Below, one piece after another: positions 1-64,000 of a DNA stretch of 64,000 nucleotides. Within the stretch, counting starts at the first letter, position 1. Each line of letters begins with the position of its first letter. The stretch is taken from positions 186,001 through 250,000 of IMG/VR virus record IMGVR_UViG_3300038463_000730; one strand, given 5' to 3'. A program made the translations under genes and the position numbers. Under the pieces are notes generated by a model. The model saw only the letters and a list, made by a program, of their open reading frames with translations. It did not search any database and was not told where the DNA came from.

Positions 1-1510
1 CATTCTTTGCTGCAATAGCTGGCGCTTTTGGAAGTATTTCCTTCGTAAACCAATCAGCGAAACCAACTAGTGGACTAGTAGTATTCGATTGTGCTCCAGC
101 TTCACCGGTCGGACCCGGCCCGACTTTTTCTTTAATTTCACCTAGATACTTAAGAGCCGTATCCTGGTTCTTGCTAAGAACGTTCATTAGATTCTGGGTA
201 GCTTTCTCTACATCGCCCCAAGCGCCCCATCCACGAAAAACGTTCCCATACTGTTGCGAAATATGTTCCCCAACAATCATATAAATCGAGTTAGCTAGTT
301 TCCAACCTTCACGACACTTATCAGCTGCATCAACTAGCTGCTGAGCAGTAGAATTGGGTGAAAGATTACATGCCGCCGCGATCCCTGGCAGTTGAGCCTT
401 CAATTGCTCAACATAAAACCACTGACTACGATCTTCTTTGTTTGGATTGTTGCCTAACTCAGGAGCCTGACCTCTTGTGTCCTTCTGGAATTCCTCTTTT
501 AGATCTTCCGCTTCAGCTACAACGGCATTACCGGCCGCTTGGATCTTCTCTTGCGAATACCACATGTTCATTAGTAATTGGGTTGACCCTCCACCGAGAA
601 TGCCACCGATCGCGGCCCCCAATGCCCATGTCCCAAGACCAATGGCAGCAATCGTTGATCCAATTCCTCCCCCTCCGGCCGCAGCTCCACCTCCGGCAGC
701 GGCAGCACCGGCCCCAGCACCGGCAGCAGCCGGAGTAGTAGCGGCAGCCACACCACTATTCGCAATGAACCAGTCCGCTACTTGCGGAGCACCCCTTTGC
801 GCGAGCATTTTTAGTACTTGCTCTTCGGCTTCTTTCTGAGCAATGCCTTTGGCCGTGCGACTAGCAATCATTCTCTCGATTTCTTGCATGATCGCACCAG
901 GATTCTTATCCGGCACGGTCTTCGTGAGTTGGTAAATGGCCTTTACCAGCTGACCCATGATTTTGTCAGCTGCGGGGCCGAAAAAAGGGATAGCAGTTTT
1001 CTGCATTTCCTCCTTCTCTGCCAAGATCGTCTTCAATGCAGCCAATACCATTGTCTTCGACGCTAGTTTGCCGGTCGGTTCTTTCTCTACGACGTCTTTG
1101 ATCATTTTGTGTTGATCAAGTTTGTCTTCAACGACGCCAAGCTTGTCATGAGCCTCAGCCATTTCGACCGAACCAGCAGGGTGAGCGAATTCAAGCAGAG
1201 CTTCTCCGGTCTCCCCGTCCGTACCGTACATACGTACATAGTTCTGAGCCCTGACGTTCATGCGGAACTTCTCTTCCACACGCTCTGCCTCGGCAACGAG
1301 CCCCTTTACACGTAAGCCGAAACACAAACGAAGGATATCCTGGTTTAGGTTATCCGATGGAGCCAAACTAACATGACGTGGTGCCCTGGATAGGTTCCGC
1401 GCGGCTCGTTCTAGTCCGGATTCCTCTTTGATTAAATTCTTTTCTTTGGCGAGTTTGGTAAATTGCTGCATTACCTCACTCTGGCTTTCTGAAATGTGCT
1501 TATAAGTCAT
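1..1510 (-). CDS. Probable virion/internal-head protein with Gly/Ala-rich hydrophobic (glycine-zipper-like) segment; runs off the left edge (>=503 aa); absent from the ORF track
   Basis: Manual translation from ATG at 1510 (MTYKHISESQSEVMQQFTKLAKE...EMQKTAIPFFG...GIGSTIAAIGLGTWALGAAIGGILGGG...) is open to base 1 and carries KxA motifs like its neighbours. Confidence 0.75.
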   Translation of the reverse strand, partial: MTYKHISESQSEVMQQFTKLAKEKNLIKEESGLERAARNLSRAPRHVSLAPSDNLNQDILRLCFGLRVKGLVAEAERVEEKFRMNVRAQNYVRMYGTDGETGEALLEFAHPAGSVEMAEAHDKLGVVEDKLDQHKMIKDVVEKEPTGKLASKTMVLAALKTILAEKEEMQKTAIPFFGPAADKIMGQLVKAIYQLTKTVPDKNPGAIMQEIERMIASRTAKGIAQKEAEEQVLKMLAQRGAPQVADWFIANSGVAAATTPAAAGAGAGAAAAGGGAAAGGGGIGSTIAAIGLGTWALGAAIGGILGGGSTQLLMNMWYSQEKIQAAGNAVVAEAEDLKEEFQKDTRGQAPELGNNPNKEDRSQWFYVEQLKAQLPGIAAACNLSPNSTAQQLVDAADKCREGWKLANSIYMIVGEHISQQYGNVFRGWGAWGDVEKATQNLMNVLSKNQDTALKYLGEIKEKVGPGPTGEAGAQSNTTSPLVGFADWFTKEILPKAPAIAAKN

Positions 1511-1593
1511 AAGACGGGCTCCGTTCGGGGACAAAATCGATATTGATAGATCCGGGTCTTCCTATATACGTCAAATATAGCAGTTATGATAAG

Positions 1594-2463
1594 TTACTTG
1601 GCATTTTCACGCCGTATGCGAAGAATCACCTTCTCAGTTACTCCAAAATCTTTACCTACCTTACCGGCACCTCTTGGATCTGTCATGATTTGTTTAATCT
1701 GTTCATCGGTGAATACATGTTTGTTCGACGGTGCCTGTCCGATCGTGCGATGTGGAGGTAATGTTTCGAGCGTTCCGTTGCGCTTTAGACGCTGTCCATG
1801 CTTCATGCAATATAGTTCACCTTGGTATCTTAGATAATCCCGACCTCCACCAACCACATCACAATCAGGCGCATGGCACTTTCGCTTGCCTTCTGCAATT
1901 TCTTTCTCATGACGTTGTTTGGTTGTCTCTGCGATTGACTGAATACGTTTTCCCACAGTTTCTTCTGATTGAATACGACCGGTAAATACTTCTGAGAACT
2001 TTTGGCGCATTTCATCGGTATAAACTGTTGGATTTTTAATCTTTCCTTGACTTATATTATTGCAAGCTTCTTCGGAACGTATTCTGCCTTGACTCGGATG
2101 ACCGAGTTCTTCTATTTGGCGCAATGTTGCTTCACGTAATTTTTGTTTTGTAGACTCAGAATGAGCCGAAGAGCGACCCCCAGCTTTTAGGTTATAACCA
2201 AACTCATGGTTGCGTGTATCGTACTGTGTTATTAGCACCGCTTCTGTTTCATCGGCATCCTCACGAGTTTGACAAGTAGCAATTATTTCAAAAGTAAAAC
2301 TATCAACCCCATATTTATTCATGGCACGATGAATATACTGTCCGGTTTTTTCTGGATGTTTAGCAAAATAACAATGTTGCCTCCAACGATATTGATCTTT
2401 GTTAGACTGTCCGATGTAAACTTTGCTATTTATTGTATTTGTGATTTTATATAGATAATGCAT
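1594..2463 (-). mobile_element. Free-standing GIY-YIG homing endonuclease with NUMOD3-like repeats, a zinc module and C-terminal HTH
   Basis: HYLYKITNTINSKVYIGQS, GYNL..GG and HSESTKQKL motifs; start placed at ATG 2463 behind GGAGG. Confidence 0.88.
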
Positions 2464-2526
2464 AGTTGCCTCCACTAAACTAGTGGACAGCGTATTCTAT
2501 ATATCGACCTAATCCGAATTGTATAA

Positions 2527-3216
2527 TTAGAGCCAGAGATACTGCAAAGTTCCGTTAACCGGGCTCGGTGGCGCAATACAAAGCGCAACGGCTGGATGAT
2601 GCGGAGTAACTTGACGTGTCGTTAGTAAACCAAGTTCACTAACAAACAAGTTCGCATTCAATGGATAGACTTGGTTCGTCTCGTAAACGTCCGTTTCACC
2701 GATAAAGCGCTGAAACCATACCGCGATACGGCCAGCTCCGATTGTCGAGTCATCTCCAATGATATTTGGGATCTGGTAACGATAGTTAACAACCGCTCGA
2801 ATCGCATTCGGTTGTCCCGAGCCGATCGCATCGAAATTGAGCGGCGTTCCGGCTGGAAATGTCACCAGTCCGTTCCGAGCTGTCAAAACCAAGCTGATAC
2901 TGCTCGTAAAACTTGATTGGATAACGTTCGGGTTCTTGAGCGGCACGAGTACATCGATTGGGGTAACAAGCTGTCCGTTCGGACCCGGAACGCCCGTTGC
3001 CGGAACAATCACGAACTCATTCCATGATGGAGCGGTAAACGCTCGTGTACGGATCTCGTCGATTACGCCGATCGGCGCTCGACCATCACTAACTCCACAA
3101 ACAACCGTGTTTCCCGAGACGTTTAGCTGAGCAATCATGCCCGGTTCGAACTCGCTTGATGGATCTACTATAAAGCTGAATGGTAGAGCGTTTCCTGTTT
3201 GAATAATTCTAAGCAT
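2527..3216 (-). CDS. Beta-rich structural protein, possibly capsid decoration/cement-like
   Basis: Beta-strand/Gly-Pro composition (FEPGMIAQL..PIGVID..LFVSELGLLT); lies downstream of the protease/scaffold gene; function inferred from position. Confidence 0.45.
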   Translation of the reverse strand: MLRIIQTGNALPFSFIVDPSSEFEPGMIAQLNVSGNTVVCGVSDGRAPIGVIDEIRTRAFTAPSWNEFVIVPATGVPGPNGQLVTPIDVLVPLKNPNVIQSSFTSSISLVLTARNGLVTFPAGTPLNFDAIGSGQPNAIRAVVNYRYQIPNIIGDDSTIGAGRIAVWFQRFIGETDVYETNQVYPLNANLFVSELGLLTTRQVTPHHPAVALCIAPPSPVNGTLQYLWL

Positions 3217-3234
3217 ACCGTATATATACCGATA

Positions 3235-3669
3235 TTATCGCTCATCCTCGAAGTCTTTTAGCATTGATTCGACCTTATCAAGATCTTTTTCATCAATAAC
3301 TAGATCGTCCTTCGCTTCTGCACCTTCGAAATTGTTATGATCTTCCGCTTTGTAATCCTTGCGACGAAACGGAGTTCCGGTCTCGTGCAGACCCTTCTCT
3401 TCATTCGCAATTTCACTTTTCAGCTTCGAATCGCAATCCTGGCTAGCCAAGATCTCTAGGAATCTAGTTAGTTTACCAGCTTCTTTCCAGGCCTTGATTC
3501 GATCCAGTTTGTCTGCTGCGGTAGAAACAAGATCAATCGCTCTCGATATCTTTGTTGTTTCGAGCAAGTTTTCTGTTGCGTTCTTGGTAAGCAACTTACT
3601 CATCGAGTTACAGATCTCATCTTCTACGGATGTAGCAGCGAAGGCGCCTGGTTTTTTGAACGTATTCAT
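3235..3669 (-). CDS. Putative internal-head protein (paralog family with 3669-3884 and 3977-4642)
   Basis: EDEICNSM...AIDLVSTAADKLD helical module; LTKNA motif. Confidence 0.6.
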   Translation of the reverse strand: MNTFKKPGAFAATSVEDEICNSMSKLLTKNATENLLETTKISRAIDLVSTAADKLDRIKAWKEAGKLTRFLEILASQDCDSKLKSEIANEEKGLHETGTPFRRKDYKAEDHNNFEGAEAKDDLVIDEKDLDKVESMLKDFEDER

Positions 3670-3884
3670 TACTGCCCCGATCCGAATTTAGAGATTACCA
3701 ATGTAATGTACTCAGCCGCATCACCATATCCGGCCCGCTCGAAGATATCGGCTGCCGAATGAAGCATATCAATCGCTTCCATGGCTTCCTTCTCTATGTC
3801 AAGCTTTTCGTGACCGAATGTAGTATTGAGATTGGACATCATTGAGTTGGCCAACTCATCTTCGAGAGAAATCTTGTTTTTCAT
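3669..3884 (-). CDS. Putative internal-head protein (paralog)
   Basis: EDELANSM...AIDMLHSAADIFERAG; IEKEA motif; stop overlaps next start. Confidence 0.6.
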   Translation of the reverse strand: MKNKISLEDELANSMMSNLNTTFGHEKLDIEKEAMEAIDMLHSAADIFERAGYGDAAEYITLVISKFGSGQ

Positions 3885-3918
3885 ATGGTTCCTAATCTAA
3901 ATATAACCCCTCTAAAGA

Positions 3919-3957
3919 GAATGGAGAGCTTCGGTGATAGAAACCGGCTCTCCATTC
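3919..3957 (-). terminator. Stem-loop, probable terminator or processing hairpin
   Basis: GAATGGAGAGC (3919-3929) pairs with GCTCTCCATTC (3947-3957), with inner CGGT/ACCG; weak U-tract on the minus strand. Confidence 0.65.
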
Positions 3958-3976
3958 AAAGTTGCAGGGATGTGAG

Positions 3977-4642
3977 TTACTTCTTCTGAGCCTTCTCTTT
4001 TTCGAGCTTGGCTTTCTCTTTTTCTTTGCGAGCCTTATCATCGGCCTTGGCTTTATCAGCCTCTTCCTGCTTAAGTTTCTTGGCTTTCTCTTTGGCCTTC
4101 TGATCTTTGGCGTCCTGCTTATCCTTAAGCTTCTTAGCTTCCTCTTTGGTAAGCTTCTTTGCCTTGGCCTCTACTAGGATGTTATGTGCGAGCGTTAAGC
4201 TAAGTGCTGCTGTCTTATCAAGACCAGCCTCATCCAACACTTCAGACACTTTGCTGAGACTGTTAAGTGCTACTGCGATTGCCGTATTGAAGCCACCAAT
4301 CAGATCTTCTGCGCTGGCTTGATCATCGGCTTTGCATGAATCATCACATTCATGATCCTTTTCCATATCCTTTTTCTTACAACCCTTGGCTGCATGAACA
4401 TCATAAGGATCTCCGAAGCCTTTGGCGTCGTGCTTGTCCTCTTTGTCCTTTTTTGCGTCGTTGTCGTCCTTTTCCTTCTTTTTAAAAGGATTGGCGCGAG
4501 CGTCGTTGTCATCAACTTCATTGGCATCTTCTGCCTGACGCAACATGGCTGTCTTTGAGAACATTGATTCGAAATCTTTGCTCTTCATTAGTGCGTCCAT
4601 ATCGGCCGCAATCTGATACTCAAAACTGGTCGTCTTTTTCAT
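3977..4642 (-). CDS. Putative internal-head protein with Lys/Asp-rich repeats and a highly charged C-terminal helix
   Basis: FSKTA and LDKTA motifs; repeated DDNDA/DKHDA/DVHAA; SEVLDEAGLDKTA module. Confidence 0.6.
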   Translation of the reverse strand: MKKTTSFEYQIAADMDALMKSKDFESMFSKTAMLRQAEDANEVDDNDARANPFKKKEKDDNDAKKDKEDKHDAKGFGDPYDVHAAKGCKKKDMEKDHECDDSCKADDQASAEDLIGGFNTAIAVALNSLSKVSEVLDEAGLDKTAALSLTLAHNILVEAKAKKLTKEEAKKLKDKQDAKDQKAKEKAKKLKQEEADKAKADDKARKEKEKAKLEKEKAQKK

Positions 4643-4694
4643 TTTATCTCTCTAGTTAGTGAAATTGTCGGGTCGTTACCTACGGTTAGACCGA

Positions 4695-7600
4695 TTAGTA
4701 CTTACGACCAGCGAAGGCCTTTGTTAGACTCGAATATAGATCGTCTGGCTCTCCTGATGGGAGCTGAGCCGATATCGGGTCACCTGATCCGATCATTCCG
4801 ATCATTGGAACACGTGATGCTTCCTTCTTGATTGCACGTGAAGGAGCCATCGCAACAATACGCTTCAAACTATTGAATGACTCGTCGTTGTAGCTGAGGA
4901 TTTCCTCGACCTGGGCCGCGAGAACGGATGGTTCCGTTCCGCACATTCCACGGTCTGCCATCTGGTAGGCCATGTCATATGCGCGTGCAACCTTTACCTT
5001 GTAGTCCGAGATCTCTTTCTCAGCAGCAGCCTTAGCATGCTCCTTTACAAGACCCTTCGCGAACTCCGATCCACCGTCAACAGGCTTCCACATCTGCATG
5101 TAGTAAGCGACTGCCGCTGGATCCGCTCCATGAGCAACGAGGTTTGGAACTTCCTCGTGGGTAATGGCTCCGGCTTTCACCATCTTCAAGATTTCCTCTG
5201 CATCCTTGCGGACCTTCGGTGGCGCCTCGGCGACATCCATCATCTTCGAGTGGATCTCTTCGATCTTCTCGATCTTGCCAAGGTCTCCCTCTGGCTTGAC
5301 GTCGAGCTGAGTCGTGTCGTCCGTGTACTTGTGGAACTCGGCCAACATTGGATTCCATTTGATCGACTCAGTCGCAAGCTTCGCACGGTATGCCGTACGT
5401 CCCTCGCGTGTCGTCAAGTCAAACGTCGCTGTATTCTTGAGTTCGAATTTCGTATCTGCTGGAGCCTGTGGCAAACTACCAAGCTGGTCCTTTGTCACTG
5501 CCACAGTGTTACCATTGTTACTATCGCTGGCCGCTGCCATTGCATGCTCCTTGTGTTCGCCTTCTTCTAGATTGACCAACTCCTTTAGCTCAGCAAGAAT
5601 TTGCTGCTCGGCTGGGTTTCCTTCGTCGTCTCCCCGTGCTTCGAGAGACGCAACCGCCTCAAGTGACTCGGTTCCACGTGCATAACGGACAAATCCGTCA
5701 AGACATTCTGTTGCATCGGCAAGAACATGGTTCGCATCAGAGATCGTGTCAGTTGACAACGTATCGATGTAAGAACGATTCTCTTCCGTGACAGCCTTGT
5801 TATCGTACAAGTCCTTCACTAGGTGAAGCTCGTCGATCTGGTTCTGAACCAAATCAGCTGTCTTGCGCATGCTGGACAATAGCGTCTTGTGAATGTCGAA
5901 ACGCATTCTCGACAATGTCGCTGTCGCCGCTGGCATACCCTCGCCCGGCGCCATCGGCGCTTCGCCTTCCATCGTCGGAATCGTATTACTAAGTTCTTCT
6001 TTTACATCGGAAAGATTAGTAATGGCTTCATCAAGCTTCTCGACCATCTGCTCTGGTCCGGCTTTGCCATCTCCGCCCTTGTCCGCTGTCGCAAGATCGC
6101 CCATCGGTGCGCCGCCCATTTCGCCCGCTGGCGAAGGAGCCGGTCCTGCCGCACCCATCGGTGCCGCATCCATTCCGCCACCCGCTGGTGCAACTGGAGG
6201 CTCGGCCTTCTTGAACATAGCAATGGCGCTTTCGAAACCATCGGCCTTGACCTTCTTCAACATCGATGCTCCGAACTCTTTCGTTGCAATCGACTCGCCG
6301 AGGACATCTGCACGTCCACTTGACAACTCATTAACAGTTGCCGCGAAAACTAGTTTGTCATCCGCAAAAATCTGCCACTGGCTCGCTCCGAGATCGACTT
6401 CACCAGTTGATGGCTTAGCAGCCTTGATGAATTTCGCTCGTAACGTTGCACGCTGCAAAAGCTCCTTGCGCTTTAGCTCGTCCTTTGGATCCGCAGACGA
6501 TGGCGACGGGTGTAGACCGGTCGTGCTGCCAACTCCTGGGAACGGAGGCTGGCCTTCCATCTGCTTGTCACCCTTCATACGAGTTTTCTCGTTGAGAGGA
6601 TCAACATCATACTTCTCTTTGCCTGGTGTGGGCTCGTTTACGCCACCCGCACCCTGGAAGTATGCACGACGCTTCTCAAGGGTTTCCTTGACGCGGGCAA
6701 TCGCTTCCTTACGGCGCGTACTACGCTGATCTAGCTCGGCGCGCAGAAGCCTCTTCTTACGAGCCTCCTCGCTTTCACCGGCTGACTGCGGTCCCGGGTG
6801 CATACCCTCGACCGGACCAGTGTCCATCTGGCCTTCCATTTGTTTATCACCGTGAGTACGGAGCTTCTCGTTTAGAGGATCCTTCTCGTACTTTGGTGTT
6901 CCTGGACTTGGCTCGTTCACACCACCGGCACCCTGAAAATAGCTCTTTTTTTCCATTGTTGTTTCCCTTGACCCATCACCTAGATTTGACAATTTACGAA
7001 AGTCCTCTTCAATCTTTGCGAGTTTATGCTCGATATCACGTTTTAGTGATAGGAACTGGTTCTTTAATGCATCATTATTCTCAGAATTCGTAGATGCAAC
7101 GCGCAAAGCGTAAGGATTATTCAGCGCCGCTGGATCTTGATCCAACGGAACCTGGGTTGCATCGACTATCGATGAACCACTATTACTAAAGTTTGAGGAA
7201 TCCTGAACCTCGCCCTCGTCTCGACCATCAAACTCTCGGATGAGAGTGTCCAGACCTTCTTTAATATGACTTACAATCTGTTGTTTAATTTCGTTGACCT
7301 TTTCACTTGATGTGCCGGTCAATGACTTAAGTTCGCTCAACCCTGCATCGGCCTGACTGTTTAGAGTCCTGGCAGATGCTAGAATATGACGAATCTTAGC
7401 TTGTGGATCGGCACCGTTAACTACGATCGATAGCTCTAGTGGCTTTAGATCCAAGTTAATCTCGCCGTAACATGACTTGCTGGTCATATGCGAACAAAAG
7501 TCCGCTTCCGTACGCGCAACACGTCCACAATCACTACAGATTGCACGACCCACTGCCGTACCCATCGATACACATGTAGCGTACCCTGTAGAAACTTTTC

Positions 7601-8117
7601 TTGCTAATTCAGGGAACGAAACTTTATCAAGCGCACATAACGCAATAACGCGCTTGGCCTTGCGGTCGTAATATGTATCGATGATTACACCACGAATGTG
7701 ATCTACTGATCCAGACTTGTGATCGATACAGAGTGGGCATCCGACCCACTTCTTGTAAGCTTTAAGTAACTCTTCCTCTGGGAAGATGTCACCGTTCGAA
7801 TTCTTGTAAGGCATGACCGATGGATCATTAGATACCCATCGAAGCGATTCGCCATTCGTCGCCCAACCAGCTGTTACCGGAAGACCACTGGCTGTCTTCT
7901 TTGGTTTACCTTCCGGGTCAACCGTTGAAGCCTCGGCTGCATGCATCATGACAGCTGAGAAATAAAGAAAGTCATCTCCCTTTGGAGCGATTCGCTTCAA
8001 ACCAGTCGCTAACGACTTAATGCGACTCTCAAGCTCTGGATCTGCAAGCACCTTCTCGGGTGACTCAATATCTGATTCCAAAACCTGACCTATTTCAGCA
8101 AACTTGTAAAGGGTCAT
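4695..8117 (-). CDS. Prohead (capsid maturation) protease fused to a long scaffold-like/polyprotein region
   Basis: N-terminal NSNGDIFPEEEL..IDH..IRGVIID..VSMG..CSDCG..C.H..E.N....ELSIVVNGADPQAKI fits a herpes/HK97-fold phage head protease; followed by coiled coils and a duplicated ~70-aa repeat. Confidence 0.78.
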   Translation of the reverse strand: MTLYKFAEIGQVLESDIESPEKVLADPELESRIKSLATGLKRIAPKGDDFLYFSAVMMHAAEASTVDPEGKPKKTASGLPVTAGWATNGESLRWVSNDPSVMPYKNSNGDIFPEEELLKAYKKWVGCPLCIDHKSGSVDHIRGVIIDTYYDRKAKRVIALCALDKVSFPELARKVSTGYATCVSMGTAVGRAICSDCGRVARTEADFCSHMTSKSCYGEINLDLKPLELSIVVNGADPQAKIRHILASARTLNSQADAGLSELKSLTGTSSEKVNEIKQQIVSHIKEGLDTLIREFDGRDEGEVQDSSNFSNSGSSIVDATQVPLDQDPAALNNPYALRVASTNSENNDALKNQFLSLKRDIEHKLAKIEEDFRKLSNLGDGSRETTMEKKSYFQGAGGVNEPSPGTPKYEKDPLNEKLRTHGDKQMEGQMDTGPVEGMHPGPQSAGESEEARKKRLLRAELDQRSTRRKEAIARVKETLEKRRAYFQGAGGVNEPTPGKEKYDVDPLNEKTRMKGDKQMEGQPPFPGVGSTTGLHPSPSSADPKDELKRKELLQRATLRAKFIKAAKPSTGEVDLGASQWQIFADDKLVFAATVNELSSGRADVLGESIATKEFGASMLKKVKADGFESAIAMFKKAEPPVAPAGGGMDAAPMGAAGPAPSPAGEMGGAPMGDLATADKGGDGKAGPEQMVEKLDEAITNLSDVKEELSNTIPTMEGEAPMAPGEGMPAATATLSRMRFDIHKTLLSSMRKTADLVQNQIDELHLVKDLYDNKAVTEENRSYIDTLSTDTISDANHVLADATECLDGFVRYARGTESLEAVASLEARGDDEGNPAEQQILAELKELVNLEEGEHKEHAMAAASDSNNGNTVAVTKDQLGSLPQAPADTKFELKNTATFDLTTREGRTAYRAKLATESIKWNPMLAEFHKYTDDTTQLDVKPEGDLGKIEKIEEIHSKMMDVAEAPPKVRKDAEEILKMVKAGAITHEEVPNLVAHGADPAAVAYYMQMWKPVDGGSEFAKGLVKEHAKAAAEKEISDYKVKVARAYDMAYQMADRGMCGTEPSVLAAQVEEILSYNDESFNSLKRIVAMAPSRAIKKEASRVPMIGMIGSGDPISAQLPSGEPDDLYSSLTKAFAGRKY
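6447..6941 (-). repeat. Two copies of a ~70-aa repeat (YFQGAGGVNEP.PG..KY..DPLNEK.R..GDKQMEGQ...G.HP.P.SA...RK..L.RA) at ~6738-6941 and ~6447-6662
   Basis: Directly visible in the translation. Confidence 0.92.
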
Positions 8118-8329
8118 TACTTCTCCGAATTAGGATCGGCCTTCGGGGCAACTCTTGGCTGCACTGATGGCTTGACAAGTTTCGTTTGCTTTACAGCTAG
8201 CTTGGCCATGGCCAAACGACGATGTGTCATCAGGTCAACGTCTTCTTCATCATTACCCTTGCCCCAATCCAAGACCTCTTCCTTGTCTTCGACTACGATC
8301 GGTACAATTGCTCGTTTGATAAAAGGCAT
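8117..8329 (-). CDS. Small hypothetical protein
   Basis: GGAG RBS; stop overlaps the protease start; begins MPFIKRA. Confidence 0.6.
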   Translation of the reverse strand: MPFIKRAIVPIVVEDKEEVLDWGKGNDEEDVDLMTHRRLAMAKLAVKQTKLVKPSVQPRVAPKADPNSEK

Positions 8330-8428
8330 TAACTCTCCAACAATCCTATAAATCTATAACTGATTATTCCACTATTTTGACGTAATAGATGCGAATTTGT
8401 CAAATGTATTCTCGATTATTCCTATATT

Positions 8429-9049
8429 TCACTTCGTCTTACTAAGTTCCTGCTGCTGGGCATCGAAGAGTTTACTGTCGTATGGAACCTTCTCTTCAAT
8501 ATGGTTGTCACCGCCCGCTTCATCGACCCAGCTCTTAGCTAATATATCTGTCTCCAAATAAGATTGAATACGCTCGTCCACTATTTCTTTCAATTGGTCG
8601 ATCTCTTTGCTCATCGTGTCCAATGTCTTGACTGCGTTATCTTTGAAATCGTCCGCTTGCAAGTTGTTGAAATAGTCCTTGAATATACGAAACTGTTTCG
8701 ATACATCATCAATGCTCATGTTGAAAGACTTCATCAACTTTTCAACTTGTGTGTCGGACATGAATGTCATCATGATCTGCGCACAATGAAAAGCTGCTTC
8801 CTTCATGTTATCTAGGTTTTCCTCGGCACGATCGCGATAATCGCGGAACGTCCGGCGAAACTTCCAGATCTGTTCCGGAGTGATGTCCTGGTTCTCTTTG
8901 AATGGAATGAACATCTTCTGAAGATGGTCAGCGAATACATCAATAACCTTGATCAGTTTGCTGAACGCCGTAATAGCTTTCTCAGCTTGCATTTTTTCGA
9001 CATCCGAGATGTCGTAGTTCATTTGTGTTCGATATGATCTTTTTTGCAT
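8429..9049 (-). CDS. Helical-bundle hypothetical protein
   Basis: Start moved to ATG 9049 (MQKRSY), which removes the overlap with the upstream gene. Confidence 0.6.
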   Translation of the reverse strand: MQKRSYRTQMNYDISDVEKMQAEKAITAFSKLIKVIDVFADHLQKMFIPFKENQDITPEQIWKFRRTFRDYRDRAEENLDNMKEAAFHCAQIMMTFMSDTQVEKLMKSFNMSIDDVSKQFRIFKDYFNNLQADDFKDNAVKTLDTMSKEIDQLKEIVDERIQSYLETDILAKSWVDEAGGDNHIEEKVPYDSKLFDAQQQELSKTK

Positions 9050-9050
9050 G

Positions 9051-10262
9051 TTAGACAAAGCCGCCTCCAATTGGACCACTGGTTCCCCAACCAAATCCGT
9101 TCGTGTTAGTTCCACCATCGGATGTTCCGACTTGCGGAACCTCATTAGGCTCTATACCACCTGGTACCTTTTTTGGTATGATATCAGCTTTCGGGTCAGT
9201 ATCGGTTCCTTGTCCATTTTGGTTTCTAGTACTAGCCGAACTATTTACGAAATCCCAGTGACTACCGTATGACGCATCACCCATGCCGTACGGGTTGACT
9301 TCGTTAGCTTCGTACAGTCTGACGCCGAAAGATGGGTCGTTAAGCTCGTAGCTTGTATCGAACTTGTAGTCCGCCACAGCATCGGGCCACAGCATCTCCA
9401 TCGCCGAATTCGAATCTTGACCAGCTATCGCATGGATCATCTTCTCGTAAAGCGTACGTACTTTCTTTGGTAATCCGGAGCAAAAATCGAACTTGTCTGC
9501 TTCAGCAATCGCATCCTCCGGGCTCATACCTTTCGACACCCGGTACAACGCAACCACGAGCCCGGTACGATCCTTACCATGCAAACAATGTACAAAAGTC
9601 GGACCTGATTCTTCGAATAGCTCTTTGAAATTCATCTTCATCAAGCCACGCAACGACTGTTGCTTCTTAGCCATGATCGGAATTATCACGTGGACCATTC
9701 CGAGCTTCTTCACGAGTGGACCGATCTTCTTAGCCGTGTCCAAATCCAAACTAACAATCTTCTTGATACCTAGTTTCTTCAGGTATATAAGGTCCTCAGG
9801 AGTAGCGGGAGCACCTCCTCGATAAAGCTGGTCGGTAACCTTAGAAAACCTAGGAATCGCTGGGTCTTCCAACACATCCACCGAACTCTCATCCCCCTCA
9901 GGTATGCCTTCGAACTTAAATTTCTTCCCCAACAAAGCGAGTGTTGTGCGAAGCGCTTTCTCTTCACTTTTTCCTTTCAATGCTGGAAACACAGAGTCGA
10001 ACACAGACTTGAACAAGACCCGGAACAACGCAAACAATTCATCATTGCCTGACGCACGCAATTTACGCATGACCGCCGAGTACGATAGGTCACCGACGTC
10101 AGATAGGTTGATAGAGTCGGTCGCGATCTTCCGAATCTCAACTTCTTTTAGACGTTCGACTGCCTTAGAACGACTCGAAAAGGTTCCGAAGTTCTTTCCG
10201 GTGTATGATTGCACCTGGTATCTCCCGTTCGGAAGTTTCCGGATGATGGCAGTCTTGATCAT
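9051..10262 (-). CDS. Protein-tyrosine/dual-specificity phosphatase (Siw14/IphP-like) with N-terminal extra domains
   Basis: FSKVTDQLYRGGAP, LKKLGIKKIVSL and P-loop FVHCLHGKDRTG (HCX5R). Confidence 0.88.
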   Translation of the reverse strand: MIKTAIIRKLPNGRYQVQSYTGKNFGTFSSRSKAVERLKEVEIRKIATDSINLSDVGDLSYSAVMRKLRASGNDELFALFRVLFKSVFDSVFPALKGKSEEKALRTTLALLGKKFKFEGIPEGDESSVDVLEDPAIPRFSKVTDQLYRGGAPATPEDLIYLKKLGIKKIVSLDLDTAKKIGPLVKKLGMVHVIIPIMAKKQQSLRGLMKMNFKELFEESGPTFVHCLHGKDRTGLVVALYRVSKGMSPEDAIAEADKFDFCSGLPKKVRTLYEKMIHAIAGQDSNSAMEMLWPDAVADYKFDTSYELNDPSFGVRLYEANEVNPYGMGDASYGSHWDFVNSSASTRNQNGQGTDTDPKADIIPKKVPGGIEPNEVPQVGTSDGGTNTNGFGWGTSGPIGGGFV

Positions 10263-10627
10263 TACTTGATTTTTCCATGCGGCTGGAAGAATGGTGAATC
10301 ATCCGCACTGATAACGGCATCACGAATCGAACCATTACCATCCAATGCCACGATCGCGAAAATGTTGTAACCGTTTACATATATCCGGTTACCATGGACC
10401 AGTTTCTTGCTAATACGGTGGACCGAGTCCAACACCAGACAATCACCTTTGGCATCGACAAACTTCCCGATCAATACGGCATAGTTGTTCTTTCCGCTGT
10501 CTGAGTACGAGATCGATTCGAACGTATCTCCGATGTACACCTCAACCATTTGATCTTTCAGGATCTCAAAAACTGATTCAATATAAGTAGGCATGTTATT
10601 TCCTGAGCAAATTGAGTCTGAAAGCAC
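10262..10627 (-). CDS. Hypothetical protein (small beta-rich, Sm-like?)
   Basis: Tightly packed ORF; true start probably the second Met (MPTYIE). Confidence 0.55.
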   Translation of the reverse strand: MLSDSICSGNNMPTYIESVFEILKDQMVEVYIGDTFESISYSDSGKNNYAVLIGKFVDAKGDCLVLDSVHRISKKLVHGNRIYVNGYNIFAIVALDGNGSIRDAVISADDSPFFQPHGKIK

Positions 10628-12737
10628 GTGATAGCTTTTCTACCCGGTCATAATCAACTGGTTGATAAGATGAAGTCTTATTGGTCGAAAGATAGTAGCG
10701 AACTTTGTTTTTGGTGAGGTGTTCTAGTTCTTCTGCGACCTCACCACATACATCAAGAATCTGATTACGATCATGTTCGACGTTCGGCTCGAACACAACA
10801 CAGTAACGGGTTCCTTTGATTTTGATCTCGTTGCCCGTTGTGAAAATCTTGTTGAAATGACGTGAAACAGTCTTTGCAAACTCTAAATTGTTCGCTTCAT
10901 CGTAACCAAAGATCTCAATAGCGTTGACCGTTCCAGCAGTAGCCGATAGAGGTGCGACCTCCGGAGCCTGGACCGAGTCAAACATATGCTCGATTTTCTG
11001 GACAAAATCTTGAACGTTTTTCACGTCGAAATTGCCAAAGAATGCATTGGCAAGAGTCTGCGCTTCCTCTTCCAGCTTCTTTTTGTAGTCTACTTTTTCT
11101 GCCATTGGCTGAGCCGCCGCTTCACCAGTTGGGGCCTGGGTCGGTTGCGTCGATGGAACGTAGTCAGCAGCCTGACGTAATGCTCCGAGTGCTTGTTGGT
11201 ATGCCGTTCTGCTCATTTGATGTTCAATTACCTTTTCCAAATCGCCGTATGTTATGATCCCATCCTTGCTCACATCAAGAACAGGACCGTTCTCCTTATA
11301 GGATGCCCTTTCATACCCAAGAGTCCATCCTGGAGCCTTCCTAAACTTAGGATTCTGTTCTACAATAACTGCTTGTGGATCTTCTGCTTTCGGATCGTGA
11401 AATTCCCAATTCACAGGCCAGAACGGCACACCGTGTTCATCCTTCGTTCCGCGATACTTATTGAAGTACGATGCATAATTGAATGCATCGGGCCAAAAAT
11501 TGGCAAGATAGTACTGTGTCGGACTACGGAACGTACCATGAACATTACCAAGGTGTGATTTGACGTAGCTCTCGATGTACGGGATCTGCTGCGTGCCGGA
11601 AAGCTGACGAAATTCCTTCGGACTACCTTTCCAACCGTTGTCCTTCAATGTATCGGGCATCATCTGGATCAATCCGGATGCCAACGAACCTGCCGATGGA
11701 GTCAGGTTCGACTCGATCAACATGGTTGGGATCAAGATCTCGGGTCTGACTCCGATTCGTTGACACATATCAGCGAACGCCTTCCAAAATTCTGGGTTCA
11801 ACTCAGCTGTCTTGATTAATTCATCGTTCATCGCAGCCATTTTGTTCAACGGTTTGATGTAGGTCAATGTCAGATCGCCTCCAGGCTGCAAAATGAGATG
11901 TGCGGTCAGATCGGCTGGTTTGATTAGCAACGGTGAAGGCATTGTGAACCGAACCATCAGTTCGACTTTACCCAGCTTCGTCGTAGCCATTGAAAAAATC
12001 GGATGTTTGAACATCTCTTGCGTTGCATCGAGCAATATCTGTCTCGAATCGTCATCGGGACGTTCTTTAGACTTGAGCAATGGTCCAATTTCTTTGGTGA
12101 ACCGTGTGATCAATCCCGCTTTTGGCGTAACGTTTCCACGCAGAAATGGTACATCAGACATCCGCTTCTTACGGTTATCGATGATATCCTGCTTCGATGG
12201 ATACACGAATCCATCAGCTTCTTCCGAAGCAGGAGCGGACTCGGAAGTTTCCGTGTTCGTTACTTGGTTAGTAGAATCTTCGGGCGTGACCGGTCGCGCT
12301 TCTGGCGCAACGGCGGGTTCGTCCGAACCGGCTGGCTGCTCGGCTGCGGGAGCCGAGGGATTCGTTTGTACTTTTGATTCAATAGCATCGTTAGTCTTGT
12401 TTTCTACGTCAGAGATCTTGTTATCAAGTCTCCCAGTCAGCTCAACAAGTTGGCCGATCTGTTCTTTAACGTCCACTAATGCCAATTTATACGTAGAAAG
12501 ATCGTAATCATCGATCGCATTTTCTAAACGTTTGAATGAGCGATATAGTTTCTGTAATGATGACTTTAGTTCATAGTTACTTGTTTGAAAATTGCGCGCT
12601 TCTTGACTGAAGAACGAATTCAGTAATCGACGAACGAGCCGCTTCAATCCCGAAACCGGACCAGCAACCTTAGTTAGGTCACCTGTCTGCTCGGCAGCGT
12701 ATAGCTCATAAGTCAACCGTCTGAATTGTGGATCCAT
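10596..12737 (-). CDS. Large probable virion protein containing an SLT/lytic transglycosylase domain
   Basis: MCQRIGVRPEILIPTMLIES (catalytic E)...ASGLIQMMPDT...LDVSKDGIIT. Confidence 0.78.
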   Translation of the reverse strand: MDPQFRRLTYELYAAEQTGDLTKVAGPVSGLKRLVRRLLNSFFSQEARNFQTSNYELKSSLQKLYRSFKRLENAIDDYDLSTYKLALVDVKEQIGQLVELTGRLDNKISDVENKTNDAIESKVQTNPSAPAAEQPAGSDEPAVAPEARPVTPEDSTNQVTNTETSESAPASEEADGFVYPSKQDIIDNRKKRMSDVPFLRGNVTPKAGLITRFTKEIGPLLKSKERPDDDSRQILLDATQEMFKHPIFSMATTKLGKVELMVRFTMPSPLLIKPADLTAHLILQPGGDLTLTYIKPLNKMAAMNDELIKTAELNPEFWKAFADMCQRIGVRPEILIPTMLIESNLTPSAGSLASGLIQMMPDTLKDNGWKGSPKEFRQLSGTQQIPYIESYVKSHLGNVHGTFRSPTQYYLANFWPDAFNYASYFNKYRGTKDEHGVPFWPVNWEFHDPKAEDPQAVIVEQNPKFRKAPGWTLGYERASYKENGPVLDVSKDGIITYGDLEKVIEHQMSRTAYQQALGALRQAADYVPSTQPTQAPTGEAAAQPMAEKVDYKKKLEEEAQTLANAFFGNFDVKNVQDFVQKIEHMFDSVQAPEVAPLSATAGTVNAIEIFGYDEANNLEFAKTVSRHFNKIFTTGNEIKIKGTRYCVVFEPNVEHDRNQILDVCGEVAEELEHLTKNKVRYYLSTNKTSSYQPVDYDRVEKLSRAFRLNLLRK

Positions 12738-12755
12738 ATATCATCCTGTTTCTTC

Positions 12756-14174
12756 TTATAGAAGCGCTTCGGCAACAGCCATTAGCTTGATACTTGCAAT
12801 CGGATCCTGATCCTGTAACTCCTGAGAGTATTCAAGGATTGCATGCCCAATGGCCTGCATGTCATCATCATCCATACTGGCTATCTTCGTAATGAAGTCC
12901 TCATGAGAAGCCGTACGCTGTCCCGGTGGCTTCGTTGGAAGAGCCTGTCCACTCAGTGGACTCACTGGTCCACCCGGTGGTGACTTCTTCTCTTCTTTTC
13001 CGCCTGGAGCAACTGGTCGTGGACCCGCTTTGATCTTAGATTTGTCCGCTGGCTTGTCTGCTGGCGGAACTTCCTTCTCTAGATCAATCATTGCTGGCAA
13101 TGAAGGTCGCATCACCATCTGGTGTACATTGGTTGGCATTTTTGGTCTTGCTTCGCTTGGGTCCGGAACAGACGTGATATCGTAATAACCGCCCTGTGGT
13201 TCTGTACCGGTACCGGTACCGGTACCGGCTGGTTCATCTGTCTTCACAATAGCCTGTTCAGCAGCGGGCTCGGCTCCGGGCGCCGCGGCAGGTTCCTCTG
13301 GGAGTTTCTCTTCTTGTGCTGGACTGATTTTATCCAGGTTCTCTTTCAACCACACAGTATACGGCCCAACTTCTTTTATGAAGAACTTGTTGTATGCCTG
13401 TTGTGCTGTGCTGATATCCTGCTTTAGAATATTAAGAATAGCTTGATAACCATTCGTGTCACTCGTTGAACGTGCTTCAGACAAGCTATTAAAATGGTCA
13501 ACTACTGTTGTCAACACTTCGTTTGCGTGCTCGATCTGAAACTCAAGATCTCGTTTAAACGATACAACGTCAGGATAGTTATTCTCAAGGTACTTCACCG
13601 CACGACGACGATAGTAGAACTGGTCCTTGAACCAATCGAACACAGACGCCTGCTTTTCAAAACCAAAAGTTTTCGAACCAGCGCCCTTGATACTCTCGTA
13701 GTAATCAAGAATGTCTTTACCAAGGTCTTTCGACATCGGACCAACCATGGTTCGGTTCTTGCCAGTAATCAATGTCTTATCTACCGTGTCAAGTTCTGTT
13801 AGAACGGTCTTCAATGTAGAATAGAATCGAGATAGCTGCCCGGCTGCCGCAACATAATCTTTACCAGCAGCTAACTTAGCAGCTAGATTGATCATCGTAC
13901 GAACGGATGTGCCTTTGTACTTACCGGTCTTACCCAATAAAATCGATCGGGCTAGATCATCCTGTTTACGAAGCAACAGCAAATACTTAGCAAAGTCAAC
14001 ATCGTGCTCTGCCAAAGTATCGGGCGTTACATCATAAGAAGGATCAATCTTTTTTCTACGTTCTGCCTTCTCTGCGTCGGATAGCTGCTTCTGTAGCTTT
14101 TTATTTGAAGGCTCGAAAAATTCTCTAGCCTTGTCTCTTATGCGTTTACGTTGTGCTAATTTATCGATTGACAT
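12756..14174 (-). CDS. Putative internal-head protein, helical N-half and Pro-rich linker
   Basis: Start moved to ATG 14174 behind GGAG (MSIDKLAQ); FEKQA and ITKIA motifs; (GTACCG)x4 at ~13204-13227 encodes GTGTGTGT. Confidence 0.6.
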   Translation of the reverse strand: MSIDKLAQRKRIRDKAREFFEPSNKKLQKQLSDAEKAERRKKIDPSYDVTPDTLAEHDVDFAKYLLLLRKQDDLARSILLGKTGKYKGTSVRTMINLAAKLAAGKDYVAAAGQLSRFYSTLKTVLTELDTVDKTLITGKNRTMVGPMSKDLGKDILDYYESIKGAGSKTFGFEKQASVFDWFKDQFYYRRRAVKYLENNYPDVVSFKRDLEFQIEHANEVLTTVVDHFNSLSEARSTSDTNGYQAILNILKQDISTAQQAYNKFFIKEVGPYTVWLKENLDKISPAQEEKLPEEPAAAPGAEPAAEQAIVKTDEPAGTGTGTGTEPQGGYYDITSVPDPSEARPKMPTNVHQMVMRPSLPAMIDLEKEVPPADKPADKSKIKAGPRPVAPGGKEEKKSPPGGPVSPLSGQALPTKPPGQRTASHEDFITKIASMDDDDMQAIGHAILEYSQELQDQDPIASIKLMAVAEALL

Positions 14175-14254
14175 GGTGACTCCATCATTACCTTTCCTAT
14201 CTATGACAAAATAATCAAAGGTTATGGCTCTTTTCCTCGGCATTGTATTCCTGT

Positions 14255-16105
14255 TTATTTCGGCGGAGGTGGAGGTGGAGCTGCGCCTGCGCCAGCTTCT
14301 CCACCCGGAGGGCCACCTGGAGGCGCCCCGGGAGGACCGGGCGGTCCGCCACCCGGAGGAGCACCAAGATCCGGCATACCGCCGCCACCACCGGCACCTG
14401 GCAAGTCACCACCGCCTCCACCACCGTCGTCATCACCACCTGGCGTTTCACCAGGCAACGGAGCTTCGGCGGTCTCTGGGATCTCATCCTCATCGCCAAG
14501 AGTGCGAAGCTCGTTGAGCGGCATCTTTTGCAAGCTCACTTGCTCCTTTTTGCGAATCGCGTCCTGCACATCTTCCTTGCGCATCTTACGAACCTCTTCC
14601 TCGAACTCTAGTCCGAGCGAACGATAGAGTGTCTGGTTTGATACGCGCTTGTTCTTTACGTCATCTGTCAAATGAACAAGGTTCTGAATATAGTCACCGG
14701 CATCGAAGAGCGACATGTGATTCCAGTCAATCTCCGGAATGATCAAATGCTTCTGCTTCTCGTGGAACACATAGAATTCGTTCAACTTCGAGATCGGTGC
14801 GAAAATCTTGCGACGCAACCACGTTGAGAGCATGTTACGGAACTGCATGTAACGTTGACGAAGTACGTCCAACGCTACACCGCCGTTGGCATAGGTCGTA
14901 TCCTGACCACCATCCATCAATACAGATGGTACCATCAATCCGATCCAGATTTCTTTAATCAGTTGCGTGATGTCACCAGAGATATCATAGATACCCTGAC
15001 CCGAACCGATACGCTCAACCGTTACGGCATCGTTTGTGAAGATCTTGAAGTCTTTGTCGTACTGTGCTGCTTCGAAAATCTCACGATACGAATCGATTTG
15101 CTGCGGACTTGGTTTGAACTCAGGTGATCCGACCTTCACCAACGTGAGTGGGTTGATCATATTGTCTGCCTGAGCGAACTTTGACTCACGGAGCTTGTCA
15201 AAGAGCATCAACTGACGAAAAAACGCGACCGGTAGTCCGGTTCCACGTGACTCGTACGGCGAGATACGTCGTGCAAGATGGCTTACATAAAAATTGTCAA
15301 GCGGAATGTTCTGGCCACGCTTGACGTACTCAATAATGTGCGGCCCGAGCTGTTTCTTTTGTTCAAGATCAGATGGTTTCTGCGAAAACACGATACGACG
15401 GAGGTTGGCATCAGGCCTGAGCATGATAATCGGTTCACTTGATATAACCGAAGGACTGACAACAACATAATCCGGGTTCTGAATACGGAGACGACTCCAA
15501 CGAAGATTGCGCTCATCCAATTCAGCATAGATAAATGACTCCCCTAGCAGCCAGAACTCCTGAGCAATCTGAACGCAGACGTTCATCAAGTCGATTTCAT
15601 CAATCATCTCATTGAAGAACTTTTCAACACGTTTATCAGGACAACGAATCGTCATCTTACTGATCGGATACGTGCTATGTAGATTGATTGCGTTGTTCAC
15701 GAACGGGTTCAACGCATAGAAGCTGCGACACCACGCATTGATCGTCGCTCGATCACGAGGAAGGTTTAGGTTCGAGTTTAGCCAAAGAGGAGAATAGACC
15801 TCCGGCGCCTGACGTACCGTGTCTCCCATACCACCTTGCCATTGAGCCGAGGTGTTTGTTCCTAGTGTACTGGAAAGGTTGGCGTACTTCGACATCGGCT
15901 GTTTACCAACCGAATACGTTGCGTAACCACCGGCACTAGGCTCTTCATCTCGTGCAACGGGACCGGAGCCATCTCGATAGATGCCTTTGTTTACCTCTTC
16001 TTCAAGAGCAGCACGTCGATATTGAGAAACATTGCGTGCCACATGACTCGATATGATCGGTGGCAGATTTCTATTAGGTATTCTTGGGTTTCTAGGGTTA
16101 ACCAT
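14255..16105 (-). CDS. Portal protein
   Basis: NPFVNNAINLHSTYP, EFWLLGESF, HLARRISPYESRGT, GL.VPSVLMDG..TYAN; near terminase and protease; Gly/Pro tail. Confidence 0.8.
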   Translation of the reverse strand: MVNPRNPRIPNRNLPPIISSHVARNVSQYRRAALEEEVNKGIYRDGSGPVARDEEPSAGGYATYSVGKQPMSKYANLSSTLGTNTSAQWQGGMGDTVRQAPEVYSPLWLNSNLNLPRDRATINAWCRSFYALNPFVNNAINLHSTYPISKMTIRCPDKRVEKFFNEMIDEIDLMNVCVQIAQEFWLLGESFIYAELDERNLRWSRLRIQNPDYVVVSPSVISSEPIIMLRPDANLRRIVFSQKPSDLEQKKQLGPHIIEYVKRGQNIPLDNFYVSHLARRISPYESRGTGLPVAFFRQLMLFDKLRESKFAQADNMINPLTLVKVGSPEFKPSPQQIDSYREIFEAAQYDKDFKIFTNDAVTVERIGSGQGIYDISGDITQLIKEIWIGLMVPSVLMDGGQDTTYANGGVALDVLRQRYMQFRNMLSTWLRRKIFAPISKLNEFYVFHEKQKHLIIPEIDWNHMSLFDAGDYIQNLVHLTDDVKNKRVSNQTLYRSLGLEFEEEVRKMRKEDVQDAIRKKEQVSLQKMPLNELRTLGDEDEIPETAEAPLPGETPGGDDDGGGGGGDLPGAGGGGGMPDLGAPPGGGPPGPPGAPPGGPPGGEAGAGAAPPPPPPK

Positions 16106-16130
16106 TTTGTTCCATTAATATATACCGAAA

Positions 16131-17753
16131 CTAAGTGGCTCTTTGCTTAAGCTGCTCAAGCTTCTGTCTAAGTAACTCTTCAATTCGCTGTTCTGCATTG
16201 GTCTTTGGCGCAGATTGCGGTTGTGAAGGTTGTTTTTGTACCGGTGCAGGGACGGGCACGGGTTTCGGCTCCGGCGCAAGTTCCTGCACAGACACAGGTT
16301 GCTCTTGCAAAGCGCCAGGTGATTTAGCCTGTTGTCTACGTTTCTTTTGCGTATCGTATTTCTTTTGCCATACACTAGCCATCCATTTGTCTGCCATGTC
16401 TTTCATTCTGGCAAACTTCTCAGGGTCAGTATCTTTGTACCGCTGGATCTGAACGCGATTACGTACAATTTCTTCGTAAAGGCGCGGCTTTTTCTCACGG
16501 AAATACTCAAGTTTCTCTTCCGGCATGTAGAAATGGAGTAGCGCTTTATAAGCTTCCTCATTCTCTGTGGACCTGAACGCATTAATCTGTTCAGGAGACA
16601 TGTGCTTCATGCGCTTGTAAGCTTCTTGGTACCCTGTTTCACGCTTCGCATTATCCATCCGGCGTTCTGGACTATGTTTCTTCTGAATCCAGTCCGGTAC
16701 GTCTACCCGGGCAAATGGATCGACTTGCATCTGCTGCTTTGCTTTATCGAGGTCCTTCTTTACTCGGCTGTAAAGCTCTTTGTACCGGTTGTTCCAATTC
16801 ACTACGAAATTTGGATCTTTCGTTCTTGCAAAATATTGATCCATCAAGTCACGACGAATTTCTTCTCTTTCTTCCGGAGTTAGAATCGTGTACTTTAAGT
16901 TTTTACCGCGCTGTTTGCCTGTGCCGGTTTCTACCTCGGACTCGAAGTCAGATTGCTCGCGCTCTTCCGGCTCTTCACCAAGTTCATCCGGCTCTTCTCC
17001 CGGCTCGACCGGTTCAGCATCAGGGTCGGGTTCTTCGCCCGCATCTGGTTCGACTGGTTCGAGCGTTGGTTCCAACTGATCGGGCTCTTCATCTGGTTCG
17101 GACTCTTCCGATGATGGAAGTGATTCGAATGAACCTGGAGCTTCCTCTTCCTCCGCATCCTCCACCATCTCGAACTTCTCTTTTTGATCAATATCGCGAT
17201 ATAGTTCCGGGTTGAAACGGCGCAAATTGGTGTTGGCAACCTTGGCTCCGCTCTTCTCGTACTCGGACGTTACCAGGCCACGCAACATCATTACCATGCT
17301 AGAAACAGCGTGGCCTACATCACGGTTTTGGCTATCAAACAAGATAGATCGATCTTCTGCATTCGTACTATCAACTAACGCTAATACTTGCGACAACAAT
17401 GTCGCAATGGTTGAATGCGTCGTCTCTGCTCCGACCCACAATCGTACAATATCGCTCTTGTTTTGGTCTTTATTTTTCGTCTTTTGCTGGGCGGAATCGA
17501 TCATTACAAATAGTCGCTTGATGTAATCCATAGCCGTGTTGTATGTATTAATCAACGGAATAATATACTGTTGGTCGTCTTCATCCTTGGAAGATATAAG
17601 ATCTTTCTCTAGAAAATCCGCTACATCGGTAGCAAGTTCCATAACCTTCGAACGATCATATTGATTGGAGGCCGCGAACTTTCTTAACACAGCACGAGCA
17701 CGTATTTCAAAATACGCCACTAGTAAATATATTGGCTTAGTCATCAACATCAA
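16131..17753 (-). CDS. Hypothetical protein with an acidic Glu/Pro-rich centre
   Basis: Long ORF between terminase and portal; LRKFAA motif. Confidence 0.65.
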   Translation of the reverse strand: MMLMTKPIYLLVAYFEIRARAVLRKFAASNQYDRSKVMELATDVADFLEKDLISSKDEDDQQYIIPLINTYNTAMDYIKRLFVMIDSAQQKTKNKDQNKSDIVRLWVGAETTHSTIATLLSQVLALVDSTNAEDRSILFDSQNRDVGHAVSSMVMMLRGLVTSEYEKSGAKVANTNLRRFNPELYRDIDQKEKFEMVEDAEEEEAPGSFESLPSSEESEPDEEPDQLEPTLEPVEPDAGEEPDPDAEPVEPGEEPDELGEEPEEREQSDFESEVETGTGKQRGKNLKYTILTPEEREEIRRDLMDQYFARTKDPNFVVNWNNRYKELYSRVKKDLDKAKQQMQVDPFARVDVPDWIQKKHSPERRMDNAKRETGYQEAYKRMKHMSPEQINAFRSTENEEAYKALLHFYMPEEKLEYFREKKPRLYEEIVRNRVQIQRYKDTDPEKFARMKDMADKWMASVWQKKYDTQKKRRQQAKSPGALQEQPVSVQELAPEPKPVPVPAPVQKQPSQPQSAPKTNAEQRIEELLRQKLEQLKQRAT

Positions 17754-17784
17754 TCCTCATAAGAATCCGATAATATGGCGAGCA

Positions 17785-19638
17785 TTATCTCATTCTTGGA
17801 ACTGTGCCAAGCGTAATTGGCAAATTACCGTGTTTTCTCTTGTCAAACGGGTTATTGAAGAGTAGCGGATTTTTTACAGTGAACCCTTGTGTTAGATAGA
17901 ACTTGTAAGCCAGGTACCCGTTCAACATAGCCATGAAACCGTCATTAGGAGTCGCTCCCTTCACATAGTGCGGCGACATATCTCCAGAACGATTAACGCT
18001 TGGTTTAATCTCCATGCTAGTACAGTGCTGTACGAGCCAATTCACCTTCTCATAGTCGCCGTAAGGAAACCGTACATGGCCTTTCTTCATTTGCTCGTAC
18101 ATTTCACCAATAGAAAAGTCGCGCTCGAACTGAATCATCTTTGGAAAGATGTCCTTCTGGAACTTTACCTTGTCCATAATTCTTGGGAGCGCGTTCGATG
18201 CCAAAAACTTGTCTCCATACTCGTTCTGCATTATCTCGCAGAAGTCGTTTGAGTACCCGATATCGCATACTGCCACGTTCACACTGTAAATCCGCATCAA
18301 ATGGTCTATGAACGCCTTCTTACTAGCGAAGTCGTTACGCTTGAACTTCGCTGCAAACTCGATTTGCAGGCGTTTTGGACCGGACAGCGACATGATCACG
18401 ACGCAGCTATAGCTCTGACCAACTCCTTTCAGCTTCGAGTTCTCTGCGAGCTGCTCCATGTCCGATTTGGCCCCGATGTCGATACCCATGAACACAGCTT
18501 GCTCGGCACCCGGTGGAATATGTGCCCGGAAACGACGCCCAACATCTCCGCATTTCTCACGGACATCATCCGGAGTCATGATACCGGACTCACCCGAGAA
18601 GAACTCTCCCAATACCTCGTTCTGGTAGGCTCGTTCTGTATTGATCGGTGAGTTTCCTGGCTTTTCTGATACAATCTTCTCTTTGTTGAATTCCGGAATG
18701 AACAACTGGCTCATGTGGAAACCGATGAACGGACAATCGTCCGGGTTCTTCAACGCTACCCACTTGCCAGTTTCGGCGGCATCACGTTTATCTTGTTCGT
18801 GATTGCAATGTGGGCACTTGACGGTAAAACCGTGAAGCCACGTCTTCTCCCAGTCATCCGTGCCGGGGGTATAGAGCGGGAAGAACCGATTGCAACCAGA
18901 ACAATGTAAATTAAAATATTGCTGTGACGATTGGTTCCACATCTCGAAGAACTCGCTACCGCGCTGCTTCGGTGTACCGAAGAATATCTGAACACCGTCA
19001 CCTAGTTTTCCATAGTTAGCTTTCGCCAACATCTTGGTCGCGTTACCTATGGCGAGACCAGGGATATCTTGTACTTCATCGAAGAAAATAACATCGGCTG
19101 ATCGACCACGAAGTCTGTCAGCCGTTTCACCCGTTGATTCGATCCAGATATGATTGCCGCCAACGAACTGTTTGAAATTCAACGAATCATTTCGTCCGCT
19201 CGTTTGATCCAGTAGGCCTTGCATATAGGACCGAGGCTTCTGCCCCTTCTTCGCCTGATCGAACGACACAGCGTTCGTGATCATCGGGTTGAGCTTGGTT
19301 TTAGAGTAAGCGTAAGCTAGATCCAACTGCGGGAATGCATGGATGATACGCATCGGAGGGTTACTGGAGTTACCAAATAACCCACACCCCATGAAGTACA
19401 TCTCCAAGGCTGATGCCATCGTCGTGGCACCAACCTGGCGCCCTTTTACGATGATAACTGGCTTCGAATCTTTCTCCAAAGCCTTGATCGCAATGTAGCG
19501 ATAGATATCGGAGAACGGCTTGTAACCGCCTCGCAAAGTAAACGGTTTACCGTCGAGTGTAAGATACTTTTCGACGTAATAAATTGGGTCTAAACTTAAA
19601 AGTGAAGACTTAAGTTGTGCAAATAATTCATCAGACAT
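17785..19638 (-). CDS. Terminase large subunit (lambda GpA-like)
   Basis: Walker A KGRQVGAT, LRGRSADVIFFDE Walker B, GTP coupling motif, CxxC..CxxC ribbon, nuclease GIDIG and NDGFMA. Confidence 0.92.
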   Translation of the reverse strand: MSDELFAQLKSSLLSLDPIYYVEKYLTLDGKPFTLRGGYKPFSDIYRYIAIKALEKDSKPVIIVKGRQVGATTMASALEMYFMGCGLFGNSSNPPMRIIHAFPQLDLAYAYSKTKLNPMITNAVSFDQAKKGQKPRSYMQGLLDQTSGRNDSLNFKQFVGGNHIWIESTGETADRLRGRSADVIFFDEVQDIPGLAIGNATKMLAKANYGKLGDGVQIFFGTPKQRGSEFFEMWNQSSQQYFNLHCSGCNRFFPLYTPGTDDWEKTWLHGFTVKCPHCNHEQDKRDAAETGKWVALKNPDDCPFIGFHMSQLFIPEFNKEKIVSEKPGNSPINTERAYQNEVLGEFFSGESGIMTPDDVREKCGDVGRRFRAHIPPGAEQAVFMGIDIGAKSDMEQLAENSKLKGVGQSYSCVVIMSLSGPKRLQIEFAAKFKRNDFASKKAFIDHLMRIYSVNVAVCDIGYSNDFCEIMQNEYGDKFLASNALPRIMDKVKFQKDIFPKMIQFERDFSIGEMYEQMKKGHVRFPYGDYEKVNWLVQHCTSMEIKPSVNRSGDMSPHYVKGATPNDGFMAMLNGYLAYKFYLTQGFTVKNPLLFNNPFDKRKHGNLPITLGTVPRMR

Positions 19639-19676
19639 ACTCTAGAATATAACGAGAATGGCTGAAATTAGCTGAA

Positions 19677-20396
19677 TTATGTATCTTTGGCCGGAGTCAA
19701 GATAGCAAAAGCATCTTCTTTTTGGCTTTGATCTTGATCCGATTGGTCAAGTCGTCCAAGCGTATCGTACCCTGCATAGTCAGAGTCACCCGTGTGAGAA
19801 TTGACTTTTTCAGCTGTAATTAGGCTGTTAATGTAGGTACGGAGATTTCGGTCTTCCCATTCATCCGATGGTATATTCTCTTGCTGGAACAATCGACGAA
19901 TGTGATCAAGCACGGCGTGAACATGGACGTTGCCATGGCGATCTTCAATGAAGTTTTTGATCGTGCTATCGATAATCGGATGCTCTTGACAGAGCTTTGG
20001 CATCTTTTTATTCGACTCTTCATCATCACCGAGTTCGACCTCGATAGATGGTTCAGTTGTGAGTTGAGCTTCGTCGCTCGGCACAATACCGGAGCCAGAC
20101 ATCATCGGTGGTTCGGTTGCGAACTGAGCTGTTTTGGCTAGATCCCGGCGCTCGGCCTCGGTCATCTTCAAATACGTGGCTAACCCGGTGCGCGAACGCA
20201 TATCCGATACAGCTTCCTCCACCGAGGTATAGCGAGACTTGTTTCCAATGATTTCGTTGATTCGATCGATCGGTACAGCTTCGTACTGACGTCTCGATTG
20301 AACGTTCTCTTTGTGCAAATTCTTAGCGAATGTCCGCTCTAGTTCATTAGCGAACATATCACTCTGCGTGACGATTTTGTTGCCACCACGACTCAT
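19677..20396 (-). CDS. Hypothetical head-region protein
   Basis: ORF with AGGA RBS; LAKTAQ motif. Confidence 0.6.
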   Translation of the reverse strand: MSRGGNKIVTQSDMFANELERTFAKNLHKENVQSRRQYEAVPIDRINEIIGNKSRYTSVEEAVSDMRSRTGLATYLKMTEAERRDLAKTAQFATEPPMMSGSGIVPSDEAQLTTEPSIEVELGDDEESNKKMPKLCQEHPIIDSTIKNFIEDRHGNVHVHAVLDHIRRLFQQENIPSDEWEDRNLRTYINSLITAEKVNSHTGDSDYAGYDTLGRLDQSDQDQSQKEDAFAILTPAKDT

Positions 20397-20404
20397 ATCG
20401 TTCC

Positions 20405-21367
20405 TTATTGGCCTGGGTAGTTTGCTGCCCAGTCCATGTTATCAGACGATGTACTGTCGAAATCTTCGTCAATCATGTAACCACGGTCACGACGAAGTGG
20501 GTAACCCATATCTGCCAACAGCTGCATCGTCTCGGCCTGATCACGTTCGGTCAATGAATACTTCTTAACAAGTCTGCCGAAAAGGTCTTCGATATCATGT
20601 CCGCCCGATACAGAACCGTTAATGCAGATACGAGCGATACGGCTGATGTACATCGGAACCGTAACAATGATTCCACCGACGTGCGTGGCCTTCTGGCCCT
20701 CTTTCACGAGTGCTGACTGGCCCGAGGCTCTTTTCTTCGTACGCTTCTTACCCTCAAGGGTTTCGAGGCGCTCCGTGAGGCCACCGATGCCGTTGTTAAT
20801 GTGCTTCATTGCCTCTTCAACCATATTTGCATCAATCGCACCGTTGTAGTCATTGCGCATGGCTTCACGGGTCTTGGATTTTAGGTTGTCGAGATACGAA
20901 AGCGCACGGTCACATCCAGCGATATCGTTCCCACTGTGCTTCGGAACGTTATTGAATCGATCAGAAATCCACGCCATGAAATTATCGGCCTTGGAATAAT
21001 CCCACGGGTCATGCTTTTCCTCTTGTTTGTGTTCATCAATCTCCACTTCAGCATCCGAAACGGTCAAGTCATCTTGAGCGTCGTTCGGTGCTCCAGGGAT
21101 CCGTGGGAGCACGAGCTGAATCTCTTCCATTGGCATGACTTGCATGCCATGTGGTTCTCCGCTGTGAGCGTGCCCCTCTGGCTCTTCGTGAACTTCGAGA
21201 ACCTGCTCCTCTGTCGGAGGTTCTTCCCCTTCGTAAACGACAAGGTCATCGTCAAGATGAACATGCGCCGGGTCTTCCTCCTTGTCCTTGGCCATATTAG
21301 AGCCCTGAGGAAGGATTTGTGCAGTAACGATAAGAGGCTGGTTGTTGTTTGTAGGTGCGAGGGCCAT
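20405..21367 (-). CDS. Hypothetical head-region protein (acidic N-half, helical C-half)
   Basis: AAGGA RBS; TKKRAS motif. Confidence 0.6.
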   Translation of the reverse strand: MALAPTNNNQPLIVTAQILPQGSNMAKDKEEDPAHVHLDDDLVVYEGEEPPTEEQVLEVHEEPEGHAHSGEPHGMQVMPMEEIQLVLPRIPGAPNDAQDDLTVSDAEVEIDEHKQEEKHDPWDYSKADNFMAWISDRFNNVPKHSGNDIAGCDRALSYLDNLKSKTREAMRNDYNGAIDANMVEEAMKHINNGIGGLTERLETLEGKKRTKKRASGQSALVKEGQKATHVGGIIVTVPMYISRIARICINGSVSGGHDIEDLFGRLVKKYSLTERDQAETMQLLADMGYPLRRDRGYMIDEDFDSTSSDNMDWAANYPGQ

Positions 21368-21418
21368 GGTTTTCCTTGAGAATCTAATCTATCTAGTATA
21401 ACTGGATATTAGTTGAGT

Positions 21419-21712
21419 TTAGCCCTTCTTGGGCTTAAACTTGTCTGGACGAGTATCGGTAATCTTCTTCTCGTTCTCTTTTTGACGCTTCTTGTTCTTC
21501 TTGCGCCATTCCGGTATTGATTCAGTCTTCCCATCCGTCATATCCTTGTAAACTGACGTTCCGGGTCCGGATGGACAATCCACGTAGTCATAGTTCTGGA
21601 ACAGCTGAGCTAACTTCGTACGATTACCAGTTGCATACTCTTTACACAAGAGTTCGAAAATATAACAGCGTTTTACAATCTCTTTCATGCTCGTACTCCT
21701 AATCCGGGCCAT
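21419..21712 (-). CDS. Small basic hypothetical protein
   Basis: ORF between neighbours; start probably MKEIVK behind AGGAG. Confidence 0.5.
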   Translation of the reverse strand: MARIRSTSMKEIVKRCYIFELLCKEYATGNRTKLAQLFQNYDYVDCPSGPGTSVYKDMTDGKTESIPEWRKKNKKRQKENEKKITDTRPDKFKPKKG

Positions 21713-22530
21713 TCAGGTCTGGCCAATCCCGGATCCCCATCATCCGAATCCCCAGTTTCGACAATTTCTTGTCCTTCGTTTACTTTGCCTCGATACCCTT
21801 CGAGTCTTTCAATTCTAGGTATCCAGTTCCATACGTCCGTAGCGTTTAATAGTGCAACGGTACGTTTCGGATTGTATTCCATTGCCTTATCAAGCTTTTC
21901 AACCATGTAACTGTCGCTTGCGCCAACAATCAGCTTTGAGTGCTGCTTGATCCAACTGATGATCTTCGGGTCTAGATCAAAATCTAGCTTTGCCGCGATG
22001 TAAATGGCTCGTACGATGCGTTTTGCGTCTCGTCCTAGGGTTAGCTCGGGCTCAAGACAGGTTCGAACCATTCTTTCCTTAATGTCCTTCATTCCAAGCT
22101 TGGTCGGGTCAAGTATTGTTTTCAAATCGAGGCTTAAGAGCAACGCATTGCATGTGAAATCACGACTAAACATCTCCCGCTGTAACTCAGTAGGATTATG
22201 AATGCCTTTCTTTGCCAAAATAGCATTGATACTCGGGTCAACATTGTTTGATGAGAAATCTATCTTCAAATTCGATAGATCAACCGAAACGTGACCGTCA
22301 TCAGCTACTTTTTTCTTGATATTGAACTTCTGACCCATCGCATGGGCGAATTCTTCAGCTAAAAACCGAACCGACTTATCACCTGTCGTGATATCGAGAT
22401 CTTGGTACTTGCCTTTTGATTCACCGATTACTTTATCGCGCGGAATACCGCCACAGATGTACGGCATCGATATGTTCTTGTACGATCGATGTATCTGATA
22501 CAAAGTTTGCAGTATTTCGGTTAGTTTCAT
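21685..22530 (-). CDS. Class II tRNA nucleotidyltransferase (CCA-adding)/poly(A) polymerase family
   Basis: YICGGIPRD, DLDITT (DxD), SRDFTCNAL, DAKRIVRA. Confidence 0.88.
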   Translation of the reverse strand: MKLTEILQTLYQIHRSYKNISMPYICGGIPRDKVIGESKGKYQDLDITTGDKSVRFLAEEFAHAMGQKFNIKKKVADDGHVSVDLSNLKIDFSSNNVDPSINAILAKKGIHNPTELQREMFSRDFTCNALLLSLDLKTILDPTKLGMKDIKERMVRTCLEPELTLGRDAKRIVRAIYIAAKLDFDLDPKIISWIKQHSKLIVGASDSYMVEKLDKAMEYNPKRTVALLNATDVWNWIPRIERLEGYRGKVNEGQEIVETGDSDDGDPGLARPEWPGLGVRA

Positions 22531-22541
22531 CGGTTTTCAAC

Positions 22542-24437
22542 TTACTTAGCTGCCGGAGACATCGGTCCACCTGGTGTCACGGTCGGTGGAACGATTGGTT
22601 TCTCTTGTTTCTTTGTGATCGGCCCTAGTTCGGTTGCAATCGGCTCAACTTCAGCCGGGGCCTTGGACTTGTTCTCAACTTGGTTCATCAAATTGGTCTG
22701 CTCGACGTTCTTACGAAGCTCCTTGCGTAGCTTGTCTTTCTTCATCTGCTCGCCTAGGTGTTGTTTGACACCGGCCAACTCGCCACCCTCCGGCTGATTC
22801 TCTTCTGCATCGAGTTCTGTCTCTTTAGGCTGATTGTTGATTGAGTGCTGCTGTCCCATGTCATGGAGTGACTTCCCCTGGCCATCTAGAGCGCCACCGA
22901 TACGTGAACGAACCTCTTCAATACGTGTCAAACAGTACTGGTTCGATTCAAGCGCCGAGCGAGTAGCCTCGGCAAGCGATGGGAAGAAGCTGGATAGCCC
23001 AAGTTTGTCCATCATCATATCAACGATTGACAATCGACGAGCAATCTCACGATTCTTGAAGATACGACTCAAATCGTCAAGCTGGCGAACAATATCGGCC
23101 ACCTTCAACGTAGCAAACGCCGCATCGATGAGCGCATCAAAATCCTTGTGCTCCGGACCCGTATCTTTCTCGGAAACTTCGATGTCCGAACCTGGTTTCG
23201 CGACCGGCTTATCCATCGGCTTCGGACCAGAAATGACAGGCTTTGGTTCCCCAAGTGGTTTGGGTAGTCCGGGAGGTTTCGGACCAAGGTTTGTCGGAGC
23301 CTTTGCCAACGGTGGCTCTGCCATCTGCGCCTGAGATACACGATAGCCATGGTTATCAATTCCAAGATGGGAGTCATCAATATCCATCGTATCTTCGACT
23401 TCCAAGACATCTGCTTTCGCGGTATCAATCTGAACTTCCTCGTCTTCGGCTGAGTCATCATCGTCGTCTGGTCCGAACCCGTTTAGTCCGTCCAGAAACT
23501 CCTTCATCCCCTTGTTCGGATCCCCAGCAAGCGGGGATGCCCCCACAGGAGGGGTCGGAGCAGGAGCAGAGTTCGGAGCGCCCGCAGCTTGAGGCGCAGG
23601 CGGAACCGCTGGCGCAGCAGAACCCTGCGGTATTGGTGCCGCATCGTTCTCATCTTCATCATCGACGTCATCCGAATCTTCATCATCGTCTTCCATGTCA
23701 TCTGCGAAAAAGTTCGGACTGATATTTCCAAGTTCGCCACCATGTGTGCCGGAAGTGTATGCATCAGACGATAGATCACCGTGACCAGGCAATCCTTGTG
23801 CAATCTTCACTAAGAAATCATGTGATTTAACCAATCCGGCGCGTTTCAGAATGTTCGCGCGACGAATAATCATGTCCTGATAGATTTCACTCGATTCGGT
23901 CTTCTTGTTTACTTGATGAAACTGTTTTTCGAGCTCATTCAGAGCGTCGAGAAGCTTCTCCCAGTGCTCTCCGCCAACAGCTTTGCCGTTGTCATCGGTA
24001 AGTAGTTTACGAGCCGAGTGGAGGCGTCCGATGATCTTCTTGCGGTGAAGCTCAATCTTCTTTTTACGTTCTTCTTCCGATATAACCTGGTCTTTTGCCG
24101 AGTTAACATCAGCCGTGTTACCAACAGGGATCGCCGCGCCAGGTGATGGGACCGGATCCGGAATTGTTGGGCGTGTTGGAAGGAAGTAACCCTGATAGCC
24201 GTACTGTGCTTGCTTGTATTTCATATGGTTCTTCTCTTCGTAGAACTTGATCCAATACGAAAAGTCGAGTTGGTCGTCTTCATGCCAATCGCGCGTTATC
24301 GTTTTGAATGCTTGTTGAAATGGAACGCCGAAATTACATCGGGCTTTGATTTGACGAAACGCTTCCATCCACTTCTCAGTATTCCGAGGTGGCTTATGGG
24401 CAATATAGTCATCATAGTTAGGGTATGCCTGTTTCAT
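22542..24437 (-). CDS. Large putative internal-head protein with acidic and Pro-rich linkers
   Basis: MKQA, YKQA and LVKIA motifs; RRANILKRAGL helical module. Confidence 0.6.
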   Translation of the reverse strand: MKQAYPNYDDYIAHKPPRNTEKWMEAFRQIKARCNFGVPFQQAFKTITRDWHEDDQLDFSYWIKFYEEKNHMKYKQAQYGYQGYFLPTRPTIPDPVPSPGAAIPVGNTADVNSAKDQVISEEERKKKIELHRKKIIGRLHSARKLLTDDNGKAVGGEHWEKLLDALNELEKQFHQVNKKTESSEIYQDMIIRRANILKRAGLVKSHDFLVKIAQGLPGHGDLSSDAYTSGTHGGELGNISPNFFADDMEDDDEDSDDVDDEDENDAAPIPQGSAAPAVPPAPQAAGAPNSAPAPTPPVGASPLAGDPNKGMKEFLDGLNGFGPDDDDDSAEDEEVQIDTAKADVLEVEDTMDIDDSHLGIDNHGYRVSQAQMAEPPLAKAPTNLGPKPPGLPKPLGEPKPVISGPKPMDKPVAKPGSDIEVSEKDTGPEHKDFDALIDAAFATLKVADIVRQLDDLSRIFKNREIARRLSIVDMMMDKLGLSSFFPSLAEATRSALESNQYCLTRIEEVRSRIGGALDGQGKSLHDMGQQHSINNQPKETELDAEENQPEGGELAGVKQHLGEQMKKDKLRKELRKNVEQTNLMNQVENKSKAPAEVEPIATELGPITKKQEKPIVPPTVTPGGPMSPAAK

Positions 24438-24460
24438 CTGAGTAAATACTGAATTATTGG

Positions 24461-25201
24461 CTATTTCAGCTTGTCTCCAACTGTTTGGGTTAAAAACTTA
24501 GCCTCAGCTAATCTGACTTCAGTCGGTACCGGAACGTTGGCTTGAAAATCTAACGATCCGATACGTTTAGTGTACTGCTCAACGAAGTACAACGACGCCT
24601 CGTAATCGATCATTGACAGAACATCCTTTACCGTTTCAATGATCAGGCCAATTTGTTTATCAGCAACTTGCAACGTATGATTATGCTGGATGACTTGATC
24701 AGGCGCACCGTTATTTATCTTGTTTGCTTTATCCAATGAATCCATCAGCAGCGTAAGATACTTGAAAAGCGTATGGTCATCTTGGAATTCAGCCGGATCA
24801 TCTTGGATCTTGTCGAAAACCTGTTCAACACGCATTTCGATCATTGCTAAACAATTGTTAACTTTGTCTCTCGTAGACAACTCCGAACCTACCAGCTCCG
24901 CCAGTCGTTCTTTGTACTTTTTATTTCCACGAACCGTCGCACTGAGCGCTTTATCAATGTCGTTATCGGGACTTTTGACCTTTAAAATGTCTTCACGCAT
25001 CTGGACATAGAAATCCAGATGCGTGTTTGCAAATGTCTTAAGGAACTCTAGCGAAATCACAAATCTGGATTCGCTTGGAGTAGTGTATTTACTTTCTAAC
25101 CATACGTGAACGTCCTCCGGGGTCGAGCCCTGGATTAGTTTCGCAATAATCATATCCTTATCGGGGTGGTCCAAGAATTTTTTAATTGCAGTTTTGTTCA
25201 T
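24461..25201 (-). CDS. HTH/helical protein, candidate terminase small subunit
   Basis: N-terminal HTH-like HPDKDMIIAKLIQGSTPEDVHVWLE followed by helices; in the packaging region; assignment tentative. Confidence 0.35.
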   Translation of the reverse strand: MNKTAIKKFLDHPDKDMIIAKLIQGSTPEDVHVWLESKYTTPSESRFVISLEFLKTFANTHLDFYVQMREDILKVKSPDNDIDKALSATVRGNKKYKERLAELVGSELSTRDKVNNCLAMIEMRVEQVFDKIQDDPAEFQDDHTLFKYLTLLMDSLDKANKINNGAPDQVIQHNHTLQVADKQIGLIIETVKDVLSMIDYEASLYFVEQYTKRIGSLDFQANVPVPTEVRLAEAKFLTQTVGDKLK

Positions 25202-25898
25202 AGTCAGTTTCCCATATACTTATCAAGTTATATCCAGCCTTCTTTATCAATTCCTCGCGCTGAAGCGTCTGTTGATACAATTCGCCGAATGTTTTCTTAC
25301 TCCTTTGATTGAAATCGTTTTTATTAAATCGAATTGGGTTGCCATGCCAATAATCACCGTAAAACTCATACACGGTATTTGTTTCTGGCTTGTACCCATC
25401 CACTTTGTAATTATGATAGAGGACTTTTACTAGCGTCTGCCGATGTGCAACATCTACACCGAGTCCGTCTAACCATTCCGTCTCTTGCTTAGAAATACGC
25501 TTTAAACAACGAGGGCAACCATTACCTGCAAGGTGGTTGCCTGGAGTCTGACTAAACGCAACATTACAGCGTTTACATAAAATCGAGATCTTGGTGTCTT
25601 TGTTTTTGTAGACTACACCTGCGTAATCGTATAGCTGTCCATGCACCTGGATAGCATCTACCACAAATTCGCTAATGCGTTTGCGTTTTGATTCGGCTTT
25701 GGCAACGTTACCACATGTCGGACAGCCCTGACCTCGCATATGATTATTTGCTAACTGTGTGAACATGTGTTCACACACATTACATCGAACGGTTATCTTC
25801 GAACTTAGGTTTACGTAACCACATTCCGAATAGTCATATGTGCAACAGTGAACCAACCTGCATCTATCTAAAAACTCTGATTTGGTCAGTTTCCTCAT
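25182..25898 (-). mobile_element. Putative homing endonuclease: DUF723-like zinc repeats plus a Vsr/PD-(D/E)XK-like nuclease
   Basis: Two YDY...I.C..C...F.Q...NH..G.GCP.C repeats; VDGY..VYEFYGDYWHGNP..GYNLISIWE. Confidence 0.8.
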
Positions 25899-25912
25899 AC
25901 ATTAGATATAAC

Positions 25913-26314
25913 TTAGTCCCGCTCCGTGTGTGACGCGCTTACTTGTTTTATTGTATGCTCAACAGAACGCAACTCTTCTGCACGAATAGGTTTGCCAACC
26001 AAAAACTTATTCAATGCTGGTAAAATAACTCCATCGAACTCTTTTGATTCTGGTGAAGGAGATACATGCATGCCATCTGTTAGTGACGGTGTCCAATAAA
26101 CATTCATACTAAGAACGCCACTCTTTGGATCGAAAATCAAACCTTGGACGCCATACTTTCCTTTAAGTCGAAGACTGTTGAATAACTCTTGTATATTCCC
26201 AGCCATATATGATGCATCAATAGATTGGTCAGTAGTATACTCCATCTGGGGTCTGACTTGCTTATGCGGATGTTCTTTTGTTGGAAAAGAATCTTTTGTT
26301 TGTACTGGTGGCAC
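25913..26314 (-). CDS. Hypothetical protein
   Basis: ORF fills the gap on the minus strand. Confidence 0.5.
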   Translation of the reverse strand: MPPVQTKDSFPTKEHPHKQVRPQMEYTTDQSIDASYMAGNIQELFNSLRLKGKYGVQGLIFDPKSGVLSMNVYWTPSLTDGMHVSPSPESKEFDGVILPALNKFLVGKPIRAEELRSVEHTIKQVSASHTERD

Positions 26315-26325
26315 TTGTGCCGTTT

Positions 26326-27048
26326 TTACTGATGCCCCTTCTCGAAGAAATTACCTAGACGTGAATCACGTGTATCGAAGATGGCATGTGGCTCATTGTG
26401 AGGGATTTGTGTCTGTTCAGCCACCGATCCGCCCGGCACATGTTCGCCGGTCATCAGTTTGAACCCTGCTTCCCAATTGTACTTCTTTTTGTCGAGTGAA
26501 CACTGATATTCATGTTCGCCAACTCTAGCGATCTGGACGCCCGGATGGTCTGGGCAGTAACGTGTGTTCAACGGCGCCTCTAGAATACGATAGTCCTTGT
26601 AGTACGGACTTTTCTGAATAGCCTTTAAGTTATCCGCTGTCTTTTCTGACTTGTTTAAGTCTTCTTTGACACCCTGGTACTTCTTACGAAGCTCATCTAT
26701 TCTGCTCTCCATGTGCGCATCGGCCTCTGCCCTGGCATTCTTAGGTGCCGCAATGCTTAGGAGAAGTTCATCAAGCACAGAGGCTTGTTTCTGCAAAAAA
26801 TCGTCGCCAGAAGAGTCAAACTCTTCGGCAATGACTCCAAGTTCATCTACTTTTTCAGGCGTCAGCACAATAAACGGCTCGATGACCTCCGCCTCGGCCG
26901 CAGCCTGGCGTAGAATGTCTGCTGCCTGTACGAGCGCGTGCGCGACGATCTCGGTAGCAAGGTCGTCGTGTTCCGCAAGCATCAATGCTTCGTTATTTTC
27001 GCTTTCTAGTGCCGCAGCGAAGGCTTTTAAGTGTTCAGAGATTTTCAT
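26326..27048 (-). CDS. Putative head protein with C-terminal CPDH..C zinc-ribbon-like motif
   Basis: AEEFDSSGDDFLQKQAS module; RYCPDHPG...YQC. Confidence 0.6.
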   Translation of the reverse strand: MKISEHLKAFAAALESENNEALMLAEHDDLATEIVAHALVQAADILRQAAAEAEVIEPFIVLTPEKVDELGVIAEEFDSSGDDFLQKQASVLDELLLSIAAPKNARAEADAHMESRIDELRKKYQGVKEDLNKSEKTADNLKAIQKSPYYKDYRILEAPLNTRYCPDHPGVQIARVGEHEYQCSLDKKKYNWEAGFKLMTGEHVPGGSVAEQTQIPHNEPHAIFDTRDSRLGNFFEKGHQ

Positions 27049-27063
27049 TTGAAGTCCTTTGTA

Positions 27064-27879
27064 TTATTCTTCGTTATCGGCATACTCAGGGAAAGCTTTT
27101 TCATATTCCTCAAAAGTAGGCTGTAGATTTTGCTCTTTCCACTTCTTATGAGCATCAGCAAGCACTTGCTCAGGTGAATTGGAGTTCATAATCCGTTGGT
27201 ATTCCAGGTACCCTGGAGTGTCTGGTCTATTTTGTGTTCTTTCTTTGTATGTACGCTGACGTCGCTCTTCACCTTTGTCGAAATTATCACGTACTTGAGC
27301 TGGCATGGTCGGATTGAGACCAGGACCGTAGGGCCAAGTCAACATCACTGCCGGATCCGATATGATAGATTTTGCAGCCTTCCATAACTGATCACATGCC
27401 AACTGAATTGTCTTGTCTACCGTATCGGCTTCGGTTGGCGTTATCTTTTTGTTCTCGTGAATCTCAAGACGAACATCATTCAGCTTCATAATGATGTTGT
27501 AACTAGTTCGAGCAGCCTCTCTTAGAGAGATATGATCAACCTTGGCTACCAATTTTGCGAATAACTTCTCGGTCTCACGCAGCTGCGGAGCACTCCGAAG
27601 CAAAGAGTTGAACTGTTTCTTATCTTGCTTATTCTCTTCAGGTGTCGGACCACGATGAACATACTTAGTCTGTTCAATACTAGATAGACGCTTCAATCCA
27701 GCTTCAAACGTGCCGAAAATCTTCGCAATCCGATCACGGTAGAACCGTACTCGCCCGGCATCGATCACAACGCCAAAAGAAGCATCTTCGCCTGGTCCAA
27801 CCCAACTAGGTTTACCTTTTGGCAAAGCCGCATACTTTTTAGCTAATTGGTTAGCTCGTGCAGAGAGCTTCTGGCTCAT
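27064..27879 (-). CDS. Hypothetical protein
   Basis: GAGG RBS; LAKKYAA motif. Confidence 0.6.
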   Translation of the reverse strand: MSQKLSARANQLAKKYAALPKGKPSWVGPGEDASFGVVIDAGRVRFYRDRIAKIFGTFEAGLKRLSSIEQTKYVHRGPTPEENKQDKKQFNSLLRSAPQLRETEKLFAKLVAKVDHISLREAARTSYNIIMKLNDVRLEIHENKKITPTEADTVDKTIQLACDQLWKAAKSIISDPAVMLTWPYGPGLNPTMPAQVRDNFDKGEERRQRTYKERTQNRPDTPGYLEYQRIMNSNSPEQVLADAHKKWKEQNLQPTFEEYEKAFPEYADNEE

Positions 27880-27894
27880 CGTTCACCAGCCTCA

Positions 27895-29529
27895 TTAGAA
27901 GAAAATCTTGCTGGTATTGAAGATCGCACCTTCGTACGACTCTTCCATGCCCTTGCGATACATGGGCTGACAATCACCATTTTTGTCCTGATAGACCTTG
28001 TGGGTCGGTAGACCGGTGTGTCCACAGATTGGGAATTTGCTGTGTGCATTACGAACGATACGAGGGCACTGTGTCTCTGGCTGCACTGGTCCGGCAGTCT
28101 TAGAAAGACCCGCTAAATAGGCAATCATCGCTGTCTCGTGCGCTTTCGCATCCATCTGAGAAAGAATGTTCAATGCGTCTTCTGCTTTCACAAAATTACG
28201 CTCGGTCATCGCCTGACGAACAACTTCAATCAACTCGGAAGGCTTCGATCCATAGAGAGGAGACGTTGCTGCCGATGCTCGGAAGTCAAAAGCCTCTTTC
28301 TTCATGAACTCTTCGATGTTTGCTCGGTTCAACGGGCGCACCGAGCCATTACAGATGAACATTTCTGCCATCGGGCTCGACGCAGTCATGCTAACCGGTA
28401 CGTGAAACGCTGTTTTGCCAAGATTTACTGCGTACGTAACAGCAGTTTCGGTGCAATCAGCAACGGCAACCTGGAAATTGCGATATCCGCAGTCCATCAA
28501 CTCGCCTTCAACCGATTTACGACCTGTAATTACCTTGCGCTCACCGAATTTGAAGTTTGCGCGACCGCCCGGTGTATCAAACTTGTCTGCAAGTGTCGTG
28601 AGACGCTCATCTTTGAACTGATGAAGCTGAACATCACGCTCGGCGGCTGCTTCTACCTTGATTCCAGTGATTCCGTTGGCAAAATAGCCTGTTTCGCTGC
28701 GATCTTCTTTGGTCGCGGCTGTCTTCATACGAGTAATAGCCAGCTCGATCGAGCTGACACCCGCACTACCACGACGAATACGATCAATTACGGCTAAAAG
28801 ATCGACCGCGCGAACTTTAATCTGGTTACCAGCGTACAAATTGAGGTAACTCTTGATGTTGTTTGCGTTCAATTCTTCTGAACCACGGTTGCTAATGAAG
28901 CAATTTGCATCCAAGGCCGTTCCGCTAACTATTTCGACCGGAACATAGACGCTAGTAGCGCCTTTTGGCGTCTCGAAAGCAGCATGAACAATAATCGCCG
29001 CTTCATTTCCATCGGCAACCGCAGTACGACAGTCAATGCCGCAGTTATGAAACGCTGCCGAGACCTTACGGACAGCATCTATGCCAGCCTTTGGTGAATA
29101 GGAACGAAGCGGAACGCTCGGGTCAAGCGCACTCGCAAGCGCGTTGGCCATGACCGGGTCCACCACACGCGCGTAATCGGCTTGTAACGAACCATCTGGG
29201 TCACGTTTGTAAACCGGAACGTCGTTAGCGTACGTCGCTCCCTTACGCAATTCTTTATGACCAATCTCTTCTGCGAAGAGTTCAGTAAATCGAGTGTTTC
29301 GACTATAAAGACTTTGGTAGATTTTCTTCAATTCCGCCCTGGTAATGAACGCTTGTCGATCAGACATGCGTGACAATACACCGGCAACTTGACGAATCGT
29401 TGGGTCATCAGGAAAATCGTTCAATGCCCTCCGGACTCTCGTCGCCAATAGAGGGAGCGCCATTTTCTCGTTGTCATCCAAGAAGTTAGCGACTGAGGAA
29501 GCAAGTTTCGTTATGTTAGTAAAGGACAT
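27895..29529 (-). CDS. Putative head/structural protein with C-terminal Cys/His motif
   Basis: ITKLAS, MKTAA, MKKEA and LSKTAG motifs; C..CGH..C tail. Confidence 0.6.
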   Translation of the reverse strand: MSFTNITKLASSVANFLDDNEKMALPLLATRVRRALNDFPDDPTIRQVAGVLSRMSDRQAFITRAELKKIYQSLYSRNTRFTELFAEEIGHKELRKGATYANDVPVYKRDPDGSLQADYARVVDPVMANALASALDPSVPLRSYSPKAGIDAVRKVSAAFHNCGIDCRTAVADGNEAAIIVHAAFETPKGATSVYVPVEIVSGTALDANCFISNRGSEELNANNIKSYLNLYAGNQIKVRAVDLLAVIDRIRRGSAGVSSIELAITRMKTAATKEDRSETGYFANGITGIKVEAAAERDVQLHQFKDERLTTLADKFDTPGGRANFKFGERKVITGRKSVEGELMDCGYRNFQVAVADCTETAVTYAVNLGKTAFHVPVSMTASSPMAEMFICNGSVRPLNRANIEEFMKKEAFDFRASAATSPLYGSKPSELIEVVRQAMTERNFVKAEDALNILSQMDAKAHETAMIAYLAGLSKTAGPVQPETQCPRIVRNAHSKFPICGHTGLPTHKVYQDKNGDCQPMYRKGMEESYEGAIFNTSKIFF

Positions 29530-29552
29530 TTCTCACCTTGTGAAATACCGAA

Positions 29553-30026
29553 TTATGCTAATCCGTTGCCAAGTTCTGGGTGTTTTTGAATGATTTCGGC
29601 CTTTGTGACCGCATCTAGACCATTCAAAAGGGCCGCGACTAGCTCTGGGTTCTTTGCCAACCTATTCGGCAAGTAGCTTTGAACAACAGGTAACTCGGAC
29701 TCAGGTAGACCGAGCGTAGAGCTGGCTAACTTTGTTACCCTGGTATCTTTGTAGAAGATGTAAAGGTCTGTGCCACTCTTATTGAGCAATACTTTCCATG
29801 GCACGTTAGCCGATGCAGTCTTCTTCTGCTCTTCATCATACAAAGTAACGATGTATTCCCCGTCCTCTGCACTTTGAATCTGCCAGAGCTGCTCCGGGTC
29901 ACCATCCTTAAAACGAACAACATCAAAAGCCACCTTCTCTAAACGGTGGTGAACGTCCTTCAGTTTGTAGGACTTTTTATCAATGGCGTTTAGAACTGTC
30001 TCGTAATCTACTGAAAACCTATTCAT
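29553..30026 (-). CDS. Hypothetical head-region protein
   Basis: Start moved to ATG 30026 behind GGAG; LEKVA, KKTAS and VTKLAS motifs. Confidence 0.6.
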   Translation of the reverse strand: MNRFSVDYETVLNAIDKKSYKLKDVHHRLEKVAFDVVRFKDGDPEQLWQIQSAEDGEYIVTLYDEEQKKTASANVPWKVLLNKSGTDLYIFYKDTRVTKLASSTLGLPESELPVVQSYLPNRLAKNPELVAALLNGLDAVTKAEIIQKHPELGNGLA

Positions 30027-30109
30027 ATCATCTCCGAGGTCGCAAAGCGCTTTACCTACCATTAAATATGCGATTAGTAGTAAAGATATGCAAAAATTAG
30101 TATCCTGAC

Positions 30110-30571
30110 CTAGTATTCCTCGTCTCGAAGCTCCGAGATCTTACGTAGTATCTCTCGAATCTCTTTGTCGTTCTCTATGATCTTCTTCATCTTCTTACGG
30201 GCGCCACCATAGATCTTCTTCCCGTTTTTGTAATCTACATTACCATTCAAACTCTTCGTAATGCTAGATTGGTTCACATTCAGGAGCTTAGCAATCTCCA
30301 TCTGCGTGTACCCATCCGCATACAAACGAATGACCTCGCGTTGGCGTTCAGTCAACAGTTCGTCTACGATCCGCCAGAAATTGCGCTTTAACTCATCCTC
30401 TAGTTCGAGTATATCTTCATTATACGCGAACGGGTTGAGACGCTTCTGGATCGACTCCTCGTTAGAGAAGGATTCCATCATCTCGCTTGAGCACGATGTC
30501 TCAAGAAGAATGTGTTGGTAGAAGTCAGACCTATTCTTTCGCTTTTCGATATACTGATCTTTTGGTTTCAT
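30110..30571 (-). CDS. Sigma-70 region 4/LuxR-type HTH transcription factor (no region 2)
   Basis: LTERQREVIRLYADGYTQMEIAKLLNVNQSSITKSL. Confidence 0.8.
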   Translation of the reverse strand: MKPKDQYIEKRKNRSDFYQHILLETSCSSEMMESFSNEESIQKRLNPFAYNEDILELEDELKRNFWRIVDELLTERQREVIRLYADGYTQMEIAKLLNVNQSSITKSLNGNVDYKNGKKIYGGARKKMKKIIENDKEIREILRKISELRDEEY

Positions 30572-30589
30572 TAACCAATTATATATCGA

Positions 30590-31351
30590 TTATAGTGCGA
30601 TCAGATCCTTGTAGCTCAAGTTTTTGTTGTCGAGGATAAACTCGTCAAGATCTTTGTATCCAACCGGAACGGATCGAGGCATCAGATTGGCATACGAGCT
30701 ATACTTCTCTATAGCTTTTTCCGTACCTTTTCGGCCCGGATCGTCGTTGTCGAACATCAAGTAGATGTTGTTCGTATATCGCTTGATCAACGCGAGGTGC
30801 TCAGCGCTAAGCGTATGTGATCCGACACAGACGATGTTGTCGATCCCTACGTCGCTGGCCTGCATCGTATCGAACTGGCCCTCCACGACAAAACAACAGT
30901 CATGACGGAGGATACTTGCCTTGGCCTCGTACAGGCCGAATACGTGCAGCCCCTTCTCGAAGGACGTATTCTTGTACTTCGAGATCTCACGCTCTTTTTG
31001 GTCTTCACTAGAAAGTAAAGTCCGCCCGACAATCGCGACGATGTCTCCGTAAACATCGCGATACGGCATGATCAAATTATGATTCTCGAACGTATTGACC
31101 ATCACCCATTGATAAAGGCCAAAATTCGTAAGCTTGCCATAGCGAACCTTTGCGGCAACGAGCTTATCTTCACTGACCAGAGCAAGCAGTGAGCCGAGCT
31201 TTTCACTATCAGGAAAATAGCCGAATCCCCATTTCTTCTGGGCCGCATCCGAAAGCCGTGAGTCAAGGTACCGTTTAACTTCCCGCGCGACAGGGTCTTC
31301 TCTAAGGAGAGTACTGCATCCGGCGATAATGGCATCAAACTCTTGCATCAA
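30590..31351 (-). CDS. dnaG: DNA primase DnaG catalytic core/TOPRIM, lacking the zinc-binding domain
   Basis: YLDSRL..WGFGY, MPYRD..G.IVAIVGR, KYKNT, VVEGQFD, FDNDDPG, KDLDE. Confidence 0.88.
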   Translation of the reverse strand: MMQEFDAIIAGCSTLLREDPVAREVKRYLDSRLSDAAQKKWGFGYFPDSEKLGSLLALVSEDKLVAAKVRYGKLTNFGLYQWVMVNTFENHNLIMPYRDVYGDIVAIVGRTLLSSEDQKEREISKYKNTSFEKGLHVFGLYEAKASILRHDCCFVVEGQFDTMQASDVGIDNIVCVGSHTLSAEHLALIKRYTNNIYLMFDNDDPGRKGTEKAIEKYSSYANLMPRSVPVGYKDLDEFILDNKNLSYKDLIAL

Positions 31352-31940
31352 ATGTGCTCGGGCTCTGAATAAAGGTTCCTAGTTTAGTAAACGGAAATAG
31401 CGCCGTGACTTTTACCGCCCATTTATTCGGGTCGATGGTCCATCGTTTAGAAACGTCATTCGTCCTAACCCAGCCCGCAAGCGCAACAAGTTTAGGCGTT
31501 CTTCTCTGATTCTCATCGGCAACAGTGAATGCCGCGACGTAAAACGCACGATCATGTAGTTCACGTGGCGGGATGACAAGATTGAGAGACGGTATTTTAG
31601 CGAGAGAATTCGTGTGCGTAGTTTTAACATCCACGAGTAACGCTGTCCCATCTCCCAAAGTAAGAGTGTCATCCTCACCGTCGTCACCCTTCCCGGTTTT
31701 CACGTACGTATCGTACTTCCGATCCTTCAGAGTCCGAAGCTTGTCGTACGTTTCCTTCGTATCCCCGTAATGCCAGACGTACCACGCAACCTCTCCGAAC
31801 AATCCAGTGTACTGGAAATCAAGTCTCGACGCTTTAGCCAGATCGCTCTTTTTAAGATTCGAGAATCCCCCGAGGTCGTCCCTCGGAGCCATCTCCGCAA
31901 CAAAAGCTTTCATCTCATCTGTTACGTTGATTATCTTCAT
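31335..31940 (-). CDS. Hypothetical protein, possible PD-(D/E)XK nuclease
   Basis: GEVA...DDGED...VDVKT pattern. Confidence 0.4.
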   Translation of the reverse strand: MKIINVTDEMKAFVAEMAPRDDLGGFSNLKKSDLAKASRLDFQYTGLFGEVAWYVWHYGDTKETYDKLRTLKDRKYDTYVKTGKGDDGEDDTLTLGDGTALLVDVKTTHTNSLAKIPSLNLVIPPRELHDRAFYVAAFTVADENQRRTPKLVALAGWVRTNDVSKRWTIDPNKWAVKVTALFPFTKLGTFIQSPSTFDARV

Positions 31941-32526
31941 CTCGTTTCCTCTGTTCTCGTATAATAGCTGCCTGGCGCATTCTATCTATTGTTTCAGGTG
32001 AATGTTTCTTGCCAAACCTCGGGCTTTGTTCTTTTGGTAAGCCTTTATTCCACGCCGGTTTATTTGTATGCTTCCCTTTTCTGGTTGATGGCTTACCGGC
32101 TTTAGCAATGGACATCTGTGCTATCGACTCTGTAGAATGCTTCTTACCTTTCATTGGATGAGGCATTCCTTGCGCGTACAAGGCCTTACGAGTTTTTGAA
32201 ATCTTTCCTTTTGTTTCTTCGGCCATTATACAATGACCATCTCCACCTGGCTCAATATTATATCCGAATTTCCTATCAGAAGATTTGAATTGCGCAATCA
32301 ACTGTATTTCGGCCGAGTCAATGTCCAACTGCGTTGGATACGATGATATCGTTTCAAATATAAAATTTGAAATCCCATTTTTTCGCATGGAATTGTAAAG
32401 CGGATGCACCTTACCATGTCGAGCATGGTATTTATGCTCGGGCCACCGCTGCTTCGGTGAAACCGTTTGTCCTATATAAACTTTGTTATTTACAAGGTTA
32501 GTAATTTTGTATAACCAGAATTCCAT
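31915..32526 (-). mobile_element. Free-standing GIY-YIG homing endonuclease with NUMOD3 repeats
   Basis: WLYKITNLVNNKVYIGQT, GYNIEPGG, HPMKGKKHS, PRFGKKHSPET. Confidence 0.9.
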
Positions 32527-32861
32527 TACGGTTGAAATTTGTTTTTCATAGCGCTCTTAAACATCATCGCGAAATGCTTGTTGACGTTCAATACAGTATG
32601 ACAGCGCGCACATGTCAGCTCGTCACCTTCAATCAACGGAGTATTTTCCGTTTTACACTTCGCGCATTTCACCGCGTAAGGTGTTCTGGTCTTGATATTG
32701 GTCATGACCTGACCCATCGATTTCATCTGGCGTTTCGCGAACTCGGTAATGGTCGTGATTGGCCTGTTACACTCGCCGCAAAGCACTTCGTTCGTGATCA
32801 CATCAAGAGCCGGGGTTTGCTCCTTCATACACCCCTTATTGTTACACCATGTTCTAAACAT
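32526..32861 (-). CDS. Double zinc-ribbon protein
   Basis: CNNKGC, CGEC, CAKC, CARC. Confidence 0.65.
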   Translation of the reverse strand: MFRTWCNNKGCMKEQTPALDVITNEVLCGECNRPITTITEFAKRQMKSMGQVMTNIKTRTPYAVKCAKCKTENTPLIEGDELTCARCHTVLNVNKHFAMMFKSAMKNKFQP

Positions 32862-33905
32862 TTATTTCTCCTCTTTCAATACTTCAATGACTTTCGTTAG
32901 ATCGGATGGATACTGTACAGACAATTGTACTCGATGATTTCCATTCTTCGACCGGATACCACATCCCGGAACCACAATTTCATCCAAATGTTTCGACCGT
33001 GGCTTAACTTCTACTTCTTTATCCCCATAGACTGTCGGAACTTTTAACGTTCCACCTTGCAACATGTCCAGCAGCCCAATCCCGAGTTTAGATACGACAT
33101 CCACGCCTTCCAAATGCATATCCGGGTCCGGCGTTACACTGATCTGCATGACAGCATCCAAATACTGTGGCTTGTTGAACAACAAACAGAAGTTTCCCAT
33201 TCCCGGTAGCCGTAACGACACGCCGTTTGAAACTCCCGCTGGAATATTCACCTTACAAGTCCTCATAACCCCGAATGTACCGGTGCCATGACACGAATTG
33301 CACATAACTTTATCTTTCGTGATGCCGTAACATTTCGTGCAGATACGCGAATGCGAAACTTTACCGGTCGCCGTGACGCCCGAATCAATACGCCCCTTGC
33401 CACCGCACCCCCCACATGGCGGCTTATCAACTTGCGTTCCGCCTTTTCCAGCACATGCATTGCATGACTCCTGGCGCTCGTAACTTACAACACGATCCGT
33501 TCCACGGACCGACTCTGCAAACGAAACGGTCTGATTAATGATAATTTGCGGAACTTGATTTACAAACGGCTTTCCGAACGGAGAGTTCTGAAAATTGAAA
33601 AACTCATGGTTTGAGAAGAATTCCTTGAACAGATCGTTCATATCCTGTGCATTAGAAGGATCGACCTTACGAGTATATTGACCAGGAGGCTGATTCGTTC
33701 CACCGAATGGGGTTGGATGAGTCGGATGATAGTTTGTAAGATACGAGTGAGCAACATTGATCTGTTTGAACCGATCTTCTGCTCCCGGCTCTTTGTTGAT
33801 ATCAGGATGATACTTCTTAGTCAGCTCACGATACCGTTTCTTGATCTCATCTTCTGTAGCTGACGGATCAATACCCAGAATCTTGCATGCTTCTTGCCGG
33901 TTCAT
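32862..33905 (-). CDS. dnaJ: Chaperone DnaJ
   Basis: J-domain with HPD, four CxxCxG zinc repeats, C-terminal domain. Confidence 0.93.
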   Translation of the reverse strand: MNRQEACKILGIDPSATEDEIKKRYRELTKKYHPDINKEPGAEDRFKQINVAHSYLTNYHPTHPTPFGGTNQPPGQYTRKVDPSNAQDMNDLFKEFFSNHEFFNFQNSPFGKPFVNQVPQIIINQTVSFAESVRGTDRVVSYERQESCNACAGKGGTQVDKPPCGGCGGKGRIDSGVTATGKVSHSRICTKCYGITKDKVMCNSCHGTGTFGVMRTCKVNIPAGVSNGVSLRLPGMGNFCLLFNKPQYLDAVMQISVTPDPDMHLEGVDVVSKLGIGLLDMLQGGTLKVPTVYGDKEVEVKPRSKHLDEIVVPGCGIRSKNGNHRVQLSVQYPSDLTKVIEVLKEEK

Positions 33906-34474
33906 TTCTTCTTCTTAGCTTTCTTGACCTTCAAAATCGGTCTCGCTCCAAGATGATATGCCAGCGCAACCGCGATACCATCGGCAATATCGTAGCTTTC
34001 TACCATCACCTCATTGGTCTTGGTTCGCTTATTGAATTTGTACTGCCATGGGAAAGTAATCCCCAAGTGATGCTCGACGACAGACGGAATGTCTTCCTTT
34101 TTGGGGCGGTCTTTCCCAACTCGAATCTTAGAACGAATACTGTTCACATTCAACAGACTAGGTTCGACATGGCGATGATCACTACAAACCATTCCAACAA
34201 AACGATTGTAGATGGCTAGCTTAATGATCGTTTTGGCACCAGACTGACCCTGCATGAATTGTACGATATCTTCGATCGCAACTACATTGGGCTGATAACT
34301 ATCGAGTAATATCTGGATATCTGTTCGTACCTGACCGAGACTAGAGAAAATAGTCGTGTCCTTCGGAGGCTTAATATACCCGCATTTGACCAGCGTAGGT
34401 GGCGTAGTAACGGTATCGAGCACGCTCCACCCAATTGTCGTGCTAGAAACATCTAATCCAAGGATCGTGACCAT
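33902..34474 (-). CDS. ruvC: RuvC-like Holliday junction resolvase
   Basis: ILGLDVSSTTIGW, VAIED, DIADGIAVA; start moved to ATG 34474. Confidence 0.85.
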   Translation of the reverse strand: MVTILGLDVSSTTIGWSVLDTVTTPPTLVKCGYIKPPKDTTIFSSLGQVRTDIQILLDSYQPNVVAIEDIVQFMQGQSGAKTIIKLAIYNRFVGMVCSDHRHVEPSLLNVNSIRSKIRVGKDRPKKEDIPSVVEHHLGITFPWQYKFNKRTKTNEVMVESYDIADGIAVALAYHLGARPILKVKKAKKKK

Positions 34475-34489
34475 ACATAGCAATATATC

Positions 34490-34523
34490 AAAGAAAAAGC
34501 CCCGGAATTGCTTCCGGGGCTTT
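34490..34523 (-). terminator. Rho-independent terminator after the SSB gene
   Basis: GCCCCGGAA-GCAA-TTCCGGGGC followed by TTTTTCTTT on the minus strand. Confidence 0.88.
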
Positions 34524-34544
34524 ATCATTTCCTATCAGGCTTGA

Positions 34545-35261
34545 TTAGGTCGTTGCCGGGAACTTCGGAAACTCCAAGTCCGGATCGTCCTCTTCGTCAG
34601 CCACGTTGCTCTGAACCGCGCGAGACGCTGCCGGAGCCGCTGTCCGCGTTGCCGCTACAGGTGCAGGTGCATTCGGGCGCGCAGGAGTTCCGTTGAGGAT
34701 CTTATCCAAACGGTCCTGGACCTTCTCAGGGGTCGGAGGAACGCAACGCTTACGAAGGTCATCCGTATCGATCGTGTCACGGATCTGAACATCGTTAGCG
34801 CTCAGCGGTTTCGGAAGCTTCGGAGTCACGTGGTAGTAGTTCGTCGCTCCACCGTTCGGATCAACTTGGATGTTGATATCGTACTTGATCGGCTCGCCCC
34901 ACTCGTCGTCTTTCGTCAATTCCTGAATCGCCTTGAACACCGCGATTCCGACGTCGAGAATCTTGTACGACTGAGTCTTACGATCAATCGCGCCCAAGAG
35001 CCAACGACGCTTCGGCTTGTCACCGAGATCACACAACGGACAGGTAAAGCCCGGTCCCTTGCCCGCACACATCACACGCTGCCCAAACCCCGGATCACCC
35101 TCTTTCTTGTAACGGTGAACCGTGTACTGGTTCGGGGCTGTCACGATGCGAACAATGTTCGGCCCCTTATCCAATCGAAGGAACGTGTCCTTGTTATTGT
35201 CACGACTCGGCATAATGTCGGTCTGAACTTCACCCCAAGCTACTTCGCCATATTTCTGCAT
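34545..35261 (-). CDS. Single-stranded DNA-binding protein (gp32-like)
   Basis: FLRL..G.NIVRIV, H..C..CPLC zinc site, GEPIKYDI, acidic C-tail DEEDDPDLEF; start ATG 35261 behind GGAG. Confidence 0.75.
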   Translation of the reverse strand: MQKYGEVAWGEVQTDIMPSRDNNKDTFLRLDKGPNIVRIVTAPNQYTVHRYKKEGDPGFGQRVMCAGKGPGFTCPLCDLGDKPKRRWLLGAIDRKTQSYKILDVGIAVFKAIQELTKDDEWGEPIKYDINIQVDPNGGATNYYHVTPKLPKPLSANDVQIRDTIDTDDLRKRCVPPTPEKVQDRLDKILNGTPARPNAPAPVAATRTAAPAASRAVQSNVADEEDDPDLEFPKFPATT

Positions 35262-35391
35262 TTCAATCTCCAAATGATCATATTAGATCGTTGCTGTTTT
35301 GTTTCTATTGATTGTTAAGATAAGTGTCTTACTATTCTTGCGATACAGGTCTTACTTCTTGACTAAGCTGCGATAAAAACTCATATATGTC

Positions 35392-35763
35392 TTAGCGACC
35401 GAACTCGACAAAGCGCTTCCGGTTGTGATCATTTGTCCGCCCGAAGCGGACCTTGACTCCCGCCTTCTTCAAGTCGGGAAGCAAACGATCAACCGTTGCA
35501 CGCATTGCACGAGGGTTACTCGGCCACGAAACGTTCTGACGACGCACAACCTTGCGAAGCGAGGCCTCAAGCTCCGTCATCGAGCCTGTCCATGTGCTGG
35601 CCTTGTTACGAAGGAGACGAGCCACGCCCGACACGAACACTGAATCAAGATTCGTCTTCGTTGCCGTTGTTGCTGTCTTCGTCGCTGGCGTCTTCGTTGC
35701 CACGACCACACGTGCTGTTGCACGCTTCGCTGTCTTTCTTGGTGCTGCTGTAAATGTTGCCAT
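35392..35763 (-). CDS. Basic winged-helix-like DNA-binding protein
   Basis: K/R/T-rich N-terminus; WTGSMTEL..WP.NPRAM..L..L...L...GV pattern. Confidence 0.5.
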   Translation of the reverse strand: MATFTAAPRKTAKRATARVVVATKTPATKTATTATKTNLDSVFVSGVARLLRNKASTWTGSMTELEASLRKVVRRQNVSWPSNPRAMRATVDRLLPDLKKAGVKVRFGRTNDHNRKRFVEFGR

Positions 35764-35771
35764 TTTCTTCC

Positions 35772-36083
35772 TTATTTCTTGAATGTTAACGTTTTGATTT
35801 CATGAGAACGATGCCATGGTACACAAATCTCTTGTAACTGAGACCGGACGATCATTGACTGATAATCCGTGGTAGTTTTCAATATATCAGGCTCTTTGAT
35901 TTCTACACCAATGAACTCCAGATGCGTTGCAAACTTATCAACCTTGTTACAAACGAAGTAAGCCAGGGTCTTTGTTTTCAATCCTCTCTCGAAAGTAATC
36001 AGATAGACAGGCAACTGTTTAGTTGGCTTTACATCTGATAAATCCCCGTGAAAGGACGGGATGAACATGTCTTTTTCTGCCAT
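35772..36083 (-). CDS. Hypothetical protein
   Basis: AGGA RBS and upstream promoter-like motif. Confidence 0.55.
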   Translation of the reverse strand: MAEKDMFIPSFHGDLSDVKPTKQLPVYLITFERGLKTKTLAYFVCNKVDKFATHLEFIGVEIKEPDILKTTTDYQSMIVRSQLQEICVPWHRSHEIKTLTFKK

Positions 36084-36121
36084 GATGTTCCTACTATTTA
36101 TATATCAGGACGATGTATAAT

Positions 36122-37120
36122 TTACTCTTCGTCGGACGAATTTTCGTCGTCCCAGCCCTTGATATCATCGAAAGATTTCGCGTCCTTCGCAAGCAGGATT
36201 CCGTCCGACGAAACAACGATGTCCATCTCTGAGATGCACTCGTCACCATCGAACATGTGGTTTTTCTTCACCACCGCTCTTGAGACGATTCCGTATTTGT
36301 ATTTCTCACCACCACGAGTGCGGGTAAGATTTCCTTTACGGCTCAATTGAACAATCAAGCTGCTCAGATAGAAAAGCTCGCCACCGCCCTTTTCCGTCTG
36401 ACCAGGAGAACCGATGTTCGCATAGACCTGATTGATAACCAGTGTCGCGACCTGCTCTTCGCCAGTCTCACGATCCATATGCTTGTCCATAAGCTTTACA
36501 AACTTACGAACTGCGAAAGACACTTCCTTCGCCGTGACACCGGGCTGCTTCGACATATTCTCAGTATCTTCATTATCTTCTGAAGAGTTTACCGAGGCTC
36601 CAACAGAATCCCAAACGACAAGAACTTTTTTGTCTGGATAAGATTCGCGGCAAGCATCGACAAGCTTTGCAACGGCAATCGCGCCATCCTCAATCTTTGT
36701 CGTCCGAATACAAAGCAAACTTTCCGGATCTCCACCGATCTTAGCAAATCGGTTGGGAGAGAATTTCTTCTCGCTATCCCAAAGGACAACTAAACATCCT
36801 TGATCCTGTGCTTCCTTCATGAAGACCGCAGCATGCGTGCTCTTCCCTGAATCGGGCTTTCCCGAAATCTGAACAATACGCCCGAACGCAATACCGCGCG
36901 TATGTGTCAACGTTTCCCAATGCGGGCCTTTGGTCCATAAAACGAAATCGGAATCCTTCGACGGATTCTTAATCGAAGAACCTGAGCTTAGCTGCTGAGC
37001 TACTCCGTTCTCTTTCTTACCGTAAGAACCCTGTGCTTTCTTAAGCAGCTTATCAATATCGATTGCAGGTTTCTTTGTGACCTTTGGCGTAACTTTTGCT
37101 ACTACTGGTGCTTCTGGCAT
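36122..37120 (-). CDS. recA: RecA/UvsX recombinase
   Basis: GIAFGRIVQISGKPDSGKST, DSEKK, VVWDSVG, INQVY..IG, GG..L. Confidence 0.9.
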   Translation of the reverse strand: MPEAPVVAKVTPKVTKKPAIDIDKLLKKAQGSYGKKENGVAQQLSSGSSIKNPSKDSDFVLWTKGPHWETLTHTRGIAFGRIVQISGKPDSGKSTHAAVFMKEAQDQGCLVVLWDSEKKFSPNRFAKIGGDPESLLCIRTTKIEDGAIAVAKLVDACRESYPDKKVLVVWDSVGASVNSSEDNEDTENMSKQPGVTAKEVSFAVRKFVKLMDKHMDRETGEEQVATLVINQVYANIGSPGQTEKGGGELFYLSSLIVQLSRKGNLTRTRGGEKYKYGIVSRAVVKKNHMFDGDECISEMDIVVSSDGILLAKDAKSFDDIKGWDDENSSDEE

Positions 37121-37171
37121 TCATTTCTCCTTATTTATGCCTCTGTGAGGCTGGTTGGAATTTGCTTACTA

Positions 37172-37606
37172 TTATAGGTTACGGTTCTTGCCGAGATTAC
37201 GGAAGAAGACGTGACCCGCTGCTAACGTGCCGATTAGGTTTTCCCATTTTGAAGAGTCAGCTTCAGCTTGAGCGCAAGCTTGCTTCGCTGCTACGACTGC
37301 GGGATCTTTGGCAATGGAGGCGTCAAGCGCTCCTTCTGTGATTTTTCCGGTCGAATTCGATCGGATCGTATGATACGTTTCTGCTTCGATTCGCTTTACT
37401 TCGTTCTTCGCCTCCTTCGCGAGCAAGGTTACGTCACTAATAAACATCGACAACTTCATCTGTGTCTCAAGAAACATTGCAGCTGTTCTATCGTTCTTGT
37501 CAGAGTCGTACGACCCTGCGTGAACCTCAGCCAATGCGGCTAGACACTTTTCAACTAGAAGCTCAATTTTTTGTTCGTTTGTTTGCGTATTTGATGTATC
37601 GGTCAT
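37172..37606 (-). CDS. UvsY-like recombination mediator (coiled coil)
   Basis: Helical K.TE..LD..I..DP pattern; immediately upstream of recA. Confidence 0.55.
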   Translation of the reverse strand: MTDTSNTQTNEQKIELLVEKCLAALAEVHAGSYDSDKNDRTAAMFLETQMKLSMFISDVTLLAKEAKNEVKRIEAETYHTIRSNSTGKITEGALDASIAKDPAVVAAKQACAQAEADSSKWENLIGTLAAGHVFFRNLGKNRNL

Positions 37607-37674
37607 GTGTGTTTTCTCCAATATCTAAACTGGAATTCGACGCTAACCAACTCGTCAAACGCTCCAACAAACTA

Positions 37675-37980
37675 TTACTTTTTCCCGTCAGCTTTTGCCT
37701 TCATATAGGCGCAGGCTTGATTGATTTGACCGTGCATAAGTCTAAGATGTTGTTGAAGAAAAACAGAGGTGATGAACAAGAAAACCTCCATACTCGTGTA
37801 CCCCTTCGAAGGCGGTTTCAAGTAGAGAATTATCCCGTCGTTATCCGTCTCGAACAAATCCTTGAACAAGTCTTCGCCCTTTGCATTCGGGCGATCATAC
37901 GAACGACAAATAGAGTTGTACATGGTAAACTCTTCCTCTGTCATATCCAATTTCTTGTGATCGATGATTCGAATAGACAT
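37675..37980 (-). CDS. Hypothetical protein
   Basis: Translationally coupled ORF. Confidence 0.55.
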   Translation of the reverse strand: MSIRIIDHKKLDMTEEEFTMYNSICRSYDRPNAKGEDLFKDLFETDNDGIILYLKPPSKGYTSMEVFLFITSVFLQQHLRLMHGQINQACAYMKAKADGKK

Positions 37981-38729
37981 TATCCGGCCCTATGAATCTT
38001 ACCGACTCCACCGGTCTGACGCATTTCCTGATTGATTTGCTGACGGTTCATTGTTCGAATCTTTGCCAACATATCAGCGCCGCTAGGAGCCTGTCCGCCA
38101 CCATTACCCATTCCTGCAAACGCATTCACAATGGCATTGTGTGCGGCATCATCATCACCACCTCCGCCTCCACCGCTGCCACCGCCGCCACCGGCTAGAG
38201 CATTGGCATAGACTTGAACCTGCGCATCCATCGGTTCACCGCCGCCATCACCCCCATCCGCATCAGGAGCGTTCCATGCCGCAATCAATGCAGCATTGCC
38301 TCCGCCGCCTCCACCGCTCGAAGCGGCCATCGCTGCTTCAATCTCGGACTTCGACTTTGGTTTCACGTTCGCTCGTGCGAGGAACTTATTGATCGTTGCA
38401 ACCGGACTTTGAGGCTCGGGCAATCGTTGGCTGACCGGAATTCCGTTCTTCCCAACTTGCACGGCCACATTTCCGTTGCCATGAACCATGGCCTGGTGAA
38501 ACGTTGCAGCTTCACCCGTACCGATCTTGGCGAGTTGGTAATGGGACAGGAGCCAACCAGCAATCCCTTCAGGATTGTTTGGCATATCATTCATTGCTTC
38601 GCGTAGTTCGCCAAGCAAATGAACCTCTGTGTCGGACATCAACGTTCCGCCACAAGATGGACAAGTATTTGTGTTAAGCGCATGTACCCATTGTGGTGGG
38701 ACGTCTGCTGAGCAATGACCGCATTTCAT
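37980..38729 (-). CDS. Zinc-ribbon protein with Gly-rich disordered C-half
   Basis: MKCGHC...CPSCG; poly-Gly runs. Confidence 0.6.
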   Translation of the reverse strand: MKCGHCSADVPPQWVHALNTNTCPSCGGTLMSDTEVHLLGELREAMNDMPNNPEGIAGWLLSHYQLAKIGTGEAATFHQAMVHGNGNVAVQVGKNGIPVSQRLPEPQSPVATINKFLARANVKPKSKSEIEAAMAASSGGGGGGNAALIAAWNAPDADGGDGGGEPMDAQVQVYANALAGGGGGSGGGGGGDDDAAHNAIVNAFAGMGNGGGQAPSGADMLAKIRTMNRQQINQEMRQTGGVGKIHRAG

Positions 38730-38741
38730 GCCTTAACTATA

Positions 38742-41700
38742 TCAATTGTCTTGCGGATCTTCATCGAATTCTATTAACCCGGCGTCAAATAGTTCGCTTT
38801 CAATATCGTTCGTTATCTCTTCCTGGGTAGCTGTTTTATCCAGTTCTTTCTCTTCTTTCGGGCCTTTGGGCTGGCGAAGATTGACCTTCTTTTTCTCCTT
38901 GAAATCTGCTGGAAGAGCCGGTGGGGGTGCGTAGGAAAAGATGTTTTCTAGGACCGCACCGGTATCATCTTCATAGATATTGATTGTCCCGTTGAAATGG
39001 ATACAGATCCCCTCCTCAAGTTTCTGTTTCCCTCCGCTGAACAACTTAATTCGCTCGTTTACGAGATCGAGCCCCTCGGGGAACATCGTCAATGACATCT
39101 GGTCGCCATAGACGTCCTCGATGGTCAGTTTCGCCATATCACGACCGAGATACTTTGATCCTTCCTTCTTCACCTTAAAAACGAAGATGCTTTTGATCTC
39201 CGCCTTCATGGAAGGAATCCGCTCCTTGTCGTTCATACTCTTCAGTGTCTTGACTCGGATCGATCCCTTGTCATCGAAGAATGGAACGAACGCATCCTTC
39301 TTTCCACAAGAGAATCCTTCGCCTGCCCAAAGCTTCTCCAGAGCGTACCGTTCGCTCAAGCTCCACTCGGGCTCATCCGGCCACGGATAATTCATTTCCG
39401 AAACGGCCGGGTTATTCTTCTTTAGCCACGAATCAAGCTTCTTTCGATAGTCTTCGCAGTAGAGATAGATCTGACGTCGTTTCAGACCGAACGAATCGAG
39501 ACAGCCGGTCGCTGCCAAGACCTTAATGGATTTGGAGTTCAGCTTCTTTTTCTCGCATCGAACCATGAAGTCGAAGAAGTTACGGAACGGGCGTTTGTCA
39601 ACAATCTCCTGGATCGCATCCTTACCAACGAATGCCATCGCGTTGAGACCAGTAACGATCGTCTTCGCATCTTTGATCGTGTAGCTGATATCAGAGTGGT
39701 TGATATCAGGCGGCATGATCACGATTCGCTGACGTCGAATCTCGGTCTTGATCTTCTCGATGTTGTTCTTGGCAGGTTTGGATTTCGAACGAATCTCAGA
39801 CTTCAAGTTCGCCAGCAAGAATTCGAGCGGATAATGCGCCTTCAAGTAGGCCGTGTAATAACTTGTCATCGAATACAGAATCGAGTGGGACAGATTGAAT
39901 CCGTACCCCTGAAACTTATCGACAACCTCATCCCAGATCTGGGTCGAGACCTTCGGGTCGATGTTCTTGTTCTTCTTGGCGTCATCGATGAAGTCTTGAC
40001 GCCACTTTGCTGCCTTCTTCGGGTTCTTGCCCTTCTCCTTGGTCAATTTACGAAGACGATCGGCCTCGTGCAGGGTCCACCCGGCCACGTCCTGAGCAAG
40101 ATACATCAAGCACTCTTCGTAGAGTCCGAATCCAAACGTTCCACCAAAGGCGCGTTGGAGCGAAGGATCCAATAGTTTGAAAGGCAGCCTTCCATCTTTC
40201 GTCTTAACATAATCTTCGCGTATGTCTCGTGCAGAAGGTCGAGCAAGCGAGTTGATAGCGCTAATATCTTCAATCGACTGTGGTTTTATCTTCTTGCACA
40301 GATCAATCGTTCCCGAGCTAGTACCGAGCTGAAAGACGCAGAATGTATCGCCTCGTGAAAGTAGGTCATAAGTCGCTTGATCATCTAACGGCACATCTAT
40401 CTGTGTAGGCGGGAGCGACTTGCCAGCTTTCGCAGCCAGATCAAAGGTCTCTTTGATGATGTCCAAGGTTTCCAACCCAAGGAAGTCCATCTTAACGAGA
40501 CCGTTTTCTTCGGCTCGGTCCTTATCATACTCAAGCGCAATTGTACCCTCTTTATCTCGACGTAACGGTACCAAACCAGCCAAGGGACGTTGAGAAATGA
40601 CGATCCCGGCCGCATGCGTGGCCCACGCCCGGTAATTGCCACAAATTGCTGAATACTTTTTAATCTTAGGGTACTTCTGCACGTAAGCAGCAAAGAGCCC
40701 AGACTTCTCAATAGCTTTGTCAAAGGTCTTTACATCTTTCGGGCTAGGAATCGAATTAGCAATGTCCTCACCGAGTTTGACCGATGCTTGCCTTGACCCA
40801 GCAAGCTCACAAGCGCGAGTAATGTCTTTCGCATAGACCTTCGGAGTGATGGTGTTGAGATTACTAACGTGCGCCACTTTGTCATCGCCATATTTGTTTC
40901 TCACGTAATCCAGAACTCGGTTACGACCATACGGAGCGAAGTCTGAGTCAATATCCGGGAAACTTGACTTCTCTTTGTTATGGAAACGTGCGAAGATTAG
41001 TTTGTACTGGATCGGATCGGCACGGTGGATATCCAGTAGATATCCAATGAGCGAACCGCCAACCGAGCCACGTCCCGGACCGGTCAAGATATTGTTCTTC
41101 CGAGCCCATTCAATGAAATCGGCAACAATCAGCATGTAACTGCTGAATCCGTGGTATTCGATAACATCAATCTCTTCTTTGAGACGAGCTTCGTATTCCG
41201 CACGACGCGAATCATTCGGCATCCGCTTGTAGGCGTCCTTCTCGCAAAGATAACGCATGTACAGCTTATCTTGCTCAAGAGAGCGCACAGAGTCATTCTG
41301 AGGCCTCGCGACCCATGCCTGAAACTCTTGGAAGTCCGCTTGGTCCTGAACCGGGAAAATCGGCAGTTCTTTTCCTGATGGGTTGGAATACTTCGGATCA
41401 ATCCAGACCGGTTCCTCACACAGGTTGGCGAAGTGTACCGTGTTGTCGATCCAGCCCTCAACCTCGCCTTCGTATTTGCGATTGAAGAATGCCAGGATGT
41501 CATCTGCTGAGTGTAGATACAGATCCGATATTTCGTACTTTAGTCGCGCATTCGAGTATTGCGGTTGCCCGGCCCCAATTGCAAGCATCGCATCATGCGT
41601 ATCAGCATCCTCCTTGTGGAGGTAGTGCGCATTTGATGTCGGTACAATACGTACGCCATGCTTCTTAGCAAGTCGTATAGTATGAGCATTGGTGAAGTCC

Positions 41701-42272
41701 TGATCGATCGAATCGTTGTAGTTAGATGCAAACCTACGCAGATTGTTCGGTTGGATTTCTAGCCCAAAATTGTCTCCAAAAATCCCCACCAACTTTTTGA
41801 TCGTTTCCTCGGCCTCGACGAACTTCTTGTTGTTCAACAATTGCGCCACGATCCCGCCTCCACAAGCGGTCAGGCAGATTACTCCATCGGAGTGCTGCTC
41901 CATCAGCTTCCAGTCGATGATCGGATAGACACGCTTTCCGTACGTGCTAACTCCGTGATCGAACCCGGCACGGTTCAGGAGGAGGAGATTCCTATAACCA
42001 ACCGAATTCTTAGCAAGGAGAATGACATGACGAATCTTGTCTTCGGACTTTGACGCATCGTTGACAAAATAATACTCACACCCCACGATAAACTTGACGC
42101 CCACCTCTTTAGCAGCCTTGGCGGCATCCCAAACCGCAGAGAAAGTACCATGGTCCGTAATGGCAAGTGCCGGTTGGCCGAGTTCTTTCGCACGAGTAAA
42201 CAACTCCTTCGGAGTGGGCATGGCGTCAAGCATCGAGAAGTTTGAGTGATTGTGAAGCGAGACGTATTTCAT
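38742..42272 (-). CDS. dnaE: DNA polymerase III alpha subunit, no intein
   Basis: SLHNHSNFSMLD (PHP), GPGRGSVGGS, PDIDSDF, KMDFLGL, YGFNLSH. Confidence 0.97.
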   Translation of the reverse strand: MKYVSLHNHSNFSMLDAMPTPKELFTRAKELGQPALAITDHGTFSAVWDAAKAAKEVGVKFIVGCEYYFVNDASKSEDKIRHVILLAKNSVGYRNLLLLNRAGFDHGVSTYGKRVYPIIDWKLMEQHSDGVICLTACGGGIVAQLLNNKKFVEAEETIKKLVGIFGDNFGLEIQPNNLRRFASNYNDSIDQDFTNAHTIRLAKKHGVRIVPTSNAHYLHKEDADTHDAMLAIGAGQPQYSNARLKYEISDLYLHSADDILAFFNRKYEGEVEGWIDNTVHFANLCEEPVWIDPKYSNPSGKELPIFPVQDQADFQEFQAWVARPQNDSVRSLEQDKLYMRYLCEKDAYKRMPNDSRRAEYEARLKEEIDVIEYHGFSSYMLIVADFIEWARKNNILTGPGRGSVGGSLIGYLLDIHRADPIQYKLIFARFHNKEKSSFPDIDSDFAPYGRNRVLDYVRNKYGDDKVAHVSNLNTITPKVYAKDITRACELAGSRQASVKLGEDIANSIPSPKDVKTFDKAIEKSGLFAAYVQKYPKIKKYSAICGNYRAWATHAAGIVISQRPLAGLVPLRRDKEGTIALEYDKDRAEENGLVKMDFLGLETLDIIKETFDLAAKAGKSLPPTQIDVPLDDQATYDLLSRGDTFCVFQLGTSSGTIDLCKKIKPQSIEDISAINSLARPSARDIREDYVKTKDGRLPFKLLDPSLQRAFGGTFGFGLYEECLMYLAQDVAGWTLHEADRLRKLTKEKGKNPKKAAKWRQDFIDDAKKNKNIDPKVSTQIWDEVVDKFQGYGFNLSHSILYSMTSYYTAYLKAHYPLEFLLANLKSEIRSKSKPAKNNIEKIKTEIRRQRIVIMPPDINHSDISYTIKDAKTIVTGLNAMAFVGKDAIQEIVDKRPFRNFFDFMVRCEKKKLNSKSIKVLAATGCLDSFGLKRRQIYLYCEDYRKKLDSWLKKNNPAVSEMNYPWPDEPEWSLSERYALEKLWAGEGFSCGKKDAFVPFFDDKGSIRVKTLKSMNDKERIPSMKAEIKSIFVFKVKKEGSKYLGRDMAKLTIEDVYGDQMSLTMFPEGLDLVNERIKLFSGGKQKLEEGICIHFNGTINIYEDDTGAVLENIFSYAPPPALPADFKEKKKVNLRQPKGPKEEKELDKTATQEEITNDIESELFDAGLIEFDEDPQDN

Positions 42273-42874
42273 CGACGATCCTTTTTTATCCTGATCAAAT
42301 CTTCCAGATGCCGGAACATTTTCTTCCAGAAACGAACTTGGTGTTTTGAACCTAAGATAGCCTGTTTTATTCCATGGTAATCAAGCTGTTTGAATTGAGC
42401 AATAGATTTGGCTACCGCACTAATTACTACCCAATGTTCTTTAACCAATTGGTCTGTTTCACGATCAAGACGCTTGCGTAGACGCAAGCGAGCGTCTGAC
42501 TTAGCGTAGCGCTTACGTACTATCGCTCGATACGCTTCGAAATCATTCTTCGCTGTCAGCCTTAGCGACCGCGGAACCTTTTCTCCCACCAGCGTCTCGA
42601 AAAACCTCTTCTCGCTCGCATGGCCCGCGAGAAACATTCGCAAACGGCCATGTAACAAGAATAACTCAGGGCCCCGAGGTTTGAGACCCGAAGAGGGAAA
42701 CGTGGGAACAGAAGTAACTGTTTCACCGGCTATGTATCCTTTTCCAAAGATCGACACCTTCAACGGATGAATCAAAGCAAGAATTGACAGGACGACATGC
42801 CCGGCCTCGTGGTGCGAGGACATCAATGCTTCTGAGTCGTTACGATCAAACCAATCACACTTTGGTAGCCTCAT
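42269..42874 (-). CDS. Stand-alone peptidase M41 (FtsH-like) domain protein
   Basis: HHEAGHVV, LAGHASE, NDF, HW..I.AVA. Confidence 0.7.
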   Translation of the reverse strand: MRLPKCDWFDRNDSEALMSSHHEAGHVVLSILALIHPLKVSIFGKGYIAGETVTSVPTFPSSGLKPRGPELFLLHGRLRMFLAGHASEKRFFETLVGEKVPRSLRLTAKNDFEAYRAIVRKRYAKSDARLRLRKRLDRETDQLVKEHWVVISAVAKSIAQFKQLDYHGIKQAILGSKHQVRFWKKMFRHLEDLIRIKKDRR

Positions 42875-43151
42875 ACAACTGAGTGAGAACGGCTTCGAAG
42901 CCGGTCGTCATGTCTTCACACTTAGGTGTTTTACACTTCAGATCAAACGTTGCGCTACCGAATTTGCCAGAGACGATTATGTTATTGTTTTCGGCGTAAA
43001 ACATTCCTACTTTGTAGTACGGTCTCGAAACAGAAAAACCCGCGCCCTCGAATTGTGTTATCGATTCTTTCTTGAGTGAGAAAGACAAACGATAAACGGT
43101 AGAGAAACTACCACAACAAGCCGGGACGCGGGTTTTCACAAAAGCATTCAC
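42855..43151 (-). CDS. Hypothetical Cys-containing protein
   Basis: GTG start directly after the upstream stop. Confidence 0.5.
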   Translation of the reverse strand: MNAFVKTRVPACCGSFSTVYRLSFSLKKESITQFEGAGFSVSRPYYKVGMFYAENNNIIVSGKFGSATFDLKCKTPKCEDMTTGFEAVLTQLYEATKV

Positions 43152-43292
43152 TCAGTATCTATATCCACACGTATAGCATTCGCACGTATAGCATTCACCA
43201 CCCATTCCAGGCATCTTTGGATCTAAAAATAAGCCCCAACGATGACCTCGTAACCAACATAATAGTTTGGTTAACGGTGGCAAATTCCACAT
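43152..43292 (-). CDS. 46-aa C-x3-GH-x-W...CxxC microprotein (DUF1660-like); not in the ORF track
   Basis: MWNLPPLTKLLCWLRGHRWGLFLDPKMPGMGGECYTCECYTCGYRY. Confidence 0.65.
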   Translation of the reverse strand: MWNLPPLTKLLCWLRGHRWGLFLDPKMPGMGGECYTCECYTCGYRY

Positions 43293-43402
43293 ACCGGTAC
43301 CCAACGTTCGCCTTCCCACATTAAGACTTCCAGTCGTTTAATACGATGGTGGCGTAGGAAACAAGCGAACCTGCGGTAGAACCATCGAGCACGCCAATTC
43401 AT
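43271..43402 (-). CDS. 43-aa C-x3-HH...CxxC microprotein; not in the ORF track
   Basis: MNWRARWFYRRFACFLRHHRIKRLEVLMWEGERWVPVCGICHR; ATGA overlap with the upstream ORF. Confidence 0.6.
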   Translation of the reverse strand: MNWRARWFYRRFACFLRHHRIKRLEVLMWEGERWVPVCGICHR

Positions 43403-43557
43403 TGCACTCGTCTACCGCAGATTTTACAGGTGATTACCACCTCATTAAGTTTTCGAGGTGGGAAATCGGGTGGCCCGGTCCAGAACATATTCCAGACATG
43501 GCCACGTAATAGGCACCATACTTCTCGAAAGTAATTACTTCGAGATGTCCACACCAC
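43399..43557 (-). CDS. ~52-aa C-x3-GH-x-W...CxxC microprotein (DUF1660-like)
   Basis: ..EVWCLLRGHVWNMF...CKICGRRVQ; GTG start near 43554-43557. Confidence 0.6.
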   Translation of the reverse strand: MVWTSRSNYFREVWCLLRGHVWNMFWTGPPDFPPRKLNEVVITCKICGRRVQ

Positions 43558-43822
43558 GGCTCTCAAGAGCATAAAAGCAATAGGCAATCTTCGCCTTCTC
43601 AATCGCCGCGGATTCCTTGTACGGCAATCCCAATCCCTTCGCCTCTTCCACAGCCTTGGTCAGCGCCTCGTCTTCCTCCTTGGCTCTTTCGATCTCAACC
43701 AAATGCCCGTGAGATTGAAAGACCTTTTTCTTAATTTCCTCAGTATCCATTGAGTCAATCGACTCGCTCCAACCCTGAGGAAGAATCTTCTCTTTGCTTT
43801 TCGGAAACGCCTTATCACTCAT
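43535..43822 (-). CDS. Small coiled-coil hypothetical protein
   Basis: AAGGA RBS; overlaps the trigger-factor stop. Confidence 0.6.
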   Translation of the reverse strand: MSDKAFPKSKEKILPQGWSESIDSMDTEEIKKKVFQSHGHLVEIERAKEEDEALTKAVEEAKGLGLPYKESAAIEKAKIAYCFYALESRGVDISK

Positions 43823-45146
43823 GTGTATGTCCTTCGTGTCCTGTATGACCGTGGTCTTTGTGTTCGTGACTATGTTCGTGATTTATGTGGTCAACTAGTT
43901 TGCAAGTTGTCACCAACCAGTTGAGAACGCGCTCGTCGCGTATTCTTCCAAGCAATACCGGCAAGCTCCCACTCTTCTGGAGATCCTGGAACGCCTTCTC
44001 GACATCCCCACTCTTGCCGTTCCGGGCTTGCATTTGAGCCAAGTGAAACCGGACCAATTGAAAAGCCTCTTCATCCGAAAGCTGTGCCTCTGGCTCGACT
44101 TCACGGATCTTTTCCAGAACCAACGAAAGTTTGATGCTTTTCTTCGCTTCATTCAGGAACGATTCTTTTTCCTCGTCCGTGAGCTTGTCCCATTCTTTTT
44201 TCGCCATCTTTGATTTGATTTGAGCTTCAGATGACAACAACCAATCCGGAATGGGAATGTCGTGTCCCTCAACCAACCGATGGGACACCTGAACACTGAC
44301 CAGCGAATTTCGGTGCTCGTCAACGCGCGTCGTCGCTACTTGCGCGACGTGCGTACGTAGGTCGTCCAAGTCCTTCATGTTCAGGCGTTTGGCCAACTCG
44401 TCATCCAAGGCGGCTGGAGTCGTTCGCGAGCCCATACAGACCTCGGCCTTGAAGTGGATCGTTTTCCCTTTGAATTCCTCCGAAACATTCGGAGGTGTGA
44501 CGTAATCAAATTCGCGTACGTCACCCATCTTCATTCCAAGAAGATTGTCGTCGAATCCCGGTAGTGGAGATTTTCCGACGTGAACAACCTCTTTCTTTGC
44601 GGTCAGATCCTTGCGAGCAACTCCATCAATCGTTCCTTCGTAATCCAGGAGAATCGAGTCCCCGACCTGAACGAAATCATCATCTGTAAAAGGAACCGAA
44701 TCACCATTCCGCTCGCGCAAATCCTGCAAGATTTTCTCGCTGAATTGGCTAATTGAAATCGGCTCGGCCGGGCGGGGAATTTCGAAATCGCGATACTTAT
44801 TCAATACGACGGTTGGTTTGACTCGCATTGTGAATTCACAAGTGAATTTGGAATCCGTCAGATTCAACATCGAAAACTCCGGCATCCCGAGAGCTTTCAT
44901 GTTGCGATCATTTAGAACACCAATAAACGCTTCCTCAGCCAATACCTCGCGAAGTCGATTTTCGATCTGCTTCTTGTATCGAATCTTAATAGCGTCAAGC
45001 GACGCTTTCCCAGGACGAAAGCCAGGGACGTTAACGCCTTTAAATTCAGCCAGTACCTCAGTTCGCTTAGAGACAATCTTCTCAAGATCAGCCTCGGCAT
45101 GAACCGAAACTTTGCAGTACTCCACTTCATTGACAGCGAATTCCAT
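43815..45146 (-). CDS. tig: Trigger factor with His-rich C-terminal tail
   Basis: VPGFRPGKA ribosome-binding signature; FKBP domain (GD..LDYEG.IDG..LPGFDDNLLGMK.G); LDDELAK; start ATG 45146 behind GAGG. Confidence 0.92.
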   Translation of the reverse strand: MEFAVNEVEYCKVSVHAEADLEKIVSKRTEVLAEFKGVNVPGFRPGKASLDAIKIRYKKQIENRLREVLAEEAFIGVLNDRNMKALGMPEFSMLNLTDSKFTCEFTMRVKPTVVLNKYRDFEIPRPAEPISISQFSEKILQDLRERNGDSVPFTDDDFVQVGDSILLDYEGTIDGVARKDLTAKKEVVHVGKSPLPGFDDNLLGMKMGDVREFDYVTPPNVSEEFKGKTIHFKAEVCMGSRTTPAALDDELAKRLNMKDLDDLRTHVAQVATTRVDEHRNSLVSVQVSHRLVEGHDIPIPDWLLSSEAQIKSKMAKKEWDKLTDEEKESFLNEAKKSIKLSLVLEKIREVEPEAQLSDEEAFQLVRFHLAQMQARNGKSGDVEKAFQDLQKSGSLPVLLGRIRDERVLNWLVTTCKLVDHINHEHSHEHKDHGHTGHEGHTHE

Positions 45147-45174
45147 TCTTAACCTCTTCGTTCCATATATCGAG

Positions 45175-45996
45175 TTACCAACTAACAGGTCCGTGATAAC
45201 TATCACGGTAGACGAATTTCCGTCCTTCGTCACAGCTCTCTAAATAATCGCAGTACTTACAAAGCGGAGTCGGATTCGCACGATAGAGTTTCTCAGACTC
45301 AATATCGTCAGCATATTTGATCAGTTTCTTTTCGACATCGAGAATTTGTTTGACATCAAACTCTTGCGTAATATATTCCCAATCGTGGCGAATCAAAATG
45401 TACGAACCGCGAACCTTCTTGATCGTCGGGTCCTCAAGAAGAAGTACATAAGCATACGTCAACAACTGGAACATATCCTTCAGATAACGCTTGTCCTTAG
45501 TTGTCTTGTAATCGCAGACGTGCAAGATGCCATCCGGGTCTAACTGAATACGGTCGATAAAACCAATTAATGTTAATCTGTTTTGCACTGGCAACTCGAA
45601 CGCCTTCTCAACCGAAAGAATCGTAGCTCCGGTCTTCGGATCGGTCTGCCCCGGCGTCGCAAACGGTTGTTGACCGACTTTCTCTAGATAGAGAGAAAGA
45701 GCGGCAAACGCTTCCTTCTTTTGCTCGCGAGATAGCTTGTCTTTAAACTCCTCAACGGCAAGCTTAAAAGCTGCTTGCATCTCCTCGTGGCGATGCTTGG
45801 TCGAGCCATCTAGATAGAACTTATGAAAAGCTTCTAGCGCCCGATGGACGAATTTACCGTAGGTAAGGTGATCCCAATCTTTCTTCGGGAGGCGATCGAT
45901 GTAGTTGAACTTGAACTTCTTCTTGCAGTCTTGAAAGGTTTTCGACTTCGAAACGCTCAGTTTAAGAAGGGCTTCTGGCTTAATTAGCTCTGACAT
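45175..45996 (-). CDS. PD-(D/E)XK RecB/Cas4-like exonuclease
   Basis: S.SK..F..C, G..VH..LE, GFIDRI, DYKT, QL..Y, CKYCDY..C. Confidence 0.85.
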   Translation of the reverse strand: MSELIKPEALLKLSVSKSKTFQDCKKKFKFNYIDRLPKKDWDHLTYGKFVHRALEAFHKFYLDGSTKHRHEEMQAAFKLAVEEFKDKLSREQKKEAFAALSLYLEKVGQQPFATPGQTDPKTGATILSVEKAFELPVQNRLTLIGFIDRIQLDPDGILHVCDYKTTKDKRYLKDMFQLLTYAYVLLLEDPTIKKVRGSYILIRHDWEYITQEFDVKQILDVEKKLIKYADDIESEKLYRANPTPLCKYCDYLESCDEGRKFVYRDSYHGPVSW

Positions 45997-46037
45997 AACA
46001 TGTTAATTCTCTTAAGGCTGATCTATCGTCATTTTAG

Positions 46038-46379
46038 TTAGGCCATATTCCGTAGTATTGTCCACTTTTCAAACCAATACAGCATTCTCTGCTCTACCAA
46101 CGATTCCGGACTCCCGAGATTGACCAGACGACAAAACATGTCTTCAATCGAAGAATCATCAAGAGGATGTCCCGGATCGAACTCCTTCTTCATGAAGTGA
46201 TCGATCAACGCAACTCGCCTGCTACGTAATGATGTTCGTCTCATACCCCGGATCACCAGGCAGTTTGGCGACTCGACAGGTTCCGAACCGTTTAGAATAG
46301 GACGCGACGTGACCACAAGTGCCATGGTGTATTTTCTATACGTGACATGAACATCGTGCTTTTCATCTTCTTGCTCCAT
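46038..46379 (-). CDS. Hypothetical protein
   Basis: Minus-strand ORF. Confidence 0.45.
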   Translation of the reverse strand: MEQEDEKHDVHVTYRKYTMALVVTSRPILNGSEPVESPNCLVIRGMRRTSLRSRRVALIDHFMKKEFDPGHPLDDSSIEDMFCRLVNLGSPESLVEQRMLYWFEKWTILRNMA

Positions 46380-47019
46380 CTTGAATGTTTTGTTTAGCCG
46401 ATAAAGGTCTTAGATTTGAGAGAGCCCAGCACCGCTTGAACTCGTCATCCTCCATTGATGTGTATTTGAATTTGCTGTGCGGGACGATATGATCGATATG
46501 CCAAGACCACGTGTTCGAATCGTCATCGTTCCACGTGTTAATTCGATATGGCCCATAATTCGCCCAACTCATCCATGGCTCAAACTGGTTTTCTAAATGT
46601 TTCTTCAACTCATCTAATGCATACGGCAGATACTTCGATACTGAACGATTTTGTTTTTTGATCACAGCCGATATGGCGGTCGATACCACGCACTTTAAAT
46701 GAAAAACAATATCTTCCTTGCGACGTCTGTATATGCTTTTCTTGACCCGCGCTTTTACGTAGTCCTTATTCTCAAGATAATAGTTGTGTTGATACTCGGC
46801 CGCCTCTACCTTGTGCGCCGAAGCATAGGTACGCTGTTTCGCCGCCAATTCATTTCTGTTGGCCTGCTTAAATTGTTGTTCGTTCTTTCGAATCCTTGGA
46901 CGATCACATTGTTTACACGTTTTAGCTTTGTACTTACGAGCCTCACCGTCTTTGGTCGTGTAATAACAAAACCCAAAATCATTCTCATCTTTATCTTCGT
47001 CACACTTCTTGCATTTCAT
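46363..47019 (-). mobile_element. HNH-type putative homing endonuclease
   Basis: N-terminal CxxC..CxxC; HLENQFEPWMSWANYG..WHIDHIVP..NLRPL..N; start ATG 47019 behind GGAG. Confidence 0.82.
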
Positions 47020-47062
47020 CTGGTCTCCATAGTTGCCATTTGAAATGCGAAAATATGCCGAT

Positions 47063-48076
47063 TTAGAAAAGAACTCTGCGTGAGAAGAGGTGCCATTGAA
47101 ACACCTTACCGATACCCGTTCCACGACCGAAGACCATCGAATAAAGCTCTCCGGCATTCGGATCGCGATTTACATACGGTTGTTTCGAAATAATCCAGCG
47201 GTTCACGCTGTTATCGTAGAAATAATATGTCACGGTGTTATCCGATGAATTATATCCGGCTCGTACAAACGAGCCCATCGTTGTCGGTCCGTTCGGCGCT
47301 ACGTTCGATAGTAACGAACCATCACGCACGATTTCCGGGTTCTCCAAAGAGAAAAACTCTCGGTTTATCATCGGCGCAAGGCTGTTCGCGGGATTATCCG
47401 TCGTCGCATCCTGGAAGATTACCAATGCGCGCGGATTGAATAGAGCATTGTTCGCTTTGACCGTGCTCTCCGGGCCATAGGCCGGAGATGGAATTTTGTC
47501 AATGACGACTGGTAACGTTCCAATGCCTGGACCAGTCTCACCTTCTTGGTTCGTCGTCGATTTGATCAAATCATACTTCTCTAGAGGAAGTCTCGTTCCA
47601 GCATTCGGTTTTCCAAACGCATCGAAACCCGTTCCCCTGATCGGTACACCGGCAGGTTGGGTTGTAATGCCGGAATGGGACGGATTGATATACTTTCCGT
47701 TGTGCGCAGGCGTTCCCTGCCCAGATCCGAATGGCCCAAGATCCTTGCCCTGATCGCCTTGACCAACAACAGCGGCATGAGGAAGGCGGGCTCCGATCAG
47801 ATCAGGTCCGTACGTTTGGCAAATCACAGGTGATATATCTAGGCCGTTTGTAGCGAATACCTTCAGTACCACTGACGGTAAATCTGTAGGCATCGTGATA
47901 GGCAACGCATATACAGAGGAGCTGGTCGTAGGTTCTGAACCATCCAATGTGTAGAAAATCGTCGAAGGAATATTTGTCGTGAGAGTAACAAACTGCGGAA
48001 TCCCTTCATCTGTAGGTTGTCTCAATCCAGCCACAACATTAGCTGATTTCAAAATTGTAATGCAAATAACGCCCAT
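47063..48076 (-). CDS. Protein with an N-terminal chitobiase/beta-hexosaminidase C-terminal (Fn3-associated) Ig-like domain; probable virion protein
   Basis: VTL..NIPSTIFYTLDGSEPT..S.VY..PI....LKVFA. Confidence 0.7.
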   Translation of the reverse strand: MGVICITILKSANVVAGLRQPTDEGIPQFVTLTTNIPSTIFYTLDGSEPTTSSSVYALPITMPTDLPSVVLKVFATNGLDISPVICQTYGPDLIGARLPHAAVVGQGDQGKDLGPFGSGQGTPAHNGKYINPSHSGITTQPAGVPIRGTGFDAFGKPNAGTRLPLEKYDLIKSTTNQEGETGPGIGTLPVVIDKIPSPAYGPESTVKANNALFNPRALVIFQDATTDNPANSLAPMINREFFSLENPEIVRDGSLLSNVAPNGPTTMGSFVRAGYNSSDNTVTYYFYDNSVNRWIISKQPYVNRDPNAGELYSMVFGRGTGIGKVFQWHLFSRRVLF

Positions 48077-48081
48077 TTTAC

Positions 48082-48399
48082 CTACTCAACAAGATTAAGA
48101 TACCGATTGTTCTTTTCTACTATTTTCTGCTTCAGTAGCGCCCTGTATACTTTGTGTGCGGCTCTTCTGCACAGAATAGCTATCTCTAAATATACCGATT
48201 CATTCTCTCTTCTGTAAAAGAGAATGAATTTCTCGTAGAGGTCCATTAGCTTGTGATCCGGATACTTATCGGCTTTCGCCTCCGGGGTCTCAAGCTGAAT
48301 AACCATTTCGAAAATAGCAGAGGACAGAAGGAATCTATAGAATTTTTCTTTTCCAACGGTCGTGTACTTCAGAACAAATTCTTGTTTGATATTTGACAT
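48082..48399 (-). CDS. Hypothetical protein
   Basis: GAGGAGG upstream. Confidence 0.55.
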   Translation of the reverse strand: MSNIKQEFVLKYTTVGKEKFYRFLLSSAIFEMVIQLETPEAKADKYPDHKLMDLYEKFILFYRRENESVYLEIAILCRRAAHKVYRALLKQKIVEKNNRYLNLVE

Positions 48400-48441
48400 T
48401 CCTCCTCATTAATATGAGGACTTAATGAGTACAATGCCAAT

Positions 48442-48996
48442 CTATTTCTTGTGCTGCTTAATTACGTGTCGATAATAGCTTTCCTTAGTTGGGCCAAGGA
48501 TGAAAGGAAAAGTTGCGGAAAGTCGATCGTCGCCCCAGTCTCCAGCCCAAAGTGTCGCCTCATGCGCCGCCCATTCGATCGGATGCTCGAACGTAATACA
48601 GTCGATCTGATCTTCTGCATAAGACAGCGTAATATGCGGTTTGAAATCTGGATAACGCTTATCATAGTGAATGCCGCACTTATCGAACCCGGCCGTAATA
48701 CACTGTTGAAACTCTAGCAACTCGGGCGAATTGACCCGAGCGATCACCGGCACGCCGATATCCGTGGCGGTCGGAAAACACTTCACCTTGCTTGTCTTTA
48801 GGGTAAACGGTGTTCTCTTGGAGGTTACCTTGTAGATAGCGGCTACAGCCTTCGCAATCTGCGTAATCGAGATGTTTTCACCAAGATAACACACAGTGAT
48901 ATGCATCTGATCAAGTGGAACAGGTGACCCTGGAACCGCGATCTGAGAAAGCAATCGAGCTGTTTCATGTGGGATTTTGATGCCTACAAAACTCAT
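48442..48996 (-). CDS. 2H phosphoesterase (LigT/ThpR; Acb1/T4 57B-like)
   Basis: Two HxT motifs: MHITVCYLG and YPDFKPHITLSY. Confidence 0.85.
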   Translation of the reverse strand: MSFVGIKIPHETARLLSQIAVPGSPVPLDQMHITVCYLGENISITQIAKAVAAIYKVTSKRTPFTLKTSKVKCFPTATDIGVPVIARVNSPELLEFQQCITAGFDKCGIHYDKRYPDFKPHITLSYAEDQIDCITFEHPIEWAAHEATLWAGDWGDDRLSATFPFILGPTKESYYRHVIKQHKK

Positions 48997-48999
48997 AAA

Positions 49000-49557
49000 C
49001 TATCCTCTGAGGACCAAACATGTCCTCAAACATTGAGCTTTCAAATCATCTAGCGTACCGTTGTTGTCAATAACGAAGTCAAAAGCCGAATCTGTTATCG
49101 AGTCCTGGCTTGTTTCGCTGACATCCTTGATTACCAAATGATCGTCTCGTTTAATTCGGACTTTGACAAAGCCCATTTCCGAGACCCTCTTAAACTCTTC
49201 AGGAAACCTTAGGTCTGTGACCATATAAAGATCGAACTGTGTATTCTTGTAGAAATCCTGCTCAAACTTCTTCACCCATATCTCCGGGTCATAACTTCGG
49301 CCTAGCTTTCCGATATCAAGCAAAGATTGCCGATACGTAATGGTCGTGCCTGGAATGATATTAGACCGAAGCTTCGATGCACCGAAGAGCGAGTTCCTCT
49401 CCGCCCCAGGGAACATCGTCATAACGATTTCTTTTATCGGATCCGCAAACGCATACACACGCGCGGCTGTTTCACGTACCAACAGATGGTACTTGAATAG
49501 ATCACCTACCGTATTCTTGCCCGAATTAGCTTTTCCGCTGATTGCGATTTTGTACAT
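49000..49557 (-). CDS. Deoxynucleoside monophosphate kinase
   Basis: IAISGKANSGKNT, AFADPIK, TDLRFPEE, SET, IDNNGT; start ATG 49557. Confidence 0.85.
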   Translation of the reverse strand: MYKIAISGKANSGKNTVGDLFKYHLLVRETAARVYAFADPIKEIVMTMFPGAERNSLFGASKLRSNIIPGTTITYRQSLLDIGKLGRSYDPEIWVKKFEQDFYKNTQFDLYMVTDLRFPEEFKRVSEMGFVKVRIKRDDHLVIKDVSETSQDSITDSAFDFVIDNNGTLDDLKAQCLRTCLVLRG

Positions 49558-49564
49558 GCTTTCC

Positions 49565-51718
49565 TTACCAACTAGATACGATTTTAGCGTACGAATTTCC
49601 GTTCGTGTCCTGCTCAACCAAAATAGCGTGTGAAAACCTATCTTTCACCGTTTTGTTATGCGTAATTAGTACAACCTTGTACTCCTTCTGCAAGATCTTG
49701 ATAAGATCCAAGAATGCGTCCAGCGACTCATCGTCAAGACTCGAATCTACTTCATCGAGCATGAGAAACTTGATATCCACACCAAATATCTTCTGAATGA
49801 CCGTAGACAATCCGATTCGGAGAGCCAGCGAGATAATGAACATCTGTGACCCCGAAAGTAATCCGTACTCTCGTTGGCGCCCGTTGATAATGTAATTGAT
49901 GTCCAGTGTATCTGTCTGCTCGCCTTTTTTGTTCTCCCGGTCAATCTCAAACTGAAGTTGTAACCCGGGCTTCACCTGTCCCACGATGTTATTAGCGTAT
50001 AGTTGGAGATCATCGAGTATGTTATGGATGATAAGCGACGGTATCCCCTTAGAGCCAAAAGCTTGTGCAACCTTAGCATGGAGTAGAAGCTCTTTTTCAA
50101 TTTTCTTGATTTCATTTACAAGAGTATCTCTAACCGTCTTTGCTTCATCAAGCTCTAGCAACTGCTTCTTGTAAGACCGCTCCTCAGCAACCAAATTGGC
50201 CTGTTCGGTATTTAGCAATTGCAACTCTTTGTCCGCCAAAGCCCATGCAGTTTCTTTACTAAAGATGATCGAATTTAGCTCACTGTACCGACTCGTATCG
50301 TAGTTTGATCGCTGTGCTTCGAGTAACGCAATCTCAGTCTCGATCTGCTCAAGTTCGCCCTTCAGCGTCGAGTACTGGTCTTTGTATTCCAGATACGATT
50401 CCTTCTGAATATCAACTTCTTTGATACTAAACTGGATGTCTTTCTTCAGTGTATCAATATTGTGCTGCAACGACACAACCTTGCCGTGCTGTTGACTAAG
50501 ATCCAGGCCTCTCTTTTTCAGCTCGACAATCGTCTCCAGAATCTTGTTGTACTGATCCTGAGCGTCCTGGGTTTTCTTCTGCAAATCCTTTTGACAAGAC
50601 TCCCGGTGTTCTGCTGTCAATGCCTGTCTACAGTGTTTACACTCCGGGCCATTTGGAAGCGGTACAGACCACTCCGCCATCTTTTCTTCAATAGACTTGA
50701 GAGAGGCTCGATGCTCTAGTATCTGTCGAGTTGTTTCCTCTAACTGCGTAGACAGTGCGAACACATCGACCGTGTTTTTACTTTCCAAGTCAGCAAGAGT
50801 TGCCTTCATCGAAATGATCGAATCGAGCTTTGCTTGCGTTGTTTGACGGATTGAATCGAGCTTCTTATAGGCGTTGTCTTTCTTAGACTTGATAAGTATC
50901 AAGCTAGCGTTTGTATTCTTGACTTTATCCAAGAACATCTCGACCGACGACTTGAACTTCAGCATCTCTTCGCGAGATGCTTTCCAATCTTCCTGGATCA
51001 GTTCGACTTTCTTTTTCTGTACTTCGATTTTTGCCAGCGAGGATACGATGTCACCCGCCACGACATTAATATCTGACATTCTCGTAGAGAATCTAGCATC
51101 CACCTCAGAGTAGGTTCCCAGCTTGGCTTTCGTATATATTTCCGTCTCAGCAATCTTTCCTGCTCTTTTCTTGGTCAACTTTTCAAGTTGGCCGTAAACG
51201 GTTAATTGAAGTGCTTCACGAAGTAGATTTTTGCGCTCGGACGGAGTTAACGTGGCCAAGCCAGAAAGATCAGCTTGCCTAAAGTGTATTGAATTGGAGA
51301 ACGCGCGATAATTGATCTTTAGAATCTTCGCCAGAGTCTTCTCCGTGCCGGAGGTGGTCCGCTCTGTAAGGTCTTCCCAATCCACATCATTCTTACGAAA
51401 CAGTCTAAGATCAGCGGAACCCGCTTTGCGGCCACGGGACCGGTCCACTTTGTATGTGTCGCCTCCAACCATAAACACAAACGACACCCTTGTCTTATCA
51501 GAGTCGTCGCGAATGATCGAGTCGATCTTGTCAACACCCACCTCGTTGAAAAGTGCATACGTAATCCCGGAGAAGATCTTACTCTTTCCGACTTGATTGG
51601 CTTTGCGTGTATTGTTCGTAGCTTTCCCAACAACCACGGCAGCATCGAATTGTGTAAAGTCGATCACGGACTTTACGTGACAAGTAAAATTCTCTAACGT
51701 AAGTTCGATCGGGATCAT
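49565..51718 (-). CDS. sbcC: SbcC/Rad50 ATPase
   Basis: NQVGKS, CKHC zinc hook, LSGSQ signature, LMLDE, ITH. Confidence 0.92.
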   Translation of the reverse strand: MIPIELTLENFTCHVKSVIDFTQFDAAVVVGKATNNTRKANQVGKSKIFSGITYALFNEVGVDKIDSIIRDDSDKTRVSFVFMVGGDTYKVDRSRGRKAGSADLRLFRKNDVDWEDLTERTTSGTEKTLAKILKINYRAFSNSIHFRQADLSGLATLTPSERKNLLREALQLTVYGQLEKLTKKRAGKIAETEIYTKAKLGTYSEVDARFSTRMSDINVVAGDIVSSLAKIEVQKKKVELIQEDWKASREEMLKFKSSVEMFLDKVKNTNASLILIKSKKDNAYKKLDSIRQTTQAKLDSIISMKATLADLESKNTVDVFALSTQLEETTRQILEHRASLKSIEEKMAEWSVPLPNGPECKHCRQALTAEHRESCQKDLQKKTQDAQDQYNKILETIVELKKRGLDLSQQHGKVVSLQHNIDTLKKDIQFSIKEVDIQKESYLEYKDQYSTLKGELEQIETEIALLEAQRSNYDTSRYSELNSIIFSKETAWALADKELQLLNTEQANLVAEERSYKKQLLELDEAKTVRDTLVNEIKKIEKELLLHAKVAQAFGSKGIPSLIIHNILDDLQLYANNIVGQVKPGLQLQFEIDRENKKGEQTDTLDINYIINGRQREYGLLSGSQMFIISLALRIGLSTVIQKIFGVDIKFLMLDEVDSSLDDESLDAFLDLIKILQKEYKVVLITHNKTVKDRFSHAILVEQDTNGNSYAKIVSSW

Positions 51719-52908
51719 TTTTCTTCACTCTGCAATTCTTTACGAATGTCCTCTGCTAATGCACAGAAGTCATTGCGTAATGAGTCATCGACGAACTTCT
51801 CGCTCCAACCTTTGATCGCGGCAGACTCGGTCATCGACTGACTGATATTGTCAGCCTTCTTACGAATCAGTTCGAGCTTGCGCGTTTCACTGAACGAACA
51901 AATATGAAAAACACCACGGTCATGCAGATCTGCGTCTATAACTTTCCTATCCACCGAACGCAGATCTGGGCCAGCCAACTGAATTGATACACGAACGATT
52001 GCATTACGCAGATTAGCCTGGAGCGTGTTGAGAAAGTCAAGAACGTATTCCGTTGTATCCCGTGTGCCCATCGGGACGCTAATCGAAATGTCAGAGAGGG
52101 GACGGGTCGGGATCGGTATCGTGTAGAAAGTATCCAGAGCATCTGAGTCTACTGCGATGAGATTTTTAATATGGTCTGTTTCCCCAAAATCAGAAATATC
52201 CATACTTCCGACGTGCGAAAGAAATGGAGTTCCTTCGGATAGTACCTGAGGTCGATGAATATGACCCATCCAAACAAAGTCATAGTCCGAAAATACCGTC
52301 TTCGGACAAAATAGCTCATTAGATGCATCATCGATTTCATCACCGACATAGATTGCACCAGCTATCGTAAGGTGTCCGACAAGTATTTTCTTCGATTCGG
52401 CAGGTATCGAAGCTGCTTCAAATACCAAGCTCTGACGAATAGCCTGAATTGCCTCGTCGTGGGTATCAAGATTAAAAGACCTTCTGTCCCGAAAAGGAAG
52501 AAAGGTAAAAGAAACACCATCAAGATGCACTGTGTCAATAGTATTGTAAATAAAGACATTGTTCAACTCAGCTTCAGCGAAGATATCAAGAGCCGAACTT
52601 GTAAACTGTCCAGTCCGTAGGATGTCATGATTGCCACGAATAATATGGACCGTGATATCACTGGCTTCACACTTTTTCAGCCATGCTAGGAAGATCTTGA
52701 TCAATGTGGGGTGCGGCTTCGGTTCCTCGAACACGTCACCTGTCACGATAATCGTGTCGATCATCAACTCAATACATTGGTCATGTACCCAATTGAGTAA
52801 TGTGATCTGGTCAATTACTCTACTGTTCAGTGCCGAACCAAGACCGGCACGTCCTATTGCCAGACCTTTTCCAAGATGTGGATCACCAAGTATGAGCGCT
52901 TTCGCCAT
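51715..52908 (-). CDS. sbcD: SbcD/Mre11 nuclease
   Basis: GDPHLG, TGDVFE, GNHD, GHIHRPQ. Confidence 0.92.
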   Translation of the reverse strand: MAKALILGDPHLGKGLAIGRAGLGSALNSRVIDQITLLNWVHDQCIELMIDTIIVTGDVFEEPKPHPTLIKIFLAWLKKCEASDITVHIIRGNHDILRTGQFTSSALDIFAEAELNNVFIYNTIDTVHLDGVSFTFLPFRDRRSFNLDTHDEAIQAIRQSLVFEAASIPAESKKILVGHLTIAGAIYVGDEIDDASNELFCPKTVFSDYDFVWMGHIHRPQVLSEGTPFLSHVGSMDISDFGETDHIKNLIAVDSDALDTFYTIPIPTRPLSDISISVPMGTRDTTEYVLDFLNTLQANLRNAIVRVSIQLAGPDLRSVDRKVIDADLHDRGVFHICSFSETRKLELIRKKADNISQSMTESAAIKGWSEKFVDDSLRNDFCALAEDIRKELQSEEK

Positions 52909-52912
52909 TCAG

Positions 52913-53548
52913 TTATTTCTCTAGCTTTGAAAGAATATTCTCGATGACTTCTTTCAGTTTGATCACTTTGCACTTGGCACGTACTTTATCGAGCGTGAAA
53001 CACAGTTTTTCAGCCCATGCGAGAGCTTCCGGGTCATCCATGTGCGATTGGTTGAATAGGCGAATCGCATCGGAAAAGTTCATGATCGGCCGAATGTCTT
53101 CATAGACATACTTCTCTGCTTCCCGAGACAAATCAATATTGTCACCGTGGGAACCGATAATCGAAAATGCTGCCTCACCACGCTTAATGTTGTCATGCAA
53201 CGCGACGAAGCCAACAACATCTCCCGATTCTCCACAGCCATAACATTTGAACCGATTCGTGTCGGGATACCACCAGAACGATGGTGATCGTTCCCGCCCT
53301 TTCGCATGGAAAGGGCACGTGGTCTTTTTCACCTGTTCATCAATGTGATAGCCGTAACGAGCCATCACAATTTTCAGCGGGATTGAATTGGCCTGTTGCG
53401 CTGCCTGATAGGTGACGACGTCTTTTAGTCGTTTGGCATCAAGGCCAGGATCTTGTCCAACATTTCCATTCGGCCCTGGTGTAGGGCCTGCGCTTTCGGA
53501 TCCGGTAGAATCATGTAGCGACTGCATTGGCTTTTGTACTCGTTCCAT
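52913..53548 (-). CDS. Stand-alone primase CHC2 zinc-binding domain protein
   Basis: CPFH....E.SPSF....F.CYGCG..GDVV.FV. Confidence 0.85.
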   Translation of the reverse strand: MERVQKPMQSLHDSTGSESAGPTPGPNGNVGQDPGLDAKRLKDVVTYQAAQQANSIPLKIVMARYGYHIDEQVKKTTCPFHAKGRERSPSFWWYPDTNRFKCYGCGESGDVVGFVALHDNIKRGEAAFSIIGSHGDNIDLSREAEKYVYEDIRPIMNFSDAIRLFNQSHMDDPEALAWAEKLCFTLDKVRAKCKVIKLKEVIENILSKLEK

Positions 53549-53613
53549 TCGTTTGTCACGTCTGTGATCAAAAGCAATATCGTATCTCTGGAGAAGGCTT
53601 TCTTCACAGTGAC

Positions 53614-54288
53614 TTACCCCTCAAATGGGTTCTTCCCAGGATCTCGACTTGCACGGATCGGATCATTTTCCTGGGGAGCGAACGGATTTGGCTCGTATTC
53701 AATCACGGCCGGTTGAGGAGGTACCGAGCCAAAAGGCTGAGTAGCCTGTTTGGCTGCTTCTAATGACCGTATGTTTTTCTCCATCTGATCGAGCCGGTAC
53801 GACATCTCGTTGTTTCGATCACGCTGCAAAATCAATCCTTTAATAAGCAACGTGATAACACCGATCGAACCCATGCCTTCTTCTTGTGTCTCGTCCATAT
53901 TCATCTCGGCACCAAGCATCAACAATTCGTTGAGTGCCTGAGCTTCTACGCTTTTGGCTGTCGGTCCCTTTTGTGAAACCAATTTTCGGTCCTCAATAAT
54001 ACGCACGAAGCTTTTCCCAAGCTCGTACGCCCGTCGCTTGTACTCTTCCGAACGTTCGTGAGAAGCAGTCGCGACCTTATCAAAGACCTGCTTGCGCGTC
54101 GGTCCAGGTGTGGCTACGGCCGAAGACTCATTCGTAATTTTCAAGTTACTAGGCTTCGGCATCTCCCGATCCGGTCGAGCCTCTTGGAACGGCATACGAC
54201 GCTCAGGATCGCGCGCTGACGGTCCCGGAGCTTGTGGCGCGGAGATCGGAGTATGCAATCCTGGCGTACGACCTTGGCGTCGAGACAT
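53614..54288 (-). CDS. Hypothetical coiled-coil protein
   Basis: Minus-strand ORF. Confidence 0.6.
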   Translation of the reverse strand: MSRRQGRTPGLHTPISAPQAPGPSARDPERRMPFQEARPDREMPKPSNLKITNESSAVATPGPTRKQVFDKVATASHERSEEYKRRAYELGKSFVRIIEDRKLVSQKGPTAKSVEAQALNELLMLGAEMNMDETQEEGMGSIGVITLLIKGLILQRDRNNEMSYRLDQMEKNIRSLEAAKQATQPFGSVPPQPAVIEYEPNPFAPQENDPIRASRDPGKNPFEG

Positions 54289-54290
54289 GA

Positions 54291-54770
54291 TTAGTACTTG
54301 ATCCGTGTTGGGTACGGAGCAGTCGTAGAAACCTTAACTTGAGGTTTTAGCGAAACCTCGATGTATCGTGTTCCACGCTGAACATCATACTTGCTCGAAA
54401 CAAGTGTTTCGAGCGCCGGTAAAAACGCCGGAACGGATGAATCAAGATACAACGTATCTCCACCCGCATCATATGCCTTACAATAAGTATGAACAGGCTT
54501 CGGTGTCAAAGCGAACAAGCTGAGTTGCAAGTCCTTAATCTCATTCCAGATCTGGGTTGAGAGAGGCTTCTCGGGAGCCTGTGGCATTGGTAGCGGCGCC
54601 TGAGCTGTCGCAACTGCGTGCGTGTGCGCGTGCGCTGACCCGGACATCTGCGACTCGATGAAATGCTTGTACTCTTTCTCATTCATCTTAAGTGGCGGAG
54701 CATTGCCCTCTAGAGTTGCCGGTGGTGTGATTTCTGATTCTTTACGTTTCGTCATTGTGGTTCCTTCCAT
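54291..54770 (-). CDS. Hypothetical protein
   Basis: Promoter-like motif upstream. Confidence 0.6.
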   Translation of the reverse strand: MEGTTMTKRKESEITPPATLEGNAPPLKMNEKEYKHFIESQMSGSAHAHTHAVATAQAPLPMPQAPEKPLSTQIWNEIKDLQLSLFALTPKPVHTYCKAYDAGGDTLYLDSSVPAFLPALETLVSSKYDVQRGTRYIEVSLKPQVKVSTTAPYPTRIKY

Positions 54771-55092
54771 TTTTCAATATATCATCGCCGTAGACTTCGC
54801 GCATGGCTGCTCGAAACGCCGATGTCAACATATGGCCTTCTAACTTCTTTACCATGTCTTTCCCTCGGAAAAGTAGGATTGTGGGGACTCTCGTAATATC
54901 GTTGACTTTACAAATACCCCTAAACGATTCGACATCGATAGCCAGCGCGGTGATTCCGTTTTCGGTAGAAACCTGCTCCACCATATTGCGGCTGTTAACA
55001 ACAATCCCCTTAGGGAGCCACGTGGCATAAAAATACAAAACATGGTCAGATGGCAACGATTTCAATTCAGTTTCGTTCAATATCGAATACAT
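54742..55092 (-). CDS. Thioredoxin-fold protein lacking CxxC
   Basis: VLYFYATW, IDVE, ITRVPTILLFRG; WLPKG in place of WCxxC. Confidence 0.7.
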   Translation of the reverse strand: MYSILNETELKSLPSDHVLYFYATWLPKGIVVNSRNMVEQVSTENGITALAIDVESFRGICKVNDITRVPTILLFRGKDMVKKLEGHMLTSAFRAAMREVYGDDILKNGRNHNDET

Positions 55093-55093
55093 G

Positions 55094-55429
55094 TTAGTTT
55101 GAGCTAGGGTCGTACTTTCGCTTCGGTGAAACAACGGTCGCGATCTCAGCGTCCTTGTTCTTCTCCGGGATCAAGTTCTCGGCGGCAACTTCCACCATGC
55201 CTTCGGCAATAGCCTTGATTGCAGCGAAAGCCGGATCATTCTTGAACATATCCATCACTGTGACCGTCACGTCTTCCATTTCCTTCTCAATCTCTTCGTC
55301 GGTCACGAGCCCCTTCTTCACAAGAAGAGCCTTAACTGCTCCGAGTCGAACGGAAAGTTCGATGATGAGAAGCTGCTGTTGAATCGTTGGATCGAGTTTC
55401 AATAGTTCCATGAGGCTAAGCTGTTTCAT
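55094..55429 (-). CDS. Hypothetical protein
   Basis: GGAG RBS; LLVKKGLVTDEEI helix motif. Confidence 0.55.
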   Translation of the reverse strand: MKQLSLMELLKLDPTIQQQLLIIELSVRLGAVKALLVKKGLVTDEEIEKEMEDVTVTVMDMFKNDPAFAAIKAIAEGMVEVAAENLIPEKNKDAEIATVVSPKRKYDPSSN

Positions 55430-55437
55430 ACGTTCTC

Positions 55438-55950
55438 CTATTTTCCACAACACTTCTTGAATTTCTTATCAGAACCGCAAACACATTTCTCGTTTGGCCC
55501 AACCTTCAACTTCTTCGGTATCGCTTTATCGAAGAAGAGCGTTTGAGTCACATGATCTAGTTCATGTTGGCAAACCACTGCCAACATTCCGGTTGCAACA
55601 AACCTTTTTGGATGAAGTAGATTACCAGCCACGACAATCTCTTGAAACCGCGTTGTCGTTTCAATGCGTCCAGGAAAAGAAAGACATCCCTCATTATGAA
55701 AGGGTCTGGGATCATAGCCATGCTCTAATCGCGCGTTCACCAAATCGAATTTAAACTCGTGGTCCAACCGAACTATCGCCATCTTTTTAGCGATGCCAAT
55801 TTGTGGCGCAGCCAAACCGACTCCAGAGCGACCAAGCCTTTCGCAGCGAGCCAACTCCAACTCCAGTGCTTCTCGGAGCGGAGCAATTTCGTCACTCGTG
55901 ACGTCTTCACATTTTACCCGCAACGCTGCTTCGTCGTTCGTAATAAGCAT
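55438..55950 (-). CDS. def: Peptide deformylase fused to a C-terminal SEC-C motif
   Basis: GVGLAAPQIG, EGCLS, QHELDH; GPNEKCVCGSDKKFKKCCG; start ATG 55950. Confidence 0.93.
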   Translation of the reverse strand: MLITNDEAALRVKCEDVTSDEIAPLREALELELARCERLGRSGVGLAAPQIGIAKKMAIVRLDHEFKFDLVNARLEHGYDPRPFHNEGCLSFPGRIETTTRFQEIVVAGNLLHPKRFVATGMLAVVCQHELDHVTQTLFFDKAIPKKLKVGPNEKCVCGSDKKFKKCCGK

Positions 55951-55956
55951 GACCAG

Positions 55957-55965
55957 TATATATCG
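55957..55965 (-). promoter_or_regulatory. Class A promoter-like motif (Y)GnTATA(T/G)N, an extended -10-like box; representative copy
   Basis: Copies at 2498, 19646, 25905, 30578, 34482, 36099, 38736, 45164, 54776, 55957, 58212 and 60523, each just upstream of a gene start. Confidence 0.7.
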
Positions 55966-56000
55966 AAAGCTCGACGTTCCTGCGCTATCGTCACCCGACA

Positions 56001-56013
56001 TAATCCGGCATAT
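56001..56013 (+). promoter_or_regulatory. Class B promoter-like motif TAAT-N(2-4)-GYAT(A/T)T; representative copy
   Basis: Related minus-strand copies at 29543, 24444, 47053, 30086 and 3224; looser copies at 8355 and 21397. Confidence 0.5.
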
Positions 56014-56026
56014 AGGTGGAGGCCTG

Positions 56027-56197
56027 ATGCGACTGTTGCCATTACCTTTTCTGATTGAAGAAAAACCGCAAGCCGAACCCGAGCCACTGTTTCAATACAT
56101 TGACATACCCAATCATCCAATATACGTACCAAACGTAACGGATGAAAACGATGAAGCGCCTCATATCATTATCATTGACTTGATGAAAGACTCTTAA
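56027..56197 (+). CDS. 56-aa acidic Pro-rich microprotein, the only credible plus-strand gene
   Basis: GGAGG RBS, upstream TAATCCGGCATAT motif, downstream hairpin; sits in an otherwise empty intergenic gap. Confidence 0.65.
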   Translation: MRLLPLPFLIEEKPQAEPEPLFQYIDIPNHPIYVPNVTDENDEAPHIIIIDLMKDS

Positions 56198-56202
56198 ATG
56201 AA

Positions 56203-56229
56203 AATGGCGCGGTGTTTAGTCGCGCCATT
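56203..56229. terminator. Hairpin between convergent genes
   Basis: AATGGCGCG (56203-56211) pairs with CGCGCCATT (56221-56229). Confidence 0.65.
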
Positions 56230-56266
56230 CTCTGACTGGATTTTTCACCAGATCGTTATCTAACCA

Positions 56267-56437
56267 TCACTTGGCAGGAGCCTTCTTAGCTGGCTTCTTC
56301 GCCACAGGTGCCTTGCCTGGCAACACTGCTGGCTTGGGAACCCTACGAGGAATGGTTTTTGCTGGCACCTTTTTTGAAGGTGTCTTTTTCGCTGCGACTG
56401 TCCGCTTTGTTGACGGACTTGACTTTGTAGTACTCAT
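56267..56437 (-). CDS. Small Lys/Ala/Pro-rich histone-H1-like basic protein
   Basis: AAGGAG RBS; KKTPSKKVPAK...AKKPAKKAPAK. Confidence 0.65.
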   Translation of the reverse strand: MSTTKSSPSTKRTVAAKKTPSKKVPAKTIPRRVPKPAVLPGKAPVAKKPAKKAPAK

Positions 56438-56516
56438 TTTCTTTTTCTCCTTGGACGATAACCGATAAAGATTATCGTGTATTATATAGCATGACATTTA
56501 GTAACGTGAACAAGAA

Positions 56517-57020
56517 TCAACCGAGATAGAAACGCCAATCATTGTGCCAGATTTTATTATCGATTCTCTGCATCGTACCGAGACTTGGAATGAACGGTTG
56601 ACTTCTTAAAATCATCCCGGTTTGTTCTAGTGTACGTGAACCCTTACGACGATTGCACTTCGAACATGAAGCAACACAATTCATGAAACTGCTTGGACCA
56701 CCGAGCGAACGCGGGATGATATGATCGATAGTCATGTTCTCTCCGTACAACTCACACCCACAGTATTGACACAGGTACTCATCCCGCTTCAACACCGCTC
56801 TACGACTGAAACCCAAAGGCTTATGGGGTGGTTTCCTAACCAGATAACGAAGGCGCAGCACAGAAGGATAGTTAATCTTCTTCTTGAGATAAACGAAGTA
56901 ATCATCCCATACATGCAGAGGATCCGCTTTGTCCTTCAATAGGAGGCGGATTGCTTTACGTTCGGTGACGAAACAAAGCACTTCATAGTTATGGTTTAGG
57001 AGGAGGGCTTGGTGATGCAT
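56517..57020 (-). CDS. HNH endonuclease (McrA-like)
   Basis: LLLN.NYE, R.AVLKRD..CQYCG, TIDHIIPRSLGG, N.VASC.KCN.RKG. Confidence 0.9.
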   Translation of the reverse strand: MHHQALLLNHNYEVLCFVTERKAIRLLLKDKADPLHVWDDYFVYLKKKINYPSVLRLRYLVRKPPHKPLGFSRRAVLKRDEYLCQYCGCELYGENMTIDHIIPRSLGGPSSFMNCVASCSKCNRRKGSRTLEQTGMILRSQPFIPSLGTMQRIDNKIWHNDWRFYLG

Positions 57021-57690
57021 TTGGAATTTGAATAAGCTTATCTATCGATTGTCTTATATCCTCACCGTTACAGATTTCGTTTCCAACAACAACCCAACCA
57101 TTTCGCTTCCGACGACCGAACAACTCCAACTTGTCACACCCTGGAAACATTGTGTCTAGATAATCCTGGACCAATTCTGGTTTCGTAGAGTGTCCACGAT
57201 TTTCGTCAAAACATACAGAACGTTGCGATCGACTCTTTAGCTTCTTGTATATTTTAGTACTGTTAACGCCAATCAAACAGATCTCGTGTGATTGTCGAAA
57301 CAACCGTCCCATTCCGAAGGACATGGTCCCGTTCTGATCGAATAAATCGATCTCGGCTTCGATCGCCGGTCTGGTCATCGGATTGAGCTTGCGAATGCTC
57401 TTCTTCAAATTCTGTAAAGGCTCTTTCTTTGTCTTGACCCAGACAAATGTTTGTTTCTGCTGGAAACCCCAGTCCTTCATTATCTGGAGGCCTTCCGAAA
57501 GCATCGAGCCCAAAACCCACAAAACAAGTACGGTGCCATTAGGATCTGAAATATCTTTGACTCGTAATAGAGACAGATCAGAAATCGATAGAGTAGAGTA
57601 GTTACTCGCCGCACCACGCTTCACCTTGCTCATCTTAAGTTTATCTTCAGGTCCCCACGGACAATCGGCAACTATGACCTGGAATTTCAT
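56989..57690 (-). CDS. MT-A70-family N6-adenine methyltransferase (DCPW variant)
   Basis: VIVADCPW, L.LWV, WGF..K..FVWVK, GMG..FR..HE, HSTKP, LELFGR, GW..VGNE. Confidence 0.88.
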   Translation of the reverse strand: MKFQVIVADCPWGPEDKLKMSKVKRGAASNYSTLSISDLSLLRVKDISDPNGTVLVLWVLGSMLSEGLQIMKDWGFQQKQTFVWVKTKKEPLQNLKKSIRKLNPMTRPAIEAEIDLFDQNGTMSFGMGRLFRQSHEICLIGVNSTKIYKKLKSRSQRSVCFDENRGHSTKPELVQDYLDTMFPGCDKLELFGRRKRNGWVVVGNEICNGEDIRQSIDKLIQIPNASPSPPPKP

Positions 57691-58205
57691 GGCTGATTCC
57701 TAACAAGCGCTTCAGCAATCTGATACATTGTATCGTCGCTATTTCGCCCTCTAAATGTGTTGATTTGATTCAACACAAATCTAATATTGTCTTTTGTATA
57801 TCCTCCACTATGAACGATACGATCCACGCTTATCGAATTCCATGGTGTGTAACTTTTTTCAACCTTCTTAATTCTAACCATAGGTAGATTGGTTAGCTCA
57901 CACTTCCACTCTATCTCATTCAATCTGGATAGAACCCAGTCACGATCTAAATCAAAAGGCAAGCCCTGTTGTTTACATAGACTTTTTTTATGTCGAACAA
58001 TCTCCGCCGCAATACCAACATCCGTCATGCGATACTCGTCCACATCATCCTTCTCACACTTTCGACATGTATTGTTTATGTATTTTCCTTTACCGCGGCC
58101 TGACTTTTTCTCTCTTACACGAAACAGTCCGACGTCTAACATTTCTCTGCATTCAAAGCATATTTTCTTCGAATGATCTTTTGAATATGAATCATAATTA
58201 GCCAT
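57687..58205 (-). mobile_element. Putative homing/HNH-like endonuclease
   Basis: CxxC..CxxC N-terminus; C.LT.LP..S.DRI....GYTKDN.RFV...N. Confidence 0.7.
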
Positions 58206-58237
58206 ACCGGCAATATATCAACGGTGGCCAGGGCGGA

Positions 58238-58579
58238 TCACGAACCTTCCGATTTCTTGTTTATCTCTTCCAGTTGAAGTATAACACCATCAATCTGTCT
58301 TAGCTTAAGAAAACGGATATTCTGTTCTTCAGTATCCTTTAGTTTCCGATACTCACGCCGTAGTTTACCGAGTCTCTTGAAGTCTGAGATCTTGAAACGT
58401 TTATCAGATCCCATATCAGGAATAGATGTCACCCATCCTTCCGTCACAAATGGATTGGGTATAGCTTGGATTTCGGCATCAATCTCGCGAAGCCTATGAC
58501 GAACTTTTATATGGCTCGAAAGAACGTTTGATAGTTCTTCATCAGCTGACACATCCGATGGTTCGATGTATCCATCCAT
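58238..58579 (-). CDS. Hypothetical protein
   Basis: Translationally coupled ORF. Confidence 0.5.
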   Translation of the reverse strand: MDGYIEPSDVSADEELSNVLSSHIKVRHRLREIDAEIQAIPNPFVTEGWVTSIPDMGSDKRFKISDFKRLGKLRREYRKLKDTEEQNIRFLKLRQIDGVILQLEEINKKSEGS

Positions 58580-59355
58580 CAGATTAGCTTTGCAGCCTCT
58601 AGTTCGATCGGTGCTTCCGACTCATTGATCTCGAAAGAGTTCGAATACTTGATCCGTGGCCTACCGGCATTCTCTCGCTTCATGATGTTGACCTGGTAAC
58701 GACCAGGCGGAAGCGGTGCTTGCCATTTACCAGCAGCGGTAGTTCGGGTCTTCGTTATAACCGAGCCATCTTCAGCGCGCAGAATCTCGACGTCCGCCAT
58801 GAAGATCATCTTCTTCCCTGTTTCATCGAAGACTCGTTGAAAAACAGGCGTGACCTTCTTCTGTAACGGATTCGGTTCGTGGTATGTCTCTGGCCGAGCC
58901 GTTCGACGTATTCCAACGGGACTCGTCTCAACCGACATAGAGAAGCCTGGGTCATCCTGAGCGACTAGAACCGAAGGATTCTCAACCTCAATCTGCGGCC
59001 GAAAAGATGGGAAATCATCCTCCGGATCGGCATTACTCCCCATCGTCGCAGGGTAAACACTCTGCCGTTGTGATTGAACCGGACCGGGTAGTTCACGCGC
59101 ATTGGCTTCCGTTAGCTTGACAAGCTTCTCCAACGAACCAGCAATCTTATTCAAACGATCCAACGTCAACTTACTGTTGATATCGTTGCTATAGATCATT
59201 CGAGTAAGTAGATCAACTTTCCCCTCAAGGTCAATAACCACAGAAGAGACAGTACGACTAGATTTACTGTCTGCGGATTCCTTGGCATCTGAAGTTTTGT
59301 TGAGATCCAAAAGATCATCAATACCAGTATTTGCAGTAGAACTTTTCTCAGACAC
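58579..59355 (-). CDS. Hypothetical protein with a C-terminal prealbumin/carboxypeptidase-regulatory-like beta domain
   Basis: A.VEI....G......T.A.G.W...LPPG.Y.V. Confidence 0.55.
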   Translation of the reverse strand: MSEKSSTANTGIDDLLDLNKTSDAKESADSKSSRTVSSVVIDLEGKVDLLTRMIYSNDINSKLTLDRLNKIAGSLEKLVKLTEANARELPGPVQSQRQSVYPATMGSNADPEDDFPSFRPQIEVENPSVLVAQDDPGFSMSVETSPVGIRRTARPETYHEPNPLQKKVTPVFQRVFDETGKKMIFMADVEILRAEDGSVITKTRTTAAGKWQAPLPPGRYQVNIMKRENAGRPRIKYSNSFEINESEAPIELEAAKLI

Positions 59356-59374
59356 TCAATCTCCCGTCGCTACG

Positions 59375-60061
59375 TTATTCAATCGATACGCCAACTCGGA
59401 TTCTCATCCTCATCAATACAACAAAATCATCCGGGTCTAACGACATACCCTTAAAATCAGGATGGCGATCATAGATGATATCCGATACTATCTCGTTCAT
59501 TAGGCCCAAATCACCACGAGCAACGATCTTACCTTTGATCATGAGAAGATAGCCACCAGGAGCGACAAAATCGTGATTCGGCTCTGATACGGAAGTATCT
59601 TGAGCTTCCGTAAAAGATTGAACATCTTCACCGTCATAGTTCTCTGTTTCAAATTCTTTTCTGGAATCTTTGTAATTCTGAACAGGTACATCATATTGAT
59701 CTGCATTTATCATCACATCATCATCTTCCGAAACAGGAACGCCGTTCATTGTCCAGAGATGTTCCTCGCCGCCTGTACTGTACGGAACCTGCGCTTGCGG
59801 TGGCGCAAGCGGCTGCTGCAAATTGTTCGGCCAACCACGATTATCACGAATACGCTGAGTTGCTCCGACTCGCGCCTGTTCCTGAGGATTCTCACGTCCA
59901 GGCGGAATGTGAACTACTCGGTGCTGAGTGACAGACTGGGGTTCCACGACCCGTCCCGACCGATCCATAAGAATCGGCTGTTTGTTCCATCGTACGTATT
60001 CTGGTACGTATGGTTTTTGTTTTGGTAACGGTCTTCGTGGAACCCTATTCTGTTGATCCAT
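59375..60061 (-). CDS. Hypothetical protein
   Basis: AAGGA RBS. Confidence 0.55.
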   Translation of the reverse strand: MDQQNRVPRRPLPKQKPYVPEYVRWNKQPILMDRSGRVVEPQSVTQHRVVHIPPGRENPQEQARVGATQRIRDNRGWPNNLQQPLAPPQAQVPYSTGGEEHLWTMNGVPVSEDDDVMINADQYDVPVQNYKDSRKEFETENYDGEDVQSFTEAQDTSVSEPNHDFVAPGGYLLMIKGKIVARGDLGLMNEIVSDIIYDRHPDFKGMSLDPDDFVVLMRMRIRVGVSIE

Positions 60062-60062
60062 A

Positions 60063-60476
60063 TTATCCTTCTAAGTCATCCATATGCGCCATTGGCTCGA
60101 TGTCATACTTTCGATCTTTCTTCGACTCTTTGACATCACCGTTGGCATAACGAACCTTCTTCATCTCCAGTTCGAAAAGTTTACGACGCATTTCATTCCG
60201 CTTCCTACGCAACTTATCAGATCGTTTTTCAAACGACTGTTTCTCCTTGTAGAGAGCCAGGATCCTTTCCTTTTGAACCTGAGCACGGAAAGCCTTAAAT
60301 GCCTTGTCAAAATTGTTGTACACTTTGACTTCAAGCGGGATCGCCTGAACTGCATCAGTAGGATATGTCGCTCCAGTAGGAACGACGCTGCGGGACGAAT
60401 TCGCAATAAACTTTTCACCTCCCTTCGAATAGTTGGTGTTCTTTCTTGATACGTATCCGTTATTCTTGTTGCTCAT
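60063..60476 (-). CDS. rpsU: Ribosomal protein bS21 homolog with N- and C-terminal extensions
   Basis: V.V.NNFDKAFKAF...V.KE.IL..YK....FEK.SDK.RRKR. Confidence 0.85.
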   Translation of the reverse strand: MSNKNNGYVSRKNTNYSKGGEKFIANSSRSVVPTGATYPTDAVQAIPLEVKVYNNFDKAFKAFRAQVQKERILALYKEKQSFEKRSDKLRRKRNEMRRKLFELEMKKVRYANGDVKESKKDRKYDIEPMAHMDDLEG

Positions 60477-60528
60477 CTACTACTTAAATTACCTCGTTCA
60501 ATGCCTTCCGGCATACCACACATCTATA

Positions 60529-61860
60529 TCAGTCTTTCTGTGAATTACGGCCCAAACCAATGTTTTTTCGTCCACGACCTATGTTCTTGTCCTTCATAAC
60601 AATGTCCAACGCACGATTGATGTCACTAATCGTTGGTGACTTACGATCATGCGCCAAAGCCTCATAGATCGAGGAAATGTAGAACTCCTTAAGGTAAGCG
60701 TAAGAAAATTTGTACTTGAAAGCTAATGCCGAAATCTCTTTCGCCTTATCCGGCTTCAAGGCCGCCCCGAACCACTTCATTAGGTATTTCATACACATCA
60801 TACGGTCAGGCAACGGAACTTCGAATTTGCGGTCAAACCTGGAAGGACGTTTCCGAATGTTGTCCTCAAACACATCGAGGTTGTTTGCTGTCGCAACAAC
60901 GAGTAACCCGTTCTTCGAACTCACCCCGTCCATCAGCCCAAGAAACTGGGAGATGTTAACCGTCTGAAACATCGAATCCAGCTCTTCGAAATAAAGCAGC
61001 GCTGGTGATTGTGACTCGGCGTAGTTGAACGCCTCTCTCATTGCACTATCACCAGCACCACCGGCAATCGTCACGGGCTTGAAGTTGTAATTTGAAATGA
61101 TCGTTCGGATCAATGACGTCTTCCCACACCCCGGCTCACCCCACAGCAGAACACCACGTTTCCATGGAATACCGGCCTGCTCGTAGAATTCACGCGAGAT
61201 AAGGAATGTTTCGATACATCCTCGGATGTCTTTCTTCAGATTGACTGGTAAGAACAAGCTATCCCAAGTAGCTTCTTTGGTATACGGAAGATCTTCTCCC
61301 TCGACTACTTTGATCTGAAGGTTCTGCCGATCGCGTTGTTTGACCCAGTCCTCAAATTGATTCCTGAACGCAAGGTATTTATCATGTAACGCCACTGGGA
61401 CAATGTTAAAGAACGATACTTCATCCTCGTTCTGGTTCCCCTTGTGAAACAACCCAGCGTGTATAAAATTAAGTTGACCAGGTGCTCTGATAAGGAAAAC
61501 GCCTTGTACAAAGAACTTCTCATAGTCTTGCTCGGTACGCCAAGAGATAATTGAATCGTTATAGATGCATTCTATTTTTACATTGTTCTCTTCGCAGAAA
61601 CGAACGAACTGTCCATCCATGATGATGCGGTTATGGACAAACTTCACAACTTGTGCCGCCTTGCCTCCACTTGTAAGGCAAGATGCAAAATTACGCTCAG
61701 TCCAATTCATCAACTCGATGAAACTAGAACTAGGCCGTTTCTCCTGAACCTTCTGACACTGACCAGAAGTCAGAACCCGAATCAATCCTTCGGTCAGATG
61801 TTCTTGTTTATCAAGCGTCGCCGCTGTGGCGAAGTTGACTTTCTTTAGTGCTTGAGTCAT
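60529..61860 (-). CDS. AAA+ ATPase (classical clade) with a unique N-terminal domain
   Basis: GIPWKRGVLLWGEPGCGKTS, LYFEELD, ATAN, RPSRFD. Confidence 0.9.
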   Translation of the reverse strand: MTQALKKVNFATAATLDKQEHLTEGLIRVLTSGQCQKVQEKRPSSSFIELMNWTERNFASCLTSGGKAAQVVKFVHNRIIMDGQFVRFCEENNVKIECIYNDSIISWRTEQDYEKFFVQGVFLIRAPGQLNFIHAGLFHKGNQNEDEVSFFNIVPVALHDKYLAFRNQFEDWVKQRDRQNLQIKVVEGEDLPYTKEATWDSLFLPVNLKKDIRGCIETFLISREFYEQAGIPWKRGVLLWGEPGCGKTSLIRTIISNYNFKPVTIAGGAGDSAMREAFNYAESQSPALLYFEELDSMFQTVNISQFLGLMDGVSSKNGLLVVATANNLDVFEDNIRKRPSRFDRKFEVPLPDRMMCMKYLMKWFGAALKPDKAKEISALAFKYKFSYAYLKEFYISSIYEALAHDRKSPTISDINRALDIVMKDKNIGRGRKNIGLGRNSQKD

Positions 61861-63609
61861 TTAAGCCGCAATATTGTGAATGTTTCTGCAACCCGAGCAT
61901 GCCATAAACTTACCGTGGACACTGGTCCGCTCGACCATCAACCCGCCGCATTTATCACATGATGCTAGTTTGTTCTGCTCGACAGTTGCTTTGAGTTCGA
62001 TAGAAAACGGTTTGTAGAAATCAATCATGACCGTGTCATAATCTGCACTGCCCGAAGCAATCTTATCCAAGTTGGACTCCATCGCCGCGGAGTAATCGTA
62101 GTTAAGGAACGTAAAGTTCTTTCTGAGAAGGTCTGTAATCTCCACGCCAAGATCCGTCGCATGGTATGTATTCCCGTTCTTCACAACATAGTTACGAGCC
62201 ATGATATTCTTGAGAATGGTCGCCATCGTGCTCGGGCGCCCAATCTGACGAGCATCAAGATCCTTGATCAAATTCGACTCAGAATATCGAGCCGGAGGCT
62301 GCGTAAACTTCTGCTCCGATGTCACCCCCACTTGCCCAAGCGCATCTCCCTTTGTAAGGTTCGGTATGTCGATCGAAGTAGCCTTCGGGAGACCCAATAC
62401 CTCCAAATAACCCTTAACCGATAGAGCTTTCCCCGAGGCTTTGAGCTCATGTCCGCCACACTCGATCGTTACAGTCAATGTATCGTAGACAGCCGGTTCC
62501 ATCTGACTCGCGACAGAATAACGCCAGACTGTATCGTACAGGTCGTGATCATCTCCGGTTAGCATGCACGCTTTCGGATCGGTCGTCGGATTGGTACAAC
62601 GAATGCACTCATGGCTGTCTGCCGCCGTGGCCTTCGCCTCGAACACGTTCGGCTTCGGGAGCAACGTGTACCCGACAGCTTGGATATACGTTCGCAGTGA
62701 CTTGATCGCATCGTCACCCATCCGAACGGAGTCGGTTCGGATGTACGTCGTGTAGCCTGACTCATAACAAGACTGAGCCGCAGTCATGGTCTGCTCGGCA
62801 CTGAACCCGAACTTCTTCGACATGACTTGCTGGAGCATGAGCGTTGTCAACGGAGGTGGCGCGGCTTCCTTCTTCGGCTTCCGCACAACCGATTTCACTA
62901 CGAAGTGACCTGCCTTCAACTCGGCGACAACTTTGTCCGCATCGGCCTTGTTACCAACCTGCTCATCAAGTTTGACTTGGAACTTCTCTTTGTTGGCCGT
63001 TTCGAGGGTCGCCGTGACGTTCCAAAACTCTTTCGGCTTGAAAGCCTTGATTTCCTTTTCACGATCCACAATCATTCGGACCGCGACCGACTGAACTCGT
63101 CCAGCGGACAACTTCTGCTCCGGATAGATATTCATCAATACGGGCGACACCATAAATCCCACCACTCGGTCCAAGATCCTCCGTGCCTGCTGCGCCGCAA
63201 ATAGCTTTGTGTCAAATTCACGAGGATTCGCAATCTCTGCCAGAATCGCCGTTTTAGTAATCTCATGAAACATGACTCGCTTGATCGGCAAGCCTGTTGA
63301 CTGCAACCGGTCCCGCAAATGGATACCGATCGCTTCTCCTTCGCGATCAGGGTCGGAAGCAATTAGGATCTTGTCACATCCTTCAGATGCGTTTACGATC
63401 GAGTCGAATGCCGATTTCTTCTCTTCCATCAAATGATAAATGGGCTTAAGATTGTTGTTCAACTCAACCCCGATGCCGAACTTACCGCCCTTCGCAAGAT
63501 CAACGCAGTGACCGAAACAAGGTACGACAACATAGTTTGTCCCGAGATATTTCTGAATTGTTTTGCCTTTGGCGGGCGACTCGACAATGACTAGTGTTTT
63601 TTTGCTCAT
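61861..63609 (-). CDS. topA: DNA topoisomerase IA
   Basis: VIVESPAK, DPDREGE, SAGRVQS, TYIRTDS, IGRPST; one C-terminal zinc ribbon. Confidence 0.95.
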   Translation of the reverse strand: MSKKTLVIVESPAKGKTIQKYLGTNYVVVPCFGHCVDLAKGGKFGIGVELNNNLKPIYHLMEEKKSAFDSIVNASEGCDKILIASDPDREGEAIGIHLRDRLQSTGLPIKRVMFHEITKTAILAEIANPREFDTKLFAAQQARRILDRVVGFMVSPVLMNIYPEQKLSAGRVQSVAVRMIVDREKEIKAFKPKEFWNVTATLETANKEKFQVKLDEQVGNKADADKVVAELKAGHFVVKSVVRKPKKEAAPPPLTTLMLQQVMSKKFGFSAEQTMTAAQSCYESGYTTYIRTDSVRMGDDAIKSLRTYIQAVGYTLLPKPNVFEAKATAADSHECIRCTNPTTDPKACMLTGDDHDLYDTVWRYSVASQMEPAVYDTLTVTIECGGHELKASGKALSVKGYLEVLGLPKATSIDIPNLTKGDALGQVGVTSEQKFTQPPARYSESNLIKDLDARQIGRPSTMATILKNIMARNYVVKNGNTYHATDLGVEITDLLRKNFTFLNYDYSAAMESNLDKIASGSADYDTVMIDFYKPFSIELKATVEQNKLASCDKCGGLMVERTSVHGKFMACSGCRNIHNIAA

Positions 63610-63998
63610 TTGGTTCTTCTATGTTTGTTAGTTTTTAGGTCAGCTTCTAAATGATCCATGTCATGAACTGTCGAATAGTCAGTCCCTCGCAAATACTGTA
63701 CGATCGCATCTCGTTCTTCATCAACTCTTGATTGAACAAGCTTCAACATCCGATCCCAGTTCGACTCACCATTACCACCGATATCGAGTAGAATCTCTTC
63801 GATTTCCCATTTTCGTTTGTCGATGTATCGCTGTTCCTCAGATACGCACACGTGCGGACCCTTGCTAGAGTAGAGGGCGTACGTGCATATTGGGCACCAC
63901 CTCGCGTCATAACATGATTTGCATGTATATGAGCCGTGCCCGCCGTGTTTCGAAGGTCGAACGCCGCATCCATCGCACGGTTCATCGTCCAGGTCGGT
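63606..63998 (-). CDS. Cys-rich hypothetical protein, 5' end outside the window
   Basis: The 63606-63851 frame stays open to the window edge: ..CDGC..CKSC..CPIC..HVCVSEEQ.. Confidence 0.55.
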   Translation of the reverse strand, partial: TDLDDEPCDGCGVRPSKHGGHGSYTCKSCYDARWCPICTYALYSSKGPHVCVSEEQRYIDKRKWEIEEILLDIGGNGESNWDRMLKLVQSRVDEERDAIVQYLRGTDYSTVHDMDHLEADLKTNKHRRTK

Positions 63999-64000
63999 CG

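What the first reader, a model, noticed from the sequence alone, without database searches (positions are those of the whole stretch)
32862..60476. Phage-encoded ribosome-associated pipeline: bS21, deformylase, trigger factor, DnaJ
Seen: rpsU (with unusual N- and C-terminal extensions), def, tig (intact GFRxGK signature) and full-length dnaJ within ~28 kb. Known: PDF and trigger factor act at the exit tunnel and bS21 at initiation; bS21 and PDF are known in large phages, trigger factor much less often as far as I know. Inference: the phage refits host ribosomes from initiation through nascent-chain folding.
Basis: partly seen in the sequence, partly recalled or inferred. Interest (0 to 1): 0.66.

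Follow-up and report, generated by a model that had tools for sequence, protein, structure and literature searches.

The report
Huge-phage protein-biogenesis gene set
A very large bacteriophage carries its own ribosomal protein bS21, a peptide deformylase with a SecA-type zinc tail, trigger factor and DnaJ; all four sit at fixed positions across a whole clade of huge phages, which suggests these viruses manage how their proteins are made and folded on host ribosomes.

Summary
All four genes are real, intact and on the minus strand: DnaJ 32862-33905, trigger factor (TF) 43815-45146, peptide deformylase (PDF) 55438-55950 and bS21 60063-60476. The window is part of a 434,688-bp IMG/VR phage contig and also holds terminase, portal and prohead protease genes. 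The genes are not recent pickups. In more than 100 related huge-phage contigs, relatives of the 'Judaphage' clade of Al-Shayeb 2020, they keep the same places in a fixed gene order. Phage TFs separate from the seven bacterial TFs sampled (SH-aLRT 100).

The PDF lacks the usual C-terminal helix and ends in a SecA-like metal-binding (SEC-C) motif, conserved clade-wide; none of 120 sampled cellular proteins with that motif is a PDF. The same region also holds a conserved AAA+ ATPase and a stand-alone FtsH-type protease domain.

bS21 with N-terminal extensions, and PDF, were already reported in huge phages. TF and DnaJ carry automated labels in deposited files, but no paper found discusses them.

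The four genes are not an operon; they are scattered through the replication module. Ribosome binding is inferred, not shown. The "ribosome refit" reading is plausible but only partly supported.

The parts
60063..60476 (-). Ribosomal protein bS21 homologue, 137 aa. The S21 core is residues 50-101 (about 60174-60329). It has a basic N-terminal extension and a C-terminal tail.
   Evidence: Pfam PF01165 42.5 bits (cut-off 27). NCBIfam S21p 36.5 bits (cut-off 28.95). Found in 47 of 61 clade loci anchored on PDF, always with an N-terminal extension.
55438..55950 (-). Peptide deformylase, 170 aa, fused to a C-terminal SecA-type metal-binding (SEC-C) motif at residues about 148-170 (DNA 55441-55509).
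   Evidence: Pfam PF01327 82 bits plus PF02810 27.1 bits. Three catalytic motifs present. AF2 pLDDT 93.3; TM 0.73 to E. coli PDF over about 150 columns. The fusion is conserved clade-wide.
43815..45146 (-). Trigger factor, 443 aa: N domain with GFRPGK, FKBP-like domain and C domain. This phage alone adds a His-rich tail of about 24 aa.
   Evidence: AF2 pLDDT 84.3. Foldseek gives full-length matches to E. coli TF: 1w26 (E 4e-22) and ribosome-bound 2vrh (E 7.7e-22, TM 0.63/0.65).
32862..33905 (-). Type I DnaJ-like co-chaperone, 347 aa: J domain with HPD, four Cys repeats and a C-terminal domain.
   Evidence: Present after ruvC in all 49 clade loci anchored on RecA. HPD is invariant in 40 distinct sequences.
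33902..34474 (-). RuvC-like resolvase, first gene of the ruvC-dnaJ-Zn-ribbon operon. Its stop overlaps the dnaJ start by 4 nt.
   Evidence: Pfam RuvC. Corrected start is the ATG at 34474. The overlap is also seen in relatives.
34482..34523 (-). Terminator hairpin (34496-34523), followed by an extended -10-like TGATATATT that ends 7 nt before the ruvC ATG.
   Evidence: The same layout occurs upstream of ruvC in at least 11 of 24 distinct relatives.
42269..42874 (-). Stand-alone FtsH-type (M41) metalloprotease domain, 201 aa, with HEAGH. It lies three genes downstream of TF.
   Evidence: Homologues in 56 loci, most with HE[AS]GH. A profile of 18 sequences hits only FtsH-type proteases (FtsH and AFG3L2) in the PDB, best E 5.3e-6.
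43535..43822 (-). Conserved 95-aa ORF of unknown function whose start overlaps the TF stop.
   Evidence: tblastn hits in 53 loci directly after TF. No Pfam family.
60529..61860 (-). Classic-clade AAA+ ATPase, 443 aa, with a single AAA domain of the Cdc48/PAN/FtsH/YjoB type. It lies directly upstream of bS21.
   Evidence: Pfam AAA 74.3 bits. PDB and NCBIfam matches. Conserved next to bS21, 41-59% identity at that position.
54742..55134 (-). Thioredoxin-fold protein without the CxxC active site, downstream of PDF.
   Evidence: Pfam Thioredoxin 28.4 bits. It has WLPKG where thioredoxin has WCGPC. Conserved after PDF in most relatives.

Best explanation
The window is the replication and early region of a huge phage, on a 435-kb contig, related to the 'Judaphage' clade. 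This clade has long carried, and inherits vertically, its own set of protein-biogenesis factors. These most likely work on host ribosomes during a long infection.

Proposed roles:
- bS21. It is a late-binding, exchangeable 30S protein. The phage version, with its basic extensions, would replace or top up host bS21 and bias initiation.
- PDF. It removes the formyl group from nascent chains. It has lost the C-terminal helix that tethers E. coli PDF to the ribosome. It carries instead a SecA-type zinc-binding motif, which in SecA binds 70S ribosomes near uL23.
- TF. It docks at the tunnel exit through its GFRxGK loop and shields nascent chains.
- DnaJ. Through its invariant HPD motif it hands clients to DnaK, probably the host's. 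No DnaK is annotated in the stored parts of the related deposited genomes.
- The AAA+ ATPase and the FtsH-type protease domain would add quality control.

Shown here: gene identity, intact motifs, predicted folds, clade-wide synteny, and the separate grouping of phage TFs.

Inferred: ribosome binding, the role of the zinc motif, the use of host DnaK, and any benefit to the phage.
For: - Identity and intactness.
- Folds: TF model against 1w26 and 2vrh, PDF model against E. coli PDF.
- Phage context.
- Fixed gene order in relatives: Topo, AAA+, bS21, MT-A70, HNH, PDF, Trx, DnaG-Zn, SbcD, SbcC, dNMP kinase, CHB_HEX, PD-(D/E)XK, TF, M41, DnaE, RecA, RuvC, DnaJ.
- Counts: PDF in 37 of 40 TF loci with a full flank. 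bS21 in 47 of 61 loci. DnaJ in 49 of 49 loci, with HPD invariant.
- Size and depth of the families: 727 TF clusters at 90% identity, and about 150 TF clusters at 50% identity with E below 1e-30. 1061 PDF clusters, of which 118 of the top 120 carry PF01327 plus PF02810.
- Tree: 128 phage-type TFs against 7 bacterial TFs, SH-aLRT 100.
- No phage-type TF was found in 185,579 species genomes by a pattern scan.
- The SecA C-terminal tail with its metal-binding domain co-sediments with 70S ribosomes and cross-links to uL23 (PMC6620043).
Against: - There are no expression, binding or activity data.
- The genes are scattered in a DNA replication and recombination module, not grouped, and they use different start signals.
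- dnaJ is translationally coupled to ruvC and lies next to the primase gene. That would also fit a role in replisome remodelling.
- PDF is missing in at least one lineage that keeps bS21, TF and DnaJ (L054/L160), so the set is not obligatorily complete.
- DnaJ and PDF score below the NCBIfam equivalog cut-offs.
- The TF signature ends in S rather than P in this phage.
- The host is unknown.
- The bacterial sample in the TF tree is small: 7 sequences.
Confidence: 0.6

Rival explanations
1. The chaperones serve particular phage assemblies, not ribosomes in general. DnaJ with host DnaK would remodel the phage replisome or initiation complex, as in lambda and P1 replication. TF would act off the ribosome as an assembly chaperone for large virion or replication complexes. 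bS21 and PDF would be unrelated add-ons.
For: - dnaJ overlaps the ruvC stop codon and is followed by a Zn-ribbon gene and a Toprim primase.
- TF lies between a PD-(D/E)XK nuclease gene and dnaE.
- TF is known to bind folded assembly intermediates off the ribosome; the PDB entries 3gty and 3gu0 appear among the fold matches.
Against: - The TF ribosome-binding signature GFRxGK is kept across most of a family that has diverged to 26% identity. That is hard to explain if docking did not matter.
- The whole region is simply the phage's early and replication block, so gene neighbourhood is weak evidence.
- The co-conservation with bS21, PDF, AAA+ and the M41 domain points to protein biogenesis.
Confidence: 0.2
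2. This is plain dosage compensation. After host shut-off, a long infection runs short of unstable or limiting host factors, and the phage copies merely replace them. There is no change in ribosome specificity and no special docking role for the zinc motif.
For: - This is the explanation offered for cyanophage PDF and for huge-phage elongation factors (PMC7162821).
- All four proteins keep the canonical motifs of their host counterparts.
Against: - The phage versions are far from any bacterial copy (TF at most about 28% identical).
- They carry clade-specific changes that are conserved: the bS21 extensions and the replacement of the PDF C-terminal helix by a SEC-C motif. That argues for adaptation rather than simple replacement.
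Confidence: 0.15
3. The genes are bacterial DNA: mis-assembly, mis-binning, or a recent horizontal pickup in this one genome.
For: TF hits in the curated phage collection are mostly unverified, unannotated records that look like bacterial contamination.
Against: - Terminase, portal and protease genes lie in the same window, on the same strand, with even GC content.
- The same synteny is seen in more than 100 independent contigs of up to 480 kb from many samples.
- No phage-type TF was found in cellular genomes.
Confidence: 0.01

Closest known systems
Translation-related genes of huge phages (Al-Shayeb et al. 2020, PMC7162821), including the 'Judaphage' clade
   Same: - Same kind of genome. The relative SR-VP_PHAGE_40_16 (426 kb, listed as Judaphage) has DnaJ, TF and PDF annotated in the same order and spacing.
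- The paper reports rpS21 with basic N-terminal extensions, and PDF.
   Different: - The paper's main text does not mention trigger factor, DnaJ or any chaperone.
- The PDF-SEC-C fusion, the clade-wide fixed synteny and the separate grouping of phage TFs are not described there.
Phage peptide deformylases: cyanophage S-SSM7 (PDB 3uwa) and Vibrio phage Vp16 (PDB 5mtc)
   Same: A virus-encoded PDF with the three catalytic motifs. Both appear among the sequence matches.
   Different: Those enzymes are 154 and 137 residues long in the PDB. From my own knowledge they are minimal PDFs that simply lack a C-terminal domain. Here the C-terminus is a SecA-type CxC...CC zinc motif that is conserved across the clade.
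Bacterial trigger factor (E. coli Tig; PDB 1w26, 2vrh)
   Same: Three-domain architecture, the GFRxGK loop, a full-length structural match, and a pass of the tig equivalog cut-off.
   Different: - About 21-25% identical to E. coli TF.
- Encoded by a virus.
- Shorter in the clade (about 415 aa).
- The FKBP domain is weakly scored.
- It is followed by two small conserved ORFs and an FtsH-type protease domain rather than clpP-clpX.
Metal-binding domain of SecA (and of YecA and YchJ)
   Same: A motif of the form G-x-N-[DE]-x-C-x-C-G-S-G-K-K-[YF]-K-K-C-C at the extreme C-terminus. In SecA it binds SecB and 70S ribosomes and cross-links to uL23 (PMC6620043).
   Different: - Here it is attached to a PDF.
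- The phage versions have GPN where the cellular ones have GRN.
- None of 120 sampled cellular carriers of the motif is a PDF.
Bacterial DnaJ and phage J-domain proteins (for example Rki of phage RB43; from my own knowledge, not checked here)
   Same: A J domain with HPD that should stimulate an Hsp70. There is a precedent for phages encoding J proteins that use host DnaK.
   Different: This one is a full-length type I DnaJ with a zinc finger and a client-binding C-terminal domain, not a bare J domain. It scores below the DnaJ equivalog cut-off (211.5 bits against 377.2), and its G/F region is poor.

Membership tests
Trigger factor (Tig) | N-terminal ribosome-binding domain with the GFRxGxxP signature | tested here: met
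   Trigger_N 68 bits. GFRPGKAS at residues 42-49; the last position is S in this phage and P or S in relatives.
Trigger factor (Tig) | Three-domain N-FKBP-C architecture and fold | tested here: met
   Pfam Trigger_N and Trigger_C pass. FKBP_C is weak, 19.3 bits against 21.1. The AF2 model matches 1w26 and 2vrh over 434 columns, TM 0.56-0.65. NCBIfam tig 202 bits against 180.2.
Trigger factor (Tig) | Binds the 50S subunit at uL23 and chaperones nascent chains | not testable with these tools
   No binding data. Inferred from the conserved loop only.
Peptide deformylase | Catalytic motifs GxGxAAxQ, EGCLS and HExxH, and the PDF fold | tested here: met
   GVGLAAPQ, EGCLS and QHELDH are invariant or nearly so in 21 sequences. 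Model pLDDT 93.3, TM 0.73/0.76 to E. coli PDF. Pfam 82 bits against 22.8.
Peptide deformylase | Score above the NCBIfam equivalog cut-off | tested here: not met
   TIGR00079 79.9 bits against 103.95. It is a divergent member.
Peptide deformylase, type 1B (E. coli-like) | C-terminal alpha-helix that tethers the enzyme to the ribosome | tested here: not met
   The alignment with E. coli PDF ends near residue 147. Residues 148-170 are a linker plus the SEC-C motif, and the model has no C-terminal helix.
SecA-type metal-binding domain (SEC-C motif) | The CxCx8C[CH] motif with flanking basic residues | tested here: met
   PF02810 27.1 bits against 20.4. The four Cys are invariant in 21 sequences.
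SecA-type metal-binding domain (SEC-C motif) | Binds zinc or iron, and binds SecB or the ribosome | tested here: inconclusive
   Complex prediction of the tail with E. coli uL23 and Zn gave no verdict, score 0.02. Metal binding cannot be tested here.
Ribosomal protein bS21 | S21 domain above the curated cut-offs | tested here: met
   Pfam 42.5 bits against 27. NCBIfam 36.5 bits against 28.95.
Ribosomal protein bS21 | Small size (bacterial bS21 is about 55-75 aa, from my own knowledge), with little beyond the S21 core | tested here: not met
   137 aa here and 85-150 aa in relatives, with N- and C-terminal extensions.
DnaJ, type I | J domain with the HPD motif | tested here: met
   PF00226 64.6 bits. 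HPD is invariant in 40 distinct clade sequences.
DnaJ, type I | Four CxxCxGxG zinc-finger repeats and the C-terminal client-binding domain | tested here: met
   Three canonical repeats and one degenerate repeat. DnaJ_C 75.4 bits. The repeats are lost in about 6 of 40 divergent relatives.
DnaJ, type I | Gly/Phe-rich linker, and a score above the DnaJ_bact equivalog cut-off | tested here: not met
   The linker is short and only weakly G/F-rich. TIGR02349 211.5 bits against 377.2.
Judaphage clade of huge phages | Grouping with named members on terminase or capsid trees | not tested
   Only indirect evidence: shared synteny and a TF homologue with SR-VP_PHAGE_40_16, which the paper lists as Judaphage. 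No terminase tree was built.

The most novel reading that the evidence does not exclude
The SecA-type zinc motif is a portable docking module for the ribosomal tunnel exit near uL23. This phage clade has grafted it onto its deformylase in place of the usual C-terminal helix. Together with a phage TF that docks at the same uL23 site, the phage would then occupy the exit port of host ribosomes with its own factors. That could also displace host SecA and TF, and so change the fate of host and phage nascent chains.
Probability: 0.25. Interest if true: 0.8.

Novelty: new variant of a known kind. Interest (0 to 1): 0.62.

Why it matters
Virus-encoded translation parts are known, but mostly on the tRNA, initiation and elongation side. 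Here a large and widespread clade of huge phages keeps, as core genes, the factors that meet a protein as it leaves the ribosome: deformylase, trigger factor, a DnaJ, and apparently an AAA+ ATPase with an FtsH-type protease domain.

- This would extend viral control of the host from making proteins to maturing and folding them.
- It gives a natural set of very divergent TF, PDF and DnaJ variants for testing what these factors need in order to work.
- The PDF-SEC-C fusion is a natural experiment on an open question about SecA: what its metal-binding domain binds in species without SecB.

Tried and rejected
- Complex prediction of the PDF tail (residues 131-170) with E. coli uL23 and Zn gave no verdict, score 0.02. 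It is not evidence either way.
- Host identification failed. There are no tRNAs in the window. The genome scan with the TF alignment found nothing. The related published genomes are listed as host 'unknown', with Proteobacteria as the weak top phylum. The tools give no taxonomy for protein hits.
- TF hits in the curated phage collection were followed up. They are unverified or unannotated records with bacterial-type TFs and served only as a bacterial outgroup.
- Generic sigma-70 promoter and terminator scans gave counts at chance level. Only the hairpin at 34496-34523 stood out.
- I considered that TF might be leaderless like PDF. I rejected this because TF has a GAGG Shine-Dalgarno site 8-11 nt upstream here, and in most relatives a site placed a little closer to the start.
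- Pfam and NCBIfam found nothing for the small ORFs that follow TF, nor for several other ORFs.
- Literature searches for phage trigger factor and for PDF with SEC-C found no paper that discusses either.
- BFVD holds no TF-like viral structure at E of 0.001 or below.
- No DnaK is annotated in the stored parts of the related Judaphage GenBank files. Those files were cut when stored, and the rest of this genome could not be read.


Full report
**1. What is there**

The window has about 47% GC, and nearly all its genes are on the minus strand. PHROGs identify a terminase large subunit (17785-19638), a portal (14255-16105) and a prohead-protease domain. Pfam identifies DnaE, RecA, RuvC, SbcC/SbcD, primase parts, topoisomerase, dNMP kinase, MT-A70 and homing-type nucleases. 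The trigger-factor gene is found with 100% identity on IMGVR_UViG_3300038463_000730, a 434,688-bp viral contig, and the same protein is recorded on a 502,994-bp contig. So this is a huge phage. Its terminase is only about 25% identical to anything in the curated phage collection.

**2. The four genes**

All four are confirmed.

- DnaJ (32862-33905) has a J domain with HPD, four Cys repeats and a DnaJ_C domain.
- Trigger factor is 443 aa, from 43815 to 45146; the 472-aa ORF begins at an upstream GTG. It has GFRPGK at residues 42-47, passes the tig equivalog cut-off, and is about 21-25% identical to E. coli TF. An AlphaFold model (pLDDT 84.3) matches full-length E. coli TF over 434 columns, including the ribosome-bound form.
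- PDF (55438-55950, 170 aa) has all three catalytic motifs. Its model (pLDDT 93.3) superposes on E. coli PDF at TM 0.73.
- bS21 (60063-60476) is 137 aa, with the S21 core at residues 50-101.

**3.

The PDF ends in a SEC-C motif. The alignment with E. coli PDF stops near residue 147, and the model has no C-terminal helix. Residues 148-170 are a short linker and a CxC...CC zinc-knuckle motif that closely resembles the metal-binding domain of SecA.

- The four Cys are invariant in 21 aligned relatives.
- 118 of the best 120 database hits carry both Pfam domains, out of 1061 significant clusters.
Their carriers are SecA-sized proteins, YchJ-like proteins of about 170 aa and others. None has a PDF domain. 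This is a sample, not an exhaustive search.
- In E. coli, the SecA C-terminal tail with this domain co-sediments with 70S ribosomes and cross-links to uL23 (PMC6620043).

I therefore propose that the motif tethers the phage PDF at the tunnel exit. SecB or membrane binding are alternatives. A complex prediction with E. coli uL23 gave no verdict.

**4. Conservation**

Context look-ups for TF homologues of 42-58% identity showed the same neighbours each time. Three anchored scans of IMG/VR then gave 54 TF loci, 61 clade loci around PDF, and 49 clade loci around RecA.

The gene order is fixed: Topo, AAA+, bS21, MT-A70, HNH, PDF, Trx-like, DnaG-Zn, SbcD, SbcC, dNMP kinase, CHB_HEX, PD-(D/E)XK, TF, two small ORFs, M41 domain, DnaE, RecA, ORF, RuvC, DnaJ, Zn-ribbon, Toprim primase, sigma-like HTH.

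- PDF is present in 37 of 40 TF loci with a full upstream flank. In two loci it lies just beyond the flank. In one lineage (L054) it is truly absent.
- bS21 is found in 47 of 61 loci. The rest have short flanks or expanded spacing.
- DnaJ is found in 49 of 49 loci, with HPD invariant in 40 distinct sequences. The zinc-finger repeats are lost only in the most divergent group.

Identities to the window proteins are 34-76% for bS21, 41-68% for PDF, 27-58% for TF and 24-37% for DnaJ.

**5. Depth and origin of TF**

An exhaustive HMMER search gave 152 clusters (at 50% identity) with E below 1e-30, against 9113 with E below 1e-3. I built a tree of 128 of these phage-type sequences plus six bacterial TFs and one bacterial-looking hit. 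It splits phage-type from bacterial sequences with SH-aLRT 100. Members of all three phage subgroups lie in the same phage synteny. A pattern scan found no phage-type TF in cellular genomes, and BFVD holds no TF-like viral structure.

This fits one old acquisition followed by vertical descent. The caveat is that only seven bacterial sequences were available, so the donor lineage and the host stay unknown.

**6. Relation to published work**

The relative SR-VP_PHAGE_40_16 (426 kb) is listed as 'Judaphage' in Al-Shayeb et al. 2020. Its deposited GenBank file annotates DnaJ, TF and PDF in the same order and spacing.

The paper's text discusses rpS21, including the basic N-terminal extensions, and PDF. 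It never mentions trigger factor, DnaJ or chaperones. No paper in the searchable library discusses phage TF or a PDF-SEC-C fusion. So the bS21 and PDF part is known. The TF and DnaJ part exists only as automated labels. The clade-wide conservation and the PDF fusion appear to be new.

**7. Organisation and expression signals**

The four genes are not an operon. They are spread over 27.6 kb among replication and recombination genes.

- ruvC really starts at 34474. A strong hairpin (34496-34523) is followed by TGATATATT, whose hexamer ends 7 nt before the ATG.
- The ruvC stop overlaps the dnaJ start, and the dnaJ stop abuts the next ORF. So ruvC, dnaJ and the Zn-ribbon gene form one unit.
- The same extended -10-like motif ends 5-8 nt before the ATG of at least eight genes, including PDF and the terminase. 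There are 9 hexamers in that gap against 0.31 expected. This is the pattern typical of leaderless transcripts.
- The motif is conserved upstream of PDF in 20 of 56 relatives, and upstream of ruvC in at least 11 of 24.
- TF instead has a GAGG Shine-Dalgarno site, as in most relatives.

**8. Wider proteostasis content**

- The ORF at 42269-42874 has HEAGH. Its homologues occur in 56 loci, and a profile of them hits only FtsH-type proteases (FtsH and AFG3L2) in the PDB.
- The gene upstream of bS21 is a single-domain classic AAA+ ATPase of the Cdc48/PAN/FtsH/YjoB type, conserved at that position.
- The thioredoxin-fold gene after PDF lacks the CxxC site.

**9. Verdict**

The mechanism that fits best is a phage-supplied set of ribosome-associated and downstream protein-biogenesis factors, with the PDF re-tethered through a SecA-type motif. 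Binding, activity, timing and host remain untested. A role of DnaJ or TF in replication or assembly is a live alternative.

Noticed in passing
window minus strand, upstream of the starts at 3216, 19638, 25898, 30571, 34474, 54770, 55950 and 58205: An extended -10-like motif [TC]G-N-TATAT[ATC] ends 5-8 nt before the ATG of at least eight genes, including terminase, ruvC and PDF. There are 9 hexamers against 0.31 expected. This suggests leaderless transcripts. The motif is conserved upstream of PDF and ruvC in many relatives.
   Followed up: partly
window 42269-42874 (-): A stand-alone FtsH-type (M41) protease domain with HEAGH, conserved in 56 related loci three genes after TF. A few lineages have lost the second His. 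With the separate AAA+ gene at 60529-61860, it might form a split FtsH-like system.
   Followed up: partly
window 60529-61860 (-): A classic-clade single-domain AAA+ ATPase (best PDB matches VCP-like ATPase, Cdc48 and B. subtilis YjoB), always directly upstream of bS21 in the clade. Its N-terminal 200 residues have no family hit.
   Followed up: partly
window 43815-43889 (-), last 24 residues of TF: The TF of this phage alone ends in a His-rich tail (11 His in 24 residues), reminiscent of the metal-binding tail of SlyD. It is absent even from the 75%-identical relative P0002.
   Followed up: no
window 54742-55134 (-): A thioredoxin-fold protein conserved after PDF lacks the CxxC active site (WLPKG), so it is probably not redox-active. 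Its TTG start is doubtful.
   Followed up: no
window 43535-43822 and 42855-43151 (-): Two small ORFs (95 and 98 aa) follow TF in 50 or more related loci. The first overlaps the TF stop codon. Neither has a family match; they may be TF partners.
   Followed up: partly
window 48442-48996 (-): A 2H phosphoesterase with LigT and Acb1 (anti-CBASS) Pfam hits. It is present only in the closest relatives (L002, L003, L005, L008/L062) and absent elsewhere in the clade, so it is a variable counter-defence candidate.
   Followed up: no
window 56517-57020 (-) and 31915-32526 (-): The HNH endonuclease sits at a fixed position before PDF across the clade (37-48% identity), which is unlike a mobile homing gene. 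The GIY-YIG/NUMOD3 gene moves about or is absent in relatives, as expected of a mobile one.
   Followed up: no
L006 12655-17550; also L014, L037, L058 and L059: In some relatives dnaE is interrupted or split, for example into a 901-aa gene, a 299-aa gene and a 417-aa gene with the HHH_6 domain. An intein or an inserted gene is possible.
   Followed up: no
L054 1-4200 (IMGVR_UViG_3300028735_000004): This divergent lineage keeps bS21, TF and DnaJ but has no PDF between the HNH and DnaG-Zn genes. So the set can lose members.
   Followed up: partly
window 21685-22530 (-): A PolyA_pol head-domain protein, a CCA-adding-enzyme-like nucleotidyltransferase. It is another RNA- or translation-related gene. 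There are no tRNA genes in the window.
   Followed up: no
'phages' collection hits H1-H24: Many records labelled as phage that carry TF are unverified or unannotated contigs with ordinary bacterial TFs. One Acinetobacter 'phage' contig of 220 kb has an annotated tig. These are probably bacterial contamination of the collection.
   Followed up: partly
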